Part shown: piece by piece, positions 1 through 64,000 of the stretch | Numbering within the stretch: the stretch's first letter is position 1 | Layout of the letters: the number at the start of each line of letters is the position of its first letter | Assembly (NCBI GenBank): GCA_001779315.1 | Contig: MFJU01000042.1 | Span: 747-64,746 of the forward strand | From: Candidatus Gottesmanbacteria bacterium RIFCSPLOWO2_01_FULL_42_22 | Lineage (GTDB): Bacteria; Patescibacteriota; Microgenomatia; 2-02-FULL-39-11 | Direction: 5' to 3' | Length of the DNA: 64,000 nucleotides | Notes under the pieces: generated by a model | Told to the model about the DNA's origin: nothing | What the model saw: only the letters and a program-made list of their open reading frames with translations | Database searches by the model: none | Position numbers and translations under genes: made by a program

Positions 1-202
1 ATTCATGTTAATATATTATAAAACTTACCAAGCTATTGATCCACACAAAGAATGGATGTTCATAACATAAAAAATGTTGAAATTAGAATAGAATAGTCCG
101 AAAATCGTCTTTTTAGTCCTCGTAGCTTTAGCGAAGTGGACCATCAGGGATGCCGAGTTTTTTTAGAGCTTCATAACTGTCTAAATAGTTAACTTCTCCA
201 TT

Positions 203-211
203 TGTTATAAT
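203..211 (+). promoter_or_regulatory. extended -10 promoter element TGTTATAAT upstream of 218-703
   Basis: TGnTATAAT 7 nt before the ATG; same 9-mer as in repeat right modules D and F. Confidence 0.45.
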
Positions 212-217
212 AATTTC

Positions 218-703
218 ATGAATAAAAAACAACCTATCGCTTATGTTATTTGCGGATTTATCGGAGCAGGTAAGACGACTTTTGCCAGAAAACTGGAAAA
301 GGAAACAAAAGCAATAAGAATTACTAAAGACGAATGGATAATAAAAATTTTCGGAAATAAAATAACGTCAGACAAAAACTTTGAAGTGTATGACAAAAAT
401 ATAACTGAGTTGGCAACGAATATTGCTTTCAAAATTCTGAAAGCCGGTAAAGATGTGATTTTAGATGAAGGTTTTTGGGTTAAATCCCAAAGAGATGATA
501 TAAAGAAGAAAATACTTCAAGTAGGAGCAAAGCCAATTTTTTATTATGTCGAAACCTCGGTAGAGAAAATGAAAGAAAGGGTTATTAACCGAAGCAATAA
601 TCCCACAAAAGATTCATTTGAAATAAATGAAGAAATGTTTGATAAATATTTAAAATATTGGGAACCACCAAAGAAAGAAGAAGGTATTCTTTTAGCTGCT
701 TAA
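218..703 (+). CDS. P-loop NTPase / predicted kinase (AAA_33-like)
   Basis: Walker A GFIGAGKTT near the N-terminus; 161 aa; TGTTATAAT extended -10 at 203-211 just upstream. Confidence 0.6.
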   Translation: MNKKQPIAYVICGFIGAGKTTFARKLEKETKAIRITKDEWIIKIFGNKITSDKNFEVYDKNITELATNIAFKILKAGKDVILDEGFWVKSQRDDIKKKILQVGAKPIFYYVETSVEKMKERVINRSNNPTKDSFEINEEMFDKYLKYWEPPKKEEGILLAA

Positions 704-784
704 CGAATTAAAGTTCGGATTGCTTCAGCTAGGGGAAGCGAGAATTAAGTATAGATTGTCACAACGATCTAGTATATTAGAAAG

Positions 785-1660
785 TCAATCTTTAGAAGCA
801 ATAAAATCTCGCAGTTTTTCCGCAGTATTAAAATCAGGATTGACCGACAATGCTGCTGCAACCCTTGCTGTCATTAATGCCTTATCCATGGGATTTAAAA
901 CATCAGGAAAGTCCATTCTTGATGCTTCTTCTTGCATTTCTGATCCAGGAAATCCATTCAGAAATGCTGCGATTTGATCATGTACAAGTTCAACATTACA
1001 TACAACATCCCTTCTTATTTTTGCAGTAGGTGAACTTAACAAGCTGTTATTTTCTTCAGATGCAGGAGATATAAACCGTCCGGTTTCCAGCTGAATTTTA
1101 TCAAGTTGATCCAAAGTTAATCGTGATTTGGTTCTCGGTTGCTCAGTTGGTACATTTTCCGCAATTTTAAAATCACCTTTAAGCACTCCGGCATCTTTTA
1201 ATTGATCAATTACCTGCTGAACTTTTTGTCGAGCAAGAGGAGAATTATTTAGTAATTCTATAAGTGTTCTTGGGTGAACTTGAAAATAGGTCGCCATTCC
1301 CAAATTAAATTTAAAATCACAACTTCTCAGTATGATATGTTCCGGATCGGACTTACTTGTCTCAACAAGGAGAGCATCTGGTATTTTTAAGGATCCTGCT
1401 TGTTTTTTAACTGCCTGATCTACATCCAACGAAATTATATGGCTTATTTCATGATCACCTTCTAATCTAAGAGCAAATCGAGCAAGCTCTGGTTGTGACC
1501 GAAATTCTTCCAGTCGAGGAAGGCACACTCTTTCTTCCCATGCCTTACCTATCCAGTTGCTGAATCCATTTCCTTTTGCATCAGCAGCTTCTCTTAACGC
1601 TTTTAATCCTTGTTGTCCAAAATGGACTTCTACTTTTCCTTCTGGTGATGAACTTAACAT
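785..1660 (-). CDS. hypothetical protein with HExxH motif (possible metallopeptidase-like)
   Basis: 291-aa ORF; GDHEISH (HExxH) motif; no other recognisable family signature. Confidence 0.35.
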   Translation of the reverse strand: MLSSSPEGKVEVHFGQQGLKALREAADAKGNGFSNWIGKAWEERVCLPRLEEFRSQPELARFALRLEGDHEISHIISLDVDQAVKKQAGSLKIPDALLVETSKSDPEHIILRSCDFKFNLGMATYFQVHPRTLIELLNNSPLARQKVQQVIDQLKDAGVLKGDFKIAENVPTEQPRTKSRLTLDQLDKIQLETGRFISPASEENNSLLSSPTAKIRRDVVCNVELVHDQIAAFLNGFPGSEMQEEASRMDFPDVLNPMDKALMTARVAAALSVNPDFNTAEKLRDFIASKD

Positions 1661-1814
1661 ATTTCAAAATTATTACTTAATCTATTTATAATTCAAAACT
1701 CACAATATGACAATAATTACCAGGATTCAAAAGTGGTTCGAAAATCGTCAAAGAATCAAGTTCTTTGTAAACCCATCCCGGAAGCTAAACCTGAGTATAA
1801 AAAATTCAAACATC

Positions 1815-1868
1815 GTCCATCCCTCGGAGCAATTTCAACGGTTTTCTATGGAATTCTTCGGATTTTAT
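1815..1868 (+). repeat. intergenic repeat copy A (right module only, degenerate)
   Basis: CGGAGCAATTTCAACGGTTTTCTATGGAATTCTTCGGATTTT. Confidence 0.6.
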
Positions 1869-1913
1869 TTTTTACCACATTTTCATCCGTGAATAATTTG
1901 TTAAAATAACAAT

Positions 1914-2525
1914 ATGAACAAAATAAAAGTTACCTCTGGGATGGCAATGTCCCTTGATGGGTTCACTGCTGGCCTAAATCAAAGTTTCGAAAAACCATTT
2001 GGAGACAATTTCGATTTAGACTTACTGGAGCGTTGGATGTTTGCTGAGCCGGAAAAGCATAAACATAAAAAAGAAATCGACGCTATTTTGGATGCAGGTG
2101 CGTTCATAATGGGTAATAATATGTTTGGCCCTAAAGACAGAAGAGACAATCCAGAATGGAAAGGGTGGTGGGGTGATAATCCCCCGTATCACGCTCCCGT
2201 TTTTGTGCTCTCCCACAAGGAGCGAGAACCGATAGAAATGGAAGGCGGAACGACATTCTTTTTTGTGACTGACGGTATTGAATCTGCTCTTTTACAAGCG
2301 AAAGAAGCAGCAGGTAATCGGAATGTAAAGATTAATGGAGGAGCAAATACCGTCAATCAATATTTAAAAGCTGGCTTTATCGATGAGCTATGGTTACATA
2401 TAGTTCCCGTAACCATTGGCGCAGGCACTCGACTTTTTGAGGAAGTGCCTCCTCTCAATCTCGAACCGATTGAAGTGAGTGGGACCAGTATGGTGACACA
2501 CATTAGATACAAAGTTTTAAAATAG
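1914..2525 (+). CDS. RibD C-terminal domain / dihydrofolate-reductase-like protein (YwjB family)
   Basis: 203 aa; N-terminal VTSGMAMSLDGF and C-terminal NGGANTVNQYLKAGFIDELWLHIVPV are typical of RibD_C reductases. Confidence 0.6.
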   Translation: MNKIKVTSGMAMSLDGFTAGLNQSFEKPFGDNFDLDLLERWMFAEPEKHKHKKEIDAILDAGAFIMGNNMFGPKDRRDNPEWKGWWGDNPPYHAPVFVLSHKEREPIEMEGGTTFFFVTDGIESALLQAKEAAGNRNVKINGGANTVNQYLKAGFIDELWLHIVPVTIGAGTRLFEEVPPLNLEPIEVSGTSMVTHIRYKVLK

Positions 2526-2548
2526 GGATTTCCACTGTATTAGCTTTT

Positions 2549-2665
2549 AGCTTCTTTATTTCATTCCATCTTTGTCTGAGTTCTCCAATATATCGTAAGT
2601 CCTGAAAAGCATGGATAATTGAGGCGTAATCAATAGTTATATTAATCCTAGGGATGGGGAGCAAG
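2549..2665 (+). repeat. intergenic repeat copy B (left module)
   Basis: ...TTCCATC...GTCCTGAAAAG...TATTAATCCTAGGGATGGGGAGCA. Confidence 0.8.
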
Positions 2666-2739
2666 TTAGACCCATAAAATTCCTTGTTGTAACTTTTTAT
2701 TAATAAAAGTATAAAATCCTGATATAATACATAATAATT

Positions 2740-3051
2740 ATGTATACCCTAGATCAGTTATTCACCTTTGGAAATTGGTTTGTGAAACTAGGCAAGGAAG
2801 AAGATTTTAAGAAGGAATGGAAAGAGTTTGCGGACTGGAGTATACGAAATAAACTAGGATCTAATACTCCATATCTCCTCCAAGATATTACCAATGTAAG
2901 ACACTTCATTTCTTTTGGTCCTTGGCCTGATGTACAAACAATCAAAAAATGGCGGCAAACGGAAGAGTTTCAACTTTTTGTAGAAAAAGCAAAAGAACTT
3001 TGCGAGAGATTTGAACCCAACACCCTAAAACTTGTAGCTCTGGGAGAGTAG
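2740..3051 (+). CDS. small hypothetical protein (possible ABM/Dabb-like ferredoxin-fold protein)
   Basis: 103-aa ORF bounded by repeats B and C; TGATATAAT promoter at 2720-2728. Confidence 0.35.
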   Translation: MYTLDQLFTFGNWFVKLGKEEDFKKEWKEFADWSIRNKLGSNTPYLLQDITNVRHFISFGPWPDVQTIKKWRQTEEFQLFVEKAKELCERFEPNTLKLVALGE

Positions 3052-3096
3052 ACTTCATAACTAACATTTTCAGAAATAAAAATCGTTATTTTGTAA

Positions 3097-3228
3097 CTTC
3101 TTTATCTCCTCCCACCTCTGCCTCAATTCACCAACCTGCCTGCCGGCAGGCAGGTATACCTTATGTCCTGAAAAACCCGGATAATTGAACTGAAATCTCG
3201 GGTTTATTAATCCTAGGGATGGGGAGTA
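3097..3228 (+). repeat. intergenic repeat copy C (left module with 20-bp palindrome)
   Basis: CTCCTCCCACCTCTG...CCTGCCTGCCGGCAGGCAGG (3135-3154)...AAAACCCGGATAATTGAACTGAAATCTCGGGTTTATTAATCCTAGGGATGGGGAG. Confidence 0.85.
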
Positions 3229-3256
3229 AAACAAATAATAATTAATAACCTCAATA

Positions 3257-3286
3257 TTGACATTCTGACAAATTCATCTGTATAAT
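3257..3286 (+). promoter_or_regulatory. sigma70-like promoter TTGACA-N18-TATAAT upstream of brnT
   Basis: TTGACA 3257-3262 and TGTATAAT ending at 3286; ATG at 3298. Confidence 0.5.
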
Positions 3287-3297
3287 GCAGTATATAC

Positions 3298-3594
3298 ATG
3301 AGGATTCTTAAAGAGCCATTGGAATTTCAGTGGGACAAAGGAAACGTAGGAAAAAGTTATAAGAAACATAAAGTAAAAGACAAAGAAGCGGAAGAGCCAT
3401 TTTTTGATAAAAGACATAAAATCTTCAAGGACAAGCTGCATTCTAAGGGTGAAGAAAGAAACAGAATTGCAGGTAAAACAAAAAAAGGGAGACTTTTATT
3501 TATAGTATTTACCATAAGAGAAAACAGAATAAGGATAATATCTGCTCGTGATATAAATAAAAAGGAGGTGTATCTATATGAAGAAAAGGCTTAA
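3298..3594 (+). CDS. brnT: BrnT-like toxin (DUF497) of type II TA system
   Basis: 98 aa; EFQWDKGN...KHKV...EAEE...RIISARDINKKE matches the BrnT signature; overlaps the downstream antitoxin by 17 nt. Confidence 0.75.
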   Translation: MRILKEPLEFQWDKGNVGKSYKKHKVKDKEAEEPFFDKRHKIFKDKLHSKGEERNRIAGKTKKGRLLFIVFTIRENRIRIISARDINKKEVYLYEEKA

Positions 3595-3844
3595 ACTGCC
3601 CGTCTTTAAAAACGAAGACGAAGAAAGAAAATTCTGGGCGAAAGTTGATTTGTCTGAATATTATGATGCTAATGATCTAGAGTTAGTCAGTTTTCCTAAT
3701 TTAAAACCGACAACTAAACCTGTATCAATCAGAATTCCTGAATATTTACTCAACAGAGTTAAAGAGGAGGCAAATGAACTTAATATTCCTTATCAGACAT
3801 TAATTAAACAGTATATTCAAAAAGGTGTTTTTTCTTCTCAATAA
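3578..3844 (+). CDS. brnA: BrnA-like antitoxin
   Basis: 88 aa; N-terminal KLPVFKNEDEERKFW and C-terminal RHH-like region; paralog of 7278-7559. Confidence 0.75.
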   Translation: MKKRLKLPVFKNEDEERKFWAKVDLSEYYDANDLELVSFPNLKPTTKPVSIRIPEYLLNRVKEEANELNIPYQTLIKQYIQKGVFSSQ

Positions 3845-3878
3845 ATCCGAATTAGGTTAAGAAGGGTTCATTTCTTAA

Positions 3879-4000
3879 AAGTTCGGATAATATCCCACAG
3901 GGGGAGCAATTTCTACGGATTTCTTCGGATTTTTTATTTTTATATACTCCATTCGGTTTTCACAGGGTTCAAACTTGGGTATTGTTATAATACTTGATAA
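3879..4000 (+). repeat. intergenic repeat copy D (truncated left module plus full right module with promoter)
   Basis: GGGGGAGCAATTTCTACGGATTTCTTCGGATTTT...TGTTATAAT (3983-3991). Confidence 0.8.
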
Positions 4001-4699
4001 ATGCTTCTTAATGCTAAACCTCTAATCTCTTGCGTTATTCCTTTTTGGAATGAAGGCTCTCGTCTCTATGCAGTACTAGATGAGGTAAGTAAAACTAAAA
4101 ATATTTTTGAAGTAATTTGTGTTGATGATGCTTCATATGAAAATAATTCAGATGAAATACGAAAACACTATCCTAATTTTAAACTTCTTCGGCTAAAAAA
4201 GAACTATGGAAAGTCCGGTGCTATCCTTGAAGGATTAAAGATAGTAAAGGGTAATTTAATTTTACTTCTCGATGCCGACATTCGTAACCTTAATCATAAT
4301 GAAATTGAAAAAGCAATAAAAATTGTCCAACAAAATCCAGACGTAGACATGCTTATCTTAAGAAGAATTAAAGCACCATTATTTGTAAAACTTACTCGAG
4401 GTGATGTTTTGGCATCAGGAGAAAGAATTGTTAAATTAAATTACTTGATGAATGTTTTAAAAAATTCAACGAAAGGATGGGAGCTTGAATCAAAAATAAA
4501 TCTGTTTATGTTTAATAATAATAAGAAAGTTTACTGGTTTCCACATTCTGGGATTAATACTCATTGGAAATGGGGCATAAAAGCGGATTTTAAATATCAT
4601 AAGAAAAAGATAGCTGATATTTACTCAATCGGTTTTACTAATCTACTTAAATTATTCTTATTTTTTGGAAAAGAAGAAGTAAAATACCAAAAAATCTAA
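4001..4699 (+). CDS. family 2 glycosyltransferase (GT-A fold)
   Basis: ISCVIPFWNE...VICVDDAS...LLLDADI motifs; paralog of 29604-30284. Confidence 0.7.
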   Translation: MLLNAKPLISCVIPFWNEGSRLYAVLDEVSKTKNIFEVICVDDASYENNSDEIRKHYPNFKLLRLKKNYGKSGAILEGLKIVKGNLILLLDADIRNLNHNEIEKAIKIVQQNPDVDMLILRRIKAPLFVKLTRGDVLASGERIVKLNYLMNVLKNSTKGWELESKINLFMFNNNKKVYWFPHSGINTHWKWGIKADFKYHKKKIADIYSIGFTNLLKLFLFFGKEEVKYQKI

Positions 4700-4763
4700 G
4701 AATATAAAAAATTGAAAGTTAGACTGTTTTGGAAAAGATAATCTCGCAAGTAGTTTTCAGTTC

Positions 4764-4826
4764 TGATAATGACCGATTGGGGGAGTAATTTCTACGGATT
4801 TCTCCGTTTTTCTTCGGATTTTATAA
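4764..4826 (+). repeat. intergenic repeat copy E (junction plus right module)
   Basis: GGGGGAGTAATTTCTACGGATTTCTCCGTTTTTCTTCGGATTTT. Confidence 0.75.
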
Positions 4827-4868
4827 ATTAATATACAATTATATACTTATCACCTATAATAACCCTTA

Positions 4869-6032
4869 ATGTTAAGAAAAGTATTCCCATTGATATTATT
4901 TTTACTTATTACAACTCCTGTTCAGGCTGTTAGTTGGCCGCCTGAGGTCAAACCGGAACAGGGAAGAGCATCCGGTACGCTAGGAATCGGGGATGATGAC
5001 AAGCTAAACGTCACCATCGACTTTTGGAATGTGGGGGTGGTGGGCGGCGGTGATTACGGGAAAGTCATAGTTGACCTCGGATGTACGCAAAAAACTATTG
5101 GTGATGGGTGGCAATGTGTAGCAGATGATGAGCCTCCTGAAATTGGAACTTTTAGCGGTGGGCCTAATGGGGAAATTACCATAAACGGAGAAACAAGCAT
5201 CCAACTGGTTAATGGAACTTATTTTAAATCTAATCTTGATAAAACATTCCAGGCAACTGTAGAGAATCCTGAAATATTTTCAAAATACAGATGGAGTATG
5301 GATGAATCGGTTCCGATCCCCGAAATTAAGGAAGGGAAATATGAGGTAGAAACCGCCGGTGCTGCAGTATTTAATGATCTTTATGGGCAGGTGGAAGTTA
5401 ATATTCCTCGTCCGGACGGAACCTATGATGAAGAGGAATGGAATCTAGCTAAAATAGACATGAAGTTGCCACCCGGCACGCGCATTAAAGTGAGTGAAAA
5501 AAGCGGTTTGATGCTTGCATTCACCGATAATCAAACAAATATTACCGTAGGACCGGAAACAGAAATCGTGCTGGTTGCAGTGGAACCGCAAGATACCGTG
5601 ATTAAACTGCTGTGGGGGAATCTGAAGGCCAATGTCAAAAAGATGATGAAGGACGGATCAATGGAAGTAGAAATGAGCCAGGCAGTTGCGGGAATTAAAG
5701 GAACCCAATTTATCTTAAATGAGACAAAGACAGAGTCTTCAATTTGGGTTACCGAAGGAACTGTTAAATTCACCAGCAAGAGTACAGGCAAATCGGTGGA
5801 TGTATCCAGAGGAGAAGCAGTAATTGCATCTGCCAAAGGTCTGTCAGAAAAAACAATCTTTGATCCGGTTGAAGAAGAAAAGAAATGGCAGGAGTTTGCA
5901 GATAATTTTAAGAAAACAAATACTTCTATTGCCGGTAATAACAATAGTATGTATATAGTAGTGGGAATTGTTTTTGCTGCTGCAATAATTGGTTTCCTTA
6001 TATTAAAAGTTAGGAAAACTAAGCGAGCTTGA
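4869..6032 (+). CDS. secreted protein with C-terminal TM anchor; C-terminal domain shared with paralogs
   Basis: N-terminal signal peptide; C-terminal hydrophobic anchor MYIVVGIVFAAAIIGFLIL; the last ~130 aa are homologous to 6324-6680 and to a relic at ~18296. Confidence 0.45.
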   Translation: MLRKVFPLILFLLITTPVQAVSWPPEVKPEQGRASGTLGIGDDDKLNVTIDFWNVGVVGGGDYGKVIVDLGCTQKTIGDGWQCVADDEPPEIGTFSGGPNGEITINGETSIQLVNGTYFKSNLDKTFQATVENPEIFSKYRWSMDESVPIPEIKEGKYEVETAGAAVFNDLYGQVEVNIPRPDGTYDEEEWNLAKIDMKLPPGTRIKVSEKSGLMLAFTDNQTNITVGPETEIVLVAVEPQDTVIKLLWGNLKANVKKMMKDGSMEVEMSQAVAGIKGTQFILNETKTESSIWVTEGTVKFTSKSTGKSVDVSRGEAVIASAKGLSEKTIFDPVEEEKKWQEFADNFKKTNTSIAGNNNSMYIVVGIVFAAAIIGFLILKVRKTKRA

Positions 6033-6049
6033 GAGAGGAGGCGCGCAAT

Positions 6050-6256
6050 AATTTCCTTATTTCCACCCATCCCTGTCTTAATTCCCCAATATATCTTAAA
6101 TCCTGAAATACCCGGGTAATTGAACTGTAATCTGCGCTTATATTAATCCTAGGGACGGGGAGCACTTTCTACCGATTTCTGCGGATTTTTTATTTTCATA
6201 AACTCCATTCGGTTTTCACAGGGTTCAAACTTGGGTATTGTTATAATACTTGATAA
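6050..6256 (+). repeat. intergenic repeat copy F (full left and right modules)
   Basis: CCACCCATCCCTG...TATTAATCCTAGGGACGGGGAGCACTTTCTACCGATTTCTGCGGATTTT...TGTTATAAT (6239-6247); right part about 96% identical to copy D. Confidence 0.85.
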
Positions 6257-6323
6257 ATGCTTCTTAATGCTAGGGACTAAGGATCCAAAATCTGGATTTA
6301 ATAAAGAGTACGACAGTTTTGAA

Positions 6324-6680
6324 ATGCAGATGGCCAAGCTCAGTGCAAAATTGAAAGGCACGACAGTAGTCGTAAAAGAAGATGGAGAAACCAGCAGCAT
6401 AAAAGTGATCGAAGGTGTGGCAGAAGTCACGGACATACAAACTGGCAAAACAGTTGAGATAAGCGAGGGTAAGATGATTGCCGCGACGGATACAGGCATC
6501 GGCGAGGTACAGGCTTTTGATGTCAACGCTGAAAACGAAAAGTGGCAGGATTTTACAGACGAAATAGGTAAAACAGGTACCAATCAAAAAAACTATCTGT
6601 ATATCTTAGTAATTCCGATAATACTGTTAGCTACTATAATCGCTGTTGTATTAGCATTAAAAAAGAAAAAAAGCGCTTAA
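6324..6680 (+). CDS. truncated paralog of the 4869-6032 C-terminal domain with TM anchor
   Basis: EKWQDFTDEIGKT vs EEKKWQEFADNFKKT plus a C-terminal TM helix. The track ORF at 6231 starts inside the repeat, so start at internal Met 6324 is preferred. Confidence 0.4.
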   Translation: MQMAKLSAKLKGTTVVVKEDGETSSIKVIEGVAEVTDIQTGKTVEISEGKMIAATDTGIGEVQAFDVNAENEKWQDFTDEIGKTGTNQKNYLYILVIPIILLATIIAVVLALKKKKSA

Positions 6681-6714
6681 AGAATTTCACTATTTAAAGA
6701 GTGCCTTCAGGTTG

Positions 6715-6860
6715 AAGTTTTTTAATCTCCTCCCACCTCTGTCTCTGCACTCCAATAAACCGAAAATCCTGAAAAACCCGGATAATTAAACTGAATGAAA
6801 TCGCGGGTTTATTAATCCTAGGGACGGGGAGCAATTTCTACGAATTTACTATGGAGATTG
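6715..6860 (+). repeat. intergenic repeat copy G
   Basis: CTCCTCCCACCTCTG...AAAACCCGGATAATTAAACTGAATGAAATCGCGGGTTTATTAATCCTAGGGACGGGGAGCAATTTCTACGAATTT. Confidence 0.85.
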
Positions 6861-6879
6861 CTTCTAATTTTTAACTTCC

Positions 6880-6888
6880 TGATATAAT
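6880..6888 (+). promoter_or_regulatory. extended -10 TGATATAAT upstream of the YciI-like gene
   Basis: Same 9-mer at 2720-2728 (before 2740) and 20061-20069 (before 20076). Confidence 0.4.
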
Positions 6889-6914
6889 CACCTTATTATT
6901 AACTTCAAAAACTT

Positions 6915-7256
6915 ATGCAATTTCTTGTAATCGGAAAAGACGGCAAAGATGAAAAGGCGCTGGAGCGAAGACTGGTAGCTCGAGAAGCTCATATTAAGTT
7001 GGGTGATGAGATGGAGAAATCAGGTGATCGATGGTATGGAGCGGTTCTTTTGGACGATAACAATAAAATGATAGGGTCTTTGGCAGTGATGGATTTTCCT
7101 TCTGAAAAAGAGTTATATGAATGGCTGAAGCGTGAGCCTTATATAACTGGTAAAGTCTGGGAAACAGTGGAAGTTTATAAATGCAATGTTAAAAATCCCT
7201 GGAAGTTTAGCCGTCCGGAATCTTTCTTTAAGGAAAGAGAAAAACTGAATAAGTAA
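6915..7256 (+). CDS. YciI-like protein
   Basis: 113 aa; MQFLVIGKDGKDEKALERRLVAREAHIK...LLDD pattern typical of YCII-related domain. Confidence 0.55.
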   Translation: MQFLVIGKDGKDEKALERRLVAREAHIKLGDEMEKSGDRWYGAVLLDDNNKMIGSLAVMDFPSEKELYEWLKREPYITGKVWETVEVYKCNVKNPWKFSRPESFFKEREKLNK

Positions 7257-7277
7257 ATTTTCAACTGATGCAATATT

Positions 7278-7559
7278 TTACTGATTCAGGCCAAGTTCCT
7301 GTTTTACCTTCTCACTTAATATAATTTTCACCAGAGATTGATAGGGAACGTCTCTTTTGTTAGCCAGAGTTTTAAGAGCCGCAATAAGCGACTCGGGTAA
7401 TCTGATGGAAACCGTTCTGGTTGACGGTTTAAGATTTTGTAAGACCGGATTAATAATAGCCTGACTCATATCAAAATAATCAGTTAAATCATGGCGTGCA
7501 AAGAAATCTCTTTCCTCATCCTCATTTTTAAATTTAGGTAATTTTTTAATTTGTTTCAT
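7278..7559 (-). CDS. brnA: BrnA-like antitoxin (second copy)
   Basis: KLPKFKNEDEERDFF N-terminus; overlaps BrnT start by 4 nt. Confidence 0.75.
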   Translation of the reverse strand: MKQIKKLPKFKNEDEERDFFARHDLTDYFDMSQAIINPVLQNLKPSTRTVSIRLPESLIAALKTLANKRDVPYQSLVKIILSEKVKQELGLNQ

Positions 7560-7906
7560 TTTGATTTATCACCTCTTTTCTTAATTTGTTTATTGTTTAA
7601 ACTTTCAGCTAATTTATAAGCCAGTTTGTCTTTTTTACCCTGATCCCTTGCCGAAATAATTCTGATTTTGTCTTTTCGAATTGTAAAATATACAGCTAGT
7701 TGTCTGCCTTTGTTAGTTTTACCCAATGCACCCCACCTGTTTTCAGTCTGTGAATGTTGTTTGTTTTCAATGAAAACAAGTGGGTTATTACTGAAAATTT
7801 CTTCACATTCCCGATACTCAACATTATGTTTTGCTTGATTTTTTTTAATATTAGCTTCATCCCAATCAAAACCATGCAACTTATTTAAATCAAAACTTTT
7901 ACTCAT
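7556..7906 (-). CDS. brnT: BrnT-like toxin (second copy)
   Basis: FDWDEANIKKNQAKHNV...RIISARDQGKKD; DUF497 signature. Confidence 0.75.
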   Translation of the reverse strand: MSKSFDLNKLHGFDWDEANIKKNQAKHNVEYRECEEIFSNNPLVFIENKQHSQTENRWGALGKTNKGRQLAVYFTIRKDKIRIISARDQGKKDKLAYKLAESLNNKQIKKRGDKSK

Positions 7907-7950
7907 AGGCTATTTATGTATACAATGGTACAATACATTTAGCCTCATGT

Positions 7951-8050
7951 CAAGGTATGGATAATAGATGTGTAGTCGATGGTTATATTAATCCTAGGGA
8001 CGGGGAGCAAATTCTATGGATTTCTTTGGGTTTCTTCGGATTTATTCGAA
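7951..8050 (+). repeat. intergenic repeat copy H (5'-truncated)
   Basis: TATTAATCCTAGGGACGGGGAGCAAATTCTATGGATTTCTTTGGGTTTCTTCGGATTT. Confidence 0.8.
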
Positions 8051-8054
8051 TTTT

Positions 8055-8393
8055 TCAACCGCTTTTTAATTCACTTTTATAGTACTTCTCAGCAAATTTC
8101 GCGATCTCATTAATAATGGGGAGTATGCCACGCCCTTTTTTAGTTAGTTCATAAACAACTGAAATTTTATCAAGAGTTTCTTCTTTTCTAATGACTATTT
8201 GCTCTTTTTCAAGTTTTTTTAATCTGTCTGCCAGAGTTGTGGGGTTTATGCCAGATATCGACCGTTGAATTTCATTAAACCGCATTGAGCTATTACCTAA
8301 ATTGCTTATTATGCATAAAATCCACGCATCACCAATCATATTGATTGCGTTGTTTAATTCTTCCGGAATATGGCGATTATTACTTGTTGACAT
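8055..8393 (-). CDS. HxlR-family transcriptional regulator
   Basis: 112-aa wHTH; divergent from the quinone oxidoreductase. Confidence 0.7.
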   Translation of the reverse strand: MSTSNNRHIPEELNNAINMIGDAWILCIISNLGNSSMRFNEIQRSISGINPTTLADRLKKLEKEQIVIRKEETLDKISVVYELTKKGRGILPIINEIAKFAEKYYKSELKSG

Positions 8394-8469
8394 ACTATAA
8401 ATAGTGTAGTACTCTATTTTTTAGACTGCTATAAATTATATACTAAATTTTAGGAATAGTCTAACTCTT

Positions 8470-9408
8470 ATGAAAGCTATACAGATTAATAGATACGGCG
8501 GAAACGATGTTTTGGAACTTAACAATAATGCTCCAAAGCCCACCATAAAACAGGGGCAAATATTACTGGAAAATTACGCAGCCAGCGTAAATCCAATTGA
8601 TTGGAAGTTCCGGGCAGGATATTTGCAGAAAATGGCACCGGTTCCTTTGCCGGTTACTCTTGGAGGGGATTTTGCAGGCAAAATCTCAGAAGTAGGAACA
8701 GGTGTTTCTGAATTTAAGGTAGGTGACGAGGTATACGGGCAAGCAATTATTTTAAATGGTGGTTCCGGATCATTTGCTGAACAAGTTTCAGCAAATGCCG
8801 AAAATACCGCTCTTAAACCAAAAACAGCGAGTTTCGAGGAAGCAGGAGCTTTGCCACTTGTTGGAGTCAGCGCTTTGCAAGCTTTAGGAGAGCATATCAA
8901 ATTGAAAAGTGGGCAAAAAATCCTTGTCCATGGTGGAGCAGGAGGTATTGGACACATGGCGGTCCAATTGGCAAAAGTGTTTGGTGCATATGTTGCAACA
9001 ACCATAAAGACAGATGATGTGGAGTTTGTAAAAAATCTTGGTGCGGATCAAGCGATTGATTACAAAACTCAAAAATTTGAAAATATTCTTAAAGACTTTG
9101 ATGCGGTTTTTGATACAGTAGGTAGTGAAACAACAGATAAATCATTTGGAGTTCTCAAAAAAGGAGGAGTAATTGTATCTATGTTTGGAGAGCCGAATCA
9201 AGAGTTGGCACAAAAATATGGAGTTACTGCTATTGGGCAAGGAACACGAACTGATACTGTTCATTTAGCTCGCATCGCAGAAATTGTTGATAGTGGAAAA
9301 ATAAAAGTGCATCTTGATAAAGTTTTTTCGTTCGAAAACGCGAAAGAAGCATTTATATATCAGGAAGAAGTTCATCCTCGAGGTAAAGTTGTCATAAAAA
9401 TCAAATAA
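8470..9408 (+). CDS. NADPH:quinone oxidoreductase (MDR / zinc-ADH superfamily)
   Basis: MKAIQINRYGG...GGAGGIGHMAVQLAK Rossmann motif; 312 aa. Confidence 0.75.
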   Translation: MKAIQINRYGGNDVLELNNNAPKPTIKQGQILLENYAASVNPIDWKFRAGYLQKMAPVPLPVTLGGDFAGKISEVGTGVSEFKVGDEVYGQAIILNGGSGSFAEQVSANAENTALKPKTASFEEAGALPLVGVSALQALGEHIKLKSGQKILVHGGAGGIGHMAVQLAKVFGAYVATTIKTDDVEFVKNLGADQAIDYKTQKFENILKDFDAVFDTVGSETTDKSFGVLKKGGVIVSMFGEPNQELAQKYGVTAIGQGTRTDTVHLARIAEIVDSGKIKVHLDKVFSFENAKEAFIYQEEVHPRGKVVIKIK

Positions 9409-9429
9409 ATACCGGTCTTTTTGTCTTTT

Positions 9430-9468
9430 TAACCCCATCCCTTCTCAGTCTCAATTCTCCTATATACC
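9430..9468 (+). repeat. intergenic repeat copy I (left-end fragment only)
   Basis: AACCCCATCCCTTCTCAGTCTCAATTCTCC resembles the 5' end of copies B and F. Confidence 0.45.
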
Positions 9469-9514
9469 TTGTTGACATCATAGTGGACATACTATATGAT
9501 ATTTACATATAGAT

Positions 9515-9889
9515 ATGCCAAAAGTAACAATTTCAAAACCAAGATCATTTGGTAATGTTGAAAAGTTTATTGAGCCTTGTATTCTTCTTCTTTTATCTAA
9601 AGATTCCTCTCACGGGTATGGTCTCATGGATGGTTTGGGGAAACATTGCGGTCACAATGTTGATATCGGCAATCTTTACCGCACGCTACGTAAGATGGAG
9701 AAAAATAAATGGATAGTTTCCGACTGGCAAAAGAATAAGATAGGACCTGATAAACGGACATACAAAATTTCTCCAAACGGAGTGACGATATTACACGAAG
9801 CGGCTTCATCGCTTAAAACCGCACAGCGTCTTCTCTCCCGGTTTCGAAATGGTTATAACAGGATTTATGATAATGGAGTAACTGTATGA
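9515..9889 (+). CDS. PadR-family transcriptional regulator
   Basis: LLLLSKDSSHGYGLMDGL...YRTLRKMEKNKWI pattern. Confidence 0.6.
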   Translation: MPKVTISKPRSFGNVEKFIEPCILLLLSKDSSHGYGLMDGLGKHCGHNVDIGNLYRTLRKMEKNKWIVSDWQKNKIGPDKRTYKISPNGVTILHEAASSLKTAQRLLSRFRNGYNRIYDNGVTV

Positions 9890-10209
9890 AGCTTACAATT
9901 GTGCTTTCCACAACTCATACAGAAACCAACTGGAATGCTTTAAGACTAGCCAATCTGGCTTTGAAAAAGGGAGATGAGGTGAGTTTATTTCTTTTAGGTG
10001 AAGCAGTTGAGTATGAAAATGCCAGTAGTGATAGGTTTAATATAAAGCAGCAAATTGATACTTTTCTAAAATCAGATAAAGCAAAAATTGTCGCCTGCGG
10101 AACCTGTATGAATTTAAGAAACCAGGAAAGCACGCAAACCTGTCCTAGGGGAGGATTGGAGGATTTTTATTCTCTTATATCAACAAGTGACAAAGTATTA
10201 ACATTTTAA
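9886..10209 (+). CDS. DsrE/DsrF-like protein
   Basis: 107 aa; KIVACGTCMNLR; overlaps the PadR stop. Confidence 0.55.
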   Translation: MKLTIVLSTTHTETNWNALRLANLALKKGDEVSLFLLGEAVEYENASSDRFNIKQQIDTFLKSDKAKIVACGTCMNLRNQESTQTCPRGGLEDFYSLISTSDKVLTF

Positions 10210-10217
10210 ATTACAGA

Positions 10218-10832
10218 ATGAAAAAGTTAATCGTACTCGTTTTGCTTGCTGCATTTCTTATTAATCCTTCTGCAATTTTTGCCCAACCAATGACAGGTAA
10301 GCAATTTCAATCTGCTACTGATGATCATACAGCCGGTGAAGAAGCGGAGGGAAAAGAAATATGGGAAAGATTACAGTCGAAGCAAATAATTTGCAATGAA
10401 CTTTCATATGGAAACTTCGGTTCTTTAGGAGAATACTATATGGGTCAAATGGTAGGAGATACCGGCAGGCATGCAGTGATGAATCAAATGATGACGGCAA
10501 TGTTAGGAGAGACAAGCGAAGAAAAGATGCATGTAGTAATGGGGAAAAGAATGAGCGGTTGTTATACCGGGACGAAGGGAGGTGGTAATCCGATGATGGG
10601 TTATGGTTGGAATAACATGATGGGCGGTTGGGGAGGTTTTGGTTTAGGCTGGGTATTTATGATTTTATTCTGGGCGCTGATTATTTTGGGCGTAGTTGGA
10701 CTTATTCGTTATTTAAGCGGGCAACACAATGCGGATAAGGGTAAAACCCCTCTGGATATTCTTAGAGAACGCTATGCAAAAGGCGAGGTAGACAAAAAGG
10801 AATTTGAAGAAATGAAGAAGGATTTAAGATAA
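10218..10832 (+). CDS. secreted/membrane Gly/Met-rich protein with C-terminal SHOCT domain
   Basis: Signal peptide; TM helix; C-terminal LRERYAKGEVDKKEFEEMKKDL. Confidence 0.5.
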   Translation: MKKLIVLVLLAAFLINPSAIFAQPMTGKQFQSATDDHTAGEEAEGKEIWERLQSKQIICNELSYGNFGSLGEYYMGQMVGDTGRHAVMNQMMTAMLGETSEEKMHVVMGKRMSGCYTGTKGGGNPMMGYGWNNMMGGWGGFGLGWVFMILFWALIILGVVGLIRYLSGQHNADKGKTPLDILRERYAKGEVDKKEFEEMKKDLR

Positions 10833-10876
10833 AATTTTTAAGAAAATCAGACCGGGTTTGCAGTCTCTTTATCTCT

Positions 10877-11242
10877 TCATAACCTTTTATTGGCCATTGC
10901 ATCAGCGCGTTTTTTACCCCAGTCACAGGCAAGTTTTAGAATAGGTGTTAAAGTTTGTCCTGCAGGTGTTAATGAATATTCAACTTTTGGAGGAATTTGT
11001 CTATATATTTTTCTTGAAACGATATTATCTCCTTCGAGTTCCCGTAGCTGGCGAGTCAGCATCCTTTGACTGCAATCTGGTATAAGTTTTCGCAATTCTC
11101 CAAATCGCTTTTTGCCATCAACTAGGTTCCAAAGAATTAGTGTTTTCCACTTGCCTCCAATTAACTCAAGTGTAAATGCAATGTAGCAGAAGTAATTTTT
11201 ATCCCCGACAGTGAAGTTTGCCATTGGTATACAAAATGTCAC
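10877..11242 (-). CDS. HxlR-family transcriptional regulator
   Basis: LELIGGKWKTLILWNL...RMLTRQLRELEGDNIVSRK. Confidence 0.7.
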   Translation of the reverse strand: MTFCIPMANFTVGDKNYFCYIAFTLELIGGKWKTLILWNLVDGKKRFGELRKLIPDCSQRMLTRQLRELEGDNIVSRKIYRQIPPKVEYSLTPAGQTLTPILKLACDWGKKRADAMANKRL

Positions 11243-11320
11243 TATACAACAATTTTGTGCGTACTTGCAAGAATAAAATTAGGGTTTAACATAAATAAAA
11301 GATAAGGAGGTGAATATAAA

Positions 11321-11683
11321 ATGGATAAGAAAATGGAAGTAAAAAATTTTACCTCTCCGGATGAAGTGAGGACATTCGAAAAGGGAAAGGTAGAACTGGT
11401 TAAAATCGGAGGCGCAATGGTTGGCAAAGCAACTTTTGAACCGGGATGGAAATGGTCTTTACATGTAAAATCACTGGCTAAAACTGAATGGTGCGAAGCT
11501 CCCCATTTCCAATACCTTATTTCGGGAACATTACACGTAGTAATGGCTGACGGTACTGAAACAGACTTAAAACCCGGCAGTGTATCCCTGCTGCCATCAG
11601 GCCATGATGCTTGGGTGGTTGGAAACGAACCGGTAGTTGGGGTAGATTTTCAGGGAATGGTTGACTACGCAAAAAAAGCTTAA
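11321..11683 (+). CDS. cupin domain protein
   Basis: 120-aa cupin_2-like; divergent from HxlR; Shine-Dalgarno AAGGAGG upstream. Confidence 0.6.
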   Translation: MDKKMEVKNFTSPDEVRTFEKGKVELVKIGGAMVGKATFEPGWKWSLHVKSLAKTEWCEAPHFQYLISGTLHVVMADGTETDLKPGSVSLLPSGHDAWVVGNEPVVGVDFQGMVDYAKKA

Positions 11684-11785
11684 AGACCAAATTATTAGAA
11701 TACACAACGTATATGATTGCAAGTAGCCCATCGGAAAAATTCGAAGGGTTGCTTTATGAAAAATTAACTATTGTCCGGATTGCAG

Positions 11786-11900
11786 TTTCCTAATCTTCTC
11801 CCACTGTTGTCGTAATTCCCCAATAATCTTCAAGTCCTGAAAAACCCGGATTATTGAGGTAAAATCGCGGGTTTATTAATCCTCAGGTACGGGGAGCATT
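11786..11900 (+). repeat. intergenic repeat copy J (left module)
   Basis: CTTCTCCCACTGTTGTCGTAATTCCCCAATAATCTTCAAGTCCTGAAAAACCCGGATTATTGAGGTAAAATCGCGGGTTTATTAATCCTCAGGTACGGGGAGCA. Confidence 0.85.
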
Positions 11901-12006
11901 TGATATCCCTCTGTTTGGAGTCAGGATGGTGTGAGCTCCCGAATGAGGGATTATTTAAGGAGAAAATAGAAAAAGAAAATGACTAAATTTGAAGCTAAAA
12001 GAGAAC

Positions 12007-12034
12007 CGTCCCCTATACTACGTCCCCTATACTA
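12007..12034. repeat. tandem 14-bp direct duplication CGTCCCCTATACTA x2
   Basis: Seen directly, immediately left of the GC-richer 12.1-14.9 kb segment. Confidence 0.7.
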
Positions 12035-12107
12035 TAATTACAGTTAACCTGATATTTCGTAATAGGAAGCCGAAATAGGCAGTCTCTCACTGCTGGGCTC
12101 AGCTGTC

Positions 12108-12695
12108 TTACCAGTCTTTCGGATCTGACCAGTGGGTTCTAGCCATCACCGCTACTTCGAAATTCGGATCATCTTTGGCTTGTAATCCAACCTTTGCTAC
12201 CGGATTGTTTCCGCCTCCGAAATTTCTGGTGACCACTTTAGCACCAAGGCTGTCCGCTGCAGAATTTGCACTCTCCAGCAATTTATCCAGCAAGCCCTGC
12301 GGGTCATCAGTGACGAAATCCAGATGCATCCCTCTCACGCCATTGCCTTCTTTTCCGGCTCTATGGAATTCAACGAATATATCTTGGCCGCCCTCAACCG
12401 GAATCCTCAGGTATCTTCTGAAATGGGTGACGCCGCCGGCAACCAGGTTATTGGCGATAAGCTTGTCACCGAATTGGCCTGTTGCTTCTTCAAATGATTT
12501 ATTATCGGGATAAGTTATGCCGATGTGATGGTAAAAAGTAGGGTGACCGGCTGCCCATTCGCTGACAGGAGTCAGCAGGGCATTGAGAAAATCAGGTCTT
12601 TCGATAATTTTTTCCGCAGGGCTCATTCCCTCCCTGATGGTTTCGTCTCTTAACCCGGTAATGGAGCTGACTGTATTTAAAATATTTTCATTCAT
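12108..12695 (-). CDS. hypothetical protein
   Basis: 195-aa ORF in a locally GC-richer segment; no family recognised. Confidence 0.3.
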   Translation of the reverse strand: MNENILNTVSSITGLRDETIREGMSPAEKIIERPDFLNALLTPVSEWAAGHPTFYHHIGITYPDNKSFEEATGQFGDKLIANNLVAGGVTHFRRYLRIPVEGGQDIFVEFHRAGKEGNGVRGMHLDFVTDDPQGLLDKLLESANSAADSLGAKVVTRNFGGGNNPVAKVGLQAKDDPNFEVAVMARTHWSDPKDW

Positions 12696-12721
12696 AGAGT
12701 TTTATATAATATTGATAATGA

Positions 12722-13723
12722 TTACCGGACGACCCTTACCTCCAGGGGCAGCTCGATATTATGTTCTTTTAATACTACTTCCTGGATTAAGTCCGCGACT
12801 CTTAGATAACCCTCTGCCGAGCCGCTGCCTGTATTCCCGATAATATTGGCCGTAGATTTTGCATGGACCATTCCGCCGATCATGATAGTCTCCGGAAGTC
12901 TTCCGGTCATGCCGATAAGCTGCGTGGCCGATATTCCGTTGTATCCGGGATGGTTAAGCACGAATGTATAACCCAATGTTGCGCCGACCGACCACGGGTT
13001 TTTTTCCTTGTTCTTTTTCCTCATTTCCTGACGGCCTAAATTGATGACCGTTCTGGCTTTGGCGATTTTTTCCGGATCTCCTTCTGCCAGCTGGAACATC
13101 ACGTTAAGGACTATTTTTGTATTATCCGGTTGCGAAAAAACACTTTGGCGGTCATGCATTTCCAGCTGTGACGTGTCCATCCGCACGACATCACCGTTTT
13201 CATCGACAACCTCGACCCAACTCAAAACCTGTCTTATAGATTCAGGCAGTTCGGTATCAGTGATCCCAAACGCTTCGAAGATTTTCGTATAGTTATGAAT
13301 CGGATGCCAGGCATCCGTCACTACCGCCCCGGCTGTGCTGCCGGGAATATCCCTGGCAAATTCCAGTCCGGTTAGATTACCACTTGCCGATTCTCTGGAA
13401 ACTGCCGAAATTTTAGTTCCGCCCCCCGCGCAGATTTGTGCGGTTCCTATATTCAGATGGATACCGTTCATCTTACGGCTGTCAATTACGACAGTTTTCA
13501 TGGGATCCAGTTCGGTACCCATTAAAAGCGTATTGCTGCCACCGCCGTGAACATGAAAGGTCTGCTGGTGATCATTAAGCAGCCGGTGTAATGTGGAAGC
13601 CTGTTCTGTATTGGGATAGACAACCAGCTGCGCCCGGCTTTTGAGCAGGGTTGAGCTTACTTCCGCATTATTGACAAAATCAATACCCAATGATTGCAGG
13701 CCTGTCTCCAGTCTTGAAAGCAT
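12722..13723 (-). CDS. murB: MurB-like FAD-binding oxidoreductase (UDP-N-acetylenolpyruvoylglucosamine reductase family)
   Basis: HVHGGGSNTLL and LTGLEFARDIPGSTAGAV motifs match the MurB FAD-binding domain; C-terminal MurB_C-like region. Confidence 0.6.
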   Translation of the reverse strand: MLSRLETGLQSLGIDFVNNAEVSSTLLKSRAQLVVYPNTEQASTLHRLLNDHQQTFHVHGGGSNTLLMGTELDPMKTVVIDSRKMNGIHLNIGTAQICAGGGTKISAVSRESASGNLTGLEFARDIPGSTAGAVVTDAWHPIHNYTKIFEAFGITDTELPESIRQVLSWVEVVDENGDVVRMDTSQLEMHDRQSVFSQPDNTKIVLNVMFQLAEGDPEKIAKARTVINLGRQEMRKKNKEKNPWSVGATLGYTFVLNHPGYNGISATQLIGMTGRLPETIMIGGMVHAKSTANIIGNTGSGSAEGYLRVADLIQEVVLKEHNIELPLEVRVVR

Positions 13724-13930
13724 AGACCTATAATATACACATATATATATTATAAGTCAAACTATAAATGATTACCCGAAATTACTTTAATATCTGGAAA
13801 TAAGCATTATTAGTTGACCTTTATGAAAATATATGATAAAATCAACGAACCTTATAATAGAATTTATAAGGTTATTTAATATAATAATGTATCCCTCAGT
13901 AAGTCGGGGGATTTTTTTAATAAACGAAAT

Positions 13931-14887
13931 ATGTTCAAAGGCGAATTACAACCGGACGGAGTCTCCCTGATAGCGGGACCCTGTTCCATAGACCCGGAAA
14001 ATGTCCATCAGATTTACCAGATGGCCGATATCCGGATCAGGAACAAGAAAGGTGACTGGGTGCCCGCCCTGGCCGGAGCCAGGATTGTCGGCCTTAAATC
14101 AAGGACGGAATTCAATGCCACAGGTGATGGAATGGGTATCGATTTTCAGATCCTTGACGGTTTTATAACCAACAAAAATATCGGTGAGACCCCTCCCAGT
14201 GTCCTGATGGCTAAAGAATTCATAAAGGAAACCGGCATGGGCACTGCTGCGGAAGTCATGATCCCTGAAGCTCAAATGTACTATTATGAACAGAATCTTT
14301 CCAAAGGCAAGTTTTTTCCCTGGACTCCTGCCGTAAGCGCACTCGGTTGGCCGGCCAGGCAGATAGGCATCACCGCAGCCAGAAATGACTGGACTGTCGG
14401 GCTGAAGAATCCTAAGTGGCTTGGCCAGAGCCTGGATGACATCGAAAAAGGCAAATGCCAGACAATGAGTTCCATGGAAAAAACCTGGCGTGGCCTGGCT
14501 AATTTTGCCTCTTCTGCGGGTGCGGAAATCGCTTTCGTACACAGGGGTGTCGACATAGATGGCAAAGGAAAAATGAGGAATGCGCTGGTTCATGAAATAG
14601 TCCGGAGTCTAGCCAGGACTGCCCCTCAGACCGGCCGGTATTTTGACCCCAGCCACAGTTATGGACCTGACATGCAGGACTGCATAGTCGCCGAAACAAT
14701 CAGGACAATGAAGATGAGGGTAAACGGTGACAACGGACCGTATCTTTATACCGGCATATTGGTCGAAGTGGGTGATTCCACGACCGATACCAAACAGCAT
14801 ATCTCAGTCAGCGATTTGCAGAACTTAGCCAGGGAAATTTCTCAATTTAGGCCTTTTATTGTCCCCAAATCACATTACCTAATGTAA
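13931..14887 (+). CDS. DAHP synthase / KDO8P synthase family PEP-aldolase
   Basis: LIAGPCSID, VGLKNPKW and DPSHSYG motifs characteristic of class I-beta DAHPS/KdsA family. Confidence 0.55.
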   Translation: MFKGELQPDGVSLIAGPCSIDPENVHQIYQMADIRIRNKKGDWVPALAGARIVGLKSRTEFNATGDGMGIDFQILDGFITNKNIGETPPSVLMAKEFIKETGMGTAAEVMIPEAQMYYYEQNLSKGKFFPWTPAVSALGWPARQIGITAARNDWTVGLKNPKWLGQSLDDIEKGKCQTMSSMEKTWRGLANFASSAGAEIAFVHRGVDIDGKGKMRNALVHEIVRSLARTAPQTGRYFDPSHSYGPDMQDCIVAETIRTMKMRVNGDNGPYLYTGILVEVGDSTTDTKQHISVSDLQNLAREISQFRPFIVPKSHYLM

Positions 14888-15044
14888 GTCTGCAGTCAGT
14901 TCGGGGTAGCAATTCTAAATTTCAGCACGATTGTTTCCAAAAGGGATTCTCATAACTTCATTATTGTTCTCCGGTGTCAGTACATCCTTATTATTATGCT
15001 TATCTGTTTGTGGGGGATATCATTAGCAAATCCATTATTTCAAT

Positions 15045-15263
15045 GTGTCCGTTGTATGGAGGAGATTTAATATCAGCGACAGAATGATTCAGAAAATCAT
15101 CGGGGAAGAGGCAACAGAGACGGTTATTGCGGCTAAAAATAATAAGAAGAAAAGAATTATTGAAGAAACTGCTGATTTATTCTTCCACTTGCTTGTACTT
15201 CTTTCTCAATTTGATATAAAACCGGATGAAATGGAAATGGAATTACAAAAGCGGAAAAAATAG
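15045..15263 (+). CDS. HisE/MazG-like NTP pyrophosphohydrolase fragment
   Basis: GEEATETVIAAKNNKKKRIIEETADLFFHLLVLL resembles phosphoribosyl-ATP pyrophosphatase. GTG start; too short for full HisE, so possibly truncated. Confidence 0.4.
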   Translation: MSVVWRRFNISDRMIQKIIGEEATETVIAAKNNKKKRIIEETADLFFHLLVLLSQFDIKPDEMEMELQKRKK

Positions 15264-15289
15264 CTTTTAAAATTTAATATGTAGGTAGT

Positions 15290-15483
15290 AGCTTCCTAAT
15301 CTCCTCCCACTGTTGTCGTAATTCCCCAACCTGCCTGCCGGCAGGCAGGTATACTTCAAGTCCTGAAACACCCGGATAATTAAGGTGAAATCGCGGGTTT
15401 TTTAATCCCAGGGACGGGGAGCACATTCACTTCGTTCAGTATAAACAATTTCTACGGATTTCTTTGGGTTTCATCGGAATTTC
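15290..15483 (+). repeat. intergenic repeat copy K (full, with palindrome 15330-15349 and 24-bp insertion at junction)
   Basis: CTCCTCCCACTGTTGTCGTAATTCCCCAACCTGCCTGCCGGCAGGCAGG...CGCGGGTTTTTTAATCCCAGGGACGGGGAGCA...ATTTCTACGGATTTCTTTGGGTTTCATCGGAATTT. Confidence 0.85.
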
Positions 15484-15916
15484 ATTTGACGTCTTTTTGG
15501 AGTACATCTTTAAGAAAATTCCTTGCTTTCATAATTTTAATTCCCTCATAATCTCCAATATCAAGTAAATCTCTGTCTCCTGAAATTATATATGAAGCAG
15601 ATCCTTCTATTGCTGCTGCGATAAATTTATTATCATCGGGATCATCCTTGACGATGTCAACTTCTAAAGCTCCGGAAGTAATTATTGTTTGAGTTGATAG
15701 TGCTTGAATCATATCTTGAATGTCCTCAGGTTTAAGAAAGAAATGAGATTGTATTTCTTTCCGATCCAGGACTTCTTTTATTTCTGAAAGAATTGGAATT
15801 GAAGTGATTAATAAAAATTCTTTCTTACGCCATCCCTCAAGTAAACGATGGGGTATAGTATTTGATTTAGCGGTACCGGAAATAACCAGATTTGTATCAA
15901 TAACCACTCTTAGCAT
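15482..15916 (-). CDS. PIN-domain toxin (VapC-like)
   Basis: VVIDTNLVISG N-terminus, conserved acidic residues; overlaps the upstream antitoxin. Confidence 0.7.
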   Translation of the reverse strand: MLRVVIDTNLVISGTAKSNTIPHRLLEGWRKKEFLLITSIPILSEIKEVLDRKEIQSHFFLKPEDIQDMIQALSTQTIITSGALEVDIVKDDPDDNKFIAAAIEGSASYIISGDRDLLDIGDYEGIKIMKARNFLKDVLQKDVK

Positions 15917-16211
15917 GTTTTGTTCTTCTGACAGCTTTTACAGCCTCATTTACAATCCGTTCCACTTCTTTAGCAGGGATGCCTTTTGTCCTGGCACGAA
16001 TTCTATCAAAAACTTTAAATCCTTTTTTCCATTCCTCATTGGTGAATCTTTTAGTGGGATCTGTTAAAAATTCATACTCTTTGTAATCTATAAGAACAGC
16101 CTGGGGTTTATTAAAGCGGGTGATAATCACTTTTGTTTTCCCATAGACAGCAGTATTCAGTATCTCTGAGAACTTGTTTCTGGCATCCTGAGCGCTTACT
16201 GTTTGTGTCAT
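15897..16211 (-). CDS. Phd/YefM-type antitoxin
   Basis: SAQDARNKFSEILN...VIITRFNKPQAVLI. Confidence 0.65.
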   Translation of the reverse strand: MTQTVSAQDARNKFSEILNTAVYGKTKVIITRFNKPQAVLIDYKEYEFLTDPTKRFTNEEWKKGFKVFDRIRARTKGIPAKEVERIVNEAVKAVRRTKHAKSGY

Positions 16212-16320
16212 AAAATCCTCCTGTAGGCTACATACTAGTACAAAATGTAAGTATTGTCAAGAAGTTACAAAATAGACAGAGAATTGCTACCAAAAGCTCA
16301 TTTAGAATTTAGAATATTTC

Positions 16321-16458
16321 AGCTTCTTTATTTCCTCCCATCTTAGCCTAAACTCTCCAACCTGCCTGCCGGCAGGCAGGTATACTTCAAATTCTAAAAA
16401 GCCCGGATAAGTGAAGTGAAATCGCGGGTTTATTAATCCTCAGGAGGGGAGCAGGTTG
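16321..16458 (+). repeat. intergenic repeat copy L (left module with palindrome 16361-16380)
   Basis: ...CCAACCTGCCTGCCGGCAGGCAGGTATACTTCAAATTCTAAAAAGCCCGGATAAGTGAAGTGAAATCGCGGGTTTATTAATCCTCAGGAGGGGAGCA. Confidence 0.8.
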
Positions 16459-16551
16459 GTTCTTGCGCAAAGGGATTGCGCCTGAGGCAGAATACATAAA
16501 TTGACTTTCATGCCTAGTTTTGCCAAACTATTTATAAAGGAGGTGATTTAA

Positions 16552-16743
16552 ATGAATATGAATGCAATGTTTAAAGAATGTGTGAAACCGCACGCACTTG
16601 TACATTCACTTACGGGAGCTGCTGTTGCTTTTTTACTTTTATATTTTGTCCCGGGCTTAATTGATAAGCTATTAGTGCTCGGCATAATATTATTTGTTGC
16701 AGCCTTTATTTTGGAGTTTTTTGTTAACCCAGCACGAAAATAA
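16552..16743 (+). CDS. small membrane protein
   Basis: 63 aa with two hydrophobic helices; Shine-Dalgarno AAGGAGG upstream. Confidence 0.3.
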   Translation: MNMNAMFKECVKPHALVHSLTGAAVAFLLLYFVPGLIDKLLVLGIILFVAAFILEFFVNPARK

Positions 16744-16875
16744 TAATTTAAGAAGCGATTAAAAATGTTCCCCTTGCAGCGTTTTTCCATCCAAAGTCAT
16801 TAAATTATCTCCGATCATATTCGGAACATGTGCTGCAAGTCCTATTCCTGCGATTGGGCTAAACGCATCCTTAAC

Positions 16876-18087
16876 TTATAGCTCGCACTGAGTTTCGGCT
16901 TCGGCGCTGCAGGTATCTGTCGCTGCGCCGCCGTTCGCATAGTCGCTGCCCTGTTGACCGTCAAGCATATCGTTGCCTGTCTCGCCTTTGAGAGAATCAG
17001 ACCCGATGCCTCCCCAAAGATCATCATTGCCCGCATTGCCGTTAAGCGCGTCATTCCCATCTTCTCCGTATAAGTCATCCTGACCGGCGTTTCCGCTAAG
17101 ACTGTCGCCGTCAGTTCCTCCCAGGATGACATCGTTACCTGCGCCTCCTTTTAAATCATCGCCTCCGGTTCCCCCGACAATACAATCATTACCGCCATTG
17201 CCATTGACGATATCACTGCTGCCTTTGGCTAATATCAAATCAGGTCCACCCGTACCGTTGAGTATTTCGCTTCCGTTTGTACCTTCGATTAAATTATAGG
17301 CAACAGATTGGTTGCACTCTAAAGGTACCGGGAATGGGTTAATCGGATCCGCTGTAACTTTAATATGGTAAGGATTTATCGCATCATTGCTCCAGGCGGA
17401 TTCGTCAGGAGAAGAGTTTTTTGCCTTCACCCGGAGGTAATAATCACCGGGTGGCGTCCCCGGTGTCGGAATTTCAGAAGCAGATAACCAACCGCTTAGA
17501 TATACGGAACTTGTGTAAATGGCATCGGAAAAAGCTTCATATTGATACTCAAAAGGCGGGTTAAAGCCTGTAGAATCCGTCCAATCAACTTTTATTAAAG
17601 CAGATTGTGTAACAGTTACTCCGTTTCCGGGAGTGTGTATTAAAGGAACGGAAACTCCTTTTGTAATACTCCAAGTGCCCGTTCTGGTGCCGCCGAAATC
17701 ATCCGTCCAAGTACCGGAAACTGTTCCATCAGGAGCTACAGTACCTGTCATACTCATTATTGTTCCCGCTGCGCCCAAATCATAAGCAACGGTAAGACTA
17801 AGTGTATCTGCTGTTTGCGTACCGGAGGTGACATTCCAATGGAAAGTATCTCCGCCGCTTGCCGGAAATCCTCCGTCCCCGGTAACAGTTGTTGAGCTCT
17901 GGGCTAGTGTCGCATGATGAACGTAAGGTGTAGCCGATAGATCTCCATCCAGAAAAAAGGTGATTTCGTAATTGCCCGTCACATTCCAGGGTGCTACAGC
18001 AGTAGCTGATATGGCAAAATTAACAAGAAGCAAAACTGAAGCTATAAAAACGGTAAAAAAAAGTTTTATTTTATTCATATTTATCAC
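16876..18087 (-). CDS. secreted calcium-binding protein with RTX-like GGxGxD repeats
   Basis: N-terminal signal peptide; C-terminal tandem GNGGNDCIVGGTGGDDLKGGAGNDVILGGTDGD repeats. Confidence 0.6.
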   Translation of the reverse strand: MINMNKIKLFFTVFIASVLLLVNFAISATAVAPWNVTGNYEITFFLDGDLSATPYVHHATLAQSSTTVTGDGGFPASGGDTFHWNVTSGTQTADTLSLTVAYDLGAAGTIMSMTGTVAPDGTVSGTWTDDFGGTRTGTWSITKGVSVPLIHTPGNGVTVTQSALIKVDWTDSTGFNPPFEYQYEAFSDAIYTSSVYLSGWLSASEIPTPGTPPGDYYLRVKAKNSSPDESAWSNDAINPYHIKVTADPINPFPVPLECNQSVAYNLIEGTNGSEILNGTGGPDLILAKGSSDIVNGNGGNDCIVGGTGGDDLKGGAGNDVILGGTDGDSLSGNAGQDDLYGEDGNDALNGNAGNDDLWGGIGSDSLKGETGNDMLDGQQGSDYANGGAATDTCSAEAETQCEL

Positions 18088-18121
18088 CTCCTTTCAACAG
18101 AAATTATTGAGTGTCATTGCC

Positions 18122-18156
18122 AAAAAAAAAGACAACCGGAGGTTGTCTAAAGATAC
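18122..18156 (-). terminator. rho-independent terminator-like hairpin on the minus strand
   Basis: Minus-strand GACAACCTCCGGTTGTC followed by T9 (plus strand A9 at 18122-18130, hairpin at 18131-18147). Confidence 0.45.
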
Positions 18157-18295
18157 GAGCAGTAAAGCAATTTCATAGGCAGGCCTGATATATTATACGA
18201 TTGCCTTCTTTATCACTGTCAATCCCGTCAATCGATATATTTTTGTATATTACAAATATCTTACCCCATAATTCCTCGATGCGGAACATTTTGCA

Positions 18296-18360
18296 GAAGA
18301 AAATAAATGGCAGGTACTTTCAGATAATTTTAAGAAAACAAAGACTAACGCAACAGTTCC
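18296..18360 (+). pseudogene. relic of the C-terminal domain of the 4869-6032 paralog family
   Basis: Nucleotide similarity of 18296-18350 to 5873-5930; encodes AEENKWQVLSDNFKKTKTN vs EEEKKWQEFADNFKKTNTS; no intact ORF. Confidence 0.4.
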
Positions 18361-18899
18361 CGGAGTGTATTTTGGTTTTCAGGTGTAATAAGTTCCATAA
18401 GTCTGTTCAAATCCCGGTCATTTAGATTAATTGCCTGATTAAAAAACAATTGGAGTGTCAAGGCGCTTACCGCTATTGAAACATCAGTCAGGACAAGGCA
18501 AATGATTGCCGCATTTCTGTCATTAAAACTTCGTTCTCCGAAGAAGAAATACTTAATAAAATAGAAAAGTCCAAAAGGAGGAAAAATACACTCACCATAT
18601 ATGCTTTTAAATGGTTTGTTTTACTTTTTAACTTTTGCTGCTGATTGTTAAGTTCCAGAATGGCTGCCAAATCGTCAGGACCGAGCGCTTCCTTATTTAT
18701 GACGGTTGTATTCTCCGGCATTGTTTTTTTAAATCAGTTTAATAGTATACCCTTAAAAATTCTATCAGTTGACTTTATCTTTAGCCAGTATCTTATGAAT
18801 ATGGAAAAAAATAAATAAAAAAAGCATAGGGAGAAGTAAAACGGTGATATTTCAGCATATTTTCAGGAAGTAACTGATAAAAATAATTAAGACTACCAT

Positions 18900-19964
18900 A
18901 TGGACAGGCGTTTAGTAATTATTTATCTTATGGCTATTGGAATACTTGCCGGTATTACGGCTTATAATCGTTTTTTCAAATACGCTTCTAAGTCTAGTAT
19001 AGCTTTGGACCAAAATGCCCAACCGGCAGAACCCGGTGGGCTAATAAATGAACCCAACCCGCTTTCAATTGAATACATGCGGGGGCAGGCATATCCGGGG
19101 AGCGGCATTGACATAGAACAAACACTGCCATCCGGGACAAATTACAATAAGTATATTGCTTCTTACAATTCAGACGGTTTGAAGATTTACGCATTGCTTA
19201 CGGTGCCGCAAGGGGAAAAGCCCAAAACCGGCTGGCCGGTCATTATTTTCAATCACGGCTATATCCAGCCGGAGCAGTACCGGACAACCGAGAAATATCT
19301 TGTTTACACCGATGCTTTTTCCCGAAATGGATATATTCTGTTTAAACCTGATTACCGAGGACATGGAAATTCAGAAGGAAAACCGGAGGGAGCGTATTAT
19401 TCTTCGGCATATACAGTTGATGTATTAAATGCTGTTTCTTCGGTGAAAAAATATAAAGATGCTGACCCGGAAAGAATCGGCATGTGGGGACATTCAATGG
19501 GTGGAATGCTGACTTTAAGGTCGATGGTCGTCACCAAAGATATTAAAGCCGGTGAAATCTGGGCCGGAGTTGTCGCTTCGTATCAAGATTTAACCAATAA
19601 TTGGCATCACCCGGATCTTAATCCTCGACCTTTTGTTCCTTCCCAGAGAGAACAGGCGGCCAGAGGGCCGGGAAGACAGGTTCTCGTTGACAAATACGGC
19701 AGCTTTGAAGCAAATCCCCAGTTTTGGCAGTCCATCTCGCCCATAGCGTTTGTCAAAGATATTTCCGGCCCCGTCCAGCTCCAGCATGGGACTATCGACG
19801 ACGAAGTTCCGCTTCTTTTCAGCCATAAATTAGATGAAGCGTTAAGAAGGGTCGGCAAGCCTGTAGAACTATATACTTATGAGGGAGACGACCATAATCT
19901 TTCCAATAGTTTAAGTACCGCCTTAAAAAGGTCAGTTGATTTCTTTGATAAATACCTCAAATAA
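18900..19964 (+). CDS. alpha/beta hydrolase (S9 peptidase / esterase-like)
   Basis: GHSMGG nucleophile elbow and DDHN near the C-terminus; N-terminal TM or signal. Confidence 0.65.
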   Translation: MDRRLVIIYLMAIGILAGITAYNRFFKYASKSSIALDQNAQPAEPGGLINEPNPLSIEYMRGQAYPGSGIDIEQTLPSGTNYNKYIASYNSDGLKIYALLTVPQGEKPKTGWPVIIFNHGYIQPEQYRTTEKYLVYTDAFSRNGYILFKPDYRGHGNSEGKPEGAYYSSAYTVDVLNAVSSVKKYKDADPERIGMWGHSMGGMLTLRSMVVTKDIKAGEIWAGVVASYQDLTNNWHHPDLNPRPFVPSQREQAARGPGRQVLVDKYGSFEANPQFWQSISPIAFVKDISGPVQLQHGTIDDEVPLLFSHKLDEALRRVGKPVELYTYEGDDHNLSNSLSTALKRSVDFFDKYLK

Positions 19965-20075
19965 AACGATATATGAAAACAATGCAAGTACTTTTTTACT
20001 CTTTCATCTAGCGGTTTAATCTTCAAAAAATACAGGCAATCACTCTAGGGTTGGGACCTCTGATATAATTTCCTC

Positions 20076-20498
20076 ATGAATGCAAAATCCCCAAAAGCTG
20101 GTCTAAACATACTTATCCTAAAAAATAAGCAAGTATTATTGGGTTTATTAACCAAAAAATGGCTATATCATGGTAAACAGGTATTTGGAGTTCCGGGCAG
20201 AGATTTGCATTTTAAGGAAACAATCGGAAATGGTGTCAAGAGAAATATTAAAGACGAATTAGGTGTAGCAGTGACAACTTATGAAATAATCAGCGTCAAT
20301 GCCAACTATGAATATGGAAATCACTATATCGGTATTGGAGTCGTTGCGAAGATTAAAGGCGAAATTAAACATCTAAAAAAAGAAGACTGGGAAAAATGGC
20401 AGTGGTTTGATATAAATCAGATCCCGGATAATTTATTTCCGGATGCCAAAAACCTGATAAAATGCTATTTGGAAAATAAAGTTTGCGTGGCTTACTAA
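20076..20498 (+). CDS. NUDIX hydrolase
   Basis: Nudix box G..DLHFKETIGNGVKRNIKDELGV. Confidence 0.55.
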   Translation: MNAKSPKAGLNILILKNKQVLLGLLTKKWLYHGKQVFGVPGRDLHFKETIGNGVKRNIKDELGVAVTTYEIISVNANYEYGNHYIGIGVVAKIKGEIKHLKKEDWEKWQWFDINQIPDNLFPDAKNLIKCYLENKVCVAY

Positions 20499-20561
20499 CA
20501 ACAGATTTTCCATTCCGGATACAGGAAAATCATCGTGAAAAAGTGATGACTGAATAAAAAT

Positions 20562-21272
20562 ATGATATCTGTAGTTATTCCTGCCTATAATGAAGAAAAA
20601 TATATTTCAAATTGTCTGGATTCAATAGTTCGTCAGGAATCTGCTCAAAACCTGGAAGTAATTGTTGTGGATAATAATTCCACAGATAATACTCTTAAGG
20701 TTATACAAAAATTCAGAGACAGATTAAATCTTAAAATAGTTATTGAAAAGAAAAAAGGCCGAGGTGCTGCCAGAAGCCGGGGATTTCAGACAGCAAAAGG
20801 AGATATAATTCTTGGTACAGAAGCTGATACTATAGTCCCACCTGATTGGATAGAAGAATTATCCAGCAAATTAATTGATAAAAATGTCGTAGCTGTTACC
20901 GGACCGTGTAAATTTGAAGATTGTTCTTTATTAATAAAAATTATTATGAACCAGTTTCAACCGTTTGGAATGGTTTTATACAGAGTTTTATTCGGCTATT
21001 ATTGGTTGAGTGGATTTAACTTTGCCATAAAAAAATCAGCCTATTTAAAATCTGGAGGATTTAATCCGGAATTAAATACTTTTGATGATATAGAGTTAGG
21101 TGAAAAAATAAAAAGATTCGGTAAAGTTGTATTCATCAGAAATACACCGGTAATAGTATCAGGAAGAAGATTTAAAAAGGGATTATTTGAAGGATTATCT
21201 TCATATTTTAAACCGTTTATTGAGTATTCCTTATTCCATAAAAAATCAGTCTCTTTGGATGATCCTAGATAA
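20562..21272 (+). CDS. family 2 glycosyltransferase
   Basis: ISVVIPAYNEEKYI...VIVVDNNSTD. Confidence 0.7.
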   Translation: MISVVIPAYNEEKYISNCLDSIVRQESAQNLEVIVVDNNSTDNTLKVIQKFRDRLNLKIVIEKKKGRGAARSRGFQTAKGDIILGTEADTIVPPDWIEELSSKLIDKNVVAVTGPCKFEDCSLLIKIIMNQFQPFGMVLYRVLFGYYWLSGFNFAIKKSAYLKSGGFNPELNTFDDIELGEKIKRFGKVVFIRNTPVIVSGRRFKKGLFEGLSSYFKPFIEYSLFHKKSVSLDDPR

Positions 21273-21328
21273 AAGTGATTAGCTTAAGTAACCCAGTGAC
21301 GATCTCAATATGATAAACTGGAATTGGG

Positions 21329-21793
21329 ATGAGGAGTTTATTTATATTTCTTTTTATACTGACGTTTCCTCTCTTTTTTAAACCTCCGGCAATTCAGGCT
21401 CAAATTTATACTACGGAAAAGCTGATTACCGTTGATTTGGGATCACAGACTCTGACTGCCTGGGAAGGAGGCAAAATCCAGCATCAAACCAGAGTCTCAA
21501 CAGGCATGAAATTGACTCCGACAGTCAAAGGCAGTTTTAAGATTTATTTGAAATACCCCGTCAAAGATATGAAAGGGCCATCCCCTTATAAGAAAATTTA
21601 TCCCAGCGGCAAATATCATCTGAAAAATGTCCCTAACATCATGTATTTTTACCAAGGGTATGCCATTCACGGAGCATACTGGCATAATAATTTCGGAAGG
21701 GTAGCCAGCCACGGCTGTGTCAATGTGCCCCTGTCTTCAGCCCAGTGGCTCTTTAATTTTGCTTCCAATGGTACCAGAGTCGAAATCTTCTAA
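21329..21793 (+). CDS. L,D-transpeptidase (YkuD domain)
   Basis: Signal peptide; HGAYW...ASHGCVNV catalytic motif. Confidence 0.75.
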   Translation: MRSLFIFLFILTFPLFFKPPAIQAQIYTTEKLITVDLGSQTLTAWEGGKIQHQTRVSTGMKLTPTVKGSFKIYLKYPVKDMKGPSPYKKIYPSGKYHLKNVPNIMYFYQGYAIHGAYWHNNFGRVASHGCVNVPLSSAQWLFNFASNGTRVEIF

Positions 21794-22018
21794 AGGAAAT
21801 AATATATCCTATAGTCTTATTGACTTCCGGGAGCGGCTAAGGTATACTTGACTTAATTAACAAACAGATTTAAAGTAATTAATCTGTTTAAATTGGAATT
21901 GGTTTAACGAATCCTAAGATAAAGATATCCTATTTTTTCCTTCTTTATATCTTTCTTCTTTTTTTAAAGCAACTTCACGATTTAGGCAGATTTATTAGTT
22001 TAAATTTTTCAATATATT

Positions 22019-23218
22019 ATGTTTAACAGACCATTCTCCCGGGGAAAATTCCGGAAATACCAAAAATTCCATTCAAACAGGCGTCTGTCAAACGGACACA
22101 ATCAGCGCTCTAAAAAAACGGTCAACCCGTCGCTTTATATCAGTAAAGCCGATATCGCTCCGGCAGAAGAAATGGCTGCAGTTAAAAATAAATTCACTGA
22201 TTTCCGGATAGATCAAAGGCTGAAACAGAATATTTTCAACCGGGGCTATTCAATTCCCACACCGATTCAGGACCAGGCGATACCGCATATACTTTCCGGC
22301 CGCGATGTTATCGGCATTGCCAATACCGGAACGGGCAAAACAGCCGCTTTTTTGGTGCCGCTTCTTAATAAAATGATACAGCGAAATAATGAAAAAGCGC
22401 TGGTTGTGGTGCCGACCAGGGAGCTGGCCGTGCAGATAAATAGCGAACTGAAGTTTTTTTCCAAATCACTGAATATATTTTCCGTACTGGTTATCGGTGG
22501 AGCCAGCATAAACCGTCAGTTGTCGGAACTGCGGAGAAACCCCCATTTTATTATCAGCACCCCCGGCAGACTGAAAGATTTGGTCAACAGGCAATTTATT
22601 GATCTGGGTTCATTTCAAAATATAGTTCTTGATGAAGTCGACAGAATGGTCGATATCGGTTTTATCAATGAAATTAAATTTATAATTTCCCGATTGCCCA
22701 AAGTCAGACAGTCTCTGTTTTTCTCAGCTACAGTTCCGATTGAGGTGTCCAATATTATTCACTCCTTTCTGCGTAATCCCGTGACGGTTTCTGTAAAAGT
22801 GACGGAAACAGTCAGGAGTATAGATCAGGATATAATCCGCTTTAAAAACAAGGAAGATAAGATTGAAAAACTGCAGGAATTGTTGCGCCGGGAGGAATAT
22901 AAAAAGGTTTTGGTTTTCGGCAGGACAAAATGGGGCGTGGAAAGATTGTCCAGACACCTTTCCGAAAACGGTTTTTCAGTGGCCTCCATTCACGGCAATA
23001 AAACTCAAAACCAAAGATTGAAAGCGCTCAACCTTTTCCGCTTAAACCAGCTGCAGGTACTGGTGGCGACCGATGTCGTGGCCAGAGGCATGGATATAGA
23101 AGATGTTTCCCATGTGGTCAATTATGACGAGCCGGAATCCTACACGGATTATGTCCACCGCATAGGCAGAACCGGCCGGGCCAATAAATCCGGCAAAGCC
23201 CTGACCTTTGTCGGATGA
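22019..23218 (+). CDS. DEAD-box ATP-dependent RNA helicase
   Basis: Q-motif PTPIQ, Walker A ANTGTGKT, DEVD, SAT, ARGMDI and HRIGRTGRA motifs. Confidence 0.85.
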   Translation: MFNRPFSRGKFRKYQKFHSNRRLSNGHNQRSKKTVNPSLYISKADIAPAEEMAAVKNKFTDFRIDQRLKQNIFNRGYSIPTPIQDQAIPHILSGRDVIGIANTGTGKTAAFLVPLLNKMIQRNNEKALVVVPTRELAVQINSELKFFSKSLNIFSVLVIGGASINRQLSELRRNPHFIISTPGRLKDLVNRQFIDLGSFQNIVLDEVDRMVDIGFINEIKFIISRLPKVRQSLFFSATVPIEVSNIIHSFLRNPVTVSVKVTETVRSIDQDIIRFKNKEDKIEKLQELLRREEYKKVLVFGRTKWGVERLSRHLSENGFSVASIHGNKTQNQRLKALNLFRLNQLQVLVATDVVARGMDIEDVSHVVNYDEPESYTDYVHRIGRTGRANKSGKALTFVG

Positions 23219-23236
23219 CAGCTCATCATCTGTAAA

Positions 23237-24412
23237 TTACTTATTTCCTTTTTTCCAATGGTTGATTTCTATATGGGATTTAATTCCTGTTGAATTATTA
23301 AGAATTTGTTCCCGCCAGTCTTGAGCATTTTTAATCGACTCAATTCTTGAATCCAGAAGTAAATCCAATTCTTTTCCCTGTTGGTTTCTATTAATTATAC
23401 AAACATACTCATTATCCCAAATACCAAAATCTTCTTCCGTAGATAAAGTTTTAAAAACATCATATTTTATAAACCTGACTTTGATACAGGCCTTAAGATC
23501 CAATTCTATCTGTTTTTGTAAAACTTTCCTGTTCAGATCATTAATACTCTTGATAATAAAAACCCGGGTAAAATCCACTCCGCGCATTCGAGCTTTTCTG
23601 CCGCTGGTAAAATAATCACTTTCCGGATTCCACTCTTCAGAGTTGGAAACAAAAGTGGCAAAACCTGATTTACTGATATTCATAAAGTGAAACCTGCCTT
23701 CAGCCTGGCCTTCCTCCGGGGTGATGGTCATATATTTTCTGCTGGAATTAATTATATTTTCCACGAGGGAGTGTTTACTTCTCCCTAGAATATAGCGTTG
23801 GTACAAATCCAAATCCAGTCTGGTAACACAAAGGTCAAATACCAATGGGAATTCATTTAAATTTGCTTCGGAATTCAAATGTCCGGCCCGTCTTACAAAA
23901 ATTGGTGAACTTTCCATTACTTTGGCAAAGTGTAAAGCCCGCCGCGATTCAATGTACGGATCATTATCCGAATATAGAACATATGAAGTCGAAACAAGAT
24001 TAACCAATTCTTCAAAATCAAAATCAGTTTTATAAAAAGTCGAATTTACTAAATCATATTGCCAGGGTATCAAATTTAATTTATCTAAACAGGGAGAAAC
24101 AAAAATAGCGCAGTCCAATTTTATTTTATGTTTCGCTAAAACATGCAAAATAAAAAGATTTCCCAAAGAATGGCCGATAAAACAGATTTTTCCAGTCTTT
24201 GATAATTGAGGCAAAACTACTTTTTCGAAAGTTTTCATCCATGAATTCAGGTTTTGTTTACTTTTTGATTTTTTTGTGATTTCACTGAAGTTGTCGACCG
24301 GATATTGGGGGCAAATCACCTGCTGTCCCATATCGGATAATTTTTTTTTAAGATCCGGAAACCAGTTACCTTCTTTTGAACCTAATGAACCGTGAAATAT
24401 AACAAATTGCAT
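23237..24412 (-). CDS. serine hydrolase (RBBP9/YdeN-like) fused to a C-terminal domain of unknown function
   Basis: N-terminal FIGHSLGN nucleophile motif; about 200-aa unrecognised C-terminal extension. Confidence 0.5.
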   Translation of the reverse strand: MQFVIFHGSLGSKEGNWFPDLKKKLSDMGQQVICPQYPVDNFSEITKKSKSKQNLNSWMKTFEKVVLPQLSKTGKICFIGHSLGNLFILHVLAKHKIKLDCAIFVSPCLDKLNLIPWQYDLVNSTFYKTDFDFEELVNLVSTSYVLYSDNDPYIESRRALHFAKVMESSPIFVRRAGHLNSEANLNEFPLVFDLCVTRLDLDLYQRYILGRSKHSLVENIINSSRKYMTITPEEGQAEGRFHFMNISKSGFATFVSNSEEWNPESDYFTSGRKARMRGVDFTRVFIIKSINDLNRKVLQKQIELDLKACIKVRFIKYDVFKTLSTEEDFGIWDNEYVCIINRNQQGKELDLLLDSRIESIKNAQDWREQILNNSTGIKSHIEINHWKKGNK

Positions 24413-24555
24413 ATAATTTATAAGCGGTATTTAGCATATTATACAAAAACTGACATCAGTACACATAATCCCGGAGTGAATTCCCAATTTCTTAAACTTT
24501 TCTAACATTTTATTAAGTCTTGACTGAATTAAGCGGAATATATTAATATCCATCT

Positions 24556-24723
24556 ATGGATTTATTTGCCGCTTTGGCTGATCCCACCAGACGTCACATT
24601 ATTGAAATACTGGCCGGCAAAGACCAACTGTCCGCCACGGAAATCTCAGACAGATTTAATATGTCACCGCCGGCTGTCTCCCAGCATTTGAAAGTCTTTA
24701 GGGAAACCGGATGAAAGGAGCTG
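24556..24723 (+). pseudogene. truncated ArsR/SmtB-family HTH regulator (55 codons)
   Basis: MDLFAALADPTRRHIIEILAGKDQLSATEISDRFNMSPPAVSQHLKVFRETG then stop; roughly half the normal length. Below the track's 60-aa cutoff. Confidence 0.5.
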
Positions 24724-24730
24724 ATTACCC

Positions 24731-25240
24731 ATGACGGAAACGAACGGAATTGTTATTGAACGGATTTTTAACGCACCCCGCGAATTGGTTTGGAAAGCCT
24801 GGACGGATCCGGAAACGGCCAAAAAATGGTGGGGTCCGAAGGATTTTACCGCACCAAGCATCAAAATAGATTTGCGGGAAGGCGGAAAATATGTTTTTGC
24901 CATGCACGGACCGAAAGGCAGTGAGTGGGATAAGGACATATACAGCGCCGGTGTCTATAAGAGAATCATCCCAAATGAAAAACTGGTGGTAACCGACTAT
25001 TTTTCGGATGAGAACGGCAATATGATCTCACCCGCGGATTCGGGATTGGAAGACCCCGATTTCCCCACGGAATCTACAGTCACAGTCTTATTTGAAGATA
25101 TCGGAGGCGGCAAAACCATGTTGTCGATAATTTACCCGAAACCGGAATCGGAAAAAGAGTTCCAGGCTATGCTGAAAAGCGGCATGAAGGATGGCTGGAA
25201 TTCATCCCTGGACAAACTGGTCGCTATTTTGGAAAGTTAA
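24731..25240 (+). CDS. SRPBCC-superfamily protein (AHSA1/Aha1-like)
   Basis: IVIERIFNAPRELVWKAWTDPE; classic ArsR-SRPBCC pairing. Confidence 0.65.
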   Translation: MTETNGIVIERIFNAPRELVWKAWTDPETAKKWWGPKDFTAPSIKIDLREGGKYVFAMHGPKGSEWDKDIYSAGVYKRIIPNEKLVVTDYFSDENGNMISPADSGLEDPDFPTESTVTVLFEDIGGGKTMLSIIYPKPESEKEFQAMLKSGMKDGWNSSLDKLVAILES

Positions 25241-25312
25241 AAAAATTATAAGAGAAAATTGTATGTAAAAAATTGTTCCCCATAGATGAAATTGATAAGG
25301 AGGTGAACGGAT

Positions 25313-25747
25313 TTGATAAAGCTGAATACTTATCTGAACTTTGCCGGCAATACGGAGGAAGCCATGAAATTTTACCAGTCGGTTTTAGGGGGAGATCTGA
25401 CCCAGATAGTCCGCTTCAAGGATATGCCGATTGAGGGGGTGAAAATTCCCAAGACAGATGGAAATAAAGTGATGCATATGGGATTAGCTTTCGGAAACAA
25501 CCAGATGCTGATGGCAACAGACACTCTCGAGTCTCTGGGACAAAAACTTATTCCGGGCAACAATTTCTATATTTCAATCCATCCGGAGAGTAAAAAAGAG
25601 GCGGATCGGATTTTTAAGGCACTCTCTAAAGGAGGCAAAGTGGAAATGGCTCTGTCCGATCAGCTGTGGGGTGACTACTACGGTAGTTTTAAAGACAAAT
25701 TCGCTGTGCAGTGGATGGTGAATTACTCATATCCGAAAGAGAAATGA
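25313..25747 (+). CDS. VOC/glyoxalase-family protein (PhnB-like)
   Basis: MIKLNTYLNFAGNTEEAMKFYQSVLGG N-terminus typical of the PhnB-like VOC fold; Shine-Dalgarno AAGGAGG upstream. Confidence 0.6.
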   Translation: MIKLNTYLNFAGNTEEAMKFYQSVLGGDLTQIVRFKDMPIEGVKIPKTDGNKVMHMGLAFGNNQMLMATDTLESLGQKLIPGNNFYISIHPESKKEADRIFKALSKGGKVEMALSDQLWGDYYGSFKDKFAVQWMVNYSYPKEK

Positions 25748-25788
25748 CCAAGAGCTAAGTTGACAAGCCTGGCTGATAATTTTAAGCT

Positions 25789-26727
25789 TTGTCTATAATG
25801 AAAAAAAGAAAAAAAAGATCCAGTCCAAGATTTGTCTTTTCCAAAACATTTTATTATTTGGGAGGCGGGGCACTTTTATTGATTCTTATCTCTATTTTTA
25901 CCAATAAAGCAAAACCTGCCTATCTAACCCGGCAGGATTTCCTATCTTCCGGTCAAAATGTCCTGGGTGAGGAAGAAAAGAAGGATGAGGAGGAAAATGA
26001 AGATAAAGAGGATGAAAAGCTGAAAGCCGGCGGCTCTTCAGGTAAGAACGGCACTCTGGAGTTGAAGACTCAGGATACCGGCAACGGTAGGGAGACAGAA
26101 ATTGAAACGGAAGACGGGCAGAAAATCAAAACCAAGGTCGAAGATGACGGCAGTTCAAAAATCGAAATCGAACACAATGATTATAAGATTAAATATGAAT
26201 TACAGAACGGCCAAGTCGTTACTAAAACCGAAGACGGAAAGGGAGAGGAAGTAGAGCTGGAAAATGAGGAAATGGAAGATCTGGAAGATGAAGTTGAGAA
26301 CGAATTGGAGGATGACGGTATTAAAATTGCCACTGAGGGATCCGGCAGGCTTACTTTTGAAGACAGCCGGATTTCCGCATCCACCAACTTTCCACTCTCA
26401 ATTGATGTGGGTACAAAACAGCTCGTTGTTAATACTCCTGCCGGTCAAAAAATAGTAACTGTTTTACCTGATGAGGCTGTTAACAATTTATTAATGAGCG
26501 GTATTATCAGCAAGTTAAATAACCGTATAAAAACAAAGGCTAATCTTGAGTTTAAAATCAGAAATAACGAACCGGTTTATGAAATAGACGGGTTAAAAAC
26601 ATACCGCCTTTTTGCCCTTATTCCTGTTTCAAGACCATTGTTGGTGGTCGTATCATCTGAGACAGGAGAAGTCATAACTACCGAAAAATCATTCCTGACC
26701 AACGCCGTAGACTTCCTGTCCCCTTGA
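25789..26727 (+). CDS. secreted acidic (Glu/Asp/Lys-rich) protein
   Basis: N-terminal TM or signal; long low-complexity acidic region. Confidence 0.4.
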   Translation: MSIMKKRKKRSSPRFVFSKTFYYLGGGALLLILISIFTNKAKPAYLTRQDFLSSGQNVLGEEEKKDEEENEDKEDEKLKAGGSSGKNGTLELKTQDTGNGRETEIETEDGQKIKTKVEDDGSSKIEIEHNDYKIKYELQNGQVVTKTEDGKGEEVELENEEMEDLEDEVENELEDDGIKIATEGSGRLTFEDSRISASTNFPLSIDVGTKQLVVNTPAGQKIVTVLPDEAVNNLLMSGIISKLNNRIKTKANLEFKIRNNEPVYEIDGLKTYRLFALIPVSRPLLVVVSSETGEVITTEKSFLTNAVDFLSP

Positions 26728-27413
26728 TGAAATTCATTTATTTGGAGATTTTGTTCCTTTCAGGTGTAATTATCCACGGTTTATATTTTTTCGGACCGCC
26801 GATTTTATCCCTTTTATGTTTTACTTATATTTTCTCGACCGTTGCCGAACTTATAAGTCTTAAAACTCCAATATCTTGTTTCGGAGTTAAATACAGATAT
26901 AACCTGGTTCACCCCCTCTTTGCTTCAAAGATTTTTCTTTTGGGAGTCTATCCGCTGGAGGTTTCATTCGCCTGGGTAATCCTAAAATATATTTCATTTT
27001 GCCTGGGCATATTAATTGTTTCAGCTTTCTCTTTACCTATAATTGCGGAAATAGTGTTGGTACCGCTTATTTTGGTTTCCATGGATTTTATTCTCGATCC
27101 GGTTGCCGTAAATTATGATAAGCTCTGGCATTGGGAAAAAGGCAGCTTTTATTTCGGAATTCCACTGAGGAATTTTCTCGGCTGGTATCTGGTCGGTTTA
27201 TTATCAACTCTGCTTTTTGTTTTCACCGTTAAAAGCCGGCCGTTATCCTTCAATATATTTTATTTGCTGCCGATTATTGCTTATGCTTTCATTTTAGATA
27301 ACGTCCCAAAACTCTACAGAAGGAACAAATTCCTGACCGTAATCGGAGTGTCCCCGGCTGTTGCATGGATCATCTTGAGCACAGTCGGTTTAATTATTAT
27401 GGTATATTATTAA
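26724..27413 (+). CDS. polytopic membrane protein (DUF422/carotenoid-biosynthesis-membrane-protein-like?)
   Basis: 6-7 predicted TM helices; start overlaps the upstream stop. Confidence 0.4.
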   Translation: MMKFIYLEILFLSGVIIHGLYFFGPPILSLLCFTYIFSTVAELISLKTPISCFGVKYRYNLVHPLFASKIFLLGVYPLEVSFAWVILKYISFCLGILIVSAFSLPIIAEIVLVPLILVSMDFILDPVAVNYDKLWHWEKGSFYFGIPLRNFLGWYLVGLLSTLLFVFTVKSRPLSFNIFYLLPIIAYAFILDNVPKLYRRNKFLTVIGVSPAVAWIILSTVGLIIMVYY

Positions 27414-27416
27414 AGT

Positions 27417-27587
27417 ATGAAGCATTATATTTGTACCGGAGGATGCCGGGGTGTGGCTGAGATACCCGGAACTTGCCAGACAGAAGGGTGCCCCAAGCAT
27501 AAACAACCTTTGATGGTTTGCGATTGCCGGGACGATAAACATCAGGAAGTATACACACGGGAAAAATCGGTAGAGGATCATGAATGA
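27417..27587 (+). CDS. small Cys/His-rich protein (putative metal-binding)
   Basis: 56 codons, MKHYICTGGCRGVAEIPGTCQTEGCPKHKQPLMVCDCRDDKHQ, with 7 Cys and 4 His; stop overlaps the cupin start. Below the track's 60-aa cutoff. Confidence 0.35.
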   Translation: MKHYICTGGCRGVAEIPGTCQTEGCPKHKQPLMVCDCRDDKHQEVYTREKSVEDHE

Positions 27588-27894
27588 TCTTATCACTCCT
27601 TCGCTAATCTCGGATTTGGTGAAATACCAGGAAGGTTCTGTGGTCAGCCGGGAAGTAATCAAAAAACCGGGAGGGACATTCACTCTTTTCGCTTTTGACC
27701 AGGGACAGGGTTTAAGCGAGCACAGGACTCCATATGACGCCCTTGTCATTCTTTTGGCTGGGGAAGCAGAGATTACTGTTTCAGGTAAAGCCAATTTGGT
27801 TAAAGAAGGCCAAATTCTGATGATGCCTGCTAATCATCCCCACAGCCTGAAAGCAGTAAAAAAATTTAAAATGGGTTTGATGATGATAAAGTAG
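27580..27894 (+). CDS. cupin domain protein
   Basis: Cupin-like GQGLSEH...ANHPHSL metal-binding-type motifs. Confidence 0.55.
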   Translation: MNDLITPSLISDLVKYQEGSVVSREVIKKPGGTFTLFAFDQGQGLSEHRTPYDALVILLAGEAEITVSGKANLVKEGQILMMPANHPHSLKAVKKFKMGLMMIK

Positions 27895-27910
27895 GAGGAG
27901 GTGAGAGTAA

Positions 27911-28336
27911 ATGAATTTAATGATTAAAAGGGCATTATTGGCAGGCACTGCTAATTTAATCCTGGGTTTTGTCCTCAATTGGATTTTCGCTATAATTTTT
28001 CCTTCAATCACCCGGGAATATATGACCGGCAGTTTATTCCGTCCATGGACAGACCCGTTAATGACTGTTTATTTTTTATATCCGTATATTTTGGGTTTCT
28101 CAATGGCATATTTTTGGCCGATAATCGAGAAAAATTTAAAAGGCAAAGACGTACTTTCCAAAGCAGGAGAGTTTGCCAAACTGTATTTTATCATAGCTAC
28201 AGTTCCGGGCATGTTCATTACTTATACCAGCTTTAACATTTCTCTTTTGATGGTTTGCGTATGGGCATTAACCGGTTTTCTGCAGGCATTTCTGTACGGT
28301 CTCGTTTTTTTCAAAGTGAATAAAAAAATCCGATAA
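27911..28336 (+). CDS. membrane protein
   Basis: 141 aa, 4 predicted TM helices; Shine-Dalgarno GGAGGAGG upstream. Confidence 0.4.
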   Translation: MNLMIKRALLAGTANLILGFVLNWIFAIIFPSITREYMTGSLFRPWTDPLMTVYFLYPYILGFSMAYFWPIIEKNLKGKDVLSKAGEFAKLYFIIATVPGMFITYTSFNISLLMVCVWALTGFLQAFLYGLVFFKVNKKIR

Positions 28337-29197
28337 ATGCGGCAGAATAAAAAATTATTTTTCATCATATCAGTACTTTTACTGCTGATTGCAGCGGTCG
28401 TTCTTGTTAAAGCAGAAGTGTTTTTCAAGAGGAACCTGTCAGAAAAACCGCATGTTTTAGGATTTTTGAATCAATATCTTTCTCCGACTCCAGAACCGAC
28501 CTCTACTCCGGTTCCTTTTTCAATAAGTTTGATAAACGGGCCGAAAGAAATTTTTGAAGACGAAACAGCCACCTTCACCTGGGCTGTAAACGGGTTGCCG
28601 GCAACCATAAAGACGACATCAGTTTATTTCGGTCCCAAGAGCATCCCCGATTTATTAGTCACAGGTATATCACCTGATAATACTGAATACAGCGATTATG
28701 TAAAAGAATTTATTGACGGGCAATATAAAATACCCTTAACTTTTGTCGGTAATGCCGCCAATTTCCTGCCCGGTTTCTATTTTTACCGTTCATATGCTAA
28801 TATCAACGGCAGGCATTTTTGGAGTGAAGAAAAAACTTTTACGGTTAAAAGGGTATTGGAGAATGAAATTAAGGTGGTTGATTTTCCCGAAAAAGTCCGC
28901 CTTCATGAAAACGCCGCTTTTACCTGGGAGATAAGCGGACCCAAAAACAAGACTTCGTACACTGTTATAGCAGGAGGCAAGGAATCAAAGGGAGGCAGGT
29001 TGGCATCAGCCATTGATATACAGGCCACTCCTTATAAGGTTTTGGTATCGGAATTTATCCATATTGAAAATGACGTTCCTTTAAGGTTTATCGGCAATAC
29101 CGCTTTTTCCCAGGCAGGCATCTTTTATTTCCGGGCGCTGGCTGTTATCAATAACAAAAATATCTGGTCGGATGAATATTCCCTGACTGTCGAATAA
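28337..29197 (+). CDS. secreted protein with internal tandem ~95-aa duplication
   Basis: Signal/TM N-terminus; two repeats FTW..NG...Y.VL...FI......PL.F.GN.A....G.FYFR. Confidence 0.4.
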   Translation: MRQNKKLFFIISVLLLLIAAVVLVKAEVFFKRNLSEKPHVLGFLNQYLSPTPEPTSTPVPFSISLINGPKEIFEDETATFTWAVNGLPATIKTTSVYFGPKSIPDLLVTGISPDNTEYSDYVKEFIDGQYKIPLTFVGNAANFLPGFYFYRSYANINGRHFWSEEKTFTVKRVLENEIKVVDFPEKVRLHENAAFTWEISGPKNKTSYTVIAGGKESKGGRLASAIDIQATPYKVLVSEFIHIENDVPLRFIGNTAFSQAGIFYFRALAVINNKNIWSDEYSLTVE

Positions 29198-29202
29198 TTT
29201 AG

Positions 29203-29607
29203 ATGGAAAAAATAAATATTATTATTCTTTCAATTACCTGTTTTTTCTTCAGCCTGTTAGTCATCAGCGCTTTAATAATCGGCCGGGCGGTGAAGAATCA
29301 ATGTCATGAGGCAATAAAGTTAAACAGCGGCGATTGCGTCAGCGCTTTAATAAAGGTTTTAAATGATGACAGCAACAGCTTCAGGGAAAGAAATTCAGCT
29401 GTCTGGGCTATGGGTCAGTTGGGAGACAGGAAAGCTCTGTCTTATTTACGGCAATATTACAGCGGAAATATTCCCAAGAGGGAATCTTTGGATAAAGGAT
29501 TAAGCCAATATGAGTTGAAAAAAGCCATCAATCTTGCCTCAGGGGGCATCAATATCACCTCCATATTCTGGAGAAACTCATTTTTTCTTAAAACCACTGA
29601 AAGATGA
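29203..29607 (+). CDS. HEAT/PBS-lyase-like repeat protein with N-terminal TM
   Basis: ALIKVLNDDSNSFRERNSAVWAMGQLGD repeat. Confidence 0.45.
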   Translation: MEKINIIILSITCFFFSLLVISALIIGRAVKNQCHEAIKLNSGDCVSALIKVLNDDSNSFRERNSAVWAMGQLGDRKALSYLRQYYSGNIPKRESLDKGLSQYELKKAINLASGGINITSIFWRNSFFLKTTER

Positions 29608-30284
29608 AAAAAATCAGTTGTATCATCCCTTTTTATAACGAATCATACAAACCTATTCATGTGGTGGAATCGGTGATGAAACTTAAACCCATGCCTCAAA
29701 TCATTGCCGTGGATGACGGCTCTGAGAATCAGTTTACTTACAAAAAACTTCTGCAGAAATTTCCGGATATTATTATCAGGAGAATTTCCGAAAATAAAGG
29801 AAAAGCTTATGCTGTAAGGTTTGGTTCGACTTTCGCAAAACGTGACTATGTTCTTTTACTCGACGGGGATTTAATCGATATTAAAGTTCGGGATCTGACT
29901 AAAGCTATAAGAAAGATCATGAAAAATCCGGATATCGACATGATTATTCTGCGCAGGGTAGCGGATAAAACAGCTGCTATTATTCCATGGCTGAGGGACG
30001 ATATTGTTCTTTCCGGCCAAAGAATATTAAAAACCGAAGATTTAAGAGAAGTTTTTGACAGGAAAATCGACGGCTATAAACTGGAATCTTATATTAACAG
30101 ATATATGATGGAAAAAAAGAAAAAAGTCTTCTGGATGCCCTTTTCCGTGCAAAATATCCATAAACAGCATAAATGGGGTTATTGGGAAGGAATGAAAATC
30201 GGCATTCCCGGATTTATCCAATATATGTTTTCTTTCACTATGGTCCGGCAGATTTTGTATTTCTGCAAGGAGGAAGCCGTTTAA
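29604..30284 (+). CDS. family 2 glycosyltransferase (paralog of 4001-4699)
   Basis: ISCIIPFYNE...IIAVDDGS...LLLDGDL; same architecture and length as the cassette-region GT2. Confidence 0.65.
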   Translation: MKKISCIIPFYNESYKPIHVVESVMKLKPMPQIIAVDDGSENQFTYKKLLQKFPDIIIRRISENKGKAYAVRFGSTFAKRDYVLLLDGDLIDIKVRDLTKAIRKIMKNPDIDMIILRRVADKTAAIIPWLRDDIVLSGQRILKTEDLREVFDRKIDGYKLESYINRYMMEKKKKVFWMPFSVQNIHKQHKWGYWEGMKIGIPGFIQYMFSFTMVRQILYFCKEEAV

Positions 30285-30448
30285 TTAGCAACCATGATTG
30301 ATGAAAGATTTATTATTGTCGGAGTTTTTTTAAGCCTGGTCGGGGGCTTGAATTTCCAGCATTATGCTTTTCCTGTTTATATACTGCTGCTTTGCCTTGT
30401 ATTGTATATTCTGGTCAGATTCAAAATCGGCAAAAGAAATCAGCGCTA

Positions 30449-32413
30449 ATGAATAGGCTTCATCCCCCGCCACGATTAAGTGTTTTGGATGGTTTGAAAG
30501 GCATTGCCATTTTGGCTGTGATGTTGACCCACATGCCTTTGGCTGTTTGGTATCAATCCACCCCTGATTTTTTTCACCGTTTTTTGAGGGTGGCAATCGG
30601 CGGAGGCGGAGTCGGGGTGACGATTTTTTTTATCATCAGCGGCTTTCTGATGGGATTGAGATATCCCGGGCAAGTTTCTGTTTTTGGATTTATATCCCGC
30701 AGATACAACAGACTTTTTCCGCCGTTTTTAGTGATAGTTTTGAGTTTTACTTTACTTCGTTTCAGCGGTTATCGCTATCCGTATTTACCAATACTGACCG
30801 TCTTTTTTTCAGCCTTTATTGTAAACAGAATTTTGGCGGGAATTGATAGGAAGCGAAACGGGTGCCACCTGTTTACAAAAATAATATTAGTATTGCAGAC
30901 AGCTGCAGCTTTAAGTTATGTATTTTTTCTAACAAAAATTCCCTCCGCGGTTTATTATGAAATTTGGCCAAAATATCTTCAAACCCTGATCAGTTTTCTG
31001 GTGAATGCTACTCTGACATTGCCCTTCGGCCAATATATCGGACAGCTCGACGGGATATATTGGGCTTTAGCTTTGGAAGTTTTATTCTATCTGCTTTATC
31101 CGGTTTTAATAATCCCGTTATATCCATCGCTCGGAAAAGCCTCAAAAATCCTTAAAGTGGTTTTACTTTTGAGTTTATTCCCTTTTTTCATCGGCCTTAA
31201 TCTTGCTACTGAGAGGATTTTGGGATTCGGCATGCTCCGGCTGCATTTGTTTATTTATTTCATCGCAGGTTTGCTTATCAGCCGGAATTTCAACCAGATA
31301 AGGAAAAAAACCGCGGGAATCAGAAATTTATTGATCAATCCCGCGGTGTTCGGCATGGCTTTAATATTATTGTTCAGTCCCGTCATCTTCCAGGACTTTA
31401 TTCCGGAATCTGTCAGCGTACAGGTCCAAACAATGATGGTAATACCTGCTGCTTTAGTCTTGATCTTGGCCATAGAGGGGGGAAATAAGATATTGAAAGC
31501 TCCCGCCCTGACTTTTTTGGGAAAATACAGCTATGTCCTTTTTTTGGTCCACTCACTGGTTATTCAGACTGTCTTGCGTTTTATCACGCCGGATAATCCT
31601 GTATCGGCTGCCAAAATATTACTGTTATCCCTGGGAGGGTCCGTTTTGCTTGCCTATTGCCTGCATATACTGACCGAACGGAGGTATTTTATAGGAACTG
31701 CTGTTTCTGCTCCATTGACAGTCGGAGGAAAAAAGATCTATTCAGCTAAAGTTACCACCGCGATATTTTCGGTAAGCGTTTTGCTACTGTTATACCTTGC
31801 CTTCAAACCGCCGGTTTCTTTATTTACTTTTGTGATACGTCACTCACAACAATCTATTTTACCCGCCACAAGAGATATCTCCGTAATTCTGACAGACCGG
31901 CCGCTTGAAATGAATTTTCTTTCCGGAGAAAGTAATATGGGTATGATTCTGACCCATTTGAAAAATGAAAAAATTCCTGGAATAACCGGAGGATTCGTTC
32001 CCTTCAGATTGAAAATGAAGTTGTTAAATGAAGATCATCAGCTGATATCCGAGAGCATCTTTAATGCATATGAAATTATTGACAGCCGCTATCATCCTTT
32101 TGGATTTCCCATACAATTTGATTCCGAAGGCAAAACATATGCTGTTCAATTTCAATTGACTGAAAATAGTCCTTCTCAGCGTATCAGACTTATTTCCGAT
32201 GAAGCTGATTTGCTCTCCATATATTTTGCCGACCGGAAAATTCTTTTTCATTATCCTCTTCTTCTGGCGACTTGGTTTATGCATAAATTGAGAGAGCCGA
32301 TGACTAATATAAAATTCTGGTTTACCCTGATACATCTACTGCCTTTTTTAACTGTTTTAATTTACCGGAACTTATTATCCATTTCTTACAAAAGCCGGTT
32401 GAGAGGTTTTTGA
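30449..32413 (+). CDS. acyltransferase family 3 (OatA-like) membrane protein with ~290-aa C-terminal domain of unknown function
   Basis: About 10 TM helices and LDGLKGIAILAVML N-terminus. Start at Met 30449 preferred over the track's 30392. Confidence 0.6.
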   Translation: MNRLHPPPRLSVLDGLKGIAILAVMLTHMPLAVWYQSTPDFFHRFLRVAIGGGGVGVTIFFIISGFLMGLRYPGQVSVFGFISRRYNRLFPPFLVIVLSFTLLRFSGYRYPYLPILTVFFSAFIVNRILAGIDRKRNGCHLFTKIILVLQTAAALSYVFFLTKIPSAVYYEIWPKYLQTLISFLVNATLTLPFGQYIGQLDGIYWALALEVLFYLLYPVLIIPLYPSLGKASKILKVVLLLSLFPFFIGLNLATERILGFGMLRLHLFIYFIAGLLISRNFNQIRKKTAGIRNLLINPAVFGMALILLFSPVIFQDFIPESVSVQVQTMMVIPAALVLILAIEGGNKILKAPALTFLGKYSYVLFLVHSLVIQTVLRFITPDNPVSAAKILLLSLGGSVLLAYCLHILTERRYFIGTAVSAPLTVGGKKIYSAKVTTAIFSVSVLLLLYLAFKPPVSLFTFVIRHSQQSILPATRDISVILTDRPLEMNFLSGESNMGMILTHLKNEKIPGITGGFVPFRLKMKLLNEDHQLISESIFNAYEIIDSRYHPFGFPIQFDSEGKTYAVQFQLTENSPSQRIRLISDEADLLSIYFADRKILFHYPLLLATWFMHKLREPMTNIKFWFTLIHLLPFLTVLIYRNLLSISYKSRLRGF

Positions 32414-33600
32414 AACCGGAAATTACGGATAGCCCAATAGGCCATAAAGATCCACAATAAGACTGAACTTGTATCTTTCAGCCAAAGAGGCAGGGCCGGC
32501 GGCTGGTAGTGAAAATTAAAAATATAAGCGGAATTAAGGATAGTAAAAAGTCCTACGGCAAGGAAAAATTCCTTTTTAAGGACAGTTTTATTGATCAATA
32601 TTAACGGCAGTATCCAGACAAAATAATGGATGGAGAGCCCGAATGAAAAAAGATAAAGGGCCAAGATAAGCCATTGGGTAGTCAGGAAGATATTTTTATT
32701 TTTAAAGCGGCTGAAGATAAAAAAAAGAATTCCCAGGGTGAAAATTTTGGAAAAAAAAGCCGGTACAGTCAGTATTTTCCGATGATAAGTGATTTGAGCC
32801 AGATGAAAAAAAATAACCGAAGGCCCCCACCAGCCGATTGAACTTTCATAAAGTATAATCGCCAAAACCATCGTTGCGAGATTTGAAGCGGGAATCAGCA
32901 GTTTATAAAAAAGGGAAACAGCCAGCGGTACCGTCAATGCCAGTACCAATAATTTTTCACCTTCCCGCCGATTGGGGGCTTTAAAAAGAATTAATGGTGT
33001 GAAAATAAGCGGCCAGGGTTTAAATGCAACGCCGATGCCAAGCAGTAAAGCGCTGAATGGGAGTGAGTTTTGATTTGCCAGATATAAAGATGACATAGTA
33101 AAGAACAGGGGGATGGCATCAAATTGTCCGGATATTGAGGAGATTACGCTTATCGGGGAAAGGGCATAGAGGAGACCCCCCTTGAGATTGCGGCTGACTT
33201 TGGCGATGATAAGGGGAATAAGCGAATCAAAAACAGAAGCTGACAATTTGAAGAAAACGACAGGATCCAAGCGGCTTAATTTTAAAAAAAGGGCGGTTAT
33301 CATACCGAATGTCGGCAAGAAAGCATAATATTCCCTTACATTGAGACTCCAATAGATGTCCTGTCCGTTTTTAATTTTTTCTGCCGCCCATAGAAAAGCT
33401 TTCACATCATAGCCGACGGCAAACGGAAATACGGCTATTATCAGAAATCTTACGAATATACTTATAGTGGATAACAGAATCAGATTTCGTCCGGAAGTTT
33501 TGATATCGGGTAAAAAAATAAAACTCAGATAATTTACCAAAAGCAAAATCAAACACCAGCCTAAAAAAATATAGAAATTTGCATTGGTCGGATTCAGCAT
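32386..33600 (-). CDS. polytopic membrane protein, putative GT-C-fold glycosyltransferase (DUF2029-like)
   Basis: About 11 TM helices; convergent with and overlapping the acyltransferase gene. Confidence 0.4.
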   Translation of the reverse strand: MLNPTNANFYIFLGWCLILLLVNYLSFIFLPDIKTSGRNLILLSTISIFVRFLIIAVFPFAVGYDVKAFLWAAEKIKNGQDIYWSLNVREYYAFLPTFGMITALFLKLSRLDPVVFFKLSASVFDSLIPLIIAKVSRNLKGGLLYALSPISVISSISGQFDAIPLFFTMSSLYLANQNSLPFSALLLGIGVAFKPWPLIFTPLILFKAPNRREGEKLLVLALTVPLAVSLFYKLLIPASNLATMVLAIILYESSIGWWGPSVIFFHLAQITYHRKILTVPAFFSKIFTLGILFFIFSRFKNKNIFLTTQWLILALYLFSFGLSIHYFVWILPLILINKTVLKKEFFLAVGLFTILNSAYIFNFHYQPPALPLWLKDTSSVLLWIFMAYWAIRNFRFQKPLNRLL

Positions 33601-33964
33601 CTATTTATATTATCCCGCCACGATTACCCCGAAAGCAACCTCATTTTGAAGATAGCTCTGAGGGGAATGCGAGTTAATAGACTGACGGACGGTGGGCAAC
33701 GGAAATAATAATAATTTTTTTGCCTTTGATCTCATAAACATTTCTGTAAGGCCATGAACGCAGAGATCTTAATCCTTCAAGTTCTCCTTTAAGCGGTTTT
33801 CCGATCATGGGATTCTCGGGGAGAAAGCGGTATAGGTTTTCATGTTGAAAATTATACTCATCCTAAACTAGGCGTACGATAATACGTACGAGTTGTCAAT
33901 GGTCGGCATTACGAAAGATAAACACAGATGGAAAAGACGAGCTAAAAGGAGTAACACTTTACTG

Positions 33965-34471
33965 TTATTGGGAACAGTTTGGCCAGGCAGCACGGCCATT
34001 TAAAGCCAGTTTGTACGCCGCGGTCTTTATGGCTTCCTCGGCATTGAAACGCAATGCCGGATTCGTATCAAGGTTCATTATTCTTCTTAAAGATTGCCAG
34101 GAATTTTCCGAAAATTGGAACAAGCCGCCGTAAATTCCGTTTCTGGCTGCCGGGTTAAAGCCTGATTCGCAAACGGCAATTTTTTTCAATAAATCCCGGT
34201 CGACACTTTCCTTTTCGGCATATTTGCTGAAAAAGGCTTCCAAATCTCCGGCGGAAATTCTGTTAGGAGTCGGAGTCACGGTTGCGCTCGGGCGGGGAGT
34301 TGCCGAAGGAACAGGAGTTTCAGTTATAACCGTATATTCGATAACAGACGGAACAGTAGAAATCCGGGTGGGAATGGGAGGGAGAGTTTGACGTTTTAAA
34401 CTTTGTATATTAAGAATCAGTAAACCTAGAGTTAACAGACAAAGTAAAACAAAAATATAAAGTTTAGTCAT
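33965..34471 (-). CDS. Rpf-like transglycosylase (lysozyme-like domain) with N-terminal TM and Pro/Thr linker
   Basis: IAVCESGFNPAARNGIYGGLFQFSENSW motif. Confidence 0.55.
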   Translation of the reverse strand: MTKLYIFVLLCLLTLGLLILNIQSLKRQTLPPIPTRISTVPSVIEYTVITETPVPSATPRPSATVTPTPNRISAGDLEAFFSKYAEKESVDRDLLKKIAVCESGFNPAARNGIYGGLFQFSENSWQSLRRIMNLDTNPALRFNAEEAIKTAAYKLALNGRAAWPNCSQ

Positions 34472-34586
34472 CTTATAATTTAGGAAATATTATACAGGAA
34501 GTCTAATTTCCGTTTTCTCTCTCCCCCAGATGGGTTGATTCCTGCCGGGATAGATTTTTCTGATAACAGACACTAAGATATGAGAT

Positions 34587-35234
34587 ATGGAAAAGAGGCA
34601 GCGGGTGGTAATTTTTGCTGCAGGGCAACTGTATGCGGAATACCTTAAGACCCTAAAAAAGAATGATATCGTTATTGGTGTTGACAGAGCTACACTTTGG
34701 TTAATAAAACACGGGCTGATGCCTAATTACGGTATAGGGGACTTTGATTCAGTAACCTCTACCGAATTAAAAGAAATAAAATTAAAAGTTAAAAATCTCC
34801 TGGAATATCCGCGGGAGAAAGATGCCACAGATTTGGAACTTGCCCTGGACTTTGTTCTAAAAATCAATCCCCAAGATGTTTTAATATACGGGGCAATCGG
34901 CGACCGCTTAGATCAATCGATCGGTTCTGTCTTTCTTCTGGAAAAATTGTTAAAGCATGGAATCAAGGCAGAGATTGCCGACAGAAACAACTCTCTTAGG
35001 CTGATTAAAGAAAGAACTTCTATTAAGCGAAAATATAAGTTTAAATATCTCTCCGTGCTTCCCTTTTCATCAACTGCAGTAGTGAGCGTTTCCGGCTGCC
35101 GCTATAATCTTTTGAGAAAAAAGCTAAATAGAAGAGCGTCTTTAGGGATAAGCAACGAAATAGTAGGAAAAACCGCGGAAGTTGCCGTCCATCAGGGTTT
35201 AGTCCTTCTGATACAAAGCCGGGATTTATCTTAA
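34587..35234 (+). CDS. thiamine pyrophosphokinase
   Basis: GVDRAT...GIGDFDS...DATDLELAL...GAIGDRLDQ motifs. Confidence 0.65.
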   Translation: MEKRQRVVIFAAGQLYAEYLKTLKKNDIVIGVDRATLWLIKHGLMPNYGIGDFDSVTSTELKEIKLKVKNLLEYPREKDATDLELALDFVLKINPQDVLIYGAIGDRLDQSIGSVFLLEKLLKHGIKAEIADRNNSLRLIKERTSIKRKYKFKYLSVLPFSSTAVVSVSGCRYNLLRKKLNRRASLGISNEIVGKTAEVAVHQGLVLLIQSRDLS

Positions 35235-36038
35235 AAACAGCAGAAAAAAGTAGGCGGCTAAAATTATCCTATAGAACCCGAAAACCATAAAAGAATGCCG
35301 GTGCAGAAAATAGAGGAAAAAACGGATGACTGCCAAAGCTACCAGGAAAGAAACTGAAAATCCGGTCAGCAATAATAAAAATTCATTTGCCGTAAAAGTC
35401 CGGCCGTTTTTCATAATATCCAGTCCTGAAGCTGCTGCCATCGTCGGCACTGCCAATATAAATGAAAATTCGGCTGCTGTTTTCCTGTCCAGTCCTAAAA
35501 ACCGTCCGCCGATTATGGTGGCTGCCGCCCGGGAAACTCCCGGCACCATAGAGATTGTTTGAAACAAACCGATAGCCGCCGCCTTTTTTAAGGTTATCGC
35601 CGATAAATTATTAAGAGGCTTTTTCAGATTTCTATCCATCATCTCAATCATTATCATCACCAGACCACCGGCAAACAGCATAACGATTAAAAGCGGTCGA
35701 TTGTCAAAGAAGCTTCTGATATAAGGATAAAGTAGCAGGCCGGTAACAGCGCTGGGTAAAAAACCGATGAGTGACAGCATAAGTATTTTCCTGTCCGTAA
35801 ATTTTCTGAGATATACCGCAACCACAGCTAAAATTGCTCCCAGCTGAATAATAATTTCAAAACTTTTGACAAAAAAGGATTGGCTGATACCCAGAATATA
35901 AGCAGTTAAAATCATATGGGCAGTTGAAGAAACCGGCAGAAATTCTGTTACACCTTCCACAACTGCCAAAACGACGGAATCAAGGAAAGTCATAGATTCA
36001 ATAATAACATCTGAAATTGGGAACAGAAAATAGTACAA
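35226..36038 (-). CDS. uppP: undecaprenyl-diphosphatase
   Basis: EGVTEFLPVSSTAHM signature; 270 aa, polytopic. Confidence 0.8.
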   Translation of the reverse strand: MYYFLFPISDVIIESMTFLDSVVLAVVEGVTEFLPVSSTAHMILTAYILGISQSFFVKSFEIIIQLGAILAVVAVYLRKFTDRKILMLSLIGFLPSAVTGLLLYPYIRSFFDNRPLLIVMLFAGGLVMIMIEMMDRNLKKPLNNLSAITLKKAAAIGLFQTISMVPGVSRAAATIIGGRFLGLDRKTAAEFSFILAVPTMAAASGLDIMKNGRTFTANEFLLLLTGFSVSFLVALAVIRFFLYFLHRHSFMVFGFYRIILAAYFFLLFLR

Positions 36039-36047
36039 TAATTACCG

Positions 36048-36362
36048 ATGCTACTTATTCTGCTGACTGTTATTATTCTTCTTTGGCTGGTTGGTTTTAT
36101 TTCCATACCCACGACCTCATTCTTAACATCTCCTTTTTTTTATCTTAACGGACGCCCGATAGGTCTTTGGGATTTAATAGTTTTTTCCGTTTTAATCTGG
36201 GTGGTCAGTATTTTGCCCCAACCGGTTAAAGGCGGAGTGATACTCCTATTGTTGTTATGGATATTATCCCTGTTGGGAATTCTAGTTTTTAGCGGAATGG
36301 GGAGCGTTCTCCTTTTATTATTGATTGTTGCAGTAATCCTTCACATCTTAGGATTAGTTTGA
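36048..36362 (+). CDS. small membrane protein
   Basis: 104 aa, 3 hydrophobic helices. Confidence 0.3.
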   Translation: MLLILLTVIILLWLVGFISIPTTSFLTSPFFYLNGRPIGLWDLIVFSVLIWVVSILPQPVKGGVILLLLLWILSLLGILVFSGMGSVLLLLLIVAVILHILGLV

Positions 36363-36749
36363 TCGTTTAACCAGATAGACTGCTGTGGTCAGAAAAATTC
36401 CCAAAATGACTGCTATCAAATAAGAAGATATGCCAAAACCCGTCATTGAAGAAAATCTGCCCGTCAGCCAGACACCCGCCGTGTTTACCCCCGCCATCAA
36501 TAATAAGTTAAGCGCTTCTGACTTGTACTTTCTGACTTGAGTTGTCTTTGTGATTAGCAGGCTAAGATATTGGAACATAAGGAATAAAGCTGCTGCTATT
36601 AAAAGTCCGAAATAAAACCTGGTACTATCGTTGCCGACTACAATTTGGTTCGGATAGAGAATTTGACCGAAAAAGATGATAAAAAGATCGGCAACGGCAA
36701 GTAGAAAATACTGCCGGGATGATAAAGAATATTTCTTCAGATTAATCAC
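36354..36749 (-). CDS. membrane protein
   Basis: 131 aa, 4 TM helices; Shine-Dalgarno GGAGG upstream. Confidence 0.3.
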   Translation of the reverse strand: MINLKKYSLSSRQYFLLAVADLFIIFFGQILYPNQIVVGNDSTRFYFGLLIAAALFLMFQYLSLLITKTTQVRKYKSEALNLLLMAGVNTAGVWLTGRFSSMTGFGISSYLIAVILGIFLTTAVYLVKRSN

Positions 36750-36854
36750 CTCCTTTCTATTAATACTTTATCTTCAGTTTATTAAATTTATTTGTATTTT
36801 GGCAACCGGCACATGAAATTGCCTTCAAAAGTTTTTTTCTCTATACTATAGTCC

Positions 36855-37406
36855 ATGAACCCTGAGACAGTAACCGCTATTTTAGCAGTTCTGACTGTTA
36901 TGGGATTGGCAGCTGGGGTTTTTCTGGCTGCAATTTATCTGGCAATTAAACAGTCAAGGCACTGGCAAAAAGTCCTGAAAGGGGTAAATAAAATTTTATT
37001 GAAATATTCCTTCCATCTGGCTTTGATAGTGTCCCTGACGGCAACATTAGGCAGTTTGTATTATTCGGAAATTGCAGGATATGAACCCTGCAAATTGTGC
37101 TGGTATCAGAGAATATTAATGTACCCTCAAGTATTGCTGTTGTCAGTCTCTATTCTGAGACGGGAATTTTTCATCAAATGGCATCTGACGGGTTTGTCAA
37201 TCTTGGGAGCGGTAATTGCTGCATACCATTATTACCTTCAATGGGGCGGTAATCCGTTGGTACCCTGCTCGACTGTCGGTTATTCAGTTGACTGTGCCAA
37301 GACTTTTATTTTGGAATTCGGTTTTATCTCGATACCTTTTATGGCTTTGACAGCCTTTTTATTGATTACACTTTTAATGCTGTTTTCTCCTGATCAGTCC
37401 AGCTAA
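36855..37406 (+). CDS. disulfide bond formation protein B family (DsbB/BdbC-like)
   Basis: YEPCKLCWYQRILMYP with 4 TM helices and a second Cys pair C..C. Confidence 0.6.
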   Translation: MNPETVTAILAVLTVMGLAAGVFLAAIYLAIKQSRHWQKVLKGVNKILLKYSFHLALIVSLTATLGSLYYSEIAGYEPCKLCWYQRILMYPQVLLLSVSILRREFFIKWHLTGLSILGAVIAAYHYYLQWGGNPLVPCSTVGYSVDCAKTFILEFGFISIPFMALTAFLLITLLMLFSPDQSS

Positions 37407-37435
37407 AATATTTCCTGCCAGTTGACAAAGTACGG

Positions 37436-37993
37436 TTATTGGGGATTTTCGGCCGCAGGTGTTGTTGCCGGTTGAGAAGAAGATGATTGAGAAACAGGCT
37501 GCTGATAGGGTGGTTGAACTACGGGAACTGAAGGTGTTGCTGCAGCAACCGGGATAGAGGCCGGGGCTGGAACTGCTGTTTCTGCCGACGGTACTGCAGG
37601 TTGGTTTTGCATTTCTTTCATTTGCTGAAAAAAAGCATCCACTTCCCTGACTATATCCAGAGGCGTGAATTGGGCTTTAATGAGATAGCCGTCCGCGCCT
37701 ATTTTAAAGGCTTCTTTGATAATATCTTCCTGGCCTAAATTGGTTATCAGAATAATCGGTGTATCTTTGGTAGGCGAAGTCGGAGCTCTCATCGCCCTTA
37801 AAACATCAATGCCGGTAACTTTGGGCAGCATAATATCCAGAAGAATAAGATCATAAATATGGCTGCCCAGTTTAACCAGGGCTTCCTGCCCGTCTGAAGC
37901 GGTTTCCACAGTATAATTGCCGGTTTTAATAAAAGTGGTGCGGTAGATTTCCTGGATATGGAAATCGTCTTCAACTAAAAGTATTGTTTTCAT
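37436..37993 (-). CDS. response regulator (receiver domain plus Pro/Ala/Gln-rich tail)
   Basis: ILLVEDD...DLILLDIMLPK..G; no DNA-binding domain. Confidence 0.7.
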   Translation of the reverse strand: MKTILLVEDDFHIQEIYRTTFIKTGNYTVETASDGQEALVKLGSHIYDLILLDIMLPKVTGIDVLRAMRAPTSPTKDTPIILITNLGQEDIIKEAFKIGADGYLIKAQFTPLDIVREVDAFFQQMKEMQNQPAVPSAETAVPAPASIPVAAATPSVPVVQPPYQQPVSQSSSSQPATTPAAENPQ

Positions 37994-38000
37994 ATTAATC

Positions 38001-39524
38001 TTAATTTGAACTGAACCTGCCGGCCATCCTCTGGGATAATCTCTCCGGATTAATCATAATCCCTTTTCCTGTTTTAGTTAATCCTCCAAATTGAGCCGCG
38101 CTTTGCGCCGTCTGGGCACTCGTGGCTACAGGCAGGGTAAAACTGAATGTTGATCCTTTGCCTACCTCGCTTTCAACGTTGATTTCTCCGCCGTGCATGG
38201 CAATGATGGATTTGGATATAAACAGACCTAAACCGGTTCCTTTTGATCCCTGTTCCAGAACGCTGGAAACACGGAAGAACTTGGTAAAGAGCTTCGATAA
38301 AGCTTCCTTGGGGATACCGATGCCGGTATCCTGTACAGAAACTGAGACTAAAGAACCTTGGGGGGTTACTGACACTTTTATTGATTCTCCGACCGGAGTA
38401 TAGGTTATGGCATTGGTTATCAGATTGGAAATAACCTGGTTAATGCGTGATGAATCAGCCATAACCATAGGTATTTTTTCAGCAGATTCGACAAAAGATA
38501 AATTTTGCCCTTTACTGTTTGCCTGATCAAGCAAATCAGTAACCGCATTTTTAACCAATGAAACCAAATCTAAAGATTGAGGTTCAATTTTATAAGAACC
38601 CCGCTCAATTCTGGAGACGTTAAGGAGATTATCAATTAAAGTTCCTAAATTGGCGGCATTAAATTCCAGGCGATGGAGGTGCTCCTGATGCTCCGGGGAT
38701 AATTTATCACCAAGCTCGGAATTTAACAATTCCGCGTATCCTCTAATAACCGTCAGCGGAGTTCTCAACTCATGGGCAGCCATGGAGACGAAATCCAATT
38801 TCATTTCTTCGAGAGCTTTTTGGTTGGTTTCATCGTAGAAAGTTAAAATAAAACCGTGATTTTCTTCATCGGTGAAGACAACGGACGTTACCGAGACGGC
38901 GATATGAAAAATTTTACCGTCCTGTGATCTTATCTGGAGGCCTCTTTCGCGGTGAATGGTAGCCAGTTCATCGGGTTTGGCGAGATAGTTGGATATAATA
39001 ATTTTTTCATCCCCGCCGTAAATATGGAGGATTTCGTCGATATGTTTGCCGACTACCATTTGGGCGGTAAAACCGGTAAATTTTTCGGAGGTCTTATTGA
39101 AAATAAGCACTTTACCGCCCTGGTCCAAGGCGATAACCGCCTCGGATAAAGCCTGCAGAAGAGTTTCCATTTTTTTCTCCTGTTTATTGAAATTTCCTTC
39201 CCTCTGCTGGATTTGTTCCGTGATCAGGGAAAAAGTATTTGTCAGATGTTCCAAATCATGGTCAGCCACACCGATGCCGGAATTAAACTGGTCTTTTTCC
39301 AGTTTTTCCAGGATGGCAGCCATTTTTTTGGCCCCTTGGGTGTAAAAGTAGGATATCAAATAAGTTGAAATCAGAATAAAAAGGCTTCCCACACCCCCGA
39401 CCAACAAGATAGTCGTGTCGGCACCGGCCGAAAGATATATTATCAGGGAAATTATGCCTAACAGAATAACCAGAATTAAGGATAAAAGAAAACTTTTGGC
39501 ACGGATAGCTAATTTCATAAACAA
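38001..39524 (-). CDS. sensor histidine kinase (TM, PAS, HisKA, HATPase)
   Basis: H-box HELRTPLTVIRGY; G-boxes; overlaps/abuts the response regulator gene. Confidence 0.8.
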   Translation of the reverse strand: MFMKLAIRAKSFLLSLILVILLGIISLIIYLSAGADTTILLVGGVGSLFILISTYLISYFYTQGAKKMAAILEKLEKDQFNSGIGVADHDLEHLTNTFSLITEQIQQREGNFNKQEKKMETLLQALSEAVIALDQGGKVLIFNKTSEKFTGFTAQMVVGKHIDEILHIYGGDEKIIISNYLAKPDELATIHRERGLQIRSQDGKIFHIAVSVTSVVFTDEENHGFILTFYDETNQKALEEMKLDFVSMAAHELRTPLTVIRGYAELLNSELGDKLSPEHQEHLHRLEFNAANLGTLIDNLLNVSRIERGSYKIEPQSLDLVSLVKNAVTDLLDQANSKGQNLSFVESAEKIPMVMADSSRINQVISNLITNAITYTPVGESIKVSVTPQGSLVSVSVQDTGIGIPKEALSKLFTKFFRVSSVLEQGSKGTGLGLFISKSIIAMHGGEINVESEVGKGSTFSFTLPVATSAQTAQSAAQFGGLTKTGKGIMINPERLSQRMAGRFSSN

Positions 39525-39612
39525 TCCCCCCGGAATATAGACGGTTCATAAATTAGCATAAGTCAAAACAGCATAATTTGTAAACATCCAATCCATCTGC
39601 TATCTTCTTCTT

Positions 39613-40092
39613 ATGAAGAAATTAAGGATAGGCTGGTTTTCCTTTTCCTGCTGTGAAGATTCGACCATTATTTTTACTGAACTTTTAAATGAGCATTTTG
39701 CCCAATGGCGCAAGCTCCTCGATATTAGAGCCATGCTGGTTTTACAGAAAAAAGAAGATATGACTTCACTGGATGTCGCCTTTGTCGAAGGGGCGGTAAC
39801 CTCCCGTGACCAGTCGGATAAATTGAAATTGATCAGAAACAGAGCCAAAAAACTGGTAGCCATCGGATCATGCGCCTGTATCGGCATGCCCTCAGCTCAG
39901 AGAAACCTTTTTAATGCGGAAACTAAAGCCGAGATTGAGGCTATATTGACCCGCTTTAAGTATTCGGAAAAAGTGCTGAAATTATCGGAAGTTGTCCCAA
40001 TCGATGACCAGGTGCCCGGCTGTCCCATGAATGAGAAAATTTTTCTGAATATTCTGGATAAATATTTAAAGGAATTTAAAATAGATGCATAA
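39613..40092 (+). CDS. [NiFe]-hydrogenase small subunit-like (NuoB-fold, proximal-cluster-only)
   Basis: SCCEDS, GSCACIG and PGCP cysteine motifs like NuoB/hydrogenase small subunits; 159 aa. Confidence 0.55.
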   Translation: MKKLRIGWFSFSCCEDSTIIFTELLNEHFAQWRKLLDIRAMLVLQKKEDMTSLDVAFVEGAVTSRDQSDKLKLIRNRAKKLVAIGSCACIGMPSAQRNLFNAETKAEIEAILTRFKYSEKVLKLSEVVPIDDQVPGCPMNEKIFLNILDKYLKEFKIDA

Positions 40093-41374
40093 TCTTGATT
40101 TGTCACTCTCCGATATCTCAAAGATTGAAGGCAAAGCCAGTTGTGATATCAAAATCCGCCATGGCAAAGTCGAGGACGTAAAATTTTCAATTAGCGAATT
40201 TAAACGTTTTTATACCCGGGCCATCAAAGGGAAGGACATAGTAGCGCTTCCCCAGCTGACCTGCCGGATCTGCGGTACCTGCTCCAATGCCCATTTGCTG
40301 TGTGCAATCAAAGCCTGCGAAAAAATTTTAGATATTCATGTTTCCGAGCAAACTGTGAAACTGCGGCGGCTTCTCAATTTCGGGCTTTTAATAAGAGACC
40401 ACGCTTTGCATTTATATATTTTTGTCATGCCGGATTTTTTCGGCCATGATTCGATTTTGGAATTTAAGGAAGATGACAGCCTGGAGCATAAATTTCTGCA
40501 CGATGCTTTCCAGGTAAAGGCGGTCGGCAATCATCTGAGCATTGCCGTTGGCGGCAGAAGTGTACACGCGCCTTATGCGGTGGTTGGCGGTTTCACCAGG
40601 TTACCAAACGGGGAAGAATTGAAAAAATGCAGCGATGAGCTGTCGGGTTTGAGAAACACGGTCATTGATCTGATCAAACTTTTTAAAGAAAAAGATAAAA
40701 CTTTAATTAGGCCCGATCTTCAATTTGCCGCGCTTTTGGATAGCGAATATTCATTTTTAGACGGAGAGATTTACCACTCAAAGGGCCGGGAAAGGGCTGG
40801 AAAATACGGGGATAATCTGGAATATGTTTCCATTCCTTATTCCCACGCTTCCGGCTTCAGGTTTAAAGGAAAAACCTATATGACAGGTGCTTTGGCCCGG
40901 CTGAATTTAGGCAAAGACAAGCTCCACCCCAAAACCCGCCAAAGCCTGAATTCAATTTTGGACCTCTTTCCCTCAAATAATATCTACCATAATAATTTGG
41001 CCCAAGCCATAGAGATTCTTCATTGTCTTGATTCGGCGGCTGATATTATTAAAAATTTTGTTATCAAAGAGGAGAAACCGCTACCCATAAACAGAAAGGC
41101 CGGGACAGGCGCGGGCGTCATCGAAGCACCGCGGGGTATTCTTTATTACCGTTTGTCAGTTGATGGTGGGGGAAAGGTTATAAAGGGTGAAATTGTCGTA
41201 CCAACCGGCCAAAATCAGATAGGCATAGAAGAATCAATCAGGCTTTACCTGGAAAACAATTTAACGAAATTTAAAGAAAAAGAAGATTTGGAAAAAGAAA
41301 TTGAATCAATTGTCCGCGCTTACGACCCCTGCATGAGCTGCGCTTCGCACTTTCTCAAAACCCGCTACAGCTGA
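40085..41374 (+). CDS. [NiFe]-hydrogenase large subunit
   Basis: N-terminal RICGTCSNAH (RxCGxCxxxH) and C-terminal DPCMSCASH (DPCxxCxxH) Ni-Fe ligating motifs. Confidence 0.75.
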   Translation: MHNLDLSLSDISKIEGKASCDIKIRHGKVEDVKFSISEFKRFYTRAIKGKDIVALPQLTCRICGTCSNAHLLCAIKACEKILDIHVSEQTVKLRRLLNFGLLIRDHALHLYIFVMPDFFGHDSILEFKEDDSLEHKFLHDAFQVKAVGNHLSIAVGGRSVHAPYAVVGGFTRLPNGEELKKCSDELSGLRNTVIDLIKLFKEKDKTLIRPDLQFAALLDSEYSFLDGEIYHSKGRERAGKYGDNLEYVSIPYSHASGFRFKGKTYMTGALARLNLGKDKLHPKTRQSLNSILDLFPSNNIYHNNLAQAIEILHCLDSAADIIKNFVIKEEKPLPINRKAGTGAGVIEAPRGILYYRLSVDGGGKVIKGEIVVPTGQNQIGIEESIRLYLENNLTKFKEKEDLEKEIESIVRAYDPCMSCASHFLKTRYS

Positions 41375-41742
41375 TTTTCCAGAATTTTACATATATAGGC
41401 CACCGCTTTTTTTTTAGATGTACGGACCGGCACTCCGATGATGAGAAAATCGTCCAGCTGTTTTAATTTTTTCCTCAAAGATAAATCCAGATAAAGGTCA
41501 TAATCATGAACAGATATTAAGGGAGAGGCGGCAAAAGCAGACAGAGAGTTAAAAACCGTGATTTTTTTAATCCCGAGAACCGTATCGATAAAAATCAATT
41601 TGCCTTTTGGGGAATTAAGTTCTTCCGCCGGATCGTATTTTTGAAAATTTAAATCAGGTAGTTTTTTCTTTAAAAGAGGCATGATTTCAGACGGAAGAGA
41701 GTCTTTTTTATCGGCCTCATTTCCCAGACAGAAGATAATCAT
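41365..41742 (-). CDS. putative hydrogenase maturation protease (HycI/HoxW-like)
   Basis: 125 aa; N-terminal IIFCLGNE and internal LIFIDTV resemble the endopeptidase family; context next to the large subunit. Confidence 0.4.
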   Translation of the reverse strand: MIIFCLGNEADKKDSLPSEIMPLLKKKLPDLNFQKYDPAEELNSPKGKLIFIDTVLGIKKITVFNSLSAFAASPLISVHDYDLYLDLSLRKKLKQLDDFLIIGVPVRTSKKKAVAYICKILENQL

Positions 41743-42494
41743 GTGTTTATCACATTCAAGGAATAGCGGGTATAATATTTCAGATCATTCAATTGCCTGA
41801 GTGAAAGTTTTTGGCAAAAATATCCCCAGTGGCAGGAAATATAATCTCCCTTTTTTAGATTATTCCTGAGAATGTCATCTTTGCCCTGGAAGATTACGGA
41901 TCTGATTATTTTTTTCTTGAAGCACATCTTTCCCTTACAAAATTCCAGTTTTTGGGATTCGATTTTAATCGATTGATTTCCGTCAAAACCCAGTATTTTC
42001 CCCCAATTAATTAGACAGGCATCCATTGTTTCCAGAGTGTGGGGAATATCAAGATGGCCGGTCCTGCGCCAGACAGCTAAGACGTGGAAGGAATGGTGGG
42101 GTAGGGGAATTTGCGGAAAAAAATTAAAAATACGTTTCAGCTGCCGAGGTTTCATTTTTTTCAGCATAAGCTTATCTTTTAAAAGATCAGCGAAATTGCG
42201 GGTTTTGACTTTTTCCAATAAGGCATTACCCAGCCAGTAGGCTTCAATAACCTGCCGGTCAAGCGGATTGCGGATATTGTTTTGATAGGCAATCAGGCAA
42301 AGATAAGGATAAAGGGTGGAAAAATTCTGCAGAATTTCCCCTGTACCTTTGTCAATGAGGGCAGTGGCAGAGTAATATGACAGCTCTTCATGTCTATCAG
42401 GCCCGCACAAAGAAAGGGAGTTCGGCGGATAAGCATAACGGCTGCAAAGAAAGACCCCGTCAGCGGTTAAGACTCGGTTGGTGGCGGAAAACAT
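41739..42494 (-). CDS. hypothetical protein
   Basis: 251-aa ORF, Cys-containing C-terminus; no family recognised. Confidence 0.3.
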   Translation of the reverse strand: MFSATNRVLTADGVFLCSRYAYPPNSLSLCGPDRHEELSYYSATALIDKGTGEILQNFSTLYPYLCLIAYQNNIRNPLDRQVIEAYWLGNALLEKVKTRNFADLLKDKLMLKKMKPRQLKRIFNFFPQIPLPHHSFHVLAVWRRTGHLDIPHTLETMDACLINWGKILGFDGNQSIKIESQKLEFCKGKMCFKKKIIRSVIFQGKDDILRNNLKKGDYISCHWGYFCQKLSLRQLNDLKYYTRYSLNVINT

Positions 42495-43341
42495 AGACCA
42501 AAAAAATACCGGAGAGTGAAAACAGCAGATTGTATATTTGGACCGTAGGGATAATTGATCCCGACCAAACCGTTTGAAGTAAATTGGTTACCGGTGTAGC
42601 CAAAATAAGGATGGCCGTTACCTGTATTGCCGGAGCGTATTTTAGCGCTGAAAAAAGAGAAAAGACATAGAGTGACAGCAGAATAATCGAGGGAAAAAGC
42701 GCTATTAAGACCGCCGGATCCAGGGAAAAAAGCAGTGCTAATTTTGTTTGCCAGGCGGCTATCCCAATCAGAAGAAGAGTGCCCATAAACATCCGGCTCC
42801 AGGCAACAGTCAGGCTGCCGGTTTTTTTCAATACTTTTTTGGCGATGATATACTCGCCTGACCAAAAAAGGGTAGCCAGAAGAATCAGTGCTTCGCCGCG
42901 GTTAAAATCGAATCCGGCAAAACCCAAAATGAAATTGGAAAGAGCGATCAGGACAAATCCGGCAACCTGGTAAAATCCGACTTTTTCTTTCAGAATGGGC
43001 ATGGCCATGAGGGTCACCCAAATAAACAGCGATTTATGGATTAAATTAGCATTGACGGCAGAGGCAGACTGTAAACCGCTAAAGTAAAGAATAAACGGCA
43101 GGCTGCCTCCAATGACTGCCAAAACCAATAGTTCTTTCCAGGATTTTTTAAAATCCGCCAAAGTCCGCGCCAGACCGCCGCCTTTAAAAATAAAGAGCGA
43201 TAAAATCATTGCTGTCCCTGCGTTTTTAACAATGTTGAGAATTAACGGATCAATACCCTTTATCAAAAGCTGTTTGTTGTAGAAAATGGAAACACCGGAG
43301 ATAAATGCAGTCAGAATAGCCAATTTTATGCCTTTGTTCAT
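42460..43341 (-). CDS. EamA/DMT-family transporter
   Basis: 10 predicted TM helices in two repeats. Confidence 0.55.
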   Translation of the reverse strand: MNKGIKLAILTAFISGVSIFYNKQLLIKGIDPLILNIVKNAGTAMILSLFIFKGGGLARTLADFKKSWKELLVLAVIGGSLPFILYFSGLQSASAVNANLIHKSLFIWVTLMAMPILKEKVGFYQVAGFVLIALSNFILGFAGFDFNRGEALILLATLFWSGEYIIAKKVLKKTGSLTVAWSRMFMGTLLLIGIAAWQTKLALLFSLDPAVLIALFPSIILLSLYVFSLFSALKYAPAIQVTAILILATPVTNLLQTVWSGSIIPTVQIYNLLFSLSGIFLVYVFRHQPSLNR

Positions 43342-43344
43342 ATT

Positions 43345-43545
43345 TTATGAAAGAGATTTTATTAATAAGCGGACTTTCAAGCCTTCCTGCCTGTTTAGCC
43401 TGGCGACCGCCGCGTCACCAATCACTTGAAGATATTCCCCTTTTTTTACGGATATATCACCGGTCAGGACAACCGTCTTTCCCCCTTCGATGACGGCCTT
43501 TTTGCCGGCTACTTTCAATACTTTAACGGGAATGGTAAAACACAT
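43345..43545 (-). CDS. hypC: hydrogenase assembly chaperone HypC/HupF
   Basis: MCFTIPVKV N-terminus (MC[LI]xxP motif); 66 aa. Confidence 0.65.
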   Translation of the reverse strand: MCFTIPVKVLKVAGKKAVIEGGKTVVLTGDISVKKGEYLQVIGDAAVARLNRQEGLKVRLLIKSLS

Positions 43546-43596
43546 ATTTGAATTGCAGTACTCCTAAATATATAATATCTCAATCTATAAATAAAT

Positions 43597-44028
43597 ATGG
43601 CACGTACAGCAAAAACAGTAGTTTATAACCGGATTGTCTTTGTATTCTCCCTGATAGGGTTAGTTATCGCCGCTTATGTCACGCAAAGTTTTTTGCGGCA
43701 AACCTCGATTGTCTGTCTGAATTCCGGCTGCGAGATTGTCCGCAAAAGCCCCATGAGTTACCCATTGGGTATTCCGGTTCCGGCAGTGGGTTTGGCCGGT
43801 TATGCTTTTCTGTCTGTTCTGGCTTTTTTAAGAACAACGTCATCTAAACGAAATTTAATTCCGCTGATTTTGGGCATGTCGGCCTTTGGCGTGGTTTTTG
43901 TCAGTTGGTTTACTTATACGGAACTCTTTGTGATAAAAGCTATCTGTACCTGGTGTGCTGTTTCAGCCGTCAATATGCTGGTAATCTTTACAATTTCATT
44001 ATTAATGTACAAGGAGGCTAAAAAATGA
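43597..44028 (+). CDS. vitamin K epoxide reductase (VKOR) family protein
   Basis: CxxC (CLNSGC) and CTWC active-site pairs in a 4-TM scaffold. Confidence 0.65.
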   Translation: MARTAKTVVYNRIVFVFSLIGLVIAAYVTQSFLRQTSIVCLNSGCEIVRKSPMSYPLGIPVPAVGLAGYAFLSVLAFLRTTSSKRNLIPLILGMSAFGVVFVSWFTYTELFVIKAICTWCAVSAVNMLVIFTISLLMYKEAKK

Positions 44029-44648
44029 ACTTAACAGGGGAAAGCAAATTTTTTATCGGAATTATTCTTGCGACAGTTGCCATAATTATCGGCGGCGTCT
44101 TTTTCATGTCCAAACCGGAAAAGCTTTTGGAAAAAAGCGAGTTAATCCCTGCCGGCAGCCAAATTAAAGGAAATTCAGAAGCCTCAGATTATCTGGTCGA
44201 GTTTTCAGATTTCCAGTGTCCGGCCTGCGGTGCTTTTTATCCCCAGGTAAAATCTTTAGTTAATGCCAATAAGGATAAATTATCCTTAAGTTACCGGCAT
44301 TTCCCTCTTGATCAGCACAAAATGGCCGTCCCTGCCGCCCTGGCAGCCGAAGCGGCCGCCGAACAGGGCAAGTTTTGGGAAATGCATGACTATATTTTCG
44401 AAAACCAGGCCGGACTTTCCGAGGAAATGCTTCTTTCAGCCGGCGAAAAACTGGGCCTGGACAAAGCCAAATACGAGGAGGCTTACAAAAATAAAAAGTA
44501 TCAGGAAAAAGTTTCCAAGGACCTGGCCGACGGTAAGCGTTTCAGCGTCAATGCCACCCCGACCTTTTTCCTGAACGGCAAAAAACTGAATCCGGTCAAC
44601 TTTGACGACCTCAAACGCTCTGTCGAAGAGGAATTGAAGAAGAATTAA
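44025..44648 (+). CDS. DsbA-like thioredoxin-fold oxidoreductase
   Basis: FSDFQCPACGAFYP CxxC motif; N-terminal TM; translationally coupled to VKOR. Confidence 0.65.
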   Translation: MNLTGESKFFIGIILATVAIIIGGVFFMSKPEKLLEKSELIPAGSQIKGNSEASDYLVEFSDFQCPACGAFYPQVKSLVNANKDKLSLSYRHFPLDQHKMAVPAALAAEAAAEQGKFWEMHDYIFENQAGLSEEMLLSAGEKLGLDKAKYEEAYKNKKYQEKVSKDLADGKRFSVNATPTFFLNGKKLNPVNFDDLKRSVEEELKKN

Positions 44649-44650
44649 CT

Positions 44651-47434
44651 CTAATTTTTCTTTTTAATGGCTTTAATGACCAGCATCTCGGGGTAATTTT
44701 TATCCGGATGCATTCGCAATGACGGGTCTTGACCTTCTTGAAACCGGGCAAGGATAAAACTATCTGTGAAGTACTGTGATAAATATTCCCCCAATGTGTG
44801 CTGAGGTTCAGGTATTGTCAATTTTTCACCTAGCTTAGTATTTACTTTACGCCTGCCAAAATAGTCATGAGGGTTATCGCTGAAAGCCATTTGGCTCATT
44901 GGATGATGAGCAAAAAATATCAAAGTTCCATCAGGCTTCAAACATCTAATAATTTCCCGAAAGATGGTATCGATATTTTCATTTTCATTAATGACATATT
45001 TACTGATTATTATGTCAAAGGTTTCGTCATCAAATGGCAATATAGACACATCGTTTTCCCGGAAACGATCAGCTAATTCCGGATATTTTTCTATTGTCTG
45101 GCTAATCATTTTCGAAGATCCATCTATCCCATATACATCAGCTCCATTATTATTCAGAAGATGCACTTCATTACCAGATCCGCAACCGTCATCTAATACT
45201 TTTTTACCGTTAAGTTCGGTTCCTAGCCATTCCAATAAGATTTCCTGTTCAATCGAACCGACTTCCTTCAATAAAGCATCCATTTGTTGAGTGTATATAT
45301 CGGCAGTTTCAGCATCATAACCGCCGACAGATTTTTCACCCGATATATATTTTTGTACTAAAGCATCAGGCAAATTTCTGTCACCCAGCTGATACCAAAG
45401 AAAATTGAATAATTCTTCTTCCATTTCCGGCATACCGATAATAATTTCATCCGGGGGAGGATTTAATCCTTGGACTAAACTATCGCTTGAAAGAATATTT
45501 ATTGAGCCGATAGAGGAAGCAGAAGGAATACCACAGAAAATCCTTGCTAATTGAAAATGCCTGATATATAAGGCAGTGGCCGGGTCGGGTTCCCTGAGAG
45601 TGTATAAGGTATAGCCGGCCATTTTCTGATTAGCAGTATCAACGTACAACTCGTAAAGAGCAATTTTAGCAGCACGCTCATCGAATCTCTTTATAAAATG
45701 CTTATTTACTCTGTCATGAGCATAAGATGATTTTGCTCCGGCTTTCACTAAAAAGGCAGCTGATGCTTCTTCTCGATTAAGGACGGCAAAGGCAGCCAGC
45801 CCTTTGCATAGTTTCATATAATAAATATCTGATTGACTACTCTCTTTTGCCGGCCGGAAATCCCGGCTTGCGGAAATATCGGGTAACAAATCAATCAGCC
45901 TTGTCCAATACCCAATATCAGATTCAGATGATTGCCTTTTATATCTACTCTCTTCAGGTAAAGAAGCATCAACTGCCCGGCAGAATGCTTCCTTTCCGTC
46001 TGATGACTGCCTATAAAAAGACAACAGTAAATTTTCAAAATTTTGATAATCCTGAATGCCTTTTAAGGCAGGAAAGACATCCTTTAAACCTATTGCCACC
46101 ATGAATTTCCATAAATTGTGCGGGTTTTTCTCAACTGCTTTGGTTAATTGAAGTATAAAATTACCTAAATCTTTCCAGGTATTTTGATCTCTCCATAAAC
46201 TTTCGTATAAAAGAAATTCAATCGGTGAATATATATTAAATACAGATGTGTTAATGTATTTTTCGTTTCCGTACGCCTTGTCCAAAATATGAAATTGGTA
46301 TTCAATATCTCCTCGAGTTTCTTCTGATAATACAGACAGTTCAGGTTCCTCTGGAATTTCATACGTTGCCTCTTCAGGTAATTTTCCTTCTTTTTCAACT
46401 GCTAAGTTTGCCAGTTCTGCGGATAAGTTCAAAAGTTTTAAATAGTAAATTGGCCTATAATATCTGAACATTTCTTCTCTTTTTATAAAATCGGTTGTAT
46501 ATGGAATATGACGTTCTAGCATCCTCCCTGATACGCTATAAATGGAAATCGGTGAATTTAATATTTTGATGGTATCCTCGGATATATGACCATATGATTC
46601 TGCTTCGCCAAAAATCCAGTTTACTCTAGCCCGCGGACTTAAGGCAGGATTATGACAGGAATGATAATAATCTGAAAACATTAAATCCTCCGTAGCTTCG
46701 CCGACAAGGTCTTTTAATTTAATGGTGAATAGAGTTCTTAATTTTGAATATTCCTGAACTGCTCCAGTTTCTGTATCCGTTTCAACTGCAATCCTTAATT
46801 CAATACGATCTGAATCAGTTATAGATGCGGTTTTCTCCAAAATTAAAATTGGCGAAATCTTTTTCGATTCGGAGCTCATGCTAAGCGGTTTCACACTTAA
46901 CAAGTTTTCATCTCCGGCTAATCTATATAAAACCGCGGCAGGATTTAATCCGTATTTTTCCGGCTCAAGCTGGCTGGCGGCAAAACGCTTCTCCAGGCTT
47001 TCCTGGATTGCTTCTTTTGTATGTGTAAGATTATTAAAATGGTTATGCCCGTTTTTATATCCTATATAGAAGGTTAAAGGGGATCCCTGTAATAATTTCA
47101 TTTGCAGATTAAATGCCTGACTTTGAGGATCAGCAGCAAATAAATTGATCCTGTTTGCATTTTCACCTGATGAAACGGATTGCTTTCTAATAAAGGGAAG
47201 AATATTTGAAGCAGACAAATAATAAGTCACGTCTGCGCTGGAAAGCAGTTCATTGCATAAGTGAAGTAATTTATTCATTTCATCCTTTTGGACAGGTGAA
47301 CCGTCAGGGAAAAATGAATCAACCAGTTGAGTCAGGGTAAGATCGAATCCGTCCCGAATCTCAAGTTCTTGGGAAATTCCGGTTTTCAAATTTAATTGTT
47401 CAAGCGCAACTGCCATAGATTTAGCCGAAAACAA
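44651..47434 (-). CDS. large protein with ~680-aa N-terminal region of unknown function and C-terminal class I SAM-dependent methyltransferase
   Basis: VLDDGCGSGNEVHLL (motif I), VYGIDGS, Methyltransf_11-like; no DNA-MTase NPPY motif. Confidence 0.6.
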   Translation of the reverse strand: MFSAKSMAVALEQLNLKTGISQELEIRDGFDLTLTQLVDSFFPDGSPVQKDEMNKLLHLCNELLSSADVTYYLSASNILPFIRKQSVSSGENANRINLFAADPQSQAFNLQMKLLQGSPLTFYIGYKNGHNHFNNLTHTKEAIQESLEKRFAASQLEPEKYGLNPAAVLYRLAGDENLLSVKPLSMSSESKKISPILILEKTASITDSDRIELRIAVETDTETGAVQEYSKLRTLFTIKLKDLVGEATEDLMFSDYYHSCHNPALSPRARVNWIFGEAESYGHISEDTIKILNSPISIYSVSGRMLERHIPYTTDFIKREEMFRYYRPIYYLKLLNLSAELANLAVEKEGKLPEEATYEIPEEPELSVLSEETRGDIEYQFHILDKAYGNEKYINTSVFNIYSPIEFLLYESLWRDQNTWKDLGNFILQLTKAVEKNPHNLWKFMVAIGLKDVFPALKGIQDYQNFENLLLSFYRQSSDGKEAFCRAVDASLPEESRYKRQSSESDIGYWTRLIDLLPDISASRDFRPAKESSQSDIYYMKLCKGLAAFAVLNREEASAAFLVKAGAKSSYAHDRVNKHFIKRFDERAAKIALYELYVDTANQKMAGYTLYTLREPDPATALYIRHFQLARIFCGIPSASSIGSINILSSDSLVQGLNPPPDEIIIGMPEMEEELFNFLWYQLGDRNLPDALVQKYISGEKSVGGYDAETADIYTQQMDALLKEVGSIEQEILLEWLGTELNGKKVLDDGCGSGNEVHLLNNNGADVYGIDGSSKMISQTIEKYPELADRFRENDVSILPFDDETFDIIISKYVINENENIDTIFREIIRCLKPDGTLIFFAHHPMSQMAFSDNPHDYFGRRKVNTKLGEKLTIPEPQHTLGEYLSQYFTDSFILARFQEGQDPSLRMHPDKNYPEMLVIKAIKKKN

Positions 47435-48755
47435 AGCCTTTCTTTTTTACGGTTTTCAATAAGTTTTCATCGATTCCGACAGCATTTAGTTTTTTCCTCA
47501 CCCGGTGGGCAAGAACATCTATCGCCCAATCGGAATATTTTTCCTCCCAACAGTCACCCCAAATAGTTTGGGCGATCACTTCACGGGATATGATTTTCTT
47601 TTTGGAATTAAGGAGAAGAAGCATCAGTAATTTTTCTTTATTGGTCAGTGTGTTAGTCAGATTATTTTTTCCGAGCATGATTTGGTCATGCTTGACGTGA
47701 ATAATATCCAGCTTCATTTCCTTTTCAATGATCTTTGAAAGAAGGGGCAGTCCGAGTTCAATACGATCCGATTTTTCTATAATGACCCTAATACTTTTTA
47801 AATATTCATATTCATGAGTCAGAGAATCGGTCTGTTCAATATTGCCCAGATATATCTTTCTGATGATATTTTTTTCTTCAGCTGTAAATTTGCCCCAAAT
47901 TACTTCCAGTTTGTTCAAAAGCAAAATATCCGTGCAGGCTTCATATACTGATAGTTGGAAATCATCCCTCAGGTTTCTGATGGCCTGATGGACAAGCCAG
48001 TGGTATCCGCCGCATATCCGATAAATTTCTTTGGCTGTTTTTTCCGGCAAAGTAACATTCCAGAGGTCACAGTAGAAATTGATAAATTGCAGCACATCCG
48101 GTTCATCGTACAAAGGGTATTTAATGATGTGATCAAAGAGGAATGAACACTTATCGGCTAAAACTTTATATTTATCATCGGTAATATCCAGTTCTGAAAA
48201 AACGATGACAGACAGATTTTTACTGGTCTGGACAAGCAGTTCCAAATCGATTAAAGGCTGATAATTTTTATAATTCAAGACCGGAACAATATGGGCTAAG
48301 AATAAACCGACTTCATAACCGCTTCCGGCAATCAAGTTCAATAACTCAATATTTGATAAGCTATTTAATGATTTTTTGTGACCAATCTTTCTTGAAAGAT
48401 AAAGTTCAACTAATGATTCATTGATCGTTTTGAGGAGATCCTTTTGGTCGATGGGGATGTATTTTAAGAGGTATTTTCGGTAATATGGACCAAAGTATTT
48501 TCTTAAGAGGTGCTTATTGTTAATTACCTCTGTCACACTGTATTCGCAGTCGTCCTGTAGTTGGATAATTGTTCCCGATTCAGTATAACGGATAATATTC
48601 AGCCACTTCTTAGCATTCGCCTCGATTGTTTTAACCGTTAAATCAGTTAAACACTTATTTGGATCTTTATAGCCGGCAGTCGAAAAAATACTCCACCACT
48701 GCCTGGCATTCTCCGATCCAATGTTAGTCTGTTTCTTTTGAGCGGTTCTATTCAT
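47421..48755 (-). CDS. protein with C-terminal OmpR/PhoB-type winged-helix DNA-binding domain, no receiver
   Basis: C-terminal EVIAQTIWGDCWEEKYSDWAIDVLAHRVRKKL...KTVKKKGFVF; N-terminal 350 aa unrecognised; 14-nt overlap with the downstream MTase gene. Confidence 0.5.
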   Translation of the reverse strand: MNRTAQKKQTNIGSENARQWWSIFSTAGYKDPNKCLTDLTVKTIEANAKKWLNIIRYTESGTIIQLQDDCEYSVTEVINNKHLLRKYFGPYYRKYLLKYIPIDQKDLLKTINESLVELYLSRKIGHKKSLNSLSNIELLNLIAGSGYEVGLFLAHIVPVLNYKNYQPLIDLELLVQTSKNLSVIVFSELDITDDKYKVLADKCSFLFDHIIKYPLYDEPDVLQFINFYCDLWNVTLPEKTAKEIYRICGGYHWLVHQAIRNLRDDFQLSVYEACTDILLLNKLEVIWGKFTAEEKNIIRKIYLGNIEQTDSLTHEYEYLKSIRVIIEKSDRIELGLPLLSKIIEKEMKLDIIHVKHDQIMLGKNNLTNTLTNKEKLLMLLLLNSKKKIISREVIAQTIWGDCWEEKYSDWAIDVLAHRVRKKLNAVGIDENLLKTVKKKGFVFG

Positions 48756-49014
48756 TTTAGACGGTCATAACAACCCAAACGTAAAAATGTAAGGATTTTG
48801 GCGGATTATACCCTTTTTTGTAAGGAAGTCAAATTTTCCTGACAAATTATGACAAGCAAAATATAACCTCTTCCTATACTCTATGGGCTGAATTTCTTTC
48901 TTTACGGGGTGGACCCGAAAAAAAAGGACGAAGTTCAGCTCTTTGACAGGAAGGAACCAATCAAGCCAGGATGCGCCCTGACTTGAAAATCTAAGTTTCC
49001 AACGGAGGAAAAAA

Positions 49015-49842
49015 ATGAACACCAGTAAGCTTTACATCCTATTGATTGTGTTGGTCACTCTGACTTCGTGCGCTTCGCCAGGCTCAACCCAAGTACCCCC
49101 TGCTTCTGTAAAAGCAGAATATGAACAGGAGACCTTCGAGCTGGGAAGTTTCGGAATGGTGGCTGTCCAAGCAGGGATTCTTGAGGCCGGAAACTACTAC
49201 TTCGTGCCCAGTGCAACCGCAGTCAGCGGCGGCATCTCCGTTTACTCCCTGACCCAGGGAACCGTGATCGGATTCCTAATCGAGAGGTTGGTTGAGGTCG
49301 GCCCCGGAATAATTCAGGATATGGTAGAGGGTCCGAGAACCTTCTACTGGGACGGCCAGATAACAACCATCAACCGGGCAACCGGAGAAATTCGGGTTTA
49401 CGCCCTCGAAGATGCCGATACTGCCGAGGCCGAAAATGCTAAAACTGATGAGGAGGCTCAGGCGAAAGCCGGAGAGGAGGAAAAAGTGAGCCAATATCAG
49501 AGTGATCCGATTATCCATGTCGATGATGATCCGACGTGGATAAGAATTGGAGCAGAAATCATAGGACCTACAATGGTCTTTAACGATTGCGAGTCTTTAA
49601 TCTCAGCGTTACAGGCTAATCCTGCTTTACATGGCCGTGCCTATATTGTTGACAACGATTTGGGTCCAGGAAAAATGAAAGGTCCTCAATGCGTGCAGCA
49701 GATTTTGGCCTTAAGGCCAGGGTCGGTCATCATTGGCCTCTCGGGAGGTTTCAATGATCCGGGGTTTGTAAACTCAGGTGCGAAAACCTGGGTGAGCAAA
49801 ACTAAAGTTGACTTCAAAACTTTCCGAGATCTACTGCCGTAA
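49015..49842 (+). CDS. putative lipoprotein with C-terminal receiver-like (CheY-fold) domain
   Basis: Lipobox LTSC after a signal peptide; IIHVDDDP...YIVDNDL...IIGLSGG resembles a receiver; locally GC-richer. Confidence 0.4.
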   Translation: MNTSKLYILLIVLVTLTSCASPGSTQVPPASVKAEYEQETFELGSFGMVAVQAGILEAGNYYFVPSATAVSGGISVYSLTQGTVIGFLIERLVEVGPGIIQDMVEGPRTFYWDGQITTINRATGEIRVYALEDADTAEAENAKTDEEAQAKAGEEEKVSQYQSDPIIHVDDDPTWIRIGAEIIGPTMVFNDCESLISALQANPALHGRAYIVDNDLGPGKMKGPQCVQQILALRPGSVIIGLSGGFNDPGFVNSGAKTWVSKTKVDFKTFRDLLP

Positions 49843-49951
49843 GTTAAACGTCTTTCCTGTCGTCTGACAGGGATCGGTGGCCATCAGAGGCGCTTCTCAT
49901 TCCATCGATTCCTGTCAATTTTTTTAAGTGATGAGATCGGGGAAGCGGGGA

Positions 49952-50383
49952 TTAAAACTCATTGATACTTCTTAGATACTGAAGGAAATTTCCCGGTTTG
50001 ATTATTAAAATCCCCAAATCATTTTCGATTTTGTTTGCTTTGTAATGCCGGCTGTTATGGGACAGTAAGAATTTAGACTTTGATAGGTAAGCTCCGGCAA
50101 CCACATGTGAATCTTCTTCATCAATGACATAATCCCCATAATTTTTGATTAAATCTTTTTTGGTTATATCAAAAGCGATTGTTCTGAGATTGTTGAGGAT
50201 TTTTACGGTGCTCCCAGCTTCAATATTAAGTCTTTTTCCCACTTCTTTTACCTCTTCTGCAACGGTATTGGTAATTATTTTTTCAATTTTGGGAATTTTG
50301 ATGACGTTAAAGGAAGCGCCGGTTTTTGAAAGCAGGGAGGAGATAATGACATCAGTGTCTAAAAAGACCCGGATTTTTGCCAT
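49952..50383 (-). CDS. PIN-domain protein (toxin-like)
   Basis: IRVFLDTDVIISSL N-terminus. Confidence 0.6.
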   Translation of the reverse strand: MAKIRVFLDTDVIISSLLSKTGASFNVIKIPKIEKIITNTVAEEVKEVGKRLNIEAGSTVKILNNLRTIAFDITKKDLIKNYGDYVIDEEDSHVVAGAYLSKSKFLLSHNSRHYKANKIENDLGILIIKPGNFLQYLRSINEF

Positions 50384-50634
50384 AGCTTTTGACGGACATT
50401 TCTGATAGTTTCATTCACTTTTTCCAATCCAGCTTCATCCGTCTTCTGGGCTTTTAATATATCCTCATCCATCCCGGTGAAGACAAAGGAAATTGAACTT
50501 GCGGGAATTCGATACACCTTTCCGATTTTTTTGGCAATAATTTCTCCTCTGCCGATCAGCTCATAAATGGTGTTTTTGCTCAACTGGAGTATTTCTGCGA
50601 CTTGTTCCGGTGTGTACGTTCTTGGATGTAACAT
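50359..50634 (-). CDS. HTH (excisionase/MerR-like HTH_17) putative antitoxin
   Basis: YTPEQVAEILQLSKNTIYELIGRGEI; overlaps the PIN gene. Confidence 0.5.
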   Translation of the reverse strand: MLHPRTYTPEQVAEILQLSKNTIYELIGRGEIIAKKIGKVYRIPASSISFVFTGMDEDILKAQKTDEAGLEKVNETIRNVRQKLWQKSGSF

Positions 50635-50708
50635 GACTATTTTATATCAAACATGACTAAAAATGTCAATATAGTATAAACTCACTGTAAAGGTATGATT
50701 CCCCGAAA

Positions 50709-51080
50709 TTGTTAAATTTCGAGGATTATAAGTCCCCAAAATATGCCGAATTTAAGGAGCCGGTGGTAAACAAAGCGTTTTTACAAGACCATTATTTAGG
50801 TCTTGACATAAGACCTATATATAGGTTAAACTATTGGTATATGATTTCAACATCTATTTCTCAACTTAAAGCAAACCCATCCGCTGTGATTGAACAAGCA
50901 GCCGATTATCCGGTAGCAGTCGAAAGCCGGAATGATGTCAAAGCCTATCTCATCGGTAAAAATCTTTTTGAAAAAATGATTGCATTTATTGAAAATTATG
51001 CAGATGCCGAAGCTGTTAAAAAGGCAGACTTCAAAAGCGGAAAAGACTTAGAAGAAGTAGCCAAAGAACTTGGGATATGA
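50709..51080 (+). CDS. Phd/YefM-type antitoxin
   Basis: ISQLKANPSAVIEQAADYPVAVESRNDVKAYLI; the true start may be the internal Met near 50844. Confidence 0.5.
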   Translation: MLNFEDYKSPKYAEFKEPVVNKAFLQDHYLGLDIRPIYRLNYWYMISTSISQLKANPSAVIEQAADYPVAVESRNDVKAYLIGKNLFEKMIAFIENYADAEAVKKADFKSGKDLEEVAKELGI

Positions 51081-51340
51081 AGATTGTTTTATCTCCTAGG
51101 ACGGAAAAACAGCTCAGAAATCTACCGAAATTTGACCAGATAGCTATAGCAGAGAAAATCCGCAATTTGCCTCAAAGTCAACAGTCAGGGGAAGAAAAAC
51201 TGTCCGGTTTCCCCGGCATCTACAGGGTAAGGGTAGGAAATTACCGAATTGTTTATAAAAAGCTGGCTGATTCTTTCTATATTGTTATAATTCGTCATCG
51301 ACGGGATGTCTACCGCTTAGTCAAAGATTTATTGGGCTAG
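51077..51340 (+). CDS. RelE/ParE-family toxin
   Basis: 87 aa; IYRVRVGNYRIVYKKLADSFYIVIIRHRRDVY; overlaps the antitoxin stop. Confidence 0.7.
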   Translation: MKIVLSPRTEKQLRNLPKFDQIAIAEKIRNLPQSQQSGEEKLSGFPGIYRVRVGNYRIVYKKLADSFYIVIIRHRRDVYRLVKDLLG

Positions 51341-52598
51341 CATACAGATCTTCCAGTTCCTTGACCCCGCCGAAGGCGATGCGGTCAAGAACAAGATCAT
51401 CCATGCCGAGCATTAAAGCAGGGGTAATGACAAATTCGCCGAAACGGTTATTGATTTTGTCGGCGGCATCGGTGACGTCCCTGTTTTTGCTTTTTTCTGT
51501 CCGGAAAAGCTCCTCCTGGACAAATTTTTTCTCGAAGAGTTTAAAACAGCTGACGGCCAGTTTAGCCACTTTTTTCGAAGGATGCGTTTGGTTGTTAAAG
51601 ACCAGCATGACCTTTTTGAACAGTTCTCCCGTGGTATACATTTCGGTCGCAAAAGTTTCCCCCCGGTGCCAATGGGTGTAGTCGGTATAGATAACGGCAA
51701 CATGGATGCCCAAAGCTGTATAACCGTGGCGGCGCAATCTTCGGCCCATTTTTTCCGTCAGTTTCATTAACAACCGGGCCAGCTCTCTTTTATCAGAGGT
51801 GAATTTGCCCAAGGCATAGGACTGTCCGAAGCTTTTGCGCTCAAACTCAATCGCATCAATCTCCCAGCCGCGCAATCTCAAATACCAGTAATGGCCGACA
51901 ATGCTCTGGAAAACCTCTTTGATAAGAAGTTCGCGTGAAGCTTTCAAAAAATCCAAAGGAGTAAAAATGTCCCGGGCGTTGAGTCTGGCCTGAAAGCGCG
52001 TATTGATGCCGCAAAGATCAATCAAAGTTACCCTGTCATAAACTTCCTCCAGGTTTTGCCAGTTGATCGTCTGAAGCCCGTCCGGCTTTTTTAAAGAAGC
52101 CGCCAGTTTGGCCAGAAAGCGGTTGGTGGAGATGCCGACTGAAACGCTAATCCACTCGCCGATTTCCCGTTTAATCCGTTTTTTTATTTCACTGCCGACA
52201 TCCTCAAGGCTTTTATTTTTTATTTGGCAGCCGCTAAAATCCAGGACTGCCTCGTCAATAGATTTGGGAAAAACGTCGGGTGAATATTCCTTGAAGATCC
52301 GGCTGAATTTCAAATGAACATCCCTGTATTTGGGAGGATCAGGCGGCCGCACGATTATTTGAGGACAAAGAAGTCGGGCTTCCCGCACCGTCATGCCGAC
52401 CCTAACCCCGTACCTTTTAGCTTCAATTGAGGGAGCGATGACACAGCCGTTGCCGGTGGTGTAGGCAGCTACAGCTACCGGTTTGCCGCGCAGCAGTGGA
52501 TTGGCCTGCTGTTCGGCGGTGGCAAAACAGGAGTTCATGTCAATATGCATGACCAGGGGCAAGTTGCGGTTAAGAGGCAAGTCCATCGCTGACCTCAT
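51321..52598 (-). CDS. Y-family DNA polymerase (DinB/UmuC-like)
   Basis: MHIDMNSCFATAEQQANPLLRGKPVAV N-terminal catalytic motif. Start placed at Met 52598 or 52586; the track's 52724 start overlaps the upstream ORF. Confidence 0.8.
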   Translation of the reverse strand: MRSAMDLPLNRNLPLVMHIDMNSCFATAEQQANPLLRGKPVAVAAYTTGNGCVIAPSIEAKRYGVRVGMTVREARLLCPQIIVRPPDPPKYRDVHLKFSRIFKEYSPDVFPKSIDEAVLDFSGCQIKNKSLEDVGSEIKKRIKREIGEWISVSVGISTNRFLAKLAASLKKPDGLQTINWQNLEEVYDRVTLIDLCGINTRFQARLNARDIFTPLDFLKASRELLIKEVFQSIVGHYWYLRLRGWEIDAIEFERKSFGQSYALGKFTSDKRELARLLMKLTEKMGRRLRRHGYTALGIHVAVIYTDYTHWHRGETFATEMYTTGELFKKVMLVFNNQTHPSKKVAKLAVSCFKLFEKKFVQEELFRTEKSKNRDVTDAADKINNRFGEFVITPALMLGMDDLVLDRIAFGGVKELEDLYASPINL

Positions 52599-52842
52599 CA
52601 AGTCTCCAAAAAAGAGTTTCCGTATCCAGTTCAAGCCGGAAAGCCAGCGAATTGTTGGAGACTGAGAAAATATGGAGAAGTTTTTTGCCCTGTTTGACTT
52701 TGTGGTGGTAGCCGATCTTGTCAATTATGTAGATGCGGCCCTGCCATTTGATTTTTTGGGGCATGACCGTCCTTTTTTCCCGGTCAAAAACCGTCACCAC
52801 GCTGATTTTTTCGTTGATTTTTTCGTTCATAAAATCGCTCAA
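52570..52842 (-). CDS. small protein between lexA and the Y-family polymerase (possible polymerase accessory, YolD-like?)
   Basis: 90-aa ORF in operon position; no confident family. Confidence 0.3.
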   Translation of the reverse strand: MSDFMNEKINEKISVVTVFDREKRTVMPQKIKWQGRIYIIDKIGYHHKVKQGKKLLHIFSVSNNSLAFRLELDTETLFWRLDEVSDGLAS

Positions 52843-52860
52843 AATGACACGTAACTCTTT

Positions 52861-53433
52861 TCAGTGATATTTCCGGATGACCGAGATGACAATGCCGAAA
52901 ATGATGAGATTTTCTTTCGGATACAGGGGTTTGTATTTGCTGTTGCCTGCTGAGAGAAAAACGAGATTATCTTTTTTGCGGAAATACTTGAGAGTGAATT
53001 CATCATCAATTGCCGCCACCACGATATCGCCCTCTTTAGGTTGGCGGCCCTTTTCCACAATCACCATATCGCCTTCGTGGATGCCGGCCTCAATCATCGA
53101 ATCCCCTGAAACCCTAAGAAGATATGATCTTTCGGGGCGGGCAATCAGATAGTCATCAAAGGAAACGGCAGACAGAAGCTGCTCTTCGGCGGCTGTCGGA
53201 CTGCCGGCGCGGATAATACCTAAAACAGGCAGGGAGGGAAAAAGCTGTTTCGGCATAAGTTTGCCGGTAGAGTCCTTCCCCAATATGCCGGCTTCGATGA
53301 GTTTGGCCGCCAATTTAAAACTGGCTCCCTTGGAAGAGAAACCGAAAAGACGGCACATTTCCTGATAAGAGGGGAGACGCTTGTTTTTGCGGAAAAAGCG
53401 GCGGATTTTCTGTACAGCAGACTCAAGATTCAT
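52861..53433 (-). CDS. lexA: LexA repressor
   Basis: N-terminal wHTH; S24 peptidase motifs VSGDSM and GDIVVAAIDDEFTLK; perfect GAAC-N4-GTTC box upstream. Confidence 0.8.
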   Translation of the reverse strand: MNLESAVQKIRRFFRKNKRLPSYQEMCRLFGFSSKGASFKLAAKLIEAGILGKDSTGKLMPKQLFPSLPVLGIIRAGSPTAAEEQLLSAVSFDDYLIARPERSYLLRVSGDSMIEAGIHEGDMVIVEKGRQPKEGDIVVAAIDDEFTLKYFRKKDNLVFLSAGNSKYKPLYPKENLIIFGIVISVIRKYH

Positions 53434-53452
53434 AGCTTACAAGATTATCATA

Positions 53453-53468
53453 GTGAACGATCGTTCAC
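53453..53468. promoter_or_regulatory. LexA box (Cheo-type GAAC-N4-GTTC), perfect 16-bp palindrome GTGAACGATCGTTCAC
   Basis: Lies 20 bp upstream of the lexA start codon, in the divergent lexA/flavodoxin intergenic region. Confidence 0.7.
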
Positions 53469-53515
53469 CTGTCAAGGGGAAGAAGCGCTTGTCAGAAAAA
53501 GTCAGGTATAGTAGT

Positions 53516-53992
53516 ATGGAGAATATGAAAATTCTGATTGTTTATGCTACCAATTCCGGCGGGACACAACTGGCCGCCCAGATAGTCCAGGAAACCCTGG
53601 TCAAACACAGTCTGACGGCAGAACTTAAAGAAGTCAGGGATACTTCGGCTGATGAATTTGCGGGATATGATTTAGTGATTCTTTCTTCTCCGAGTTGGGA
53701 TGATGAAGGAGCTGAAGGACAGCCTCATCCTGACTGGCGGCCGTTTATGGAGAAAGCAAAAGGCAAGGATATGTCGGGCAAAAAATTTGCCGTCATAGGA
53801 CTGGGAGATTCCTCTTATACTTATTTTTGCGGTGCGGTAAAAATTTTGGAAGATTTCATCAAATCCCTCAAAGGCGAACTGCTGACGGAATCCCTTAAAA
53901 TTGACGGATTCTATCTAGACCAGCAGAAAAGTTCCCTTCAACTGACAGATTGGACAGACAATTTGGCATCACGGCTTCAAGGGGCATCCTAA
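53516..53992 (+). CDS. flavodoxin
   Basis: KILIVYATNSGGTQ...LVILSSPSWDDEG. Start at Met 53516 preferred over the track's 53381. Confidence 0.7.
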   Translation: MENMKILIVYATNSGGTQLAAQIVQETLVKHSLTAELKEVRDTSADEFAGYDLVILSSPSWDDEGAEGQPHPDWRPFMEKAKGKDMSGKKFAVIGLGDSSYTYFCGAVKILEDFIKSLKGELLTESLKIDGFYLDQQKSSLQLTDWTDNLASRLQGAS

Positions 53993-54000
53993 AATAAGCT

Positions 54001-54564
54001 ATGGGAAAAACACCCGCCAAGCTTGCCCACAGAATTATCACCATCTCCGGTAGGGTAGCCAGCGGCGCCACAACTCTCTCCAGGCATCTTGCTCATAAAC
54101 TTAATTGGACCCTTTGGAACGGCGGGGAAATATACCGCAAATATTCCAAAGATGCTGATATTCCTTTGGAGAGGACTGATCTGTCAGCGGATGATTACCA
54201 TTTAAAACTGGATAATTATATTAAGGAAAAACTTAAAACGGAAAAAAATTTAATCATGGAATCATGGTTGTCAGGATTTAATGCCCAAGGCATCGCAGGA
54301 ATTTTTAAAATATTCGTCATCTGTTCGGTCGATTCCGTCAGAGTGGACAGGTTGGTCAACAGGGAAAATATTACCATCGATGCGGCTAAAGAGCATCTTA
54401 AAAGGCGGGAAGAAGAGAATTTTAAAAAATGGCAAAGGTTATATAAAACGGCTAATTTCTGGAACCGGCGGTTTTATGATCTTGTTATTGATACCTACAC
54501 CAACGGACCCACCCAAACCCTGGAAATTGCCCTCCGGGCAATCAGCTATTACCCCCCAAACTAA
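54001..54564 (+). CDS. cytidylate-kinase-like family protein with degenerate P-loop
   Basis: ITISGRVASGATTLS at the Walker A position, Lys replaced. Confidence 0.5.
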   Translation: MGKTPAKLAHRIITISGRVASGATTLSRHLAHKLNWTLWNGGEIYRKYSKDADIPLERTDLSADDYHLKLDNYIKEKLKTEKNLIMESWLSGFNAQGIAGIFKIFVICSVDSVRVDRLVNRENITIDAAKEHLKRREEENFKKWQRLYKTANFWNRRFYDLVIDTYTNGPTQTLEIALRAISYYPPN

Positions 54565-54573
54565 ATAACCGGA

Positions 54574-54606
54574 GGTGTCTAGCAAGTGCACCCGGGGGGT
54601 GAACAG
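54574..54606. repeat. imperfect direct repeat of the 55057-55091 element (GGTGTCTAGCAAGTGCACCCGGGGGGTGAACAG)
   Basis: Shares GGTGT(GT)CTAGC(A/T)AG...CAC...GGTG(TG)AACAG with the copy on the other side of dtd. Confidence 0.45.
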
Positions 54607-55037
54607 ATCATTAGAGTTACCGGACCGTCGTTAACCAGTTCAATTTGCATAAAAGCTCCGAAACGGCCACTAGCCACTTTTTTCACTCCCTGTTTTTTAA
54701 GACATTCGATAAAATACTCATATAATTTTTCCGCTTTGGCCGGTTCCGCGCTATTGATAAATGACGGCCGCCGGCCGGCAGAAGTATCGGCATAGAGAGT
54801 AAACTGGCTGACCGCTAATATTTCACCGGTAACATCCAAAACAGACAGATTCATCTTATTTTCTTTATCCGACATAATTCGAAGATTGACCGTCTTTACA
54901 GCTAAATTTTCAGCGTCTTTTTCATTATCATCTTTGGCAACACCCACCAGAACCAAAAGGCCTTTAGCAATTTCGCCTAAAAGAGTTCCTTCTGCCGATA
55001 CTTTTGCCCGGCTGACTCTCTGGATCAGAATTCTCAT
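54579..55037 (-). CDS. dtd: D-aminoacyl-tRNA deacylase
   Basis: MRILIQRV...SQFTL...NDGPVT motifs; C-terminus runs into a flanking repeat. Confidence 0.8.
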   Translation of the reverse strand: MRILIQRVSRAKVSAEGTLLGEIAKGLLVLVGVAKDDNEKDAENLAVKTVNLRIMSDKENKMNLSVLDVTGEILAVSQFTLYADTSAGRRPSFINSAEPAKAEKLYEYFIECLKKQGVKKVASGRFGAFMQIELVNDGPVTLMICSPPGCTC

Positions 55038-55047
55038 AACATACTAA

Positions 55048-55091
55048 GACACACCAGGTGTGTCTAGCTAGCACACACCTGGTGTGAACAG
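55048..55091. promoter_or_regulatory. pair of CACACC-N-GGTGTG palindromes upstream of dtd / downstream of the pilin gene
   Basis: GACACACCAGGTGTGTC (55048-55064) and CACACCTGGTGTG (55074-55086). A related 33-bp direct repeat lies at 54574-54606. Confidence 0.45.
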
Positions 55092-55112
55092 TTTGCTTAA
55101 AAAATTAATTCC

Positions 55113-55577
55113 TTATCTGGTTACAGAAATATCAACGGCTGGTATTTCGGTAAAAGGCGCCGAGACTGTTACCCTATTATCTGCTGTTTGCACAACCTGA
55201 TATCCGGTGTTATAGGCTGATCCTACCGTACAGTCTGTAATATTGTTTCCTCCAAGAGATGGATCTGGATCTTGTGGAAGAGCAGCAATATAGCGGGTGA
55301 TCAGATCCGTGCAAATATTGGCACCGGCTTCACTGATATTTTGGGCAGTGCCTGTAATACCAACTGGTAGAGCTCCCTTGTTATCTGCTGCATACTGATG
55401 GATGGCGTTTAAAATAGTATTAACATCACTGGCTCTTTTTGTGTCATTCGCCTGGGAGAATTGCCTGGCCGGATTAATGGCGATTAAGGTGATAGCCAAA
55501 AGCGTGGCCAGAATTCCGATAACAACCAGGAGTTCGATTAAGGTAAAACCCCGGTTGCGGGCAGAGAATTTTTTCAA
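55113..55577 (-). CDS. type IV pilin (PilA-like)
   Basis: Prepilin leader and GFTLIELLVVIGI N-terminal helix. Confidence 0.7.
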   Translation of the reverse strand: MKKFSARNRGFTLIELLVVIGILATLLAITLIAINPARQFSQANDTKRASDVNTILNAIHQYAADNKGALPVGITGTAQNISEAGANICTDLITRYIAALPQDPDPSLGGNNITDCTVGSAYNTGYQVVQTADNRVTVSAPFTEIPAVDISVTR

Positions 55578-55675
55578 AATTAATCACCCCCCTTCGCCCC
55601 GATTTAATCGGGGCAAATCCTTCTATTTCCAGGCTACTATGGATTTGAGCTTGTTGTCAAGATGAATTAGCAATT

Positions 55676-56359
55676 TTATCCGGCTGACTGACGGTAGAGC
55701 ATAAAAAGCAGAAAGGAAAAAAGCAGGACAAAGACACCCAGAAGGAGGTAAACCCGGTTTAAACCCATGACCTTTTTTTCCGGTTCTTTCGGTTTGTGTG
55801 CTTCCTCTGCCAAACCGGCGATCATAGTCTGCTCTTTGAGGTAATCAGTTTTGGCCAATAAAAAACCGACGGACGGTGCATCTAAAGTCGTAAGATTCAT
55901 GCCGGTTACAGAAGACGGAATGACTGTAAAAACGGTAAAACCGCGATTTTTGAAAGTTTCCATAAATACCTGCAGAAAATCAATATTGGCGGCCGATAGC
56001 AAAAACCCTTTTTCCAGTTTGTAAATCTTATGAACATTATTTTCGAAAGGCAGATGATAAAGGAAATCTTCGATGATATTTTTCTGAAGATCCTCTTTCT
56101 CTTCGCTGAAATTTTTTTCAAAGGTAATCTGGGGGGATAAAATAAAGATGAGCCTGGCCGGAGGCAGTTTGTGGTAATTGATAAAAAGCTTCAATTGCAT
56201 TTCCAGCTCTTTACTGTTGACAATTTCCATAAACCTAACCAGTTTGTCCGGGTAATTATAGACGGCTATTTGGTTGTTTACCGAGTTAAAATAAACGAGT
56301 TTGTCTCTGTCCAAAAAAACAACGGCTAAATTTTGAAGGCTTTTCATATCAGGGAACAT
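55676..56359 (-). CDS. hypothetical pilus-associated protein with C-terminal TM anchor
   Basis: Position in the pilus operon; one TM helix. Confidence 0.3.
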   Translation of the reverse strand: MFPDMKSLQNLAVVFLDRDKLVYFNSVNNQIAVYNYPDKLVRFMEIVNSKELEMQLKLFINYHKLPPARLIFILSPQITFEKNFSEEKEDLQKNIIEDFLYHLPFENNVHKIYKLEKGFLLSAANIDFLQVFMETFKNRGFTVFTVIPSSVTGMNLTTLDAPSVGFLLAKTDYLKEQTMIAGLAEEAHKPKEPEKKVMGLNRVYLLLGVFVLLFSFLLFMLYRQSAG

Positions 56360-56729
56360 CCTTCCAAGAGATTAGGCTGATTATATTATTATTCAAATTA
56401 AGATTTACCTCCACCCTTTTTTTCTTATTGCCGTAGTTGGCTTGGGCTGAAACAGTCTTGTCGGTTAATCCTGTAACGGTGATTTGGCAGTTTCCCTCAT
56501 TGATATCCAGTGATTCTCCCGAATAGGCAGGATTGCGGATAAGGCGGATAATGGCATTTTCAATACAGGAATCGGCAATGGATTTGGCACTGTCACCTGA
56601 AATTAATAAAGTCGATGAGGCAGAACCCAGAATCATTAAAGATACGGCCGCCGTGATAACGGTGACAGCCAAAACCATCAGAAACATTAATATTACCAGA
56701 GCGAATCCGCCCGAATTATTTTTTTTCAT
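56349..56729 (-). CDS. pseudopilin-like protein
   Basis: N-terminal hydrophobic helix GFALVILMFLMVLAV. Confidence 0.4.
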   Translation of the reverse strand: MKKNNSGGFALVILMFLMVLAVTVITAAVSLMILGSASSTLLISGDSAKSIADSCIENAIIRLIRNPAYSGESLDINEGNCQITVTGLTDKTVSAQANYGNKKKRVEVNLNLNNNIISLISWKDVP

Positions 56730-57211
56730 CTTAAAGATGCGGTTAAAGCGTAATTTGCAGTTCTCGCCTCTCCCGCTTCCAAAATCAGACTTTGCAATTC
56801 AAATTCTATTTTGACAGCCGGTTTTCCCGTAATATTGCCGATTCTTCTGACTGTAAAACTGTTTAAAGCCGTACCATAGCCGTTTAATTTTCCGCTGACA
56901 ATACCATTATTATAGAAAAGATTGGATCCTGAAAGGAAAAAATCGTGTGTCTGGCCTGCCTGTTCGAGAGAAATATCGGATGCGACATCTCCGGGATTAG
57001 CCGGAACTTGGATATTATCGGCCTGATATATTTCATTGGTCAGTTTTTTAATAATAAACATGGCGTCCTGGGAGCTTAAAGAGGTGGAAGCCGATTCTTT
57101 TTGCAGATCAAGAACTGAGGCGATCAGCTGAGCGACAATAATCAGAAAGGAAAAAAGCAGAAAACCATAGAGAATTGTTTCGATTAAGGTTGAGCCTTTA
57201 TTGAATTTCAT
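56726..57211 (-). CDS. minor pilin/pseudopilin
   Basis: STLIETILYGFLLFSFLII prepilin-like N-terminus. Confidence 0.5.
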   Translation of the reverse strand: MKFNKGSTLIETILYGFLLFSFLIIVAQLIASVLDLQKESASTSLSSQDAMFIIKKLTNEIYQADNIQVPANPGDVASDISLEQAGQTHDFFLSGSNLFYNNGIVSGKLNGYGTALNSFTVRRIGNITGKPAVKIEFELQSLILEAGEARTANYALTASLR

Positions 57212-59133
57212 GGTGAATAATTGACGGAAACATCATATAACACCGGACTGAAAGATGAATCCGCTGATGTCAGTTCGGCCTTGTAGCGAAAACACCTGCC
57301 GGGATTAACATATGGTAGATTTATAATCAATGGTATGGGACCGGCCGCGCTAAAATAAGTATCAGCCGCTCCGTCTGGTCCGACGTATGAATATTGCGCT
57401 TCCGAACAGTTATTATTGACAGCTTCTGAAGAAGCTACCTGGAGAGCGAGACTGGTTTGGGTAGGCCGGTCAAAATTAAAGTCAAAGCGGTTGAAAGCAA
57501 CGGTTTGGCCGGCATCAAACGGCGCAGATTCAAAAGTTCCCTGTGAGGAATACTCACCGCCGGGTCCGCCGGCAATTATTTTAAGTTCGGAAGTTGAATC
57601 ACCGGTGATGATATAAGAATAGGCATCCCCGTCCGTTTCCAGAACGGAGAAGACTCCGTTGATACCTGAATCAATATTTAAACCGCCGCATCTGGACAGA
57701 GGAGGATTAACCGATTCACTCGAAATATTAATAACCTGATATTCTTCGCCTCCGGTTCCGACCAAGATAGCCCTGTTTCCGGGAACAACGGTAATACCCT
57801 GCGGATTCATACCGTTGGCTTCATAAACTGCCACAACCTGCCTTTGCCCGCTTTTATTTTCAATATCAAGAACAAACAACTCAAACTTGTTAGATGATGC
57901 TTCCGTAGCCAAATATGCCCGGGTGGCTGAAGAATTGACAAAAATGTCTTTGCCGTCGTCAGCATTCAAATTTGCCCAACCGACGATGTTTAAAGTTTGG
58001 CCCCCGTTTGTAACCTCAATAATTTGCATCTGGGTTGTCTCGGATTCCACGGCCACATAAGCATAATTACCCAAAACGATAACCTGTTCACCTTTTCCGG
58101 CTAAAGCAACAGAGCCTAATTTCAGTCTGGAGCCTGTTTTTAAGTCTAAATTAAACGTATACAGGGTGTTGCCGGCAGTGGCAAAACCGATATTGCCCGA
58201 TGTAAAAACACTTTCTCCGTCTGTAATCCCCGGAGCATCAAAAAAACCGACCTCGGCAAATTTTCCGTTAACCTGGTTATTTAAATCCATAATGACAATT
58301 TCTTTACTGTTGGTGTCTGTAGCTATGTAAGCATAATTTTCTTCACCAAAGACATCATTGGTTTTATAGCCGTCAAATGTCCCGTTAATCGTGCCCGAAG
58401 GCGATGAGGGTGGAGGCGGATTGCTGATATCAACCCGGGCAAAAGACACCCCCGAAGCATTATTGCCGGTACCGGCCACGACCTGACCTTCGATGGCGGA
58501 CACGGCGTTGGCGACACCGTTTTTGGGTAAATCGACAGCTTCGATAGAAAGATTGGGATCACACCAGCTGGATATACCGCCTGAACCGAGCATAATTTCT
58601 CCTCCTAAATCAGCAGAAATAACCGTACCCGTCAGGCTGCCTTTCTCAAAATCAGCCACCGAAGTTTCCGTATGTGATCCGTTATTAAGGAATCTTGTTA
58701 AATACCATGTTTGGGAAATATTGCCCGAGTGAGGCAAAGACCAGCTGACGTCAACCGTTATTTTTTTCGTCGAAGGATCGCTAGTGCCGCTTGCAGATAA
58801 TACGCCTGCGCTATCCCTGAGAGCGTCTTCAATGGTAAGTGCCCTGGTAAAGCCGTTGATTGTTTCGGGACCGCTGTTTAAAACAAAGCTGTTAGCGGAG
58901 ACGGCCGGATGATAGCTGCCGTTTACTTCGATTTCATGCCAATTGCGCTCCCTTATCATTCTGACTGCTTCTTCCGCTTCCCGAGTCAGGGAAAAAGCAT
59001 TTAACCTTTGGGCGAGCATGCTTCGGCCGTCTCTTCCGGCTATAATCCCGGAAAAAAGGGCGGGAAAGAGAATAGCCATTAAAGTCACAGCTACTAAAAG
59101 TTCAATAATCGACTGGCCTTGGGTTTTCAGCAT
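57208..59133 (-). CDS. large minor pilin / pilus tip adhesin-like protein (641 aa)
   Basis: Prepilin-like QSIIELLVAVTLMAIL N-terminus followed by a large repeat-rich domain. Confidence 0.5.
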   Translation of the reverse strand: MLKTQGQSIIELLVAVTLMAILFPALFSGIIAGRDGRSMLAQRLNAFSLTREAEEAVRMIRERNWHEIEVNGSYHPAVSANSFVLNSGPETINGFTRALTIEDALRDSAGVLSASGTSDPSTKKITVDVSWSLPHSGNISQTWYLTRFLNNGSHTETSVADFEKGSLTGTVISADLGGEIMLGSGGISSWCDPNLSIEAVDLPKNGVANAVSAIEGQVVAGTGNNASGVSFARVDISNPPPPSSPSGTINGTFDGYKTNDVFGEENYAYIATDTNSKEIVIMDLNNQVNGKFAEVGFFDAPGITDGESVFTSGNIGFATAGNTLYTFNLDLKTGSRLKLGSVALAGKGEQVIVLGNYAYVAVESETTQMQIIEVTNGGQTLNIVGWANLNADDGKDIFVNSSATRAYLATEASSNKFELFVLDIENKSGQRQVVAVYEANGMNPQGITVVPGNRAILVGTGGEEYQVINISSESVNPPLSRCGGLNIDSGINGVFSVLETDGDAYSYIITGDSTSELKIIAGGPGGEYSSQGTFESAPFDAGQTVAFNRFDFNFDRPTQTSLALQVASSEAVNNNCSEAQYSYVGPDGAADTYFSAAGPIPLIINLPYVNPGRCFRYKAELTSADSSFSPVLYDVSVNYSP

Positions 59134-59134
59134 C

Positions 59135-59629
59135 TTAATTTACGGATATAACCGCCCCCCAGGCATTCAATGTCAGAGTTTGTCTGTCATTGGTAATGCT
59201 GTTTGATAAAGAAAGCGTATTTTGTCCGGAATCATAAGCGGTCACTTCACCTGTCAGGGCAGAAAAAACTACGGACTGTTGGGGCAGATTTACATTATCG
59301 AACGTCAAATTATCATTTAAATTAACCGTAATGTTTGAAGGTGATGCGTCAGAATAAGACGTCCCTGAAAAAAGGGTATAAGAATTCGGGGAAAAATAAA
59401 TTCCATATGCGGAAGATATACCTTCGCTTGTTTGCCCTGCCAATGCTTTTAGCTGCTGATTTTTGATATCCGAAACCAGTGTCGTCATTTGGGTTGTCAG
59501 AGATGAATGTTCCGGGGTTTGGGAAATATTGACGGACAAAATTGCATATAAAACCAGGAGAATTGCCATGACGATAACCAGCTCTATGAGGGTAAATCCT
59601 TTTTGATGCGGGAAAGGTTTTTTTTTCAT
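59135..59629 (-). CDS. pilin/pseudopilin
   Basis: KGFTLIELVIVMAILLVL prepilin N-terminus. Confidence 0.55.
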   Translation of the reverse strand: MKKKPFPHQKGFTLIELVIVMAILLVLYAILSVNISQTPEHSSLTTQMTTLVSDIKNQQLKALAGQTSEGISSAYGIYFSPNSYTLFSGTSYSDASPSNITVNLNDNLTFDNVNLPQQSVVFSALTGEVTAYDSGQNTLSLSNSITNDRQTLTLNAWGAVISVN

Positions 59630-59634
59630 TAAAA

Positions 59635-60687
59635 TTATCTGACGCCTACCTGGCCGATAAGACCGTAAATAGGAGCAATAATGGCCATCATCATACCTCC
59701 GACCAGAACGCCGACAACCAAAAGCATGACAGGTTCGAGAAGTGCGGTGAACATTCTCAATGAATTGGAGACCTGGTAGTCCATATATTCGGAGATATCC
59801 TGCATGGATTTTTCCAAAGCTCCGCTTTTTTCACCAACCTCCATCAGTTTAACCATGATTGAAGGAATAACCCCTTTTGATTCTTTAAAACCTTCCGATA
59901 ATTTTTGTCCGGAAGCCACCATTTCTGCCGAATTACTGATGACTTTGTAAGTATCCCGGCTGATGACCACATCCTTTGACAGATCAAGAGCGTTAATGAT
60001 CGGTACACCGGCATGAAGAAGCAGGGAAAAACTTCTGGAAAATCTGGTCAGGTCGATTTCCCTGACCAGATTGGAGATGATGGGAAGATGATAGAGAGGA
60101 GAGAGGATTGTTTGGCGGTGTTTTTTGAAAAGATAAATGACGATAACAGCCAGCCCCGTCAAAACAGCTAACAGTGCCAAGGTATTATTAACTACCAAAT
60201 CAGAGAGTCTAATCAATATTTTGGTCGGCAAAGGCAAATCCATGCGTAATCTTAAAAAAACGGAAGAGATTTTGGGCACGACGACAACCAGCATCAAAAG
60301 AAGCACTCCGGCAAAAACCAGGCCGATTAAAAAAGGATAAATCATGGCAGATTTCACTTTATCTGAAAATTCCATCTCTTTCTGGATATTTTTTTTCAGA
60401 TCATGAAGAGTAGTTTCCAGCGTTCCGGCTTCCTCAGAAGCTTTAAGCAAATTAACGGTCACTTTGTCAAAAACCAGCGGAAACCTGGTAAATGACTGGT
60501 AAAGATGGTTTCCCTGGATGATGTCTTCCCTGACAATTTCCAGAAATTTTTTATGCTTGCCACGGGCATCCTCCAAAAGAGCGTCAATTGCTTCCAGAAT
60601 GGATATGCCGGCAGTGAGCATGGTAGACAGATTTTGGATAAAGGAAATCTTCTCACCGTTTGACAAGCTGATAGAAGATGATTTCAT
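59635..60687 (-). CDS. pilC: type IV pilus assembly platform protein PilC (GspF family)
   Basis: Two T2SSF repeats, 3-4 TM helices. Confidence 0.8.
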   Translation of the reverse strand: MKSSSISLSNGEKISFIQNLSTMLTAGISILEAIDALLEDARGKHKKFLEIVREDIIQGNHLYQSFTRFPLVFDKVTVNLLKASEEAGTLETTLHDLKKNIQKEMEFSDKVKSAMIYPFLIGLVFAGVLLLMLVVVVPKISSVFLRLRMDLPLPTKILIRLSDLVVNNTLALLAVLTGLAVIVIYLFKKHRQTILSPLYHLPIISNLVREIDLTRFSRSFSLLLHAGVPIINALDLSKDVVISRDTYKVISNSAEMVASGQKLSEGFKESKGVIPSIMVKLMEVGEKSGALEKSMQDISEYMDYQVSNSLRMFTALLEPVMLLVVGVLVGGMMMAIIAPIYGLIGQVGVR

Positions 60688-62369
60688 ACGGATTCCACTT
60701 TGGTTGCCCTAAGCACTTCTTCGATGGTGGTAATGCCCTGGGCGGCTTTATTAAGACCGTCTGCCAGCATGGTTTTCATGCCTTCTTTGATGGCTAGCCT
60801 GTTGATTTGATCAGCATCACAGCGTGTAGTTATCAATTTGCGGATTTCCGGTGAAATTTCCAAAGCTTCAAAAACACCGATTCTTCCTTCATAGCCGGTG
60901 TTATGGCAGATTTTGCAGCCGCGGCCTTTGTAAACCATCAGACTGTTTTGGTTGGGGAAAATTTGCAGAAGCATGTCCGACGGTATCTGCATTGCCAGTT
61001 CATTCATTGTCAAAGTAACTGGCATCCGGCACATGTCGCAAATTTTTCTGACCAGTCTTTGGGCGATGATGAGATTGACGGTGGAGGCTACCAGGAAAGG
61101 CTCAACGTTCATATCGATCAGTCTGGGGATGGAAGTCGCTGCATCATTGGTATGCAATGTCGAAAAAACTAAATGTCCGGTGAGAGCGGCATTAACGGCA
61201 ATACCGGCTGTTTCATTATCACGGATTTCACCGACAAAAATAACATTGGGATCCTGTCTTAATATGGATCGAAGACCATTGGCAAAGGTTAGATTAGTTT
61301 TGGTATTAACCTGTATCTGATTGGCTCCGGGAATACGGTATTCAATAGGATCTTCAATTGTCGTAATATTTCTTTCCCTGACATTGATTTGTTTAAGAAG
61401 AGTGTAAATAATGGTTGTTTTGCCTGATCCGGTAGGGCCAGTTGACAGGATCATGCCGTATGATTTGCCCAGCGCTTTGTTGATTTTTTTAAGTTCTGAA
61501 GTCTCAACACCGAGATTGGTCAGGCTGAATTGTTTTTTCTTTGATGAAAGGAGTCTTAAGACTGCTTTCTCTCCGTCGGCAACAGGGATCACCGAAACCC
61601 TGATATCCAAAACTTCATAAGGGGTGGTCAACCTCATTTTGCCGTCCTGGGCGCTCAAATGTTCATCAGTTCTCAATTTGCTCAAAACTTTGATACGGGC
61701 AATTATCCGGCCGTGTAAATTCTTCGGCAATCTCAAAGCATCATGCAGCAGGCCGTCAATGCGGAATCTGACCAGCGAGTCTTTCTCTTCCGGCTCGATA
61801 TGGATATCGGAGGCTTTATCCTCATAAGCATAATCAACTATGAGATCAAAGATTTTGGAGATAGGCGCTTCATCCACAATCAGGGCCTTGGTTTGGTCGA
61901 TTTCCTTATTGATAAGATTCTCACAGGCAGTCTGCAAATCCTTACGGAACAGTCTCAAGGCATTTTGTATATCTTTTTCGGTAGCGTAATAAGGAATTAC
62001 TTTCGAGCCTGTTTTTTTGGAGATCATCTCGATGGTTTTTTCATCCTCCGGATCATTCATGGCTACTTTTAGACCTTCGGCATCCTTGGCAAAGGCGATA
62101 GTTTTGAGTTTCCGCGCGACTTTTTCCGGAGTTACCTGAAACAATTCTTCAGGGATTGCTGTACGGGACAAAATAACAAAAGGAAAACCTAAGAATTGGG
62201 CAATCATCTGGCCGATATTCTCATCTGTCACGATATTTTTATCGAGAATGGCATCATAAAAACTGACATTGGAGCTTTTGGCCATAACAGCGATATCGTC
62301 GAGCTCGCTTTCCTTGGCCAGGGCGTTTTGAATTAAGAGAGTTTTGATTTGTGTATCGGGCAATAACAT
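60684..62369 (-). CDS. pilB: type IV pilus assembly ATPase PilB (GspE family)
   Basis: Walker A GPTGSGKTT, Asp/His boxes, tetracysteine CDMC...CKIC motif. Confidence 0.85.
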   Translation of the reverse strand: MLLPDTQIKTLLIQNALAKESELDDIAVMAKSSNVSFYDAILDKNIVTDENIGQMIAQFLGFPFVILSRTAIPEELFQVTPEKVARKLKTIAFAKDAEGLKVAMNDPEDEKTIEMISKKTGSKVIPYYATEKDIQNALRLFRKDLQTACENLINKEIDQTKALIVDEAPISKIFDLIVDYAYEDKASDIHIEPEEKDSLVRFRIDGLLHDALRLPKNLHGRIIARIKVLSKLRTDEHLSAQDGKMRLTTPYEVLDIRVSVIPVADGEKAVLRLLSSKKKQFSLTNLGVETSELKKINKALGKSYGMILSTGPTGSGKTTIIYTLLKQINVRERNITTIEDPIEYRIPGANQIQVNTKTNLTFANGLRSILRQDPNVIFVGEIRDNETAGIAVNAALTGHLVFSTLHTNDAATSIPRLIDMNVEPFLVASTVNLIIAQRLVRKICDMCRMPVTLTMNELAMQIPSDMLLQIFPNQNSLMVYKGRGCKICHNTGYEGRIGVFEALEISPEIRKLITTRCDADQINRLAIKEGMKTMLADGLNKAAQGITTIEEVLRATKVESV

Positions 62370-62449
62370 AAGGCAATCAAGGAGATGTTCATCTCCCTAC
62401 ATTTATAATAGAACAATTCGGGCAAGGTACGCTATACTGGTTATGTATT

Positions 62450-63655
62450 ATGGAAACACATTTTTTTATTCTGGGACGGTATCCTTCCCTTTCTCTGGCT
62501 GAAATAATAGCTGTTTTAGATCTGAAAAAGCTGCCGTATTCCCTTGATTTTCGATCTGTGGAGGCAGCCGTTTTTTCAGTAGGCTCGGAATTTAATTTAA
62601 AAGAGTTTTGTGCTGATTTAGGCGGTACTGTCAAATCGGGCAGGCTAATCGATAAGGTTTTATATAGCGATCCTGAAGACAGATTCCAAAATTTATTTTC
62701 CTCCACTTTTTTGAAAGACTCGGGCTTTATTGCCGGCAAAGGGAAAATTAAGTTTGCCATCAGTCTCTATGATTTAAATTCCGATCCCCTGTTATTGAAA
62801 AGACTGGAAAAAAGACTGACCGGTTTTCATGCCACCTTAAAAGATAATTTACAGGCACAAAATCTCAAAGTAGGCTTTATCAAGATCAAACACCGTTTCA
62901 CCTCCAGTGTTTCTTTGGTAAAGAACGGCGTTCTAAAAAACGGTTTTGAGATGAGTTTACTCGCCGGAAAGGAACAAATCATAGCCGGCCGGACATTATG
63001 GGTCCAGGATTACGAGAGTTTTACCCGCCGTGATTTTTTCAAACCTGCCAAAGATAAACGGTCAGGCATAATGCCGGTAAAACTGGCCAGGATGATGCTG
63101 AATTTAGCCGGAAAAGAGCGGAACTCGACCATAATGGATCCTTTTTCCGGTTCCGGAACTATTATTTTGGAAGCTTATGAGATGGGTTTTTTCAAAATTT
63201 TGGGAAGTGATATCAGTATCAAGGCCGTCAGCGATACCAAGCAAAATTTAGCCTGGTTGACCGGCTCAAAAATAGAAAATAAAGTCGGACTTTTAGTAAC
63301 TGATGTGGTACAACTCTCAACAAAAATTCCCCCGCAGTCGGTAGATGCCGTGGTGACAGAACCTTTTTTAGGCAAGCCTCTGCACAAAGTGCCCGATGTT
63401 TTTACGGTCAGGCAGATTTTTGCCGATCTTAAGCCGCTTTATATTGCCGCGTTTAAAAATTTTAATGCGGTTTTAAAAAAAGACGGAAGGATAGTTTTCA
63501 TATTCCCGGCTTTTCAGGTTAAAGGCAGCCTGATGTTGTTTGATATTGAACCTTTTTCAAATAACTTCAGATTGCTCTCCTCCCGCAGCACTTTTCTATA
63601 CCGGAGCAAAGATCAGTTTTTAATCCGGGAAATAGCTGTCTTTGCCAGGAAATAA
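62450..63655 (+). CDS. putative RNA (guanine-N2) methyltransferase, UPF0020/Trm11-like
   Basis: DPFSGSGTIILEA SAM motif and TEPFLG (D/NPPY-like) motif. Confidence 0.5.
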   Translation: METHFFILGRYPSLSLAEIIAVLDLKKLPYSLDFRSVEAAVFSVGSEFNLKEFCADLGGTVKSGRLIDKVLYSDPEDRFQNLFSSTFLKDSGFIAGKGKIKFAISLYDLNSDPLLLKRLEKRLTGFHATLKDNLQAQNLKVGFIKIKHRFTSSVSLVKNGVLKNGFEMSLLAGKEQIIAGRTLWVQDYESFTRRDFFKPAKDKRSGIMPVKLARMMLNLAGKERNSTIMDPFSGSGTIILEAYEMGFFKILGSDISIKAVSDTKQNLAWLTGSKIENKVGLLVTDVVQLSTKIPPQSVDAVVTEPFLGKPLHKVPDVFTVRQIFADLKPLYIAAFKNFNAVLKKDGRIVFIFPAFQVKGSLMLFDIEPFSNNFRLLSSRSTFLYRSKDQFLIREIAVFARK

Positions 63656-63703
63656 TATAATGGCTTTACATTTAGCTATTTTGAATTTATACTTTTGACT
63701 CCA

Positions 63704-64000
63704 ATGCTGCTTAACAAATTGAGGGAGGATATGACCGCTGCCCTGAAAAAGGGTGACAAAACTACTCTTTCGGTATTGCGCTATGTTTTATCCGAATTAA
63801 ATTATTCGGCAATTGATAAAAGGGGGGAACTGACTGATGAAGAGATAATTAAGCTTTTATACAAAGAAATTAAAAAAAGGCAAGAAGCCATTCTTTTATA
63901 CCGCCAAGGCAAAAGGGAAGAACTGGCTGAAAAAGAATCAAAGGAAATTGATATCATTAAGCAATATTTACCCGCCCAAATTCCTGACAGGGAGATTATT
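63704..64000 (+). CDS. GatB/YqeY domain protein (partial, runs off window end)
   Basis: Typical YqeY N-terminus LSVLRYVLSELNY...IIKQY. Confidence 0.55.
   Translation, partial: MLLNKLREDMTAALKKGDKTTLSVLRYVLSELNYSAIDKRGELTDEEIIKLLYKEIKKRQEAILLYRQGKREELAEKESKEIDIIKQYLPAQIPDREII

What the first reader, a model, noticed from the sequence alone, without database searches (positions are those of the whole stretch)
1..16800. Cassette-array-like region: ≥12 copies of a conserved bipartite intergenic repeat separating single genes and TA pairs
**Repeat distribution.** Between almost every gene or gene pair in the first 16.5 kb there is a copy or fragment of the same ~120-190-bp element, and all copies lie in the same orientation on the + strand. 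The element does not occur in the remaining 47 kb.

**Cargo.** The genes it separates are typical of chromosomal cassette arrays (sedentary integrons, defence/TA islands):
- BrnT/BrnA twice (opposite orientations) and a PIN/Phd pair.
- HxlR (two copies) and PadR regulators.
- Quinone reductase, cupin, DsrE-like, YciI-like and RibD-C-like proteins.
- A GT2 glycosyltransferase and a P-loop kinase.

**Junction.** Copies vary by module. Some carry only the left module, some only the right, some both. The switch always occurs at ...GGGGAGCA|, which makes this a candidate recombination crossover point.

**Integron comparison.** I could not recognise canonical integron attC R''/R' cores (RYYYAAC/GTTRRRY), and no integrase lies in the window. 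If site-specific recombination is involved it may be a non-canonical system, possibly with the recombinase upstream of position 1.
Basis: partly seen in the sequence, partly recalled or inferred. Interest (0 to 1): 0.8.

Follow-up and report, generated by a model that had tools for sequence, protein, structure and literature searches.

The report
Recombinase-tail relics marking tRNA-anchored gene cassettes
The repeats that separate about 15 small gene cassettes are leftover 3' ends of a large serine recombinase gene that carries its own attachment site, so the region is an island built by repeated insertion next to a tRNA-Asn gene in a candidate-phyla-radiation bacterium, and it is not an integron.

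Summary
Window 1-16453 carries 7 full and 3 truncated ~115-135-nt "left modules", 7 "right modules" and 5 short junctions. All lie on the + strand and none occurs in the other 47 kb. Modules switch at GGGGAG(C/T)A.

The integron reading fails. 79 copies share no conserved hairpin, there are no attC cores, and I found no IntI.

A strain-level contig shows that the array starts at an intact tRNA-Asn(GTT) gene about 630 nt left of position 1. That gene ends in GGGGGAGCA, and alternative contigs switch sequence exactly there.

The minus strand of the left module shows protein-level purifying selection. It is the last ~45 codons of a large serine recombinase (LSR):
- Intact or fragmentary LSR genes in relatives run through the core into this tail.
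- In four other loci the LSR abuts tRNA-Asn and ends in its antisense strand.
- The right module looks like the last LSR codons upstream of the core.

So attP lies inside the recombinase gene, and each insertion leaves a tail relic.

This window has no LSR body. Whether its cassettes are still moved in trans is inferred, not shown.

I rate it a new variant of a known kind (a tRNA-anchored island built by serial integration). Interest is about 0.65.

The parts
1..16453 (+). The part of the tRNA-Asn-anchored island that lies in the window, about 15 cassettes. The tRNA-Asn(GTT) gene lies outside the window, at about -697..-625 (L004 9086-9158; window position 1 = L004 9784).
710..740 (.). Degenerate short junction with core GGGGAAGC at 732-739. 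The antisense strand reads LPLAEAIRTLIR*. This is the end of cassette 1 (P-loop kinase 218-703).
   Evidence: (D12); no significant match to an LSR tail
1803..1866 (.). Degenerate junction. The core CGGAGCA ends at 1830 and the right module spans 1831-1866. The antisense strand reads ..FHRKPLKL|LRGMDDV*.
   Evidence: LLRGMDDV ~ P0233 560-567, E 0.17, weak
2549..2663 (-). Left module: an LSR tail relic with an open 53-codon frame. The antisense strand reads FYGSN LLPIPRINITIDYASIIHAFQDLRYIGELRQRWNEIKKLK. Core at 2656-2663.
   Evidence: E 7e-20 to the L010 LSR; E 2e-35 to P0175 552-601
3095..3228 (-). Left module with a 20-nt palindrome insert at 3135-3154 that shifts the frame. Core GGGGAGTA at 3221-3228.
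3878..3935 (.). Short junction with core at 3901-3908; the antisense tail reads LPLWDIIRTFKK*. Right module at 3909-3935.
   Evidence: NPKLLPLWDIIRT ~ P0224 559-571, E 0.08, weak
4757..4822 (.). Short junction with core GGGGAGTA at 4780-4787. Right module at 4788-4822.
   Evidence: weak
6050..6190 (-). Left module at 6050-6164 (tail relic, open frame from GTG) with core at 6157-6164. Right module at 6165-6190.
   Evidence: E 5e-21
6716..6848 (-). Left module at 6716-6833 with core at 6826-6833. Short right module at 6834-6848.
   Evidence: E 4e-18
7943..8053 (-). Partial left module at 7943-8009 (only the core-proximal 67 nt) with core at 8002-8009. Right module of four ~10-nt units at 8010-8053.
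   Evidence: E 2e-10
9426..9469 (-). Truncated left module. Only the stop-proximal end of the tail relic remains; the core is deleted.
   Evidence: E 0.32, weak; RYIGELRLR
10848..10880 (-). Probable truncated left module, about 30 nt of the KKLQ end.
   Evidence: read from the sequence; not tested statistically
11784..11898 (-). Left module with core at 11891-11898. The frame starts at ATG but two stop codons interrupt it.
14897..14926 (.). Degenerate junction with core GGGGTAGCA at 14903-14911. The antisense strand NLE|LLPRTD resembles the LSR/tRNA-antisense (attL-type) join.
   Evidence: E 0.06, weak
15289..15481 (-). Left module at 15289-15423, with the palindrome at 15330-15349 and the core at 15416-15423. 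A displaced right module lies at 15446-15481.
16321..16453 (-). Last left module, with the palindrome at 16361-16380 and the core at 16446-16453. This is the right-hand end of the array as marked by repeats.

Best explanation
The region is a genomic island anchored at the 3' end of a tRNA-Asn(GTT) gene in a Candidatus Gottesmanbacteria-like (CPR) bacterium. I propose it was built by repeated site-specific insertion catalysed by large serine recombinases (LSRs).

**Attachment site inside the gene.** In this LSR family the attachment site attP lies within the last ~50 codons of the recombinase gene. The crossover falls within the 8-nt core GGGGAGC(A), which is the acceptor 3' strand and discriminator of the tRNA.

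**What integration does.**
- It leaves the tRNA intact.
- It joins the LSR body to the tRNA, so the ORF now ends in tRNA antisense (..LLPR* or ..LLPRVDSN..).
- It strands the last ~45 codons (..LLPxPRINITIDF..FQDLRYIGELRQRWEEIKKLQ) at the far end of the element.

**What the repeats are.** The left module is that stranded tail. The right module is the stub of the last LSR codons upstream of the core (antisense RNP*KL|LP against ..NPSLL|P). The short junctions are probably tails of sister LSR subfamilies.

**State of this window.** Every LSR body has been lost, leaving about 15 one- to three-gene cassettes bounded by these relics.

**Shown.** The tRNA anchor; exchange at the core; the coding origin of the left module and its identity with LSR C-termini; the two LSR configurations in relatives.

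**Inferred.** The order of events; that new insertions enter at the tRNA-proximal end; and, at about 0.45, that the LSR-less cassettes, which keep both ~25-bp half-sites, are still mobilised in trans by an LSR encoded elsewhere.
For: **tRNA anchor and exchange point.**
- L004, which matches the window in the aligned stretch, has tRNA-Asn(GTT) ending ..CCTACCGGGGGAGCA.
- At that point L005/L006 carry a left module instead, and L007 carries a third sequence. All four are identical to the right of that point.
- The contigs come from k141 assemblies of different samples. I argue that an 8-nt repeat could not cause a chimeric join at that k-mer size.

**Coding origin of the left module.**
- Among 79 distinct copies, entropy by codon position is 0.58/0.28/1.16. 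Leu and Arg use all six codons and Gly all four.
- A set chosen at the DNA level gives 0.24/0.56/1.17 over 21 codons. The 26 core-proximal columns show no periodicity, which fits a DNA site.

**Identity with LSR C-termini.**
- A profile search finds the peptide at the extreme C-terminus of longer proteins, among them P0096, P0106, P0160, P0053 and P0099.
- L010:8315-10159 is an intact 614-aa protein with Resolvase, Recombinase and Zn_ribbon_recom domains that ends in the module peptide.
- L088, L035 and L063 are LSR fragments fused to the tail.
- Window modules match the L010 LSR at residues 559-609 with E down to 7e-20. They match P0175 at E 2e-35, an alignment that includes residues upstream of the core.

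**Integrated configuration in relatives.**
- In L040, L055 and L071 the LSR or its remnant abuts tRNA-Asn called by ARAGORN, reads toward it and stops inside it.
- In L097 the LSR ends in a tRNA-like antisense sequence that ARAGORN does not call.
- Of the 120 best of 4573 homologues, 36 end in ..LLPRVDSN..-type tRNA antisense and 47 stop within 3 residues of the core. Four carry the module tail.

**Other lines.**
- The L007 junction is a second tail family, with E 8e-20 to P0243.
- tRNA-Asn lies on the expected side and strand in 8 of the 80 metagenome loci. In L031/L033 the right module directly follows the tRNA.
- Cassettes are shared but reordered in MFJA01000083.
Against: - **No recombinase here.** No LSR body or any other recombinase was found in the window or in the 10 kb to its left. 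Catalysis at this locus is therefore inferred from relics and from relatives.
- **Directionality problem.** Serine integrases are described as inactive on their product sites (abstract of 10.1101/2025.05.02.651858). Repeated insertion at a tRNA that has already become an attL site is unexplained. It would need relaxed site choice or decay of the P' half-site.
- **No dyad symmetry.** The repeat finder finds none around the core.
- **Weak tRNA resemblance outside the core.** Similarity of the modules to the tRNA beyond the 8-nt core is not significant.
- **Weak matches.** The right module and the short junctions match LSR sequence only weakly, with E 0.06-1.3.
- **Stable distal array.** The distal ten or so cassettes keep the same order in 8 other contigs. 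Recent mobility is documented only at the tRNA-proximal junction.
- **Imperfect reference genes.** Two of the LSR genes used as references (L040, L088) carry a frameshift or stop codon.
Confidence: 0.8

Rival explanations
1. Integron-like array, or a cluster of attC sites lacking an integrase (CALIN). The repeats would be attC-type sites that fold as bulged single-strand hairpins and are recombined by an IntI-type tyrosine recombinase.
For: - The array has co-oriented repeats after single genes or toxin-antitoxin pairs, with a fixed exchange point.
- One junction happens to read GTTAGAC (2665-2671).
Against: - RNAalifold finds no consensus pair in 79 copies.
- No Rfam family reaches its gathering threshold in the window, and nothing relevant appears at E<=10 in 1-17000.
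- The GTTRRRY core is absent at the other junctions.
- No tyrosine recombinase motif occurs in the window. Only one Xer-like gene was found in 630 kb of related loci.
- The repeat shows codon periodicity and is homologous to LSR C-termini.
Confidence: 0.02
2. Classical tyrosine-integrase island at a tRNA gene, of the lambda or P4 type or like a tycheposon. The left and right modules would be P and P' arms carrying arm-type binding sites, and the tandem CGGATTTCT units would be those sites.
For: - tRNA 3' ends are the usual targets of tyrosine integrases, and serial insertion that leaves partial-tRNA repeats is documented.
- The right module is made of phased ~10-nt direct repeats.
Against: - The gene that is physically continuous with the left module is an LSR. 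So is the gene that abuts tRNA-Asn in L040, L055, L071 and L097.
- No tyrosine recombinase is linked to these loci.
- Identity with the tRNA covers only about 8 nt, not the usual 20-50-nt tRNA fragment.
Confidence: 0.05
3. The left module is a free-standing small gene of about 45-60 codons that functions in every cassette, for example as a regulator or a stabilising peptide. On this reading it is not a relic.
For: - Many copies are open from an NTG codon that straddles the junction. All 42 hits in the first protein search are 33-70 aa.
- There is a strong purifying-selection signature.
- Three of the seven full window copies have an open frame.
Against: - Four of the seven full window copies carry frameshifts or stop codons, and three more copies are truncated.
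- The peptide is the C-terminus of full-length LSRs.
- The selection signature is what one expects if copies are sampled from functional LSR genes at each insertion.
- No Pfam or NCBIfam family matches it.
Confidence: 0.08
4. Purely fossil array. Every cassette would be the decayed remnant of a once autonomous LSR element, and nothing here can move any longer.
For: - There is no LSR in the window.
- The distal cassette order is constant in 8 contigs.
- Several modules are truncated or frameshifted.
Against: - Cassettes with unrelated cargo, in several genomes, share the same ~25-45-nt stub with the same in-frame TAG. This argues for one LSR-less lineage that spread, not for independent decay.
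- The tRNA-proximal junction is polymorphic between samples.
- Cassettes are reshuffled between species.
Confidence: 0.35

Closest known systems
tRNA-anchored genomic islands built by serial integration, such as tycheposon islands of Prochlorococcus (bioRxiv 10.1101/2020.12.28.424599) and Islander-type islands (PMC4383910, listed)
   Same: - An intact tRNA gene sits at one end, with repeats of the attachment core inside the island.
- Newer insertions are thought to push older ones further in.
- The island holds degenerate remnants and niche or defence cargo.
- A minority of the Prochlorococcus elements (27 of 937) carry large serine recombinases.
   Different: - Here the repeat is not a partial tRNA. 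It is a ~45-codon piece of the recombinase gene plus an 8-nt core.
- The units are very small, 0.56-3 kb, and carry no recombinase or replication genes.
- The host is a CPR bacterium.
Phage serine integrases such as phiC31, Bxb1 and SPbeta (named from my own knowledge; abstracts of 10.1101/2025.05.02.651858 and PMC11722253)
   Same: - The domain set is Resolvase, Recombinase and zinc ribbon.
- The attachment sites appear to be short. About 26 bp next to the core are conserved without codon periodicity.
   Different: - attP lies inside the enzyme's own 3' coding region, so integration swaps its C-terminal ~45 residues.
- The target is the end of a tRNA gene.
- Tandem arrays imply activity on, or next to, product sites, which these integrases are not expected to use.
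- No recombination directionality factor was identified.
SSV-type 'suicidal' tyrosine integrases of archaea (review PMC8371274)
   Same: - The attachment site lies inside the recombinase gene and the target is a tRNA gene.
- Integration splits the gene and leaves its fragments at the two ends of the element.
   Different: - The enzyme belongs to a different superfamily, serine rather than tyrosine recombinases.
- Only the C-terminal tail is removed, and the integrated ORF remains 560-570 aa with all its domains.
- The host is bacterial, whereas the review states that self-disrupting recombinases are found only in archaea.
Integration-dependent immunity of cluster G/N/P mycobacteriophages (PMC9262239)
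   Same: - attP lies in the 3' end of a gene and the target is a tRNA 3' end.
- Integration replaces the C-terminus of the product, and host sequence supplies the new stop codon.
   Different: - There the split gene is the repressor and the enzyme is a tyrosine integrase. Here the split gene is the recombinase itself.
- Whether the tail swap has any regulatory role here is unknown.
Integrons and CALINs
   Same: - Recombinase-less single-gene cassettes, including toxin-antitoxin pairs, accumulate at one chromosomal site in one orientation of the recombination site.
- Variation is concentrated at the end next to the anchor.
   Different: - There is no IntI, no attI and no attC hairpin.
- The cassettes carry their own promoter-like sequences. 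I read this from the sequence; the promoter scan was not run.
- Genes lie on both strands.
SCC composite islands at rlmH (orfX) in staphylococci (from my own knowledge, not checked here)
   Same: - Large serine recombinases (CcrAB) insert elements in tandem at the 3' end of one conserved gene.
- The arrays include recombinase-less pseudo-SCC units separated by short direct repeats.
   Different: - The target gene and the host clade differ.
- The units are much larger.
- The attachment site is not inside the ccr genes.

Membership tests
Integron / CALIN | An IntI-type tyrosine recombinase next to the array. This feature is not required for a CALIN. | tested here: not met
   - No tyrosine-recombinase motif occurs in any frame of the window.
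- The 10 kb to the left hold housekeeping genes.
- Array ORFs have other Pfam assignments.
Integron / CALIN | attC sites: imperfect inverted repeats (R''-L''...L'-R') that fold into a conserved bulged hairpin, with RYYYAAC and GTTRRRY cores. | tested here: not met
   - RNAalifold on 79 copies predicts no pairs.
- The junction sequences show GTTRRRY at only one site.
- IntegronFinder's attC model was not available.
tRNA-anchored island made by site-specific integration | An intact tRNA gene at one boundary, with its 3' end forming the attachment core. | tested here: met
   ARAGORN calls tRNA-Asn(GTT) at L004 9086-9158, ending in GGGGGAGCA at the breakpoint shared by L004, L005, L006 and L007.
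tRNA-anchored island made by site-specific integration | Direct repeats of the core at the far boundary and between successive elements. | tested here: met
   There are 10 exact and 3 degenerate cores, all on the + strand. Only about 8 nt are shared with the tRNA.
tRNA-anchored island made by site-specific integration | A recombinase gene within the island. | tested here: not met
   None was found in the window or its left flank. The feature is met in the related loci L040, L055, L071 and L097.
Large serine recombinase (serine integrase) element | A recombinase with an N-terminal Resolvase catalytic domain, a Recombinase domain and a zinc-ribbon/coiled-coil region. | tested here: met
   - The feature is met for the homologous full-length gene. 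L010:8315-10159 hits PF00239, PF07508 and PF13408.
- The two L040 ORFs hit the same domains.
- The window itself holds only the last ~45 codons.
Large serine recombinase (serine integrase) element | Short (~40-50 bp) att sites with imperfect dyad symmetry around a central crossover dinucleotide. | tested here: inconclusive
   - The 26 columns next to the core are conserved without codon periodicity.
- The repeat finder finds no inverted repeat.
- Only an AATCC / GGATT pair was seen by eye.
Large serine recombinase (serine integrase) element | Catalysis of attP x attB recombination, and dependence on a directionality factor for excision. | not testable with these tools
   This needs an in vitro or in vivo recombination assay.
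SSV-type 'suicidal' integrases | The attachment site lies inside the recombinase ORF, so integration splits the gene. | tested here: met
   - The ORF is continuous across the core in L010 and L088.
- The ORF ends in tRNA antisense in L040, L055, L071 and L097.
- 83 of the 120 best homologues end in tRNA-antisense-type sequence or within 3 residues of the core.
SSV-type 'suicidal' integrases | A tyrosine recombinase of the Phage_integr_3 (PF16795) lineage, carried by an archaeal host or element. | tested here: not met
   The enzyme is a serine recombinase and the hosts are Patescibacteria. The system works like this family but is not a member of it.

The most novel reading that the evidence does not exclude
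CPR bacteria would run an integron-like gene-capture platform with a different enzyme.
- A family of large serine recombinases has its attP inside its own coding sequence.
- These enzymes would insert autonomous elements at the 3' end of tRNA-Asn. Acting in trans, they would also insert tiny recombinase-less cassettes that keep only the two half-sites.
- The swap of the recombinase's ~45-residue C-terminal tail for a few tRNA-antisense-encoded residues would act as an integration-dependent switch of its activity or stability.

If so, this would be the first bacterial, serine-family counterpart of the archaeal 'suicidal' integrases.
Probability: 0.35. Interest if true: 0.8.

Novelty: new variant of a known kind. 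Interest (0 to 1): 0.65.

Why it matters
- **Gene flux in CPR bacteria.** These organisms have tiny genomes, and how they acquire genes is poorly understood. This locus shows a defined hotspot, the 3' end of tRNA-Asn beside dnaG and rpoD. There, toxin-antitoxin, regulator, redox and cell-envelope genes accumulate as small units.
- **A self-splitting serine recombinase.** It points to a large recombinase family: 4573 homologues at E<=1e-20, and the named hits among the 120 listed are mostly Patescibacteria. Its attachment site sits inside its own gene. A 2021 review says self-disrupting recombinases are found only in archaea, and those are tyrosine enzymes.
- **Built-in markers.** Each insertion leaves a coding relic, so the tails work as molecular fossils. 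They can be used to delimit cassettes, date insertions and identify which recombinase subfamily made them.
- **Possible tools.** If the tail swap regulates the enzyme, or if cassettes with ~50-bp sites move in trans, the family offers natural serine integrases aimed at a conserved tRNA site. It would also offer a directionality mechanism different from known directionality factors.

Tried and rejected
**Ideas tested and dropped**
- **attC-like hairpin.** By eye, CTCCTCCCACC near the 5' end of the module can pair with GGGACGGGGAG at its 3' end. RNAalifold on 79 copies gave no consensus pair, so I dropped it.
- **SSV-type tyrosine integrase fragment.** The peptide PRINITIDYAS loosely resembles the LGH..T..Y motif. 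I dropped the idea once the long homologues proved to be serine recombinases.
- **Lambda-like P and P' arms with arm-type sites.** I considered this before the LSR link emerged. It is kept only as a low-probability rival.
- **tRNA mimicry beyond the core.** The Rfam scan at E<=10 of window 1-17000 gave no tRNA hit. Local alignments to the tRNA 3' half are not better than shuffles, with 63 to 1857 of 2000 shuffles reaching the observed score.
- **Dyad symmetry of the junction.** The repeat finder found none.

**Searches that found nothing**
- Pfam and NCBIfam on the tail peptide gave no family.
- The viral contig collection holds no relative of the tail.
- An exact-match look-up of the RTX-like protein to the right of the array found no record.
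- Literature searches found no description of a serine integrase with attP inside its own gene, or of such elements in CPR bacteria. The held library is incomplete.

**Method flaw and a check not made**
- My first regex screen for serine recombinases missed LSRs, because it only read the first 60 residues of ORFs of 120 aa or more. The phmmer search replaced it.
- I did not run Pfam over the ORFs of 17-64 kb.

Full report
**1. The observation**

Direct-repeat detection and a profile search confirm a repeat family restricted to the first 16.5 kb.

- There are seven full left modules of 115-135 nt, at 2549-2663, 3095-3228, 6050-6164, 6716-6833, 11784-11898, 15289-15423 and 16321-16453.
- There is a 3' partial copy at 7943-8009 and a weak 5' fragment at 9426-9469. 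All are on the + strand.
- Only chance-level matches occur in the remaining 47 kb.
- Three copies carry an identical 20-nt perfect palindrome, CCTGCCTGCCGGCAGGCAGG, at the same internal position.
- Ten junctions contain GGGGAG(C/T)A followed by unrelated sequence, and three more have degenerate cores.
- Behind seven of the cores lies a right module made of tandem ~10-nt units, TTTCTACGGA.
- GC content is 0.35-0.37 in 1-12 kb and 0.42-0.45 in 12-18 kb, against 0.34-0.47 (mostly about 0.40) elsewhere.

**2. Where the window comes from, and the anchor**

A scan of one genome per species with the most conserved 20-mer hit only two Candidatus Gottesmanbacteria MAGs. Both carry several copies of the repeat. 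One of them shares cassettes with the window in a different order: FecR; HxlR-cupin; PadR-DsrE.

An exact-protein look-up of the first gene returned four contigs from different samples that match the window over the aligned stretch.

- One of them, L004, extends 10 kb to the left. That stretch holds housekeeping genes (a GHMP kinase, dnaG, rpoD, an aldo-keto reductase, SRAP, cysS, yjbQ) and no recombinase.
- An alignment of the four left ends is decisive. All are identical from ...GGGGAGCA|AAAGCCATTACAG rightwards. To the left, L004 has a tRNA-Asn(GTT) gene (ARAGORN, L004 9086-9158), L005 and L006 have a left module, and L007 has a third sequence.

It is a real exchange point in the population.

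**3. What the left module is**

Reverse-strand translation of the copies gives a recurring peptide, LLP(V/I)PRINITIDY.SII..FQDLRYIGELRQRWEEIKKLQ. It has no Pfam or NCBIfam match. Two tests show protein-level selection.

- Among 79 distinct copies from the window and related loci, entropy by codon position is 0.58/0.28/1.16. Leu and Arg use all six codons and Gly all four.
- In an alignment chosen purely at the DNA level, the 21 codons furthest from the core give 0.24/0.56/1.17. The 26 columns next to the core are conserved with no three-base periodicity. That pattern is what a protein-binding DNA site would show.

The same 79-copy alignment has no consensus secondary structure. This removes the attC analogy.

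**4. The parent gene**

- A word-indexed protein search returned only 33-70-aa ORFs.
- A full profile search of 1.84 billion representatives found the peptide at the extreme C-terminus of longer proteins. Their sequences show the zinc-ribbon, coiled-coil and C-terminal regions of large serine recombinases.
- Among the 80 metagenome loci that encode the peptide, L010 contains an intact 614-aa ORF with Resolvase, Recombinase and Zn_ribbon_recom domains. It ends ...FYSKNPSL|LPEPRINITIDFSSIINAFQDLRYIGELRQRWNEIKKLQ.
- L088, L035 and L063 are partial or frameshifted versions of the same arrangement.
- Window modules match this LSR at residues 559-609 with E down to 7e-20. They match its database entry P0175 at E 2e-35, an alignment that extends five residues upstream of the core.

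**5. The two states of the gene**

In L040, L055 and L071 an LSR or its remnant lies directly next to tRNA-Asn. It reads toward the tRNA and terminates inside its antisense strand. L040, for example, ends ...RKSG|LPRVDSNRQPCP*, where DSN is the antisense of the T-loop.

In L097 the LSR ends in the antisense of a tRNA-Asn-like gene that ARAGORN does not call, next to rpoD and dnaG. This is the same neighbourhood as in L004.

The L010 LSR has 4573 homologues at E<=1e-20. The C-termini of those 120 fall as follows:

| C-terminal state | Number of 120 |
|---|---|
| ..LLPRVDSN..-type tRNA antisense | 36 |
| Stop within three residues of the core (LLPR* is exactly the antisense of ..CCTACCGGGGGAGCA) | 47 |
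| The module tail | 4 |
| Other long tails | 16 |
| Core not located by my pattern | 17 |

So attP lies inside the gene. Integration exchanges the last ~45 codons for a few tRNA-encoded ones and leaves the tail at the far end of the element.

**6. The other junction types**

- The L007 sequence is a second tail family, LLPLVDVFRNREIEFGFSL.., with E 8e-20 to the C-termini of P0243 and P0186.
- The short junctions at 3908, 4787 and 1830 align weakly (E 0.08-1.3) with further tail families, at the homologous position. The junction at 14911 resembles an LSR/tRNA-antisense join.
- Read in antisense, the right module gives (K)IRRNP*KL|LP. This resembles ..RNPTLL|P and ..SKNPSL|LP just upstream of the core in real LSRs, with an in-frame TAG. 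The match is weak.
- The same stub, with the same TAG, precedes unrelated cargo in the window. It occurs in roughly one junction in five in other genomes.

**7. Mechanism**

*Shown.*
- The array is anchored at tRNA-Asn.
- Exchange occurs at the 8-nt core.
- The left modules are LSR C-terminal coding relics.
- The LSR family exists both in a continuous form (attP-like) and in a tRNA-joined form (attL).

*Inferred.*
- Autonomous elements with the LSR at one end integrate at the tRNA.
- Later insertions enter at the tRNA-proximal end. This fits the polymorphism there and the constant distal order in eight other contigs.
- LSR bodies are then lost.
- Cassettes with unrelated cargo share one pseudogenised stub. 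Together with the cassette-sized units (0.56-3 kb) that retain both ~25-bp half-sites, this favours a lineage of recombinase-less cassettes mobilised in trans. I put that at about 0.45.

*Open problem.* Serine integrases are described as inactive on product sites. Growth of an array at a tRNA that is already part of an attL site therefore needs relaxed site choice, as I recall for CcrAB and SCC composite islands, or decay of the neighbouring half-site.

**8. Comparison with known systems**

- The general phenomenon is known. The Prochlorococcus tycheposon paper describes a tRNA-anchored island that grows by serial integration and accumulates remnants. There, 27 of 937 elements carry large serine recombinases.
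- An attachment site inside the recombinase gene is known for archaeal 'suicidal' tyrosine integrases. The review states these occur exclusively in archaea.
- An attP inside the 3' end of a gene, with a host-supplied stop codon, is known for mycobacteriophage repressors.
- I found no description of a serine recombinase with attP in its own ORF, nor of such arrays in CPR bacteria. The library is incomplete.
- This is not an integron.

**9. Verdict**

The integron-like reading and the guess about the recombinase's position were wrong.

My best description is a decayed, possibly still trans-mobilisable, cassette array at tRNA-Asn, delimited by relics of a self-splitting large serine recombinase gene. 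It is a new variant of a known kind. Interest is 0.65.

Noticed in passing
window 3135-3154, 15330-15349, 16361-16380; also L040 1899-1918: An identical 20-nt perfect palindrome, CCTGCCTGCCGGCAGGCAGG, is inserted at the same position in three left modules, where it shifts the relic's reading frame. It is GC-rich in an AT-rich setting and occurs nowhere else in the window. Its origin (a mini-insertion or a hairpin element) is unexplained.
   Followed up: partly
window 3901-4016 vs 6157-6272; 5869-5924 vs 6526-6581 vs 18291-18346: A 116-nt stretch is duplicated at 96% identity. It holds the right module, a promoter-like TTG...TATAAT and the first five codons of the GT2 gene, and it is fused to a C-terminal fragment of the FecR-domain gene (6231-6680). 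A third copy of that FecR tail fragment (88% identity) lies at 18291-18346, beyond the last repeat. The island may therefore extend past 16453.
   Followed up: no
L097 11690-12010: The tRNA-Asn-like gene next to the LSR seems to be interrupted by an insertion of about 270 nt between its 5' and 3' halves. ARAGORN does not call it. It may be an intron-containing tRNA in a CPR genome.
   Followed up: no
L004 1-9160 and L097 11700-16100: Two different CPR genomes keep dnaG and rpoD close to the tRNA-Asn gene that serves as the insertion site. The hotspot therefore sits in a conserved housekeeping neighbourhood.
   Followed up: partly
L010 1672-12178; L097 3984-9958: The LSR-bearing elements carry an HTH_36/DnaD_N-like protein beside the LSR and large STAND NTPases (about 1366 aa). 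L010 also carries a KAP NTPase. The cargo looks defence-like.
   Followed up: no
proteins P0186, P0243, P0276; P0224, P0239, P0246, P0250; P0233, P0281, P0289, P0294: LSR homologues fall into several C-terminal tail families downstream of the conserved ..NPxLL core: LPLVD.FRNREIEF.., ..W.DFRT.NW.., and LRAM..VRTW... The tails may mark distinct attP lineages or carry a function of their own.
   Followed up: partly
window 1-12000 vs 12000-18000: GC content rises from 0.35-0.37 to 0.42-0.45 within the array. This suggests that the distal cassettes came from different donors than the proximal ones.
   Followed up: no
L015/L018 11686-11771; L053 7038-7113: In these loci the nearest tRNA gene on the expected side and strand of a left module is tRNA-Ser(TGA) or tRNA-Val(GAC), not tRNA-Asn. 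Some family members may use other tRNA targets.
   Followed up: no

Follow-up and report, generated by a model that had tools for sequence, protein, structure and literature searches.

Introduction

Modules that are mobilised in trans, such as the CIMEs that flank ICEs, the Xer-exploiting elements (IMEX) and pdif modules, lack an integrase, are bounded by recombination sites and depend on a recombinase encoded elsewhere. Among gene arrays, clusters of attC sites lacking an integrase (CALIN) are common (Cury et al., 2016, PMC4889954). In the tycheposons of Prochlorococcus, new elements integrate at a tRNA, older ones are pushed inward, and partial tRNAs lie between them (10.1101/2020.12.28.424599). 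Here we analysed a 64-kb stretch of DNA (the window) from a genome of Candidatus Gottesmanbacteria, a group of the candidate phyla radiation, in which a ~135-nt repeat recurs, and we propose that these repeats are probably the recombination (att-type) sites of an integrase-less cassette array anchored at a tRNA-Asn(GTT) 3' end.

This locus resembles integron arrays and CALIN in its one-directional short cassettes, each ending in a ~60–140-nt site with complementary ends, in the similarity of sites within the array, in its toxin–antitoxin cassettes, in an order that is shuffled between genomes and in the position of new material at the proximal end; like CALIN, it has no integrase nearby. It differs from them in that its sites have neither the R''/R' boxes nor the strong single-strand hairpin of attC, its putative crossover core is a tRNA 3' end, its proximal site is the tRNA itself and not attI, and many cassettes have their own promoter-like site, with ~40% of genes on the opposite strand. 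It shares with tycheposons the tRNA 3'-part target, the proposed displacement of older elements by later integrations, the partial-tRNA separators and a fixed island location with variable content, but its units measure 0.5–3 kb and hold 1–3 cargo genes, none of them for an integrase, for replication or for excision, and its separator is a conserved ~135-nt site that is far longer than a tRNA fragment and consistently different from tRNA. CIME, IMEX and pdif modules, as generally described, are likewise integrase-less, site-bounded and accreted in tandem at one chromosomal site, whereas the array described here targets the 3' end of a tRNA with far longer sites, and no dif-like 11-6-11 architecture was seen on inspection by eye.

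Results

The repeats form a single oriented family

Positions 3097–3228 belong to copy C of the repeat family. The sequence-only reading had placed there an element made of a left and a right module; the left module is indeed present, but the right module is not, the core of copy C being without CGGATTT after it. The window was searched with nhmmer, using a profile built from the copies themselves. Seven full copies were found (E 1e-36 to 1e-41), as well as a left-truncated one at 7943–8024, all on the + strand within 1–16.5 kb. With its short and truncated variants the family spans 1–19 kb, again on the + strand only, and nhmmer detected no copy in 19–64 kb of the window or on its minus strand. 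The motif GGGGAGYA occurs 11 times on the + strand and never on the - strand (expected 3.0 +/- 1.9), 10 of the 11 matches sitting at repeat ends. Every exact core match in the reference genome GW2011_GWA2_43_14 is on a single contig. The features of the locus are as follows.

1–18840, + strand: cassette array, portion inside the window; it starts 625 nt ahead of window position 1, with the tRNA-Asn found at 9086–9158 in strain contig L001, and its last degenerate site is near 18815–18835, the conserved flank beginning at or before 21329
712–745, + strand: short-type degenerate site AAAGTTCGGATTGCTTCAGCTAGGGGAAGCGAG
1803–1869, + strand: site A, degenerate core TCGGAGCA (1824–1831) and three 10-bp-phased right-module repeats
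2542–2678, + strand: long copy B, core 2656–2663 then GTTAGAC; no inner hairpin, no palindrome
3089–3235, + strand: copy C, full nhmmer span
3091–3134, + strand: left arm of copy C, with a TTGTAAC motif (3091–3097) and TCTCC-T-CCC (3105–3113), which pairs with 3216–3225
3135–3154, no strand: perfect 20-bp palindrome CCTGCCTGCCGGCAGGCAGG, inserted separately in copy C; same insert in copy L (15330–15349) and copy M (16361–16380)
3173–3205, + strand: hairpin AAACCCGGAT / ATC.CGGGTTT, previously read as a terminator
3207–3228, + strand: tRNA-Asn 3'-end mimic TTAATCCTAGGGATGGGGAGTA
3221–3228, + strand: 8-bp core GGGGAGTA, putative crossover region
3257–3286, + strand: promoter-like TTGACA-18-TATAAT, cassette-specific and outside the repeat, 12 nt before the BrnT ATG at 3298; BrnT/CopG antitoxin downstream (Pfam)
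3845–3932, + strand: short-type site D, core 3901–3908, right module CTACGGATTT CTTCGGATTT; like the tRNA-Asn 3' half from the anticodon loop on, GTTAAGAAG...GTTCGGAT...GGGGGAGCA (alignment score 36)
4757–4821, + strand: short-type site E, core 4780–4787, three phased repeats in its right module; bounds the shared FecR cassette on the left
6044–6188 (nhmmer 6044–6179), + strand: long copy F, core 6157–6164 and right module; right boundary of the shared FecR cassette
6708–6847 (nhmmer 6708–6860), + strand: long copy G, core 6826–6833
7943–8043, + strand: copy H, left arm missing, core 8002–8009, three phased right-module repeats
9426–9469, + strand: left-arm-only repeat remnant fused to the PadR promoter
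10855–10880, + strand: repeat remnant after SHOCT, just the first ~22 nt of the left arm
11776–11926, + strand: long copy K, core 11891–11898; palindrome-minus sister of copy L
15283–15474 (nhmmer 15283–15450), + strand: long copy L, palindrome 15330–15349, core 15416–15423, with a 24-nt insert between the core and the right module at 15446–15474
16315–16463, + strand: long copy M, palindrome 16361–16380, core 16446–16453

In an alignment of 26 copies from several genomes, only 7 of them from the window, GGAG is invariant and mean column identity is 60%. The left and right modules are conserved well past the tRNA-like part; on the right, conservation in other genomes is limited to ~25 nt past the core (ATTTCTACGGATTTCTTCG). 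The 5' end had been described as inverted relative to the core, and this holds across genomes: in the 26-copy alignment, 93% of cells allow pairing of the 5' arm TCTCC.TCC with GGG..GGGGA. This outer stem of 8 pairs is nearly invariant and is the only helix retained by RNAalifold, but it shows no covariation. An alternative inner stem (alignment columns 75–86 with 124–136, 72% paired, with weak covariation reached in 1/500 shuffles) was judged too weak to build on. The CGGATTT direct repeats are also real (3916/3926, 4795/4815, 6182, 8037, 15455), and a 116-nt right module with its promoter is duplicated at 96% identity (3901–4016 and 6157–6272). Sites are decayed in places (9426–9469, 10855–10880 and the truncated copy H). 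The core pattern TTAATCCTAGGGAYGGGGAG retrieved such arrays from several metagenome contigs and from the assemblies of two Gottesmanbacteria genomes, and offers a practical annotation handle for such arrays.

The array begins at a tRNA-Asn gene that the repeats resemble

The invariant right end of the repeat (TTAATCCTAGGGAYGGGGAGCA) resembles the 3' end of tRNA-Asn, and the core GGGGAGCA matches the end of the tRNA exactly, comprising the acceptor 3' strand, the discriminator base and CA. A strain contig, L001, which shares 99.5% identity with the window over 9970 nt, carries a tRNA-Asn(GTT) at 9086–9158, ending GGTTCGAATCCTACCGGGGGAGCA, exactly where the array begins. Compared with L001, the strain of the window has one additional cassette and repeat at this point, and in two further contigs (L002 and L003) a full repeat, with a different ORF before it, takes the position of the L001 tRNA; the three contigs are identical from GGGGAGCAAAAGCC onward. 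The likeness to tRNA is strongest for site D, which scores 36 against the tRNA 3' half (shuffles 15.7 +/- 3.3, ~6 standard deviations), and copies H, G and B reach alignment scores of 27–33. Beyond the 8-bp core and AATCCTA, the long copies are modestly similar to the tRNA (z about 2–5), and the repeats differ consistently from the tRNA, with TTAATCCTAGGGAC in the repeats vs TTCGAATCCTACC in the tRNA.

As in tRNA-anchored islands, an intact tRNA stands at one end (in L001, hence in one species) and direct repeats of the tRNA 3' part mark the unit boundaries. Adjacency to the tRNA was observed in one species; in the search for it in a second species, YjbQ homologues were on contigs that are non-syntenic or end at the array edge, and walks from LamG and GT47 toward the tRNA end of the array stopped at contig ends. 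The repeats themselves are not tRNA genes by the programs used. ARAGORN called no tRNA at 90% thresholds, and a tRNA pseudogene or tRNA-like RNA was discarded because lowered thresholds gave noise only, the sub-threshold tRNA-Asn(GTT) call at 3794–3886 that overlaps site D belonging to a noise level of 50 calls. Rfam at E<=5 gave no match on the repeats, tRNA or other. Neither the repeat core, nor the core with its right module, nor the 3' end of the tRNA has an exact match in viral contigs, and hence no phage or plasmid donor was found.

Cassettes are shared between genomes in differing order

The genes of the array encode an AAA_33 kinase, RibD_C, ABM, two BrnT/BrnA pairs, GT2, two FecR-like proteins, YCII, two HxlR proteins, ADH, PadR-DsrE-SHOCT, a cupin, MurB-like and MazG-like proteins, a PIN-Phd pair and an RTX-like protein. 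Three toxin–antitoxin pairs are accompanied by small enzymes and regulators, a content that is typical of chromosomal integron arrays. Units are 0.5–3 kb long with 1–3 cargo genes each and contain no phage or plasmid gene, and the opposite strand carries ~40% of the genes.

Homologues of the FecR, BrnTA, PadR-DsrE-SHOCT and HxlR-cupin cassettes are present in other Gottesmanbacteria arrays, where their order differs. The FecR cassette (window 4780–6168) is 75% identical to L018 8239–6857, BrnAT (7278–7955) is present in five other loci, PadR-DsrE(-SHOCT) (9472–10878) in L007, L013 and L015, and HxlR-cupin (10895–11692) is 83% identical to its counterpart in L007. FecR homology begins at GGGGAGYA and ends at GGGGAGCAnTTT; where cassettes were aligned, homology breaks at GGGGAGCA, and the boundaries of repeat copies coincide with those of cassette homology. 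In functional analogy, the locus has what defines an integron-like array, at least two co-oriented sites and short cassettes rearranged as units between genomes. In one locus, L013, the PadR-DsrE-SHOCT module has the opposite orientation to its flanking sites, which directional site-specific insertion does not predict. Within the species, array order is unchanged in all 6 places shown (23 contigs read), and the only polymorphism seen is the tRNA-proximal one. Beyond the array, a DEAD-box helicase and the genes downstream of it are syntenic with L014 of GWA2_43_14, the helicase segments having ~78% amino-acid identity.

No recombinase gene is found near the array

No recombinase was detected in the window, in the 10 kb upstream or in related loci. 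A phmmer search of 485 ORFs (window and loci) with XerD and IntI1 probes gave no match, the query sequences being approximate; eight Pfam/NCBIfam scans of ~70 ORFs found no recombinase, and no unknown protein recurs across arrays. No tyrosine or serine integrase of the kind that tRNA-anchored islands encode was found in the units, and no integron integrase with attI was found beside the array in the window or in the 10 kb upstream, the latter carrying DnaG, RpoD, CysS, YjbQ and the tRNA-Asn. Two ORFs match no family: a 396-aa ORF upstream of the tRNA, which is membrane-protein-like by sequence (no Pfam match), and a 291-aa ORF at 785–1660 (no Pfam/NCBIfam match).

The hairpin is poorly conserved and promoter-like sites lie outside the repeat

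All the sequence features on which the sequence-only reading was built are present in the DNA; what they do is another matter. The hairpin that it took for a terminator consists in copy C of AAACCCGG (3173–3180), an 18-nt spacer and CGGGTTT (3199–3205). It is found in copies C, G, K, L and M but is missing in B and F. Predicted folding energy as RNA is about -10 kcal/mol in these five window copies, with z -0.6 to -2. The loop is 12–16 nt long and the T-run weak (TTTATT). Conservation of the hairpin among copies was not borne out, since it pairs in ~53–63% of the cells of the 26-copy alignment, depending on the register. Nor does a terminator scan support a conserved terminator role: it puts no site on any repeat, and its total is that of chance (16 found vs 15.3 expected). 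An intrinsic terminator, with a GC-rich stem, a 3–8 nt loop and a T-run directly after it, was rejected on the scan, the loop size and the non-conservation.

The promoter half of the proposal fared differently. Strong -35/-10 pairs are present just before cassette ORFs (3257–3286, 12/12; 2700–2728; 4832–4860; 9472–9500), promoter-like sites stand 8–16 nt upstream of many cassette start codons, and TGTTATAAT, described as an extended -10, is real at 3985–3993 and 6241–6249. What does not hold is that these promoters are portable: no -35/-10 hexamers are found inside the conserved repeat, and all lie downstream in cassette-specific DNA. The cassettes probably have their own promoters, which the repeat does not carry.

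A 20-bp palindrome inserted in some copies

The palindrome CCTGCCTGCCGGCAGGCAGG occurs exactly at 3135, 15330 and 16361 (0 expected), with CCAA before it and TATA after it each time; the remaining four full copies lack it, as does every repeat copy in other genomes. The proposal that it is a separate insert is supported, as the three copies are identical at 20/20 positions while their flanks are just 77–81% identical, and as the nearest relative of copy L, copy K (88% identical overall, 97% in the left arm), is without it. Flanking target duplications were not seen in the window. The hairpin and the palindrome are lineage-specific additions and not a conserved function.

The identical 20-mer was found in 35 stretches from ~30 IMG/VR viral contigs, whereas two control palindromes gave 0. 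Some of these occurrences are inside tRNA genes or tRNA loops. Small mobile GC-rich palindromes are known as mitochondrial GC clusters and as REP elements with associated transposases. Like these, the palindrome is discrete, GC-rich, perfect and inserted in AT-rich non-coding DNA, and it is identical between copies whose flanks diverged. Unlike them, it is only 20 bp long, has no target duplication in the window and no enzyme identified with it, and it occurs in contigs of 38–68% GC, even within tRNA genes. In the literature searched, no paper contained this 20-mer. If mobile, the palindrome would be unusually small and widespread, and possibly a mobile sequence that has gone unreported.

Discussion

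The repeat is most likely a site that bounds cassettes by recombination rather than a portable terminator and promoter. Its anatomy can be read in three parts: a ~110-nt left module, with which the upstream cassette would end; a part similar to the T-arm and acceptor arm of a tRNA, which ends in the 8-bp core GGGGAGCA; and, in many copies, a right module of two or three 10-bp-phased CTnCGGATTT repeats, with which the next cassette would begin. On either side of the core, ATCCTAGGGAC and ATTTCTACGGAT form imperfect inverted repeats, a layout that suggests the core site of a tyrosine recombinase with an 8-bp overlap. The GGATTT/AAATCC motifs may serve in protein binding. A recombinase encoded elsewhere would exchange strands within the core; putative circular cassettes would integrate at the 3' end of the tRNA gene, older cassettes being pushed distally, and recombination between neighbouring sites could excise or reshuffle cassettes. 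Several findings weigh against this reading: no recombinase was detected in the ORFs searched, the array appears static within the species, the tRNA was seen next to it in one species, the L013 module is inverted, several sites are truncated, and outside the core and AATCCTA the long copies show modest likeness to the tRNA.

The tRNA 3'-end likeness, the tRNA at the array start, the truncated copies, an array that is static within the species and the lack of an integrase anywhere searched would also fit fossil scars, that is attL/attR leftovers of successive integrations, at tRNA-Asn, of ordinary integrase-carrying elements or prophages that have since lost their integrases and most genes and whose sites would now be functionless. 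We consider this unlikely, because a ~135-nt site has been kept across species while consistently unlike the tRNA (TTAATCCTAGGGAC vs TTCGAATCCTACC), with left and right modules conserved far past the tRNA-like part, and because the 0.5–3 kb units have no phage or plasmid genes and the same cassettes appear in another order in different genomes. The shuffling of cassettes, together with the tRNA mimicry and the single orientation, is likewise left unexplained by the sequence-only reading, in which a portable intrinsic terminator and promoter would give each gene transcriptional autonomy. The -10 kcal/mol hairpins of five window copies, the promoter-like sites 8–16 nt before many start codons and the 96% duplication of right module plus promoter speak for it; the absence of the hairpin from B and F and its poor conservation over 26 copies, its 12–16-nt loop, weak T-run and lack of a scan site at the repeats, and the location of the promoters in non-conserved cassette-specific DNA make it very unlikely.

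Less probable again is a classical integron array lacking its integrase, in which an IntI encoded elsewhere would act on attC sites folded from single strands. Co-oriented ~125-nt sites with complementary ends, toxin–antitoxin cassettes and the frequency of CALIN (PMC4889954) would suit it, as would the few copies with GTT[A/G] directly after the core, such as GTTAGAC in copy B. RYYYAAC and GTTRRRY are both present in 0/7 window copies, however, no R''..R' pair overlaps a repeat, GTT follows the core in only 5/26 aligned copies, and most of the 26 copies, whichever strand is folded, have z ~0 in single-strand DNA folding (DNA parameters). In addition, the invariant T-G pair favours the top strand and not the bottom one, the core derives from a tRNA, and a tRNA gene takes the first place instead of attI beside intI. 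Classical attC sites were rejected on the R''/R' boxes and on single-strand folding, which is no better than that of shuffled sequences. Some features would fit a role as RNA: the outer stem has an invariant U-G and a frequent C-G/U-G alternation, which fits RNA or top-strand pairing, its 3' strand GGGGA-GCA equals a tRNA acceptor plus discriminator, and the palindrome recurs in tRNA loops of viral contigs. A function at the RNA level, in which a tRNA-like acceptor stem ending in GCA would be an RNase P/Z-type processing signal between cistrons, is nevertheless highly improbable, given the empty Rfam (even at E<=5) and ARAGORN (90% thresholds) searches and the absence of a T-arm/D-arm equivalent and of real covariation. 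Least probable of all is a dispersed selfish repeat of MITE or REP type that is intergenic by chance. Ends that are imperfectly complementary, and an internal insert that some variants have and others lack, recall such elements, but no copies are present in 19–64 kb or on the minus strand, those of the reference genome are limited to one region, no target duplications were seen, and copy edges coincide with cassette homology boundaries.

Returning to the tRNA-anchored cassette array, we tentatively consider a broader and rather doubtful scheme, in which Gottesmanbacteria may possess an integron-analogous gene capture system with tRNA-Asn as primary site, tRNA-mimicking cassettes, a recombinase acting in trans and, separately, a mobile 20-bp palindrome. 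The ~135-nt cassette sites would mimic the T-arm and acceptor arm of the tRNA, the recombinase that services them could be of an unrecognised family, and CCTGCCTGCCGGCAGGCAGG would invade repeats, tRNA genes and the intergenic DNA of many unrelated phage genomes. In the literature searched, no paper on integrons in bacteria of the candidate phyla radiation was found.

The genomes of these bacteria are generally described as ~1 Mb in size. With at least 19 kb of exchangeable accessory genes at one constant chromosomal position, the array would then make up a notable part of the flexible genome. Its cassettes supply toxin–antitoxin pairs, regulators, redox enzymes and cell-surface enzymes. If its sites are active, integron-style capture would have arisen from tRNA-targeting recombination without IntI or attC, and Gottesmanbacteria would offer a second, independent case for studying how such platforms evolve.

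Results

The interval 3097–3228 falls within one member, copy C (3089–3235), of a family of repeats. In a profile search, the window yielded seven full copies (E 1e-36 to 1e-41) and a left-truncated one, all on the plus strand and none past 16.5 kb; shorter site variants have the same right end.

2542, plus strand, start of full copy B
3089, plus strand, start of full copy C
6044, plus strand, start of full copy F
6708, plus strand, start of full copy G
11776, plus strand, start of full copy K
15283, plus strand, start of full copy L
16315, plus strand, start of full copy M
7943–8024, plus strand, left-truncated copy
712–745, shorter variant
1803–1869, shorter variant
3845–3932, shorter variant (site D)
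4757–4821, shorter variant

The repeat and the features listed in the sequence-only reading were confirmed: the complementary arms TCTCC.TCC / GGG..GGGGA, the 20-bp palindrome (exact copies at 3135, 15330 and 16361), the hairpin AAACCCGG-18 nt-CGGGTTT, the CGGATTT repeats and the TGTTATAAT motif (at 3985 and 6241) are all present. The right module, which follows the 8-bp core at the right end of the sites, is made up of CTnCGGATTT units, two or three of them at 10-bp spacing, and copy C has no such module after its own core. The left module has the CGGATTT-type motif in inverted form (AAATCC, AATCC), and these units and inverted motifs are putative protein-binding sites. Imperfect inverted arms, ATCCTAGGGAC and ATTTCTACGGAT, flank the core, an arrangement that would be usual for the core site of a tyrosine recombinase. 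In two copies, each from a different genome, an insert of ~24 nt lies between core and right module: CATTCACTTCGTTCAGTATAAACA in the window (15424–15447) and, at the same spot after the copy at 711–855 of another array (L015), one with a perfect CACTG-CGTT-CAGTG hairpin.

Contigs were fetched by presence of the window's first gene. One from a near-identical strain, L001 (99.5% identity to the window across 9970 nt), reaches 9.8 kb further upstream and holds DnaG, RpoD, CysS, YjbQ and a tRNA-Asn(GTT) gene at 9086–9158; the 3' end of this tRNA is GGTTCGAATCCTACCGGGGGAGCA and the repeat end is GGTTATATTAATCCTAGGGACGGGGAGCA. L002 and L003, 100% identical to the window, have a full repeat and another small ORF preceding it where L001 has the tRNA. 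From GGGGAGCAAAAGCC on, the sequences of L001 and L002 are the same; upstream of it they are unrelated. Because 8–10 shared bases should be too few for joining in a 141-mer assembly, both junctions are presumably real. The array thus begins at the tRNA-Asn 3' end, and at the position next to the tRNA the strains differ by one cassette. From the anticodon loop on, the 3' half of the tRNA aligns with site D (score 36 vs 15.7 ± 3.3 for shuffles), and several long copies score 27–33. Several independent assemblies have contig breaks at or beside the array edge nearest the tRNA (in L021 and L022, and at the starts of L002, L003 and L004), which fits strain heterogeneity there. Upstream of the tRNA, the conserved flank (L001 1–1560) encodes a protein of the PPS_PS family, the archaeal-type phosphopantothenate synthetases, beside a GHMP kinase, with bacterial DnaG and RpoD.

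The first ~19 kb of the window is a run of small genes with repeat sites between them; the remainder has mostly housekeeping-type functions and no repeat copy by profile search.

Array genes: AAA_33 kinase, RibD_C, ABM, BrnT/BrnA, GT2, two FecR-like, YCII, second BrnT/BrnA pair, two HxlR, ADH, PadR-DsrE-SHOCT, cupin, MurB-like, MazG-like, PIN-Phd, RTX-like gene
785–1660, minus strand, 291-aa ORF without Pfam or NCBIfam match
12108–12695, minus strand, 195-aa ORF without Pfam or NCBIfam match
13931–14887, plus strand, 318-aa ORF without Pfam or NCBIfam match
12001–18000: MurB-like, unknown 318-aa, MazG-like, PIN-Phd and RTX-like genes
Past the array: RNA helicase, BacA, histidine kinase, hydrogenase-like protein, type II/IV secretion-type (pilus-like) genes, Y-family polymerase

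The higher G+C of 12001–18000 (42–45% vs 35–39% in other array parts) suggests that its cassettes have different origins. On its distal side the array is followed by a flank syntenic with locus L014 of GW2011_GWA2_43_14 (a DEAD-box helicase, with segments at ~78% aa identity, and downstream genes), so the array holds a conserved chromosomal address.

Exact matches to the core TTAATCCTAGGGAYGGGGAG were found in two Candidatus Gottesmanbacteria assemblies and in several metagenome contigs, where the sites again lie between small genes, clustered in one orientation; viral contigs had none. By blastn, FecR, BrnAT, PadR-DsrE-SHOCT and HxlR-cupin cassettes are common to the window array and other arrays, at 68–85% identity and in different order. 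Among the cassette families, FecR-like proteins recur most often across arrays. Homology of the FecR cassette starts at GGGGAG[T/C]A in the upstream site, which is of the short type in the window and of the long type in L018, and stops at GGGGAGCAnTTT of the downstream site. These limits, together with the L001/L002 switch point, place the exchange in or beside the core.

A FecR-domain C-terminal coding segment is found three times in the window (5869–5924, 6526–6581, 18291–18346; 61–88% identity), once as an apparent gene fragment near the array's distal end. The PadR-DsrE-SHOCT module is inverted relative to its flanking repeats in L013 of GW2011_GWA2_43_14 (1514–3193) and co-oriented with them in the window, L007 and L015.

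The palindrome CCTGCCTGCCGGCAGGCAGG does not vary among copies C, L and M, with flanks at 77–81% identity. It is missing from K, to which L is most closely related (88% overall and 97% in the left arm), and this supports the earlier suggestion of a separate insert. It is reproducible across four independent assemblies and absent from every repeat copy in other genomes. The insertion point is CCAA^TATA, and a check for flanking target duplications revealed none in the window copies. CCTGCCTGCCGGCAGGCAGG also occurs in 35 stretches on about 30 unrelated IMG/VR viral contigs (L024–L058; GC 38–68%, at most six copies per contig) vs 0 matches for each control palindrome (same-composition; half-swapped), and palindromy seldom extends past the 20 bp. 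It forms the variable arm of tRNA-Met in L048 (2239–2330) and L025, the tRNA being called by ARAGORN in L048 only, and lies within a tRNA D-loop in L055. At some viral sites the two flanks form a short direct repeat, e.g. CACAGAGA on either side in L026. We found no paper containing the 20-mer in the literature searched.

Discussion

The repeats had been proposed to terminate the upstream gene and promote the downstream one. Only five window copies have the hairpin, which is not kept across the family, and a terminator scan found no site on any repeat; a conserved terminator is thus not upheld. The promoter half survives in part, as strong promoter-like sites lie just 5' of cassette ORFs, stop 8–16 nt short of the start codon and are outside the repeat part conserved between genomes; -10 boxes of cassette genes end 7–16 nt before the start codons. 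The totals of both scans are at chance level.

2700–2740, promoter-like site to start codon
3257–3298, promoter-like site to start codon
3985–4001, promoter-like site to start codon
4832–4869, promoter-like site to start codon
6871–6915, promoter-like site to start codon
9472–9515, promoter-like site to start codon

Boxes so near start codons would yield leaderless or near-leaderless mRNAs, with no Shine-Dalgarno space. Terminator plus promoter is not the repeat's conserved function; the cassettes probably carry their own promoters. A 116-nt stretch that runs from the core through the right module and the TGTTATAAT promoter and takes in 16 nt at the start of the ORF is duplicated at 96% (3901–4016 and 6157–6272, before GT2 and a 149-aa FecR-like ORF), a duplication seen only in the window's species.

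Classical attC sites were considered and rejected: RYYYAAC and GTTRRRY do not occur together in any of the seven long copies, most copies fold as single-strand DNA no better than shuffles, and the common structure is limited to an 8-pair, near-invariant outer stem. Copies are not recognised as tRNA or any Rfam family either. The window, the 10 kb upstream of it and the related loci yielded no recombinase, and within the window's species cassette order is constant at all six places shown (23 contigs read, two NCBI assemblies included); beside these stands the one-cassette difference at the tRNA-proximal position. The main rival reading, that the sites are inactive scars, seems to us unlikely. 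We consider it reasonably probable that the repeats are the att-type sites in a cassette array that lacks an integrase and is anchored at tRNA-Asn, and which would function as an integron or a tandem tRNA island does, yet is not a member of either as defined.

Follow-up and report, generated by a model that had tools for sequence, protein, structure and literature searches.

Introduction

Several described systems resemble the locus reported here. The tycheposon islands of Prochlorococcus are anchored at tRNA genes and built by serial integration (bioRxiv 10.1101/2020.12.28.424599), and in Klebsiella, islands accrete in tandem at Asn tDNAs (PMC4891358). Integron cassette arrays lacking an integrase are known as CALINs (IntegronFinder, PMC4889954). 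CIMEs and other integrase-less "hitcher" elements are bounded by att sites and carry no recombinase of their own (reviews PMC5704250, PMC11389934). A group I intron in tRNA-Asn of the kind known from Patescibacteria (PMC13011429) would appear as a structured intron of several hundred nucleotides at position 35/36, between tRNA exons.

The window analyzed here is the whole 64,000-nt stretch presented above, and its host is a Gottesmanbacteria-like CPR bacterium, uncultured and from groundwater. CPR bacteria (Patescibacteria) have tiny genomes with few recognised mobile elements, and their exchange of accessory genes is poorly understood. A sequence-only reading of the window had reported a duplicated promoter module within a repeat-rich gene array, and the duplication is indeed present: the two copies are identical at 69 of 69 positions and precede two different genes. 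Like CIMEs, the array appears to consist of att-bounded segments without a recombinase, presumed to move in trans and lying in tandem with related elements. Known CIMEs, however, are decayed ICE/IME remnants of several kb from Firmicutes, whereas the units here are mini-cassettes for which no helper element was identified.

Results

The window begins within an array that, judging by its anatomy, is probably a tRNA-Asn-anchored island of cassettes separated by lambda-like att junctions.

1..16455, plus strand: cassette array (island), about 14 junction elements in one orientation between cassettes of one or two genes
window -697..-625 (L001 9086-9158): tRNA-Asn(GTT) gene, about 630 nt upstream of the window, uninterrupted in L001

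To its left, the array runs some 700 nt beyond the window, as far as the tRNA gene. Seven core matches, all on the plus strand, were found at 2647, 3212, 6148, 6817, 7993, 11882 and 15407 (0.08 expected), with degenerate copies at 1803, 3900, 4779, 14903 and 16440. Apparently ordinary genes, MurB among them, occupy 12.1-14.9 kb inside the array. GC content is 35-38% in the first 12 kb and 38-45% over the remainder of the window. The island seems to be assembled from cassettes of 0.5-1.5 kb with one or two genes, mostly served by their own putative near-leaderless promoters; by consensus only, TATAAT stands 8-11 nt before the ATG in most of them (GT2, FecR, BrnT, ABM). Several cassettes lie on the opposite strand. 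The cargo is dynamic, as the sequence-only reading had proposed for the array as a whole: the same BrnT/BrnA module is found in four distinct cassette contexts among related genomes, and species differ in their cassette content while the junction repeats are conserved, with Gottesmanbacteria GWA2_43_14, for example, carrying different cargo. A dispersed repeat of the MITE or REP type does not fit these elements, all copies of which lie on one strand and are confined to the first 16.5 kb of the 64 kb; the repeat ends are weakly inverted and form no stable fold.

Three segments appear to make up a complete junction: the P arm (~85 nt), the core (~30 nt, descended from the tRNA-Asn 3' end) and a P' arm that would comprise two to four 10-bp repeats in helical phase. 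The window holds all three junction types (tRNA/x-O-P', P-O-P' and P-O-B'), and the junctions around the duplication are as follows.

3857..3908, plus strand: j3900, attL type (x-O-P'), relic of the tRNA-Asn 3' half
3909..3947, plus strand: P' arm of j3900, phased 10-mers ATTTCTACGG ATTTCTTCGG, then an AT-rich stretch
4757..4826, plus strand: j4779 (x-O-P'), degenerate core GGGGGAGTA, then three phased 10-mers; no P arm
6040..6142, minus strand: P arm of j6148; on the minus strand, arm plus core form a conserved micro-ORF (ORF 6019-6165, VLPVPRINISADYSSITRVFQDLRYIGELRQGWVEIRKL...)
6143..6164, plus strand: core of j6148, TTAATCCTAGGGACGGGGAGCA, from the T-arm and acceptor 3' strand of tRNA-Asn
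6165..6203, plus strand: P' arm of j6148, two phased 10-mers, then an AT-rich stretch
6706..6847, plus strand: j6817 (P-O-P'), the next junction, which closes the truncated-paralog cassette

The conserved core is a relic of the tRNA-Asn(GTT) 3' end. The 3' 18-mer of the tRNA matches 3892-3909 at 16 of 18 positions (0.01 such matches expected), and the j3900 relic spans the tRNA from its anticodon (GTTAAGAAG) to its 3' end (ATCCCACAGGGGGAGCA), aligning locally to the real tRNA with z = 5.7 (0 of 300 shuffles as good); for j7993, z = 6.1. The tRNA homology of the boundaries is restricted to the last 33-45 nt of the tRNA. Although the P arm consensus reaches z = 4.2 against the tRNA, this comes solely from its last ~33 nt, and the left parts score 0.2-0.8, which rules out a complete but degenerate tRNA plus its upstream region as the source of the entire P arm. 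A group I intron relic was likewise rejected: no Rfam family reaches threshold in the window, the tRNA in L001 is uninterrupted, and the j3900 relic is immediately preceded by BrnA coding sequence. In 15 aligned junctions, column entropy jumps right after GGGGAGC, and the exchange point probably lies within GGGGAGCAA at the tRNA 3' end. The array contains 16 phased 10-mers, all on the plus strand, against 5.4 expected in the whole window. The P' arms at 3909..3947 and 6165-6203 are 89% identical.

An integron attC interpretation of the junctions was discarded, as there is no stable hairpin and there are no R''/R' boxes. By inspection, no RYYYAAC/GTTRRRY boxes occur at the junction ends, and four junctions folded on the plus strand, two of them also on the minus strand, are no more stable than shuffles (z = -0.5 to +1.8; +1.0 to +1.8 for the bottom strand). 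A single junction copy, the sole exception, scores in folding through an inserted 20-nt palindrome.

The P arm (~85 nt) appears to evolve like a small coding sequence on the minus strand. Among 15 unique aligned copies, variation has period 3 (p = 0.0012), and synonymous changes make up 61% of the single-base differences between codons in the micro-ORF frame, compared with 11-19% in the four frames without the shared wobble position; the antisense frame that shares it reaches 55% but contains 21 stops. Micro-ORF matches comprise 115 protein clusters of 33-76 aa in Patescibacteria, while no sequence match was found in Pfam, NCBIfam or the PDB. The AlphaFold2 model, built from 77 sequences, has a pLDDT of 82.7 and consists of a single continuous helix over residues 13-44; a ribbon-helix-helix protein (CopG/Arc) would require an N-terminal beta-strand and then two helices with a turn between them, and that assignment was dropped. 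A fragment of a long "master" gene, as in SSV-type split integrases, was also dismissed, given that all 115 profile matches are 33-76 aa long and that in-frame stops lie just upstream in the P-O-P' junctions.

Related loci were compared for the features of tandem tRNA elements. The island starts at a tRNA in L001 and in L024, whose array, in an unrelated lineage, is also headed by tRNA-Asn(GTT); in three more distant lineages, which hold single or double copies, no tRNA lies within 10 kb of the P-arm/core element. Direct repeats copied from the tRNA 3' end are present (16/18; z up to 6.1). With a slash marking the end of homology, L024 runs tRNA-Asn...GGAGGAGCA/P'-gene1, then P...GGGAAGCA/P'-gene2, then P...GGGGAGCA/unrelated sequence, and thus shows a clean tRNA-O-P', P-O-P', P-O-B' (B-O-P'/P-O-P'/P-O-B') series in full. 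L022 preserves P-O joined to native tRNA flank, its junction ending in AAAGCCA, the sequence that flanks the tRNA in L001.

Recombinase genes (Phage_integrase and others) were absent from the window ORFs, from the ~9-10 kb upstream (L001) and from the related arrays; no element-encoded tyrosine or serine integrase, or fragment of one, was seen in any locus or in the cassettes. The reading of the junctions as att sites is therefore drawn from their anatomy. A candidate integrase at 12722-13723 proved to be MurB. Neither the 291-aa ORF at 785-1660 nor the ~360-aa proteins without Pfam domains that neighbor the element in L024 and L025 gave any recombinase signal when considered as hidden recombinases, and these proteins are mutually unrelated. 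Separately, a resolvase lies 7.6 kb from the single element copy in L030, and an IS3 transposase is present in the strain variants L005 and L006.

Within this array, the duplication joins the following features.

3948..4016, plus strand: promoter/start module, copy 1, 69/69 identical to 6204-6272
4001..4699, plus strand: GT2 glycosyltransferase gene, 232 aa, a single-gene cassette (Pfam Glycos_transf_2, E = 8e-22)
4869..6032, plus strand: full-length FecR-domain protein gene, 387 aa (Pfam FecR, E = 9e-11)
6204..6272, plus strand: promoter/start module, copy 2, with TGTTATAAT at 6239-6247; also in related contigs
6257..6280, plus strand: 7-codon ORF MLLNARD*, made by the fusion and starting at the copied GT2 ATG
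6267..6680, plus strand: 137-aa ORF, the surviving C-terminal part of a FecR-family paralog, TM helix included; it starts at an ATG within the copied 16 nt
6264..6277, plus strand: core-like 14-mer TTAATGCTAGGGAC, spanning the right end of the duplication, 13/14 to the core

The repeat search returned one family pairing 3901-4016 with 6157-6272 (116 nt, 96% identical, offset 2256). Base by base, 3948-4016 and 6204-6272 are identical throughout, while the left flank (3901-3947 vs 6157-6203) agrees at 42 of 47 positions (89%). The sequence-only reading had located the duplication correctly, but it misplaced the second interval (given as 6199-6270) by about 5 nt, and its length of "~85 bp" matches neither block. 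No other repeat family in the first 12 kb is nearly identical; the remaining ones are 60-90% identical. Since mismatches number 0/69 in the module block and 5/47 in the adjoining flank (Fisher p = 0.0096), the module duplication is younger than the surrounding repeat.

Each copy forms the 5' end of its own cassette, and the two cassettes are neighbors. Both contain the predicted extended -10 TGTTATAAT (3983-3991 and 6239-6247) and ATGCTTCTTAATGCTA, the first 16 nt of the GT2 ORF (4001-4016 and 6257-6272), just as had been claimed. In copy 1 the extended -10 is followed by a 9-nt spacer and then by the ATG and first 16 nt of GT2. The module promoter is called by consensus only and has no -35 box, which is why a generic sigma-70 scan misses it; that scan returned 26 sites against 23 expected and is uninformative in AT-rich DNA. 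The full-length FecR gene has TATAAT 8 nt upstream of its ATG.

At copy 2, the 7-codon ORF described earlier was recovered (ATG CTT CTT AAT GCT AGG GAC TAA), and a second ATG, at 6267 within the copied 16 nt, had been overlooked. Gene callers choose the 137-aa ORF that begins there or a TTG-started version of 149 aa. Over 125 aa, the 137-aa product shares 38% identity with residues 264-387 of the FecR-domain protein (E = 4e-21), which confirms its description as a truncated paralog of 4869-6032. Its relatives on record are equally short (137-149 aa, except one 91-aa fragment). A search of related genomes for the ancestral arrangement yielded no recorded sequence in which the truncated gene is still complete. 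The closest relative of full length lies at L011 2513-3652; it carries an in-frame TAG and, being another and more distantly related member of the family, was not accepted as the ancestor.

That a cassette 5' end (promoter plus 16 coding nt) was copied to a new place is borne out, but the proposed direction, from GT2 outward, is not demonstrable. The orthologs of GT2 (73-76% identity) belong to ordinary operons that have neither the array repeat nor the module, and N-terminal residues vary across the GT2 family, so neither N-termini nor ortholog upstream regions identify a donor. Nor does the module occur at any other junction of the window or in any of the related arrays examined; it is probably not native to GT2.

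An assembly artefact, that is, a collapsed or chimeric repeat, had been named as what would undo the observation, and it is now extremely improbable. Each of the nine related loci that extend this far contains two copies of a 68-nt test string, spaced 2256 nt apart. These loci are drawn from seven distinct contigs (ENA and JGI; different projects and assemblers), and the flanks of both copies are identical across these seven contigs. The presence of both copies at the same spacing in independently assembled contigs from varied samples excludes an artefact at the contig level. The copy-2 junction also occurs in two further contigs, L013 and L014; L014 is continuous across it, whereas the L013 scaffold has an N-gap within the module, a sign of assembler difficulty there, and in the short contig L029 the 3' end of GT2 is joined to pyrG, an unrelated gene. 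Against seven concordant contigs and an unbroken L014, these irregularities leave the artefact effectively refuted. A close strain carries GCTAAGGAC at the junction, a single SNP. The duplication is an old rearrangement, fixed and common to all strains on record, and as such it is not the "direct evidence" of current recombinational activity for which it had been taken.

The right end of the duplication resembles the core. The identical block stops after GCTA at 6272, and TTAATGCTAGGGAC (6264-6277) agrees with the core TTAATCCTAGGGAC at 13 of 14 positions; it is the sole such match outside true repeats in the 64 kb (0.03 expected by chance). The octamer CTAGGGAC, earlier recognized as the start of the core, is thus part of a match longer than the 8 bp claimed. 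With 6143-6156, this segment forms a 13/14 direct repeat flanking 107 nt. The match seems too good for arbitrary microhomology, with a chance probability of roughly 1e-3 after generous correction, and whatever recognises the core may somehow have been involved in forming the junction. Recombination within the core, as originally proposed, holds in part: the resemblance exceeds chance, but the position of the break and the downstream sequence are not of the core type. Across about 30 junctions, taken from the window and from seven other genomes, the break in homology always falls directly after GGGGAGC(A), the 3' end of the tRNA-derived core, which lies 8 nt right of GGGAC and 13 nt right of CTA/GGGAC; none breaks at CTA/GGGAC, and other cassette boundaries break after GGGGAGCA.

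Past GGGAC, no continuation as core plus P' arm was seen. One-third of control coding windows score equally high, and a decayed core and P' arm in the post-junction sequence is not significant. Read as native FecR coding sequence, GGGAC gives a nucleotide identity of 17/39 (p = 0.03) and a protein score ranking 154 of 374; the G-to-GT spacing is the same, 30 aa, in both FecR paralogs. The module itself scores at the null mean when treated as a diverged P arm.

Discussion

Patch transfer with promoter capture inside a tRNA-Asn-anchored cassette island is, in our assessment, the best explanation of the duplication, with a probability modestly above even. A 69-bp patch (extended -10, 9-nt spacer, ATG and 13 further bases) would have passed between the two cassettes. 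The left end of the exchange would have been resolved in the P' arms that both cassettes had in common beforehand (89% identity), and the right end at a short core-like microhomology, TTAAT-CTA. Such a process would amount to homology-facilitated illegitimate recombination (HFIR), or to gene conversion with one illegitimate end, and would be distinct from the normal site-specific crossover of the array. The module would thereby supply a predicted promoter to a 5'-truncated FecR-family gene otherwise without one. The ATG at 6267 would serve as the in-frame start of a predicted 137-aa membrane-anchored remnant, while the ATG at 6257 would yield the 7-codon peptide only. Tandem duplication of GT2 and FecR followed by deletion was rejected, because the paralogs are only 38% identical and the module 100%.

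The right end also invites the suggestion, which we consider unlikely, that a putative site-specific recombinase of the array acted off-target on secondary sites and joined them at or near the left binding site of the core. Its binding sites could have been the core-like TTAATGCTA at the 5' end of GT2, CTAGGGAC in the paralog, or both; CCTAGGGAC stands directly left of the shared GGGGAGCAA exchange region, the 13/14 core match falls exactly at the end of the duplicated block with its direct-repeat partner at 6143-6156, and core-likeness stops after GGGAC, where P-type and tRNA-type cores start sharing sequence. Yet identity ends after GCTA rather than after GGGAC, which means that GT2 did not contribute GGGAC; what follows is neither core- nor P'-like, none of the ~30 other junctions breaks at GGGAC, and the close strain differs at the junction. 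The loci searched also contain no recombinase gene, and for tyrosine recombinases, recombination between pseudo-sites with only 3-4 nt in common is atypical. To a different account we likewise assign a low probability: there was no discrete duplication, and both cassettes inherited the module as an extended P' arm, derived from a single element variant, whose right-hand 69 nt were homogenised by later gene conversion. The right limit of identity would then be where element sequence meets cargo in both cassettes. In L024 a P' arm including TATAAT is ~85-90% common to two successive cassettes, diverging after the -10 box. Moreover, the lack of the module in GT2 orthologs outside arrays implies that GT2 also acquired it, and the variable N-termini of the family mean that MLLNA need not be native. 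Nevertheless, the module is missing from the other junctions and related arrays, the remaining P' arms in the window precede unrelated, cassette-specific promoters, and a recent conversion would still be needed to explain 0/69 against 5/47 mismatches.

On its own, the duplication is a small local event in a cassette island of a generally familiar type, although it offers a clean example of a gene fragment in a mobile-element island apparently rescued by its neighbor's promoter and start codon. The context carries more weight: one-gene cassettes bounded by complete att-like junctions are stored behind a tRNA-Asn gene, and the conserved micro-ORF of these junctions recurs in more than 100 sequence clusters across Patescibacteria. 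It is possible, if doubtful, that the array is the footprint of an undescribed integron-like CPR cassette system, in which lambda-type P-O-P' sites mimicking the tRNA-Asn 3' end are served by a trans-acting recombinase. Promoter-bearing mini-cassettes, each with a conserved ~40-codon antisense micro-gene, would then be stockpiled at tRNA-Asn and shuffled in trans by an enzyme unrecognisable by current profiles or encoded elsewhere, and the promoter duplication, with its 13/14 copy of the core's left site, would be the fossil of an off-target reaction.

Returning to patch transfer, the proposed event resembles HFIR in that one end of the tract lies in a prior homologous anchor (the P' arm) and the other at very short homology, and it resembles promoter capture in that a gene fragment gains a foreign promoter and start codon. 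Unlike in ordinary HFIR, the short homology here nearly copies the core of the array's recombination site, which HFIR does not predict.

As in tycheposon and Klebsiella islands, the array starts at a tRNA, partial tRNA 3' ends are scattered through it as putative att relics, newer elements adjoin older ones, and accessory cargo differs between close relatives. Its units, however, are ten-fold smaller (1-2 genes, 0.5-1.5 kb) and carry neither integrase nor replication module, most neighboring cassettes still have a complete P-O-P' junction between them, a conserved micro-ORF makes up the P arm, and the host is a CPR bacterium. With CALINs the array shares a one-directional string of short, mostly single-gene cassettes with accessory and toxin-antitoxin functions, a conserved ~130-nt site-like repeat between them, the lack of an adjacent integrase and an order shuffled between relatives. 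In contrast to attC, its repeat is derived from a tRNA 3' end and has lambda-like arms, and its cassettes, several of which lie on the opposite strand, apparently have their own promoters rather than relying on a common Pc. If its cassettes moved in trans, the island would represent a compact platform for capturing genes, comparable to integrons yet founded on att sites of the tRNA type.

Results

The sequence-only reading described a duplicated promoter/start module, and the duplication itself was borne out. A repeat search returned 3901-4016 and 6157-6272 as a single repeat family (116 nt, 96% identity, offset 2256). Compared base by base, the two copies are identical at 69/69 positions (3948-4016 and 6204-6272), versus 42/47 in the flank to the left (3901-3947 and 6157-6203; Fisher p = 0.0096); the coordinates first given for copy 2 were about 5 nt off. 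The promoter candidate TGTTATAAT lies at 3983-3991 and 6239-6247, and the 16-mer ATGCTTCTTAATGCTA, with which the GT2 ORF begins (Pfam Glycos_transf_2, E = 8e-22), at 4001-4016 and 6257-6272. Copy 1 follows an attL-type junction at 3900 and copy 2 a P-O-P' junction at 6148 (junctions are named by the position of the core, O; P and P' are its left and right arms, and x marks a side without an arm). The P' arms of these junctions are ordinary family-level relatives (89%); the 69-nt block on their right, being identical, is younger. A third TGTTATAAT occurs at 203-217, with CTCCATT before it as in the module, and stands 6 nt 5' of the ATG with which the AAA_33 kinase gene (218-703) begins. It could be a short relative of the module that has diverged, or just the common extended -10 consensus. 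Sequence comparison rejected the module as a diverged P arm.

An assembly artefact, against which the duplication had to be checked, found no support at contig level and is extremely improbable. Exact-protein look-ups found the locus in many groundwater metagenome contigs that had been assembled independently (several projects, ENA and JGI). Each of the nine related loci (seven distinct contigs) that reach far enough contains two copies of a 68-nt test string, spaced 2256 nt apart. Two further contigs from a close strain (L013 and L014) have the same junction, L013 with one SNP (GCTAAGGAC). One of these two scaffolds has an N-gap within the module, so assemblers struggle here; the junction is nonetheless read through repeatedly. 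A separate 2.4-kb contig, L029 (JGI Ga0209126_1014904), is 99.95% identical to window 2565-4622, ending inside the GT2 3' end, and carries beyond the 4622 equivalent a gene for CTP synthase (pyrG) that the window lacks; either the strain is rearranged here or the contig is a chimera of the assembly.

Both copies lie in an array whose junctions fall into three types.

Junction features of the array
1803, 3900, 4779: x-O-P' junctions (attL expected)
6148, 6817, 7993, 15407: P-O-P' junctions (attP-like internal expected)
2647, 3212, 11882, 16440: P-O-x junctions (attR expected)
1803, 3900, 4779, 14903, 16440: degenerate cores
3909-3932, 4788-4821, 6165-6188, 8010-8053, 15448-15471, plus strand: tandem 10-mers ATTTCTNCGG, one helical turn apart

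Seven copies of the core CCTAGGGACGGGGAGCA, all of them on the plus strand, lie between 2.6 and 15.4 kb (0.08 expected), and their template is the 3' end of tRNA-Asn, GGTTCGAATCCTACCGGGGGAGCAA. Upstream of the window, in contig L001, a tRNA-Asn(GTT) gene ends ~625 nt before window position 1, and its last 18 nt match 16/18 at 3892-3909 (0.01 expected). The tRNA sequence is kept from anticodon to 3' end at the junction upstream of GT2 (z = 5.7) and at 7993 (z = 6.1), and over its last ~20 nt at the others; within the junction consensus, only the last ~33 nt are homologous to the tRNA, and the other ~80 nt do not derive from it. In three distant lineages with one or two element copies, no tRNA was found within 10 kb; tRNA anchoring has therefore been shown in two lineages, not in all.

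The P arm (~85 nt) directly follows the stop codon of the preceding gene and is succeeded by the tRNA-derived core. Directly after the core, the P' arm consists of two to four 10-mers in strict 10-nt phase, followed by an AT-rich stretch and the promoter that belongs to the next cassette. The array holds 16 matches to the 10-mer, all on the plus strand, versus ~5 expected in the whole window, and they resemble protein-binding sites of the arm type. In reverse complement, the 10-mer (CCGTAGAAAT) shares CC.TAG with CCTAGGGAC of the core. TATAAT stands 8-11 nt 5' of the ATG in GT2, FecR, BrnT and ABM, a spacing from which, by consensus only, the mRNAs would be leaderless or almost so.

In L024, an unrelated contig from Patescibacteria, the junctions form the textbook series: tRNA-Asn...GGAGGAGCA|GCTTCATTTTTCGTACCC...TATAAT and gene 1; P arm...GGGAAGCA|GCTTCATTTTTCGTACCC...TATAAT and gene 2; and P arm...GGGGAGCA|unrelated sequence. 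The junction in L022, another locus, terminates in AAAGCCA, the native sequence 3' of the tRNA in L001. An alignment of 15 junctions drawn from eight sequence sources shows a jump in column entropy right after GGGGAGC. Left of GGGGAGCAA, attL-type junctions have the tRNA-type core and attR/attP-type junctions the P-type core (CCTAGGGAC), so the exchange must lie inside GGGGAGCAA.

Translated on the minus strand, P arm and core give xLPVPRINITLDFTSIIRAFQDLRYIGELRQRWEEIKKLQ.

Micro-ORF copies (~40 aa, LPVPRINITLDFTSIIRAFQDLRYIGELRQRWEEIKKLQ)
2503-2664, minus strand
6019-6165, minus strand
6694-6834, minus strand
11780-11899, minus strand
Elsewhere: more than 100 loci

The P arm evolves like coding sequence. 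Variation among its copies has period 3 (p = 0.0012), and in the micro-ORF frame, where the 13 copies contain 3 stops, 61% of codon differences involving a single base are synonymous, compared with 11-19% in four of the five other frames and 55%, with 21 stops, in the antisense frame sharing the wobble position. A profile search retrieved 115 protein clusters (33-76 aa), all from Patescibacteria including Levybacteria, and no longer "master" protein among them. Copies do not consistently begin with a start codon, and several of those in the window are broken. AlphaFold2 modeled the peptide with confidence (pLDDT 83) as an extended N-terminus and one 32-residue helix; it has no match in Pfam, NCBIfam or PDB. 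An identical 20-nt perfect palindrome, CCTGCCTGCCGGCAGGCAGG, occupies the same site in three P arms (3135-3154, 15330-15349 and 16361-16380) and disrupts the reading frame of the micro-ORF; it could be either a very small mobile hairpin or a structural element that is optional.

Spanning the right end of copy 2, the 7-codon ORF MLLNARD* noted in the sequence-only reading is present at 6257-6280. That reading missed a second ATG at 6267, within the copied 16 nt. From this ATG, a 137-aa ORF in the frame of the downstream gene runs to 6680; in other assemblies, gene callers report this ORF or a TTG-started 149-aa version. Because it shares 38% identity over 125 aa with residues 264-387 of the 387-aa FecR-domain protein (4869-6032), it is, as claimed, a 5'-truncated paralog. 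All its relatives on record are likewise truncated. In the close strain (proteins P0002 and P0003, from L013 and L014), the first ~95 aa are near-identical to window 6267-6680; the last ~40 aa (TM helix) instead resemble the C-terminus of the full-length paralog, which suggests gene conversion between the two paralogs. In Ca. Gottesmanbacteria GW2011_GWA2_43_14, a FecR-family cassette gene of nearly full length (L011, 2513-3652) contains one in-frame TAG (KLLPGAY*ANIK) at the position corresponding to the window's truncation/junction region, and may be a pseudogene or reflect a sequencing error.

The cargo is typical accessory material: AAA kinase, RibD_C, ABM, two BrnT/BrnA pairs, GT2, FecR, YCII, HxlR+ADH, PadR+DsrE+SHOCT, cupin and PIN/Phd. 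The BrnT/BrnA (CopG-type antitoxin) pairs lie in opposite orientations (3298-3844, plus; 7278-7906, minus), with the PIN/Phd pair at 15482-16211; such toxin-antitoxin pairs are consistent with stabilisation of the cassette island. Among species-representative genomes, the exact core was found only in Candidatus Gottesmanbacteria GW2011_GWA2_43_14, whose array (at least 22 kb) has junctions as in the window and mostly different cargo. The BrnTA block (7278-7955) occurs in four different contexts, adjoining the SHOCT cassette in one; by such comparisons, cassettes appear to move. In the strain variants L005 and L006, an IS3-family transposase (HTH_Tnp_1 + rve) and other genes replace the AAA_33 kinase cassette of window 1-780, with no tRNA within 4.6 kb upstream. 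No member of the integrase, resolvase or transposase families was found in the window, upstream of the tRNA or in related arrays. Between two array stretches, 12108-14887 encodes a MurB-like reductase, a 195-aa ORF and a 318-aa ORF at 44% GC versus 35% in cassettes; the degenerate core GGGGTAGCAATTCTAAATTTC (14903-14925) is directly 3' of the 318-aa gene. ORFs of 275-404 aa without a Pfam match at E <= 0.001 lie at 785-1660 (minus), inside the array on its opposite strand, 28337-29197, 32386-33600 and 49015-49842.

Discussion

The suggestion that recombination within the conserved core created copy 2 stands in part. The junction 14-mer TTAATGCTAGGGAC (6264-6277) matches the left part of the core at 13/14 positions (0.03 such matches expected in 128 kb, both strands). 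Chance would place such a match exactly at the block end with a probability on the order of 1e-6, or ~1e-3 once all 14-mers of the junction element are taken into account, so the resemblance is probably not accidental. This match is what favors pseudo-sites having served as off-target substrates for a putative recombinase of the array, a reading that we nevertheless consider rather unlikely. Identity within the block stops after GCTA, which assigns GGGAC to the recipient; the sequence to its right bears, in a scored comparison, no resemblance to core or P' arm; none of the other junctions examined breaks at this point; and the array's own exchange point lies 8 nt farther right, inside GGGGAGCAA. 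All of this speaks against a canonical site-specific event. CTA-GGG-ACT may be a native part of the paralog's coding sequence, specifying Leu-Gly-Thr: Gly and Gly-Thr are 30 aa apart in both paralogs, and the nucleotides agree at 17/39 positions (p = 0.03), with an unremarkable protein score.

Patch transfer, by gene conversion or homology-facilitated illegitimate recombination, is the best-supported mechanism, and we lean slightly toward it. The exchange would have been anchored on the left in the P' arms common to both cassettes and resolved on the right at short core-like homology (TTAAT-CTA), whereby a 5'-truncated gene would have gained a putative promoter and an in-frame ATG. An extended P' arm shared from the outset and homogenised later by conversion would agree with L024, whose P' arm includes the promoter; we likewise consider this account rather unlikely. 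GT2 orthologs at 73-76% identity occur in ordinary contexts with unrelated upstream DNA, one in a glycosyltransferase/EpsG operon, the family varies over its first ~8 residues, and the module was not found in any other junction of the related arrays examined. The module is thus not ancestral to GT2, and the direction of transfer cannot be proven.

The observation in the sequence-only reading was therefore confirmed and its interpretation supported only partly: the duplication is a modest, fixed rearrangement, and the surrounding system is more interesting. The searchable literature yielded no account of arrays like this one in CPR bacteria, which is weak negative evidence. The array resembles integron arrays and CALINs in cassette size and content, but fails the attC test. 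Unlike both these and serial-integration islands, it is built of mini-cassettes, keeps complete P-O-P' junctions, has a conserved micro-ORF as its P arm and is accompanied by no recombinase or recombinase fragment that we could find. In its operation, the island is like tRNA-anchored islands formed by serial integration.
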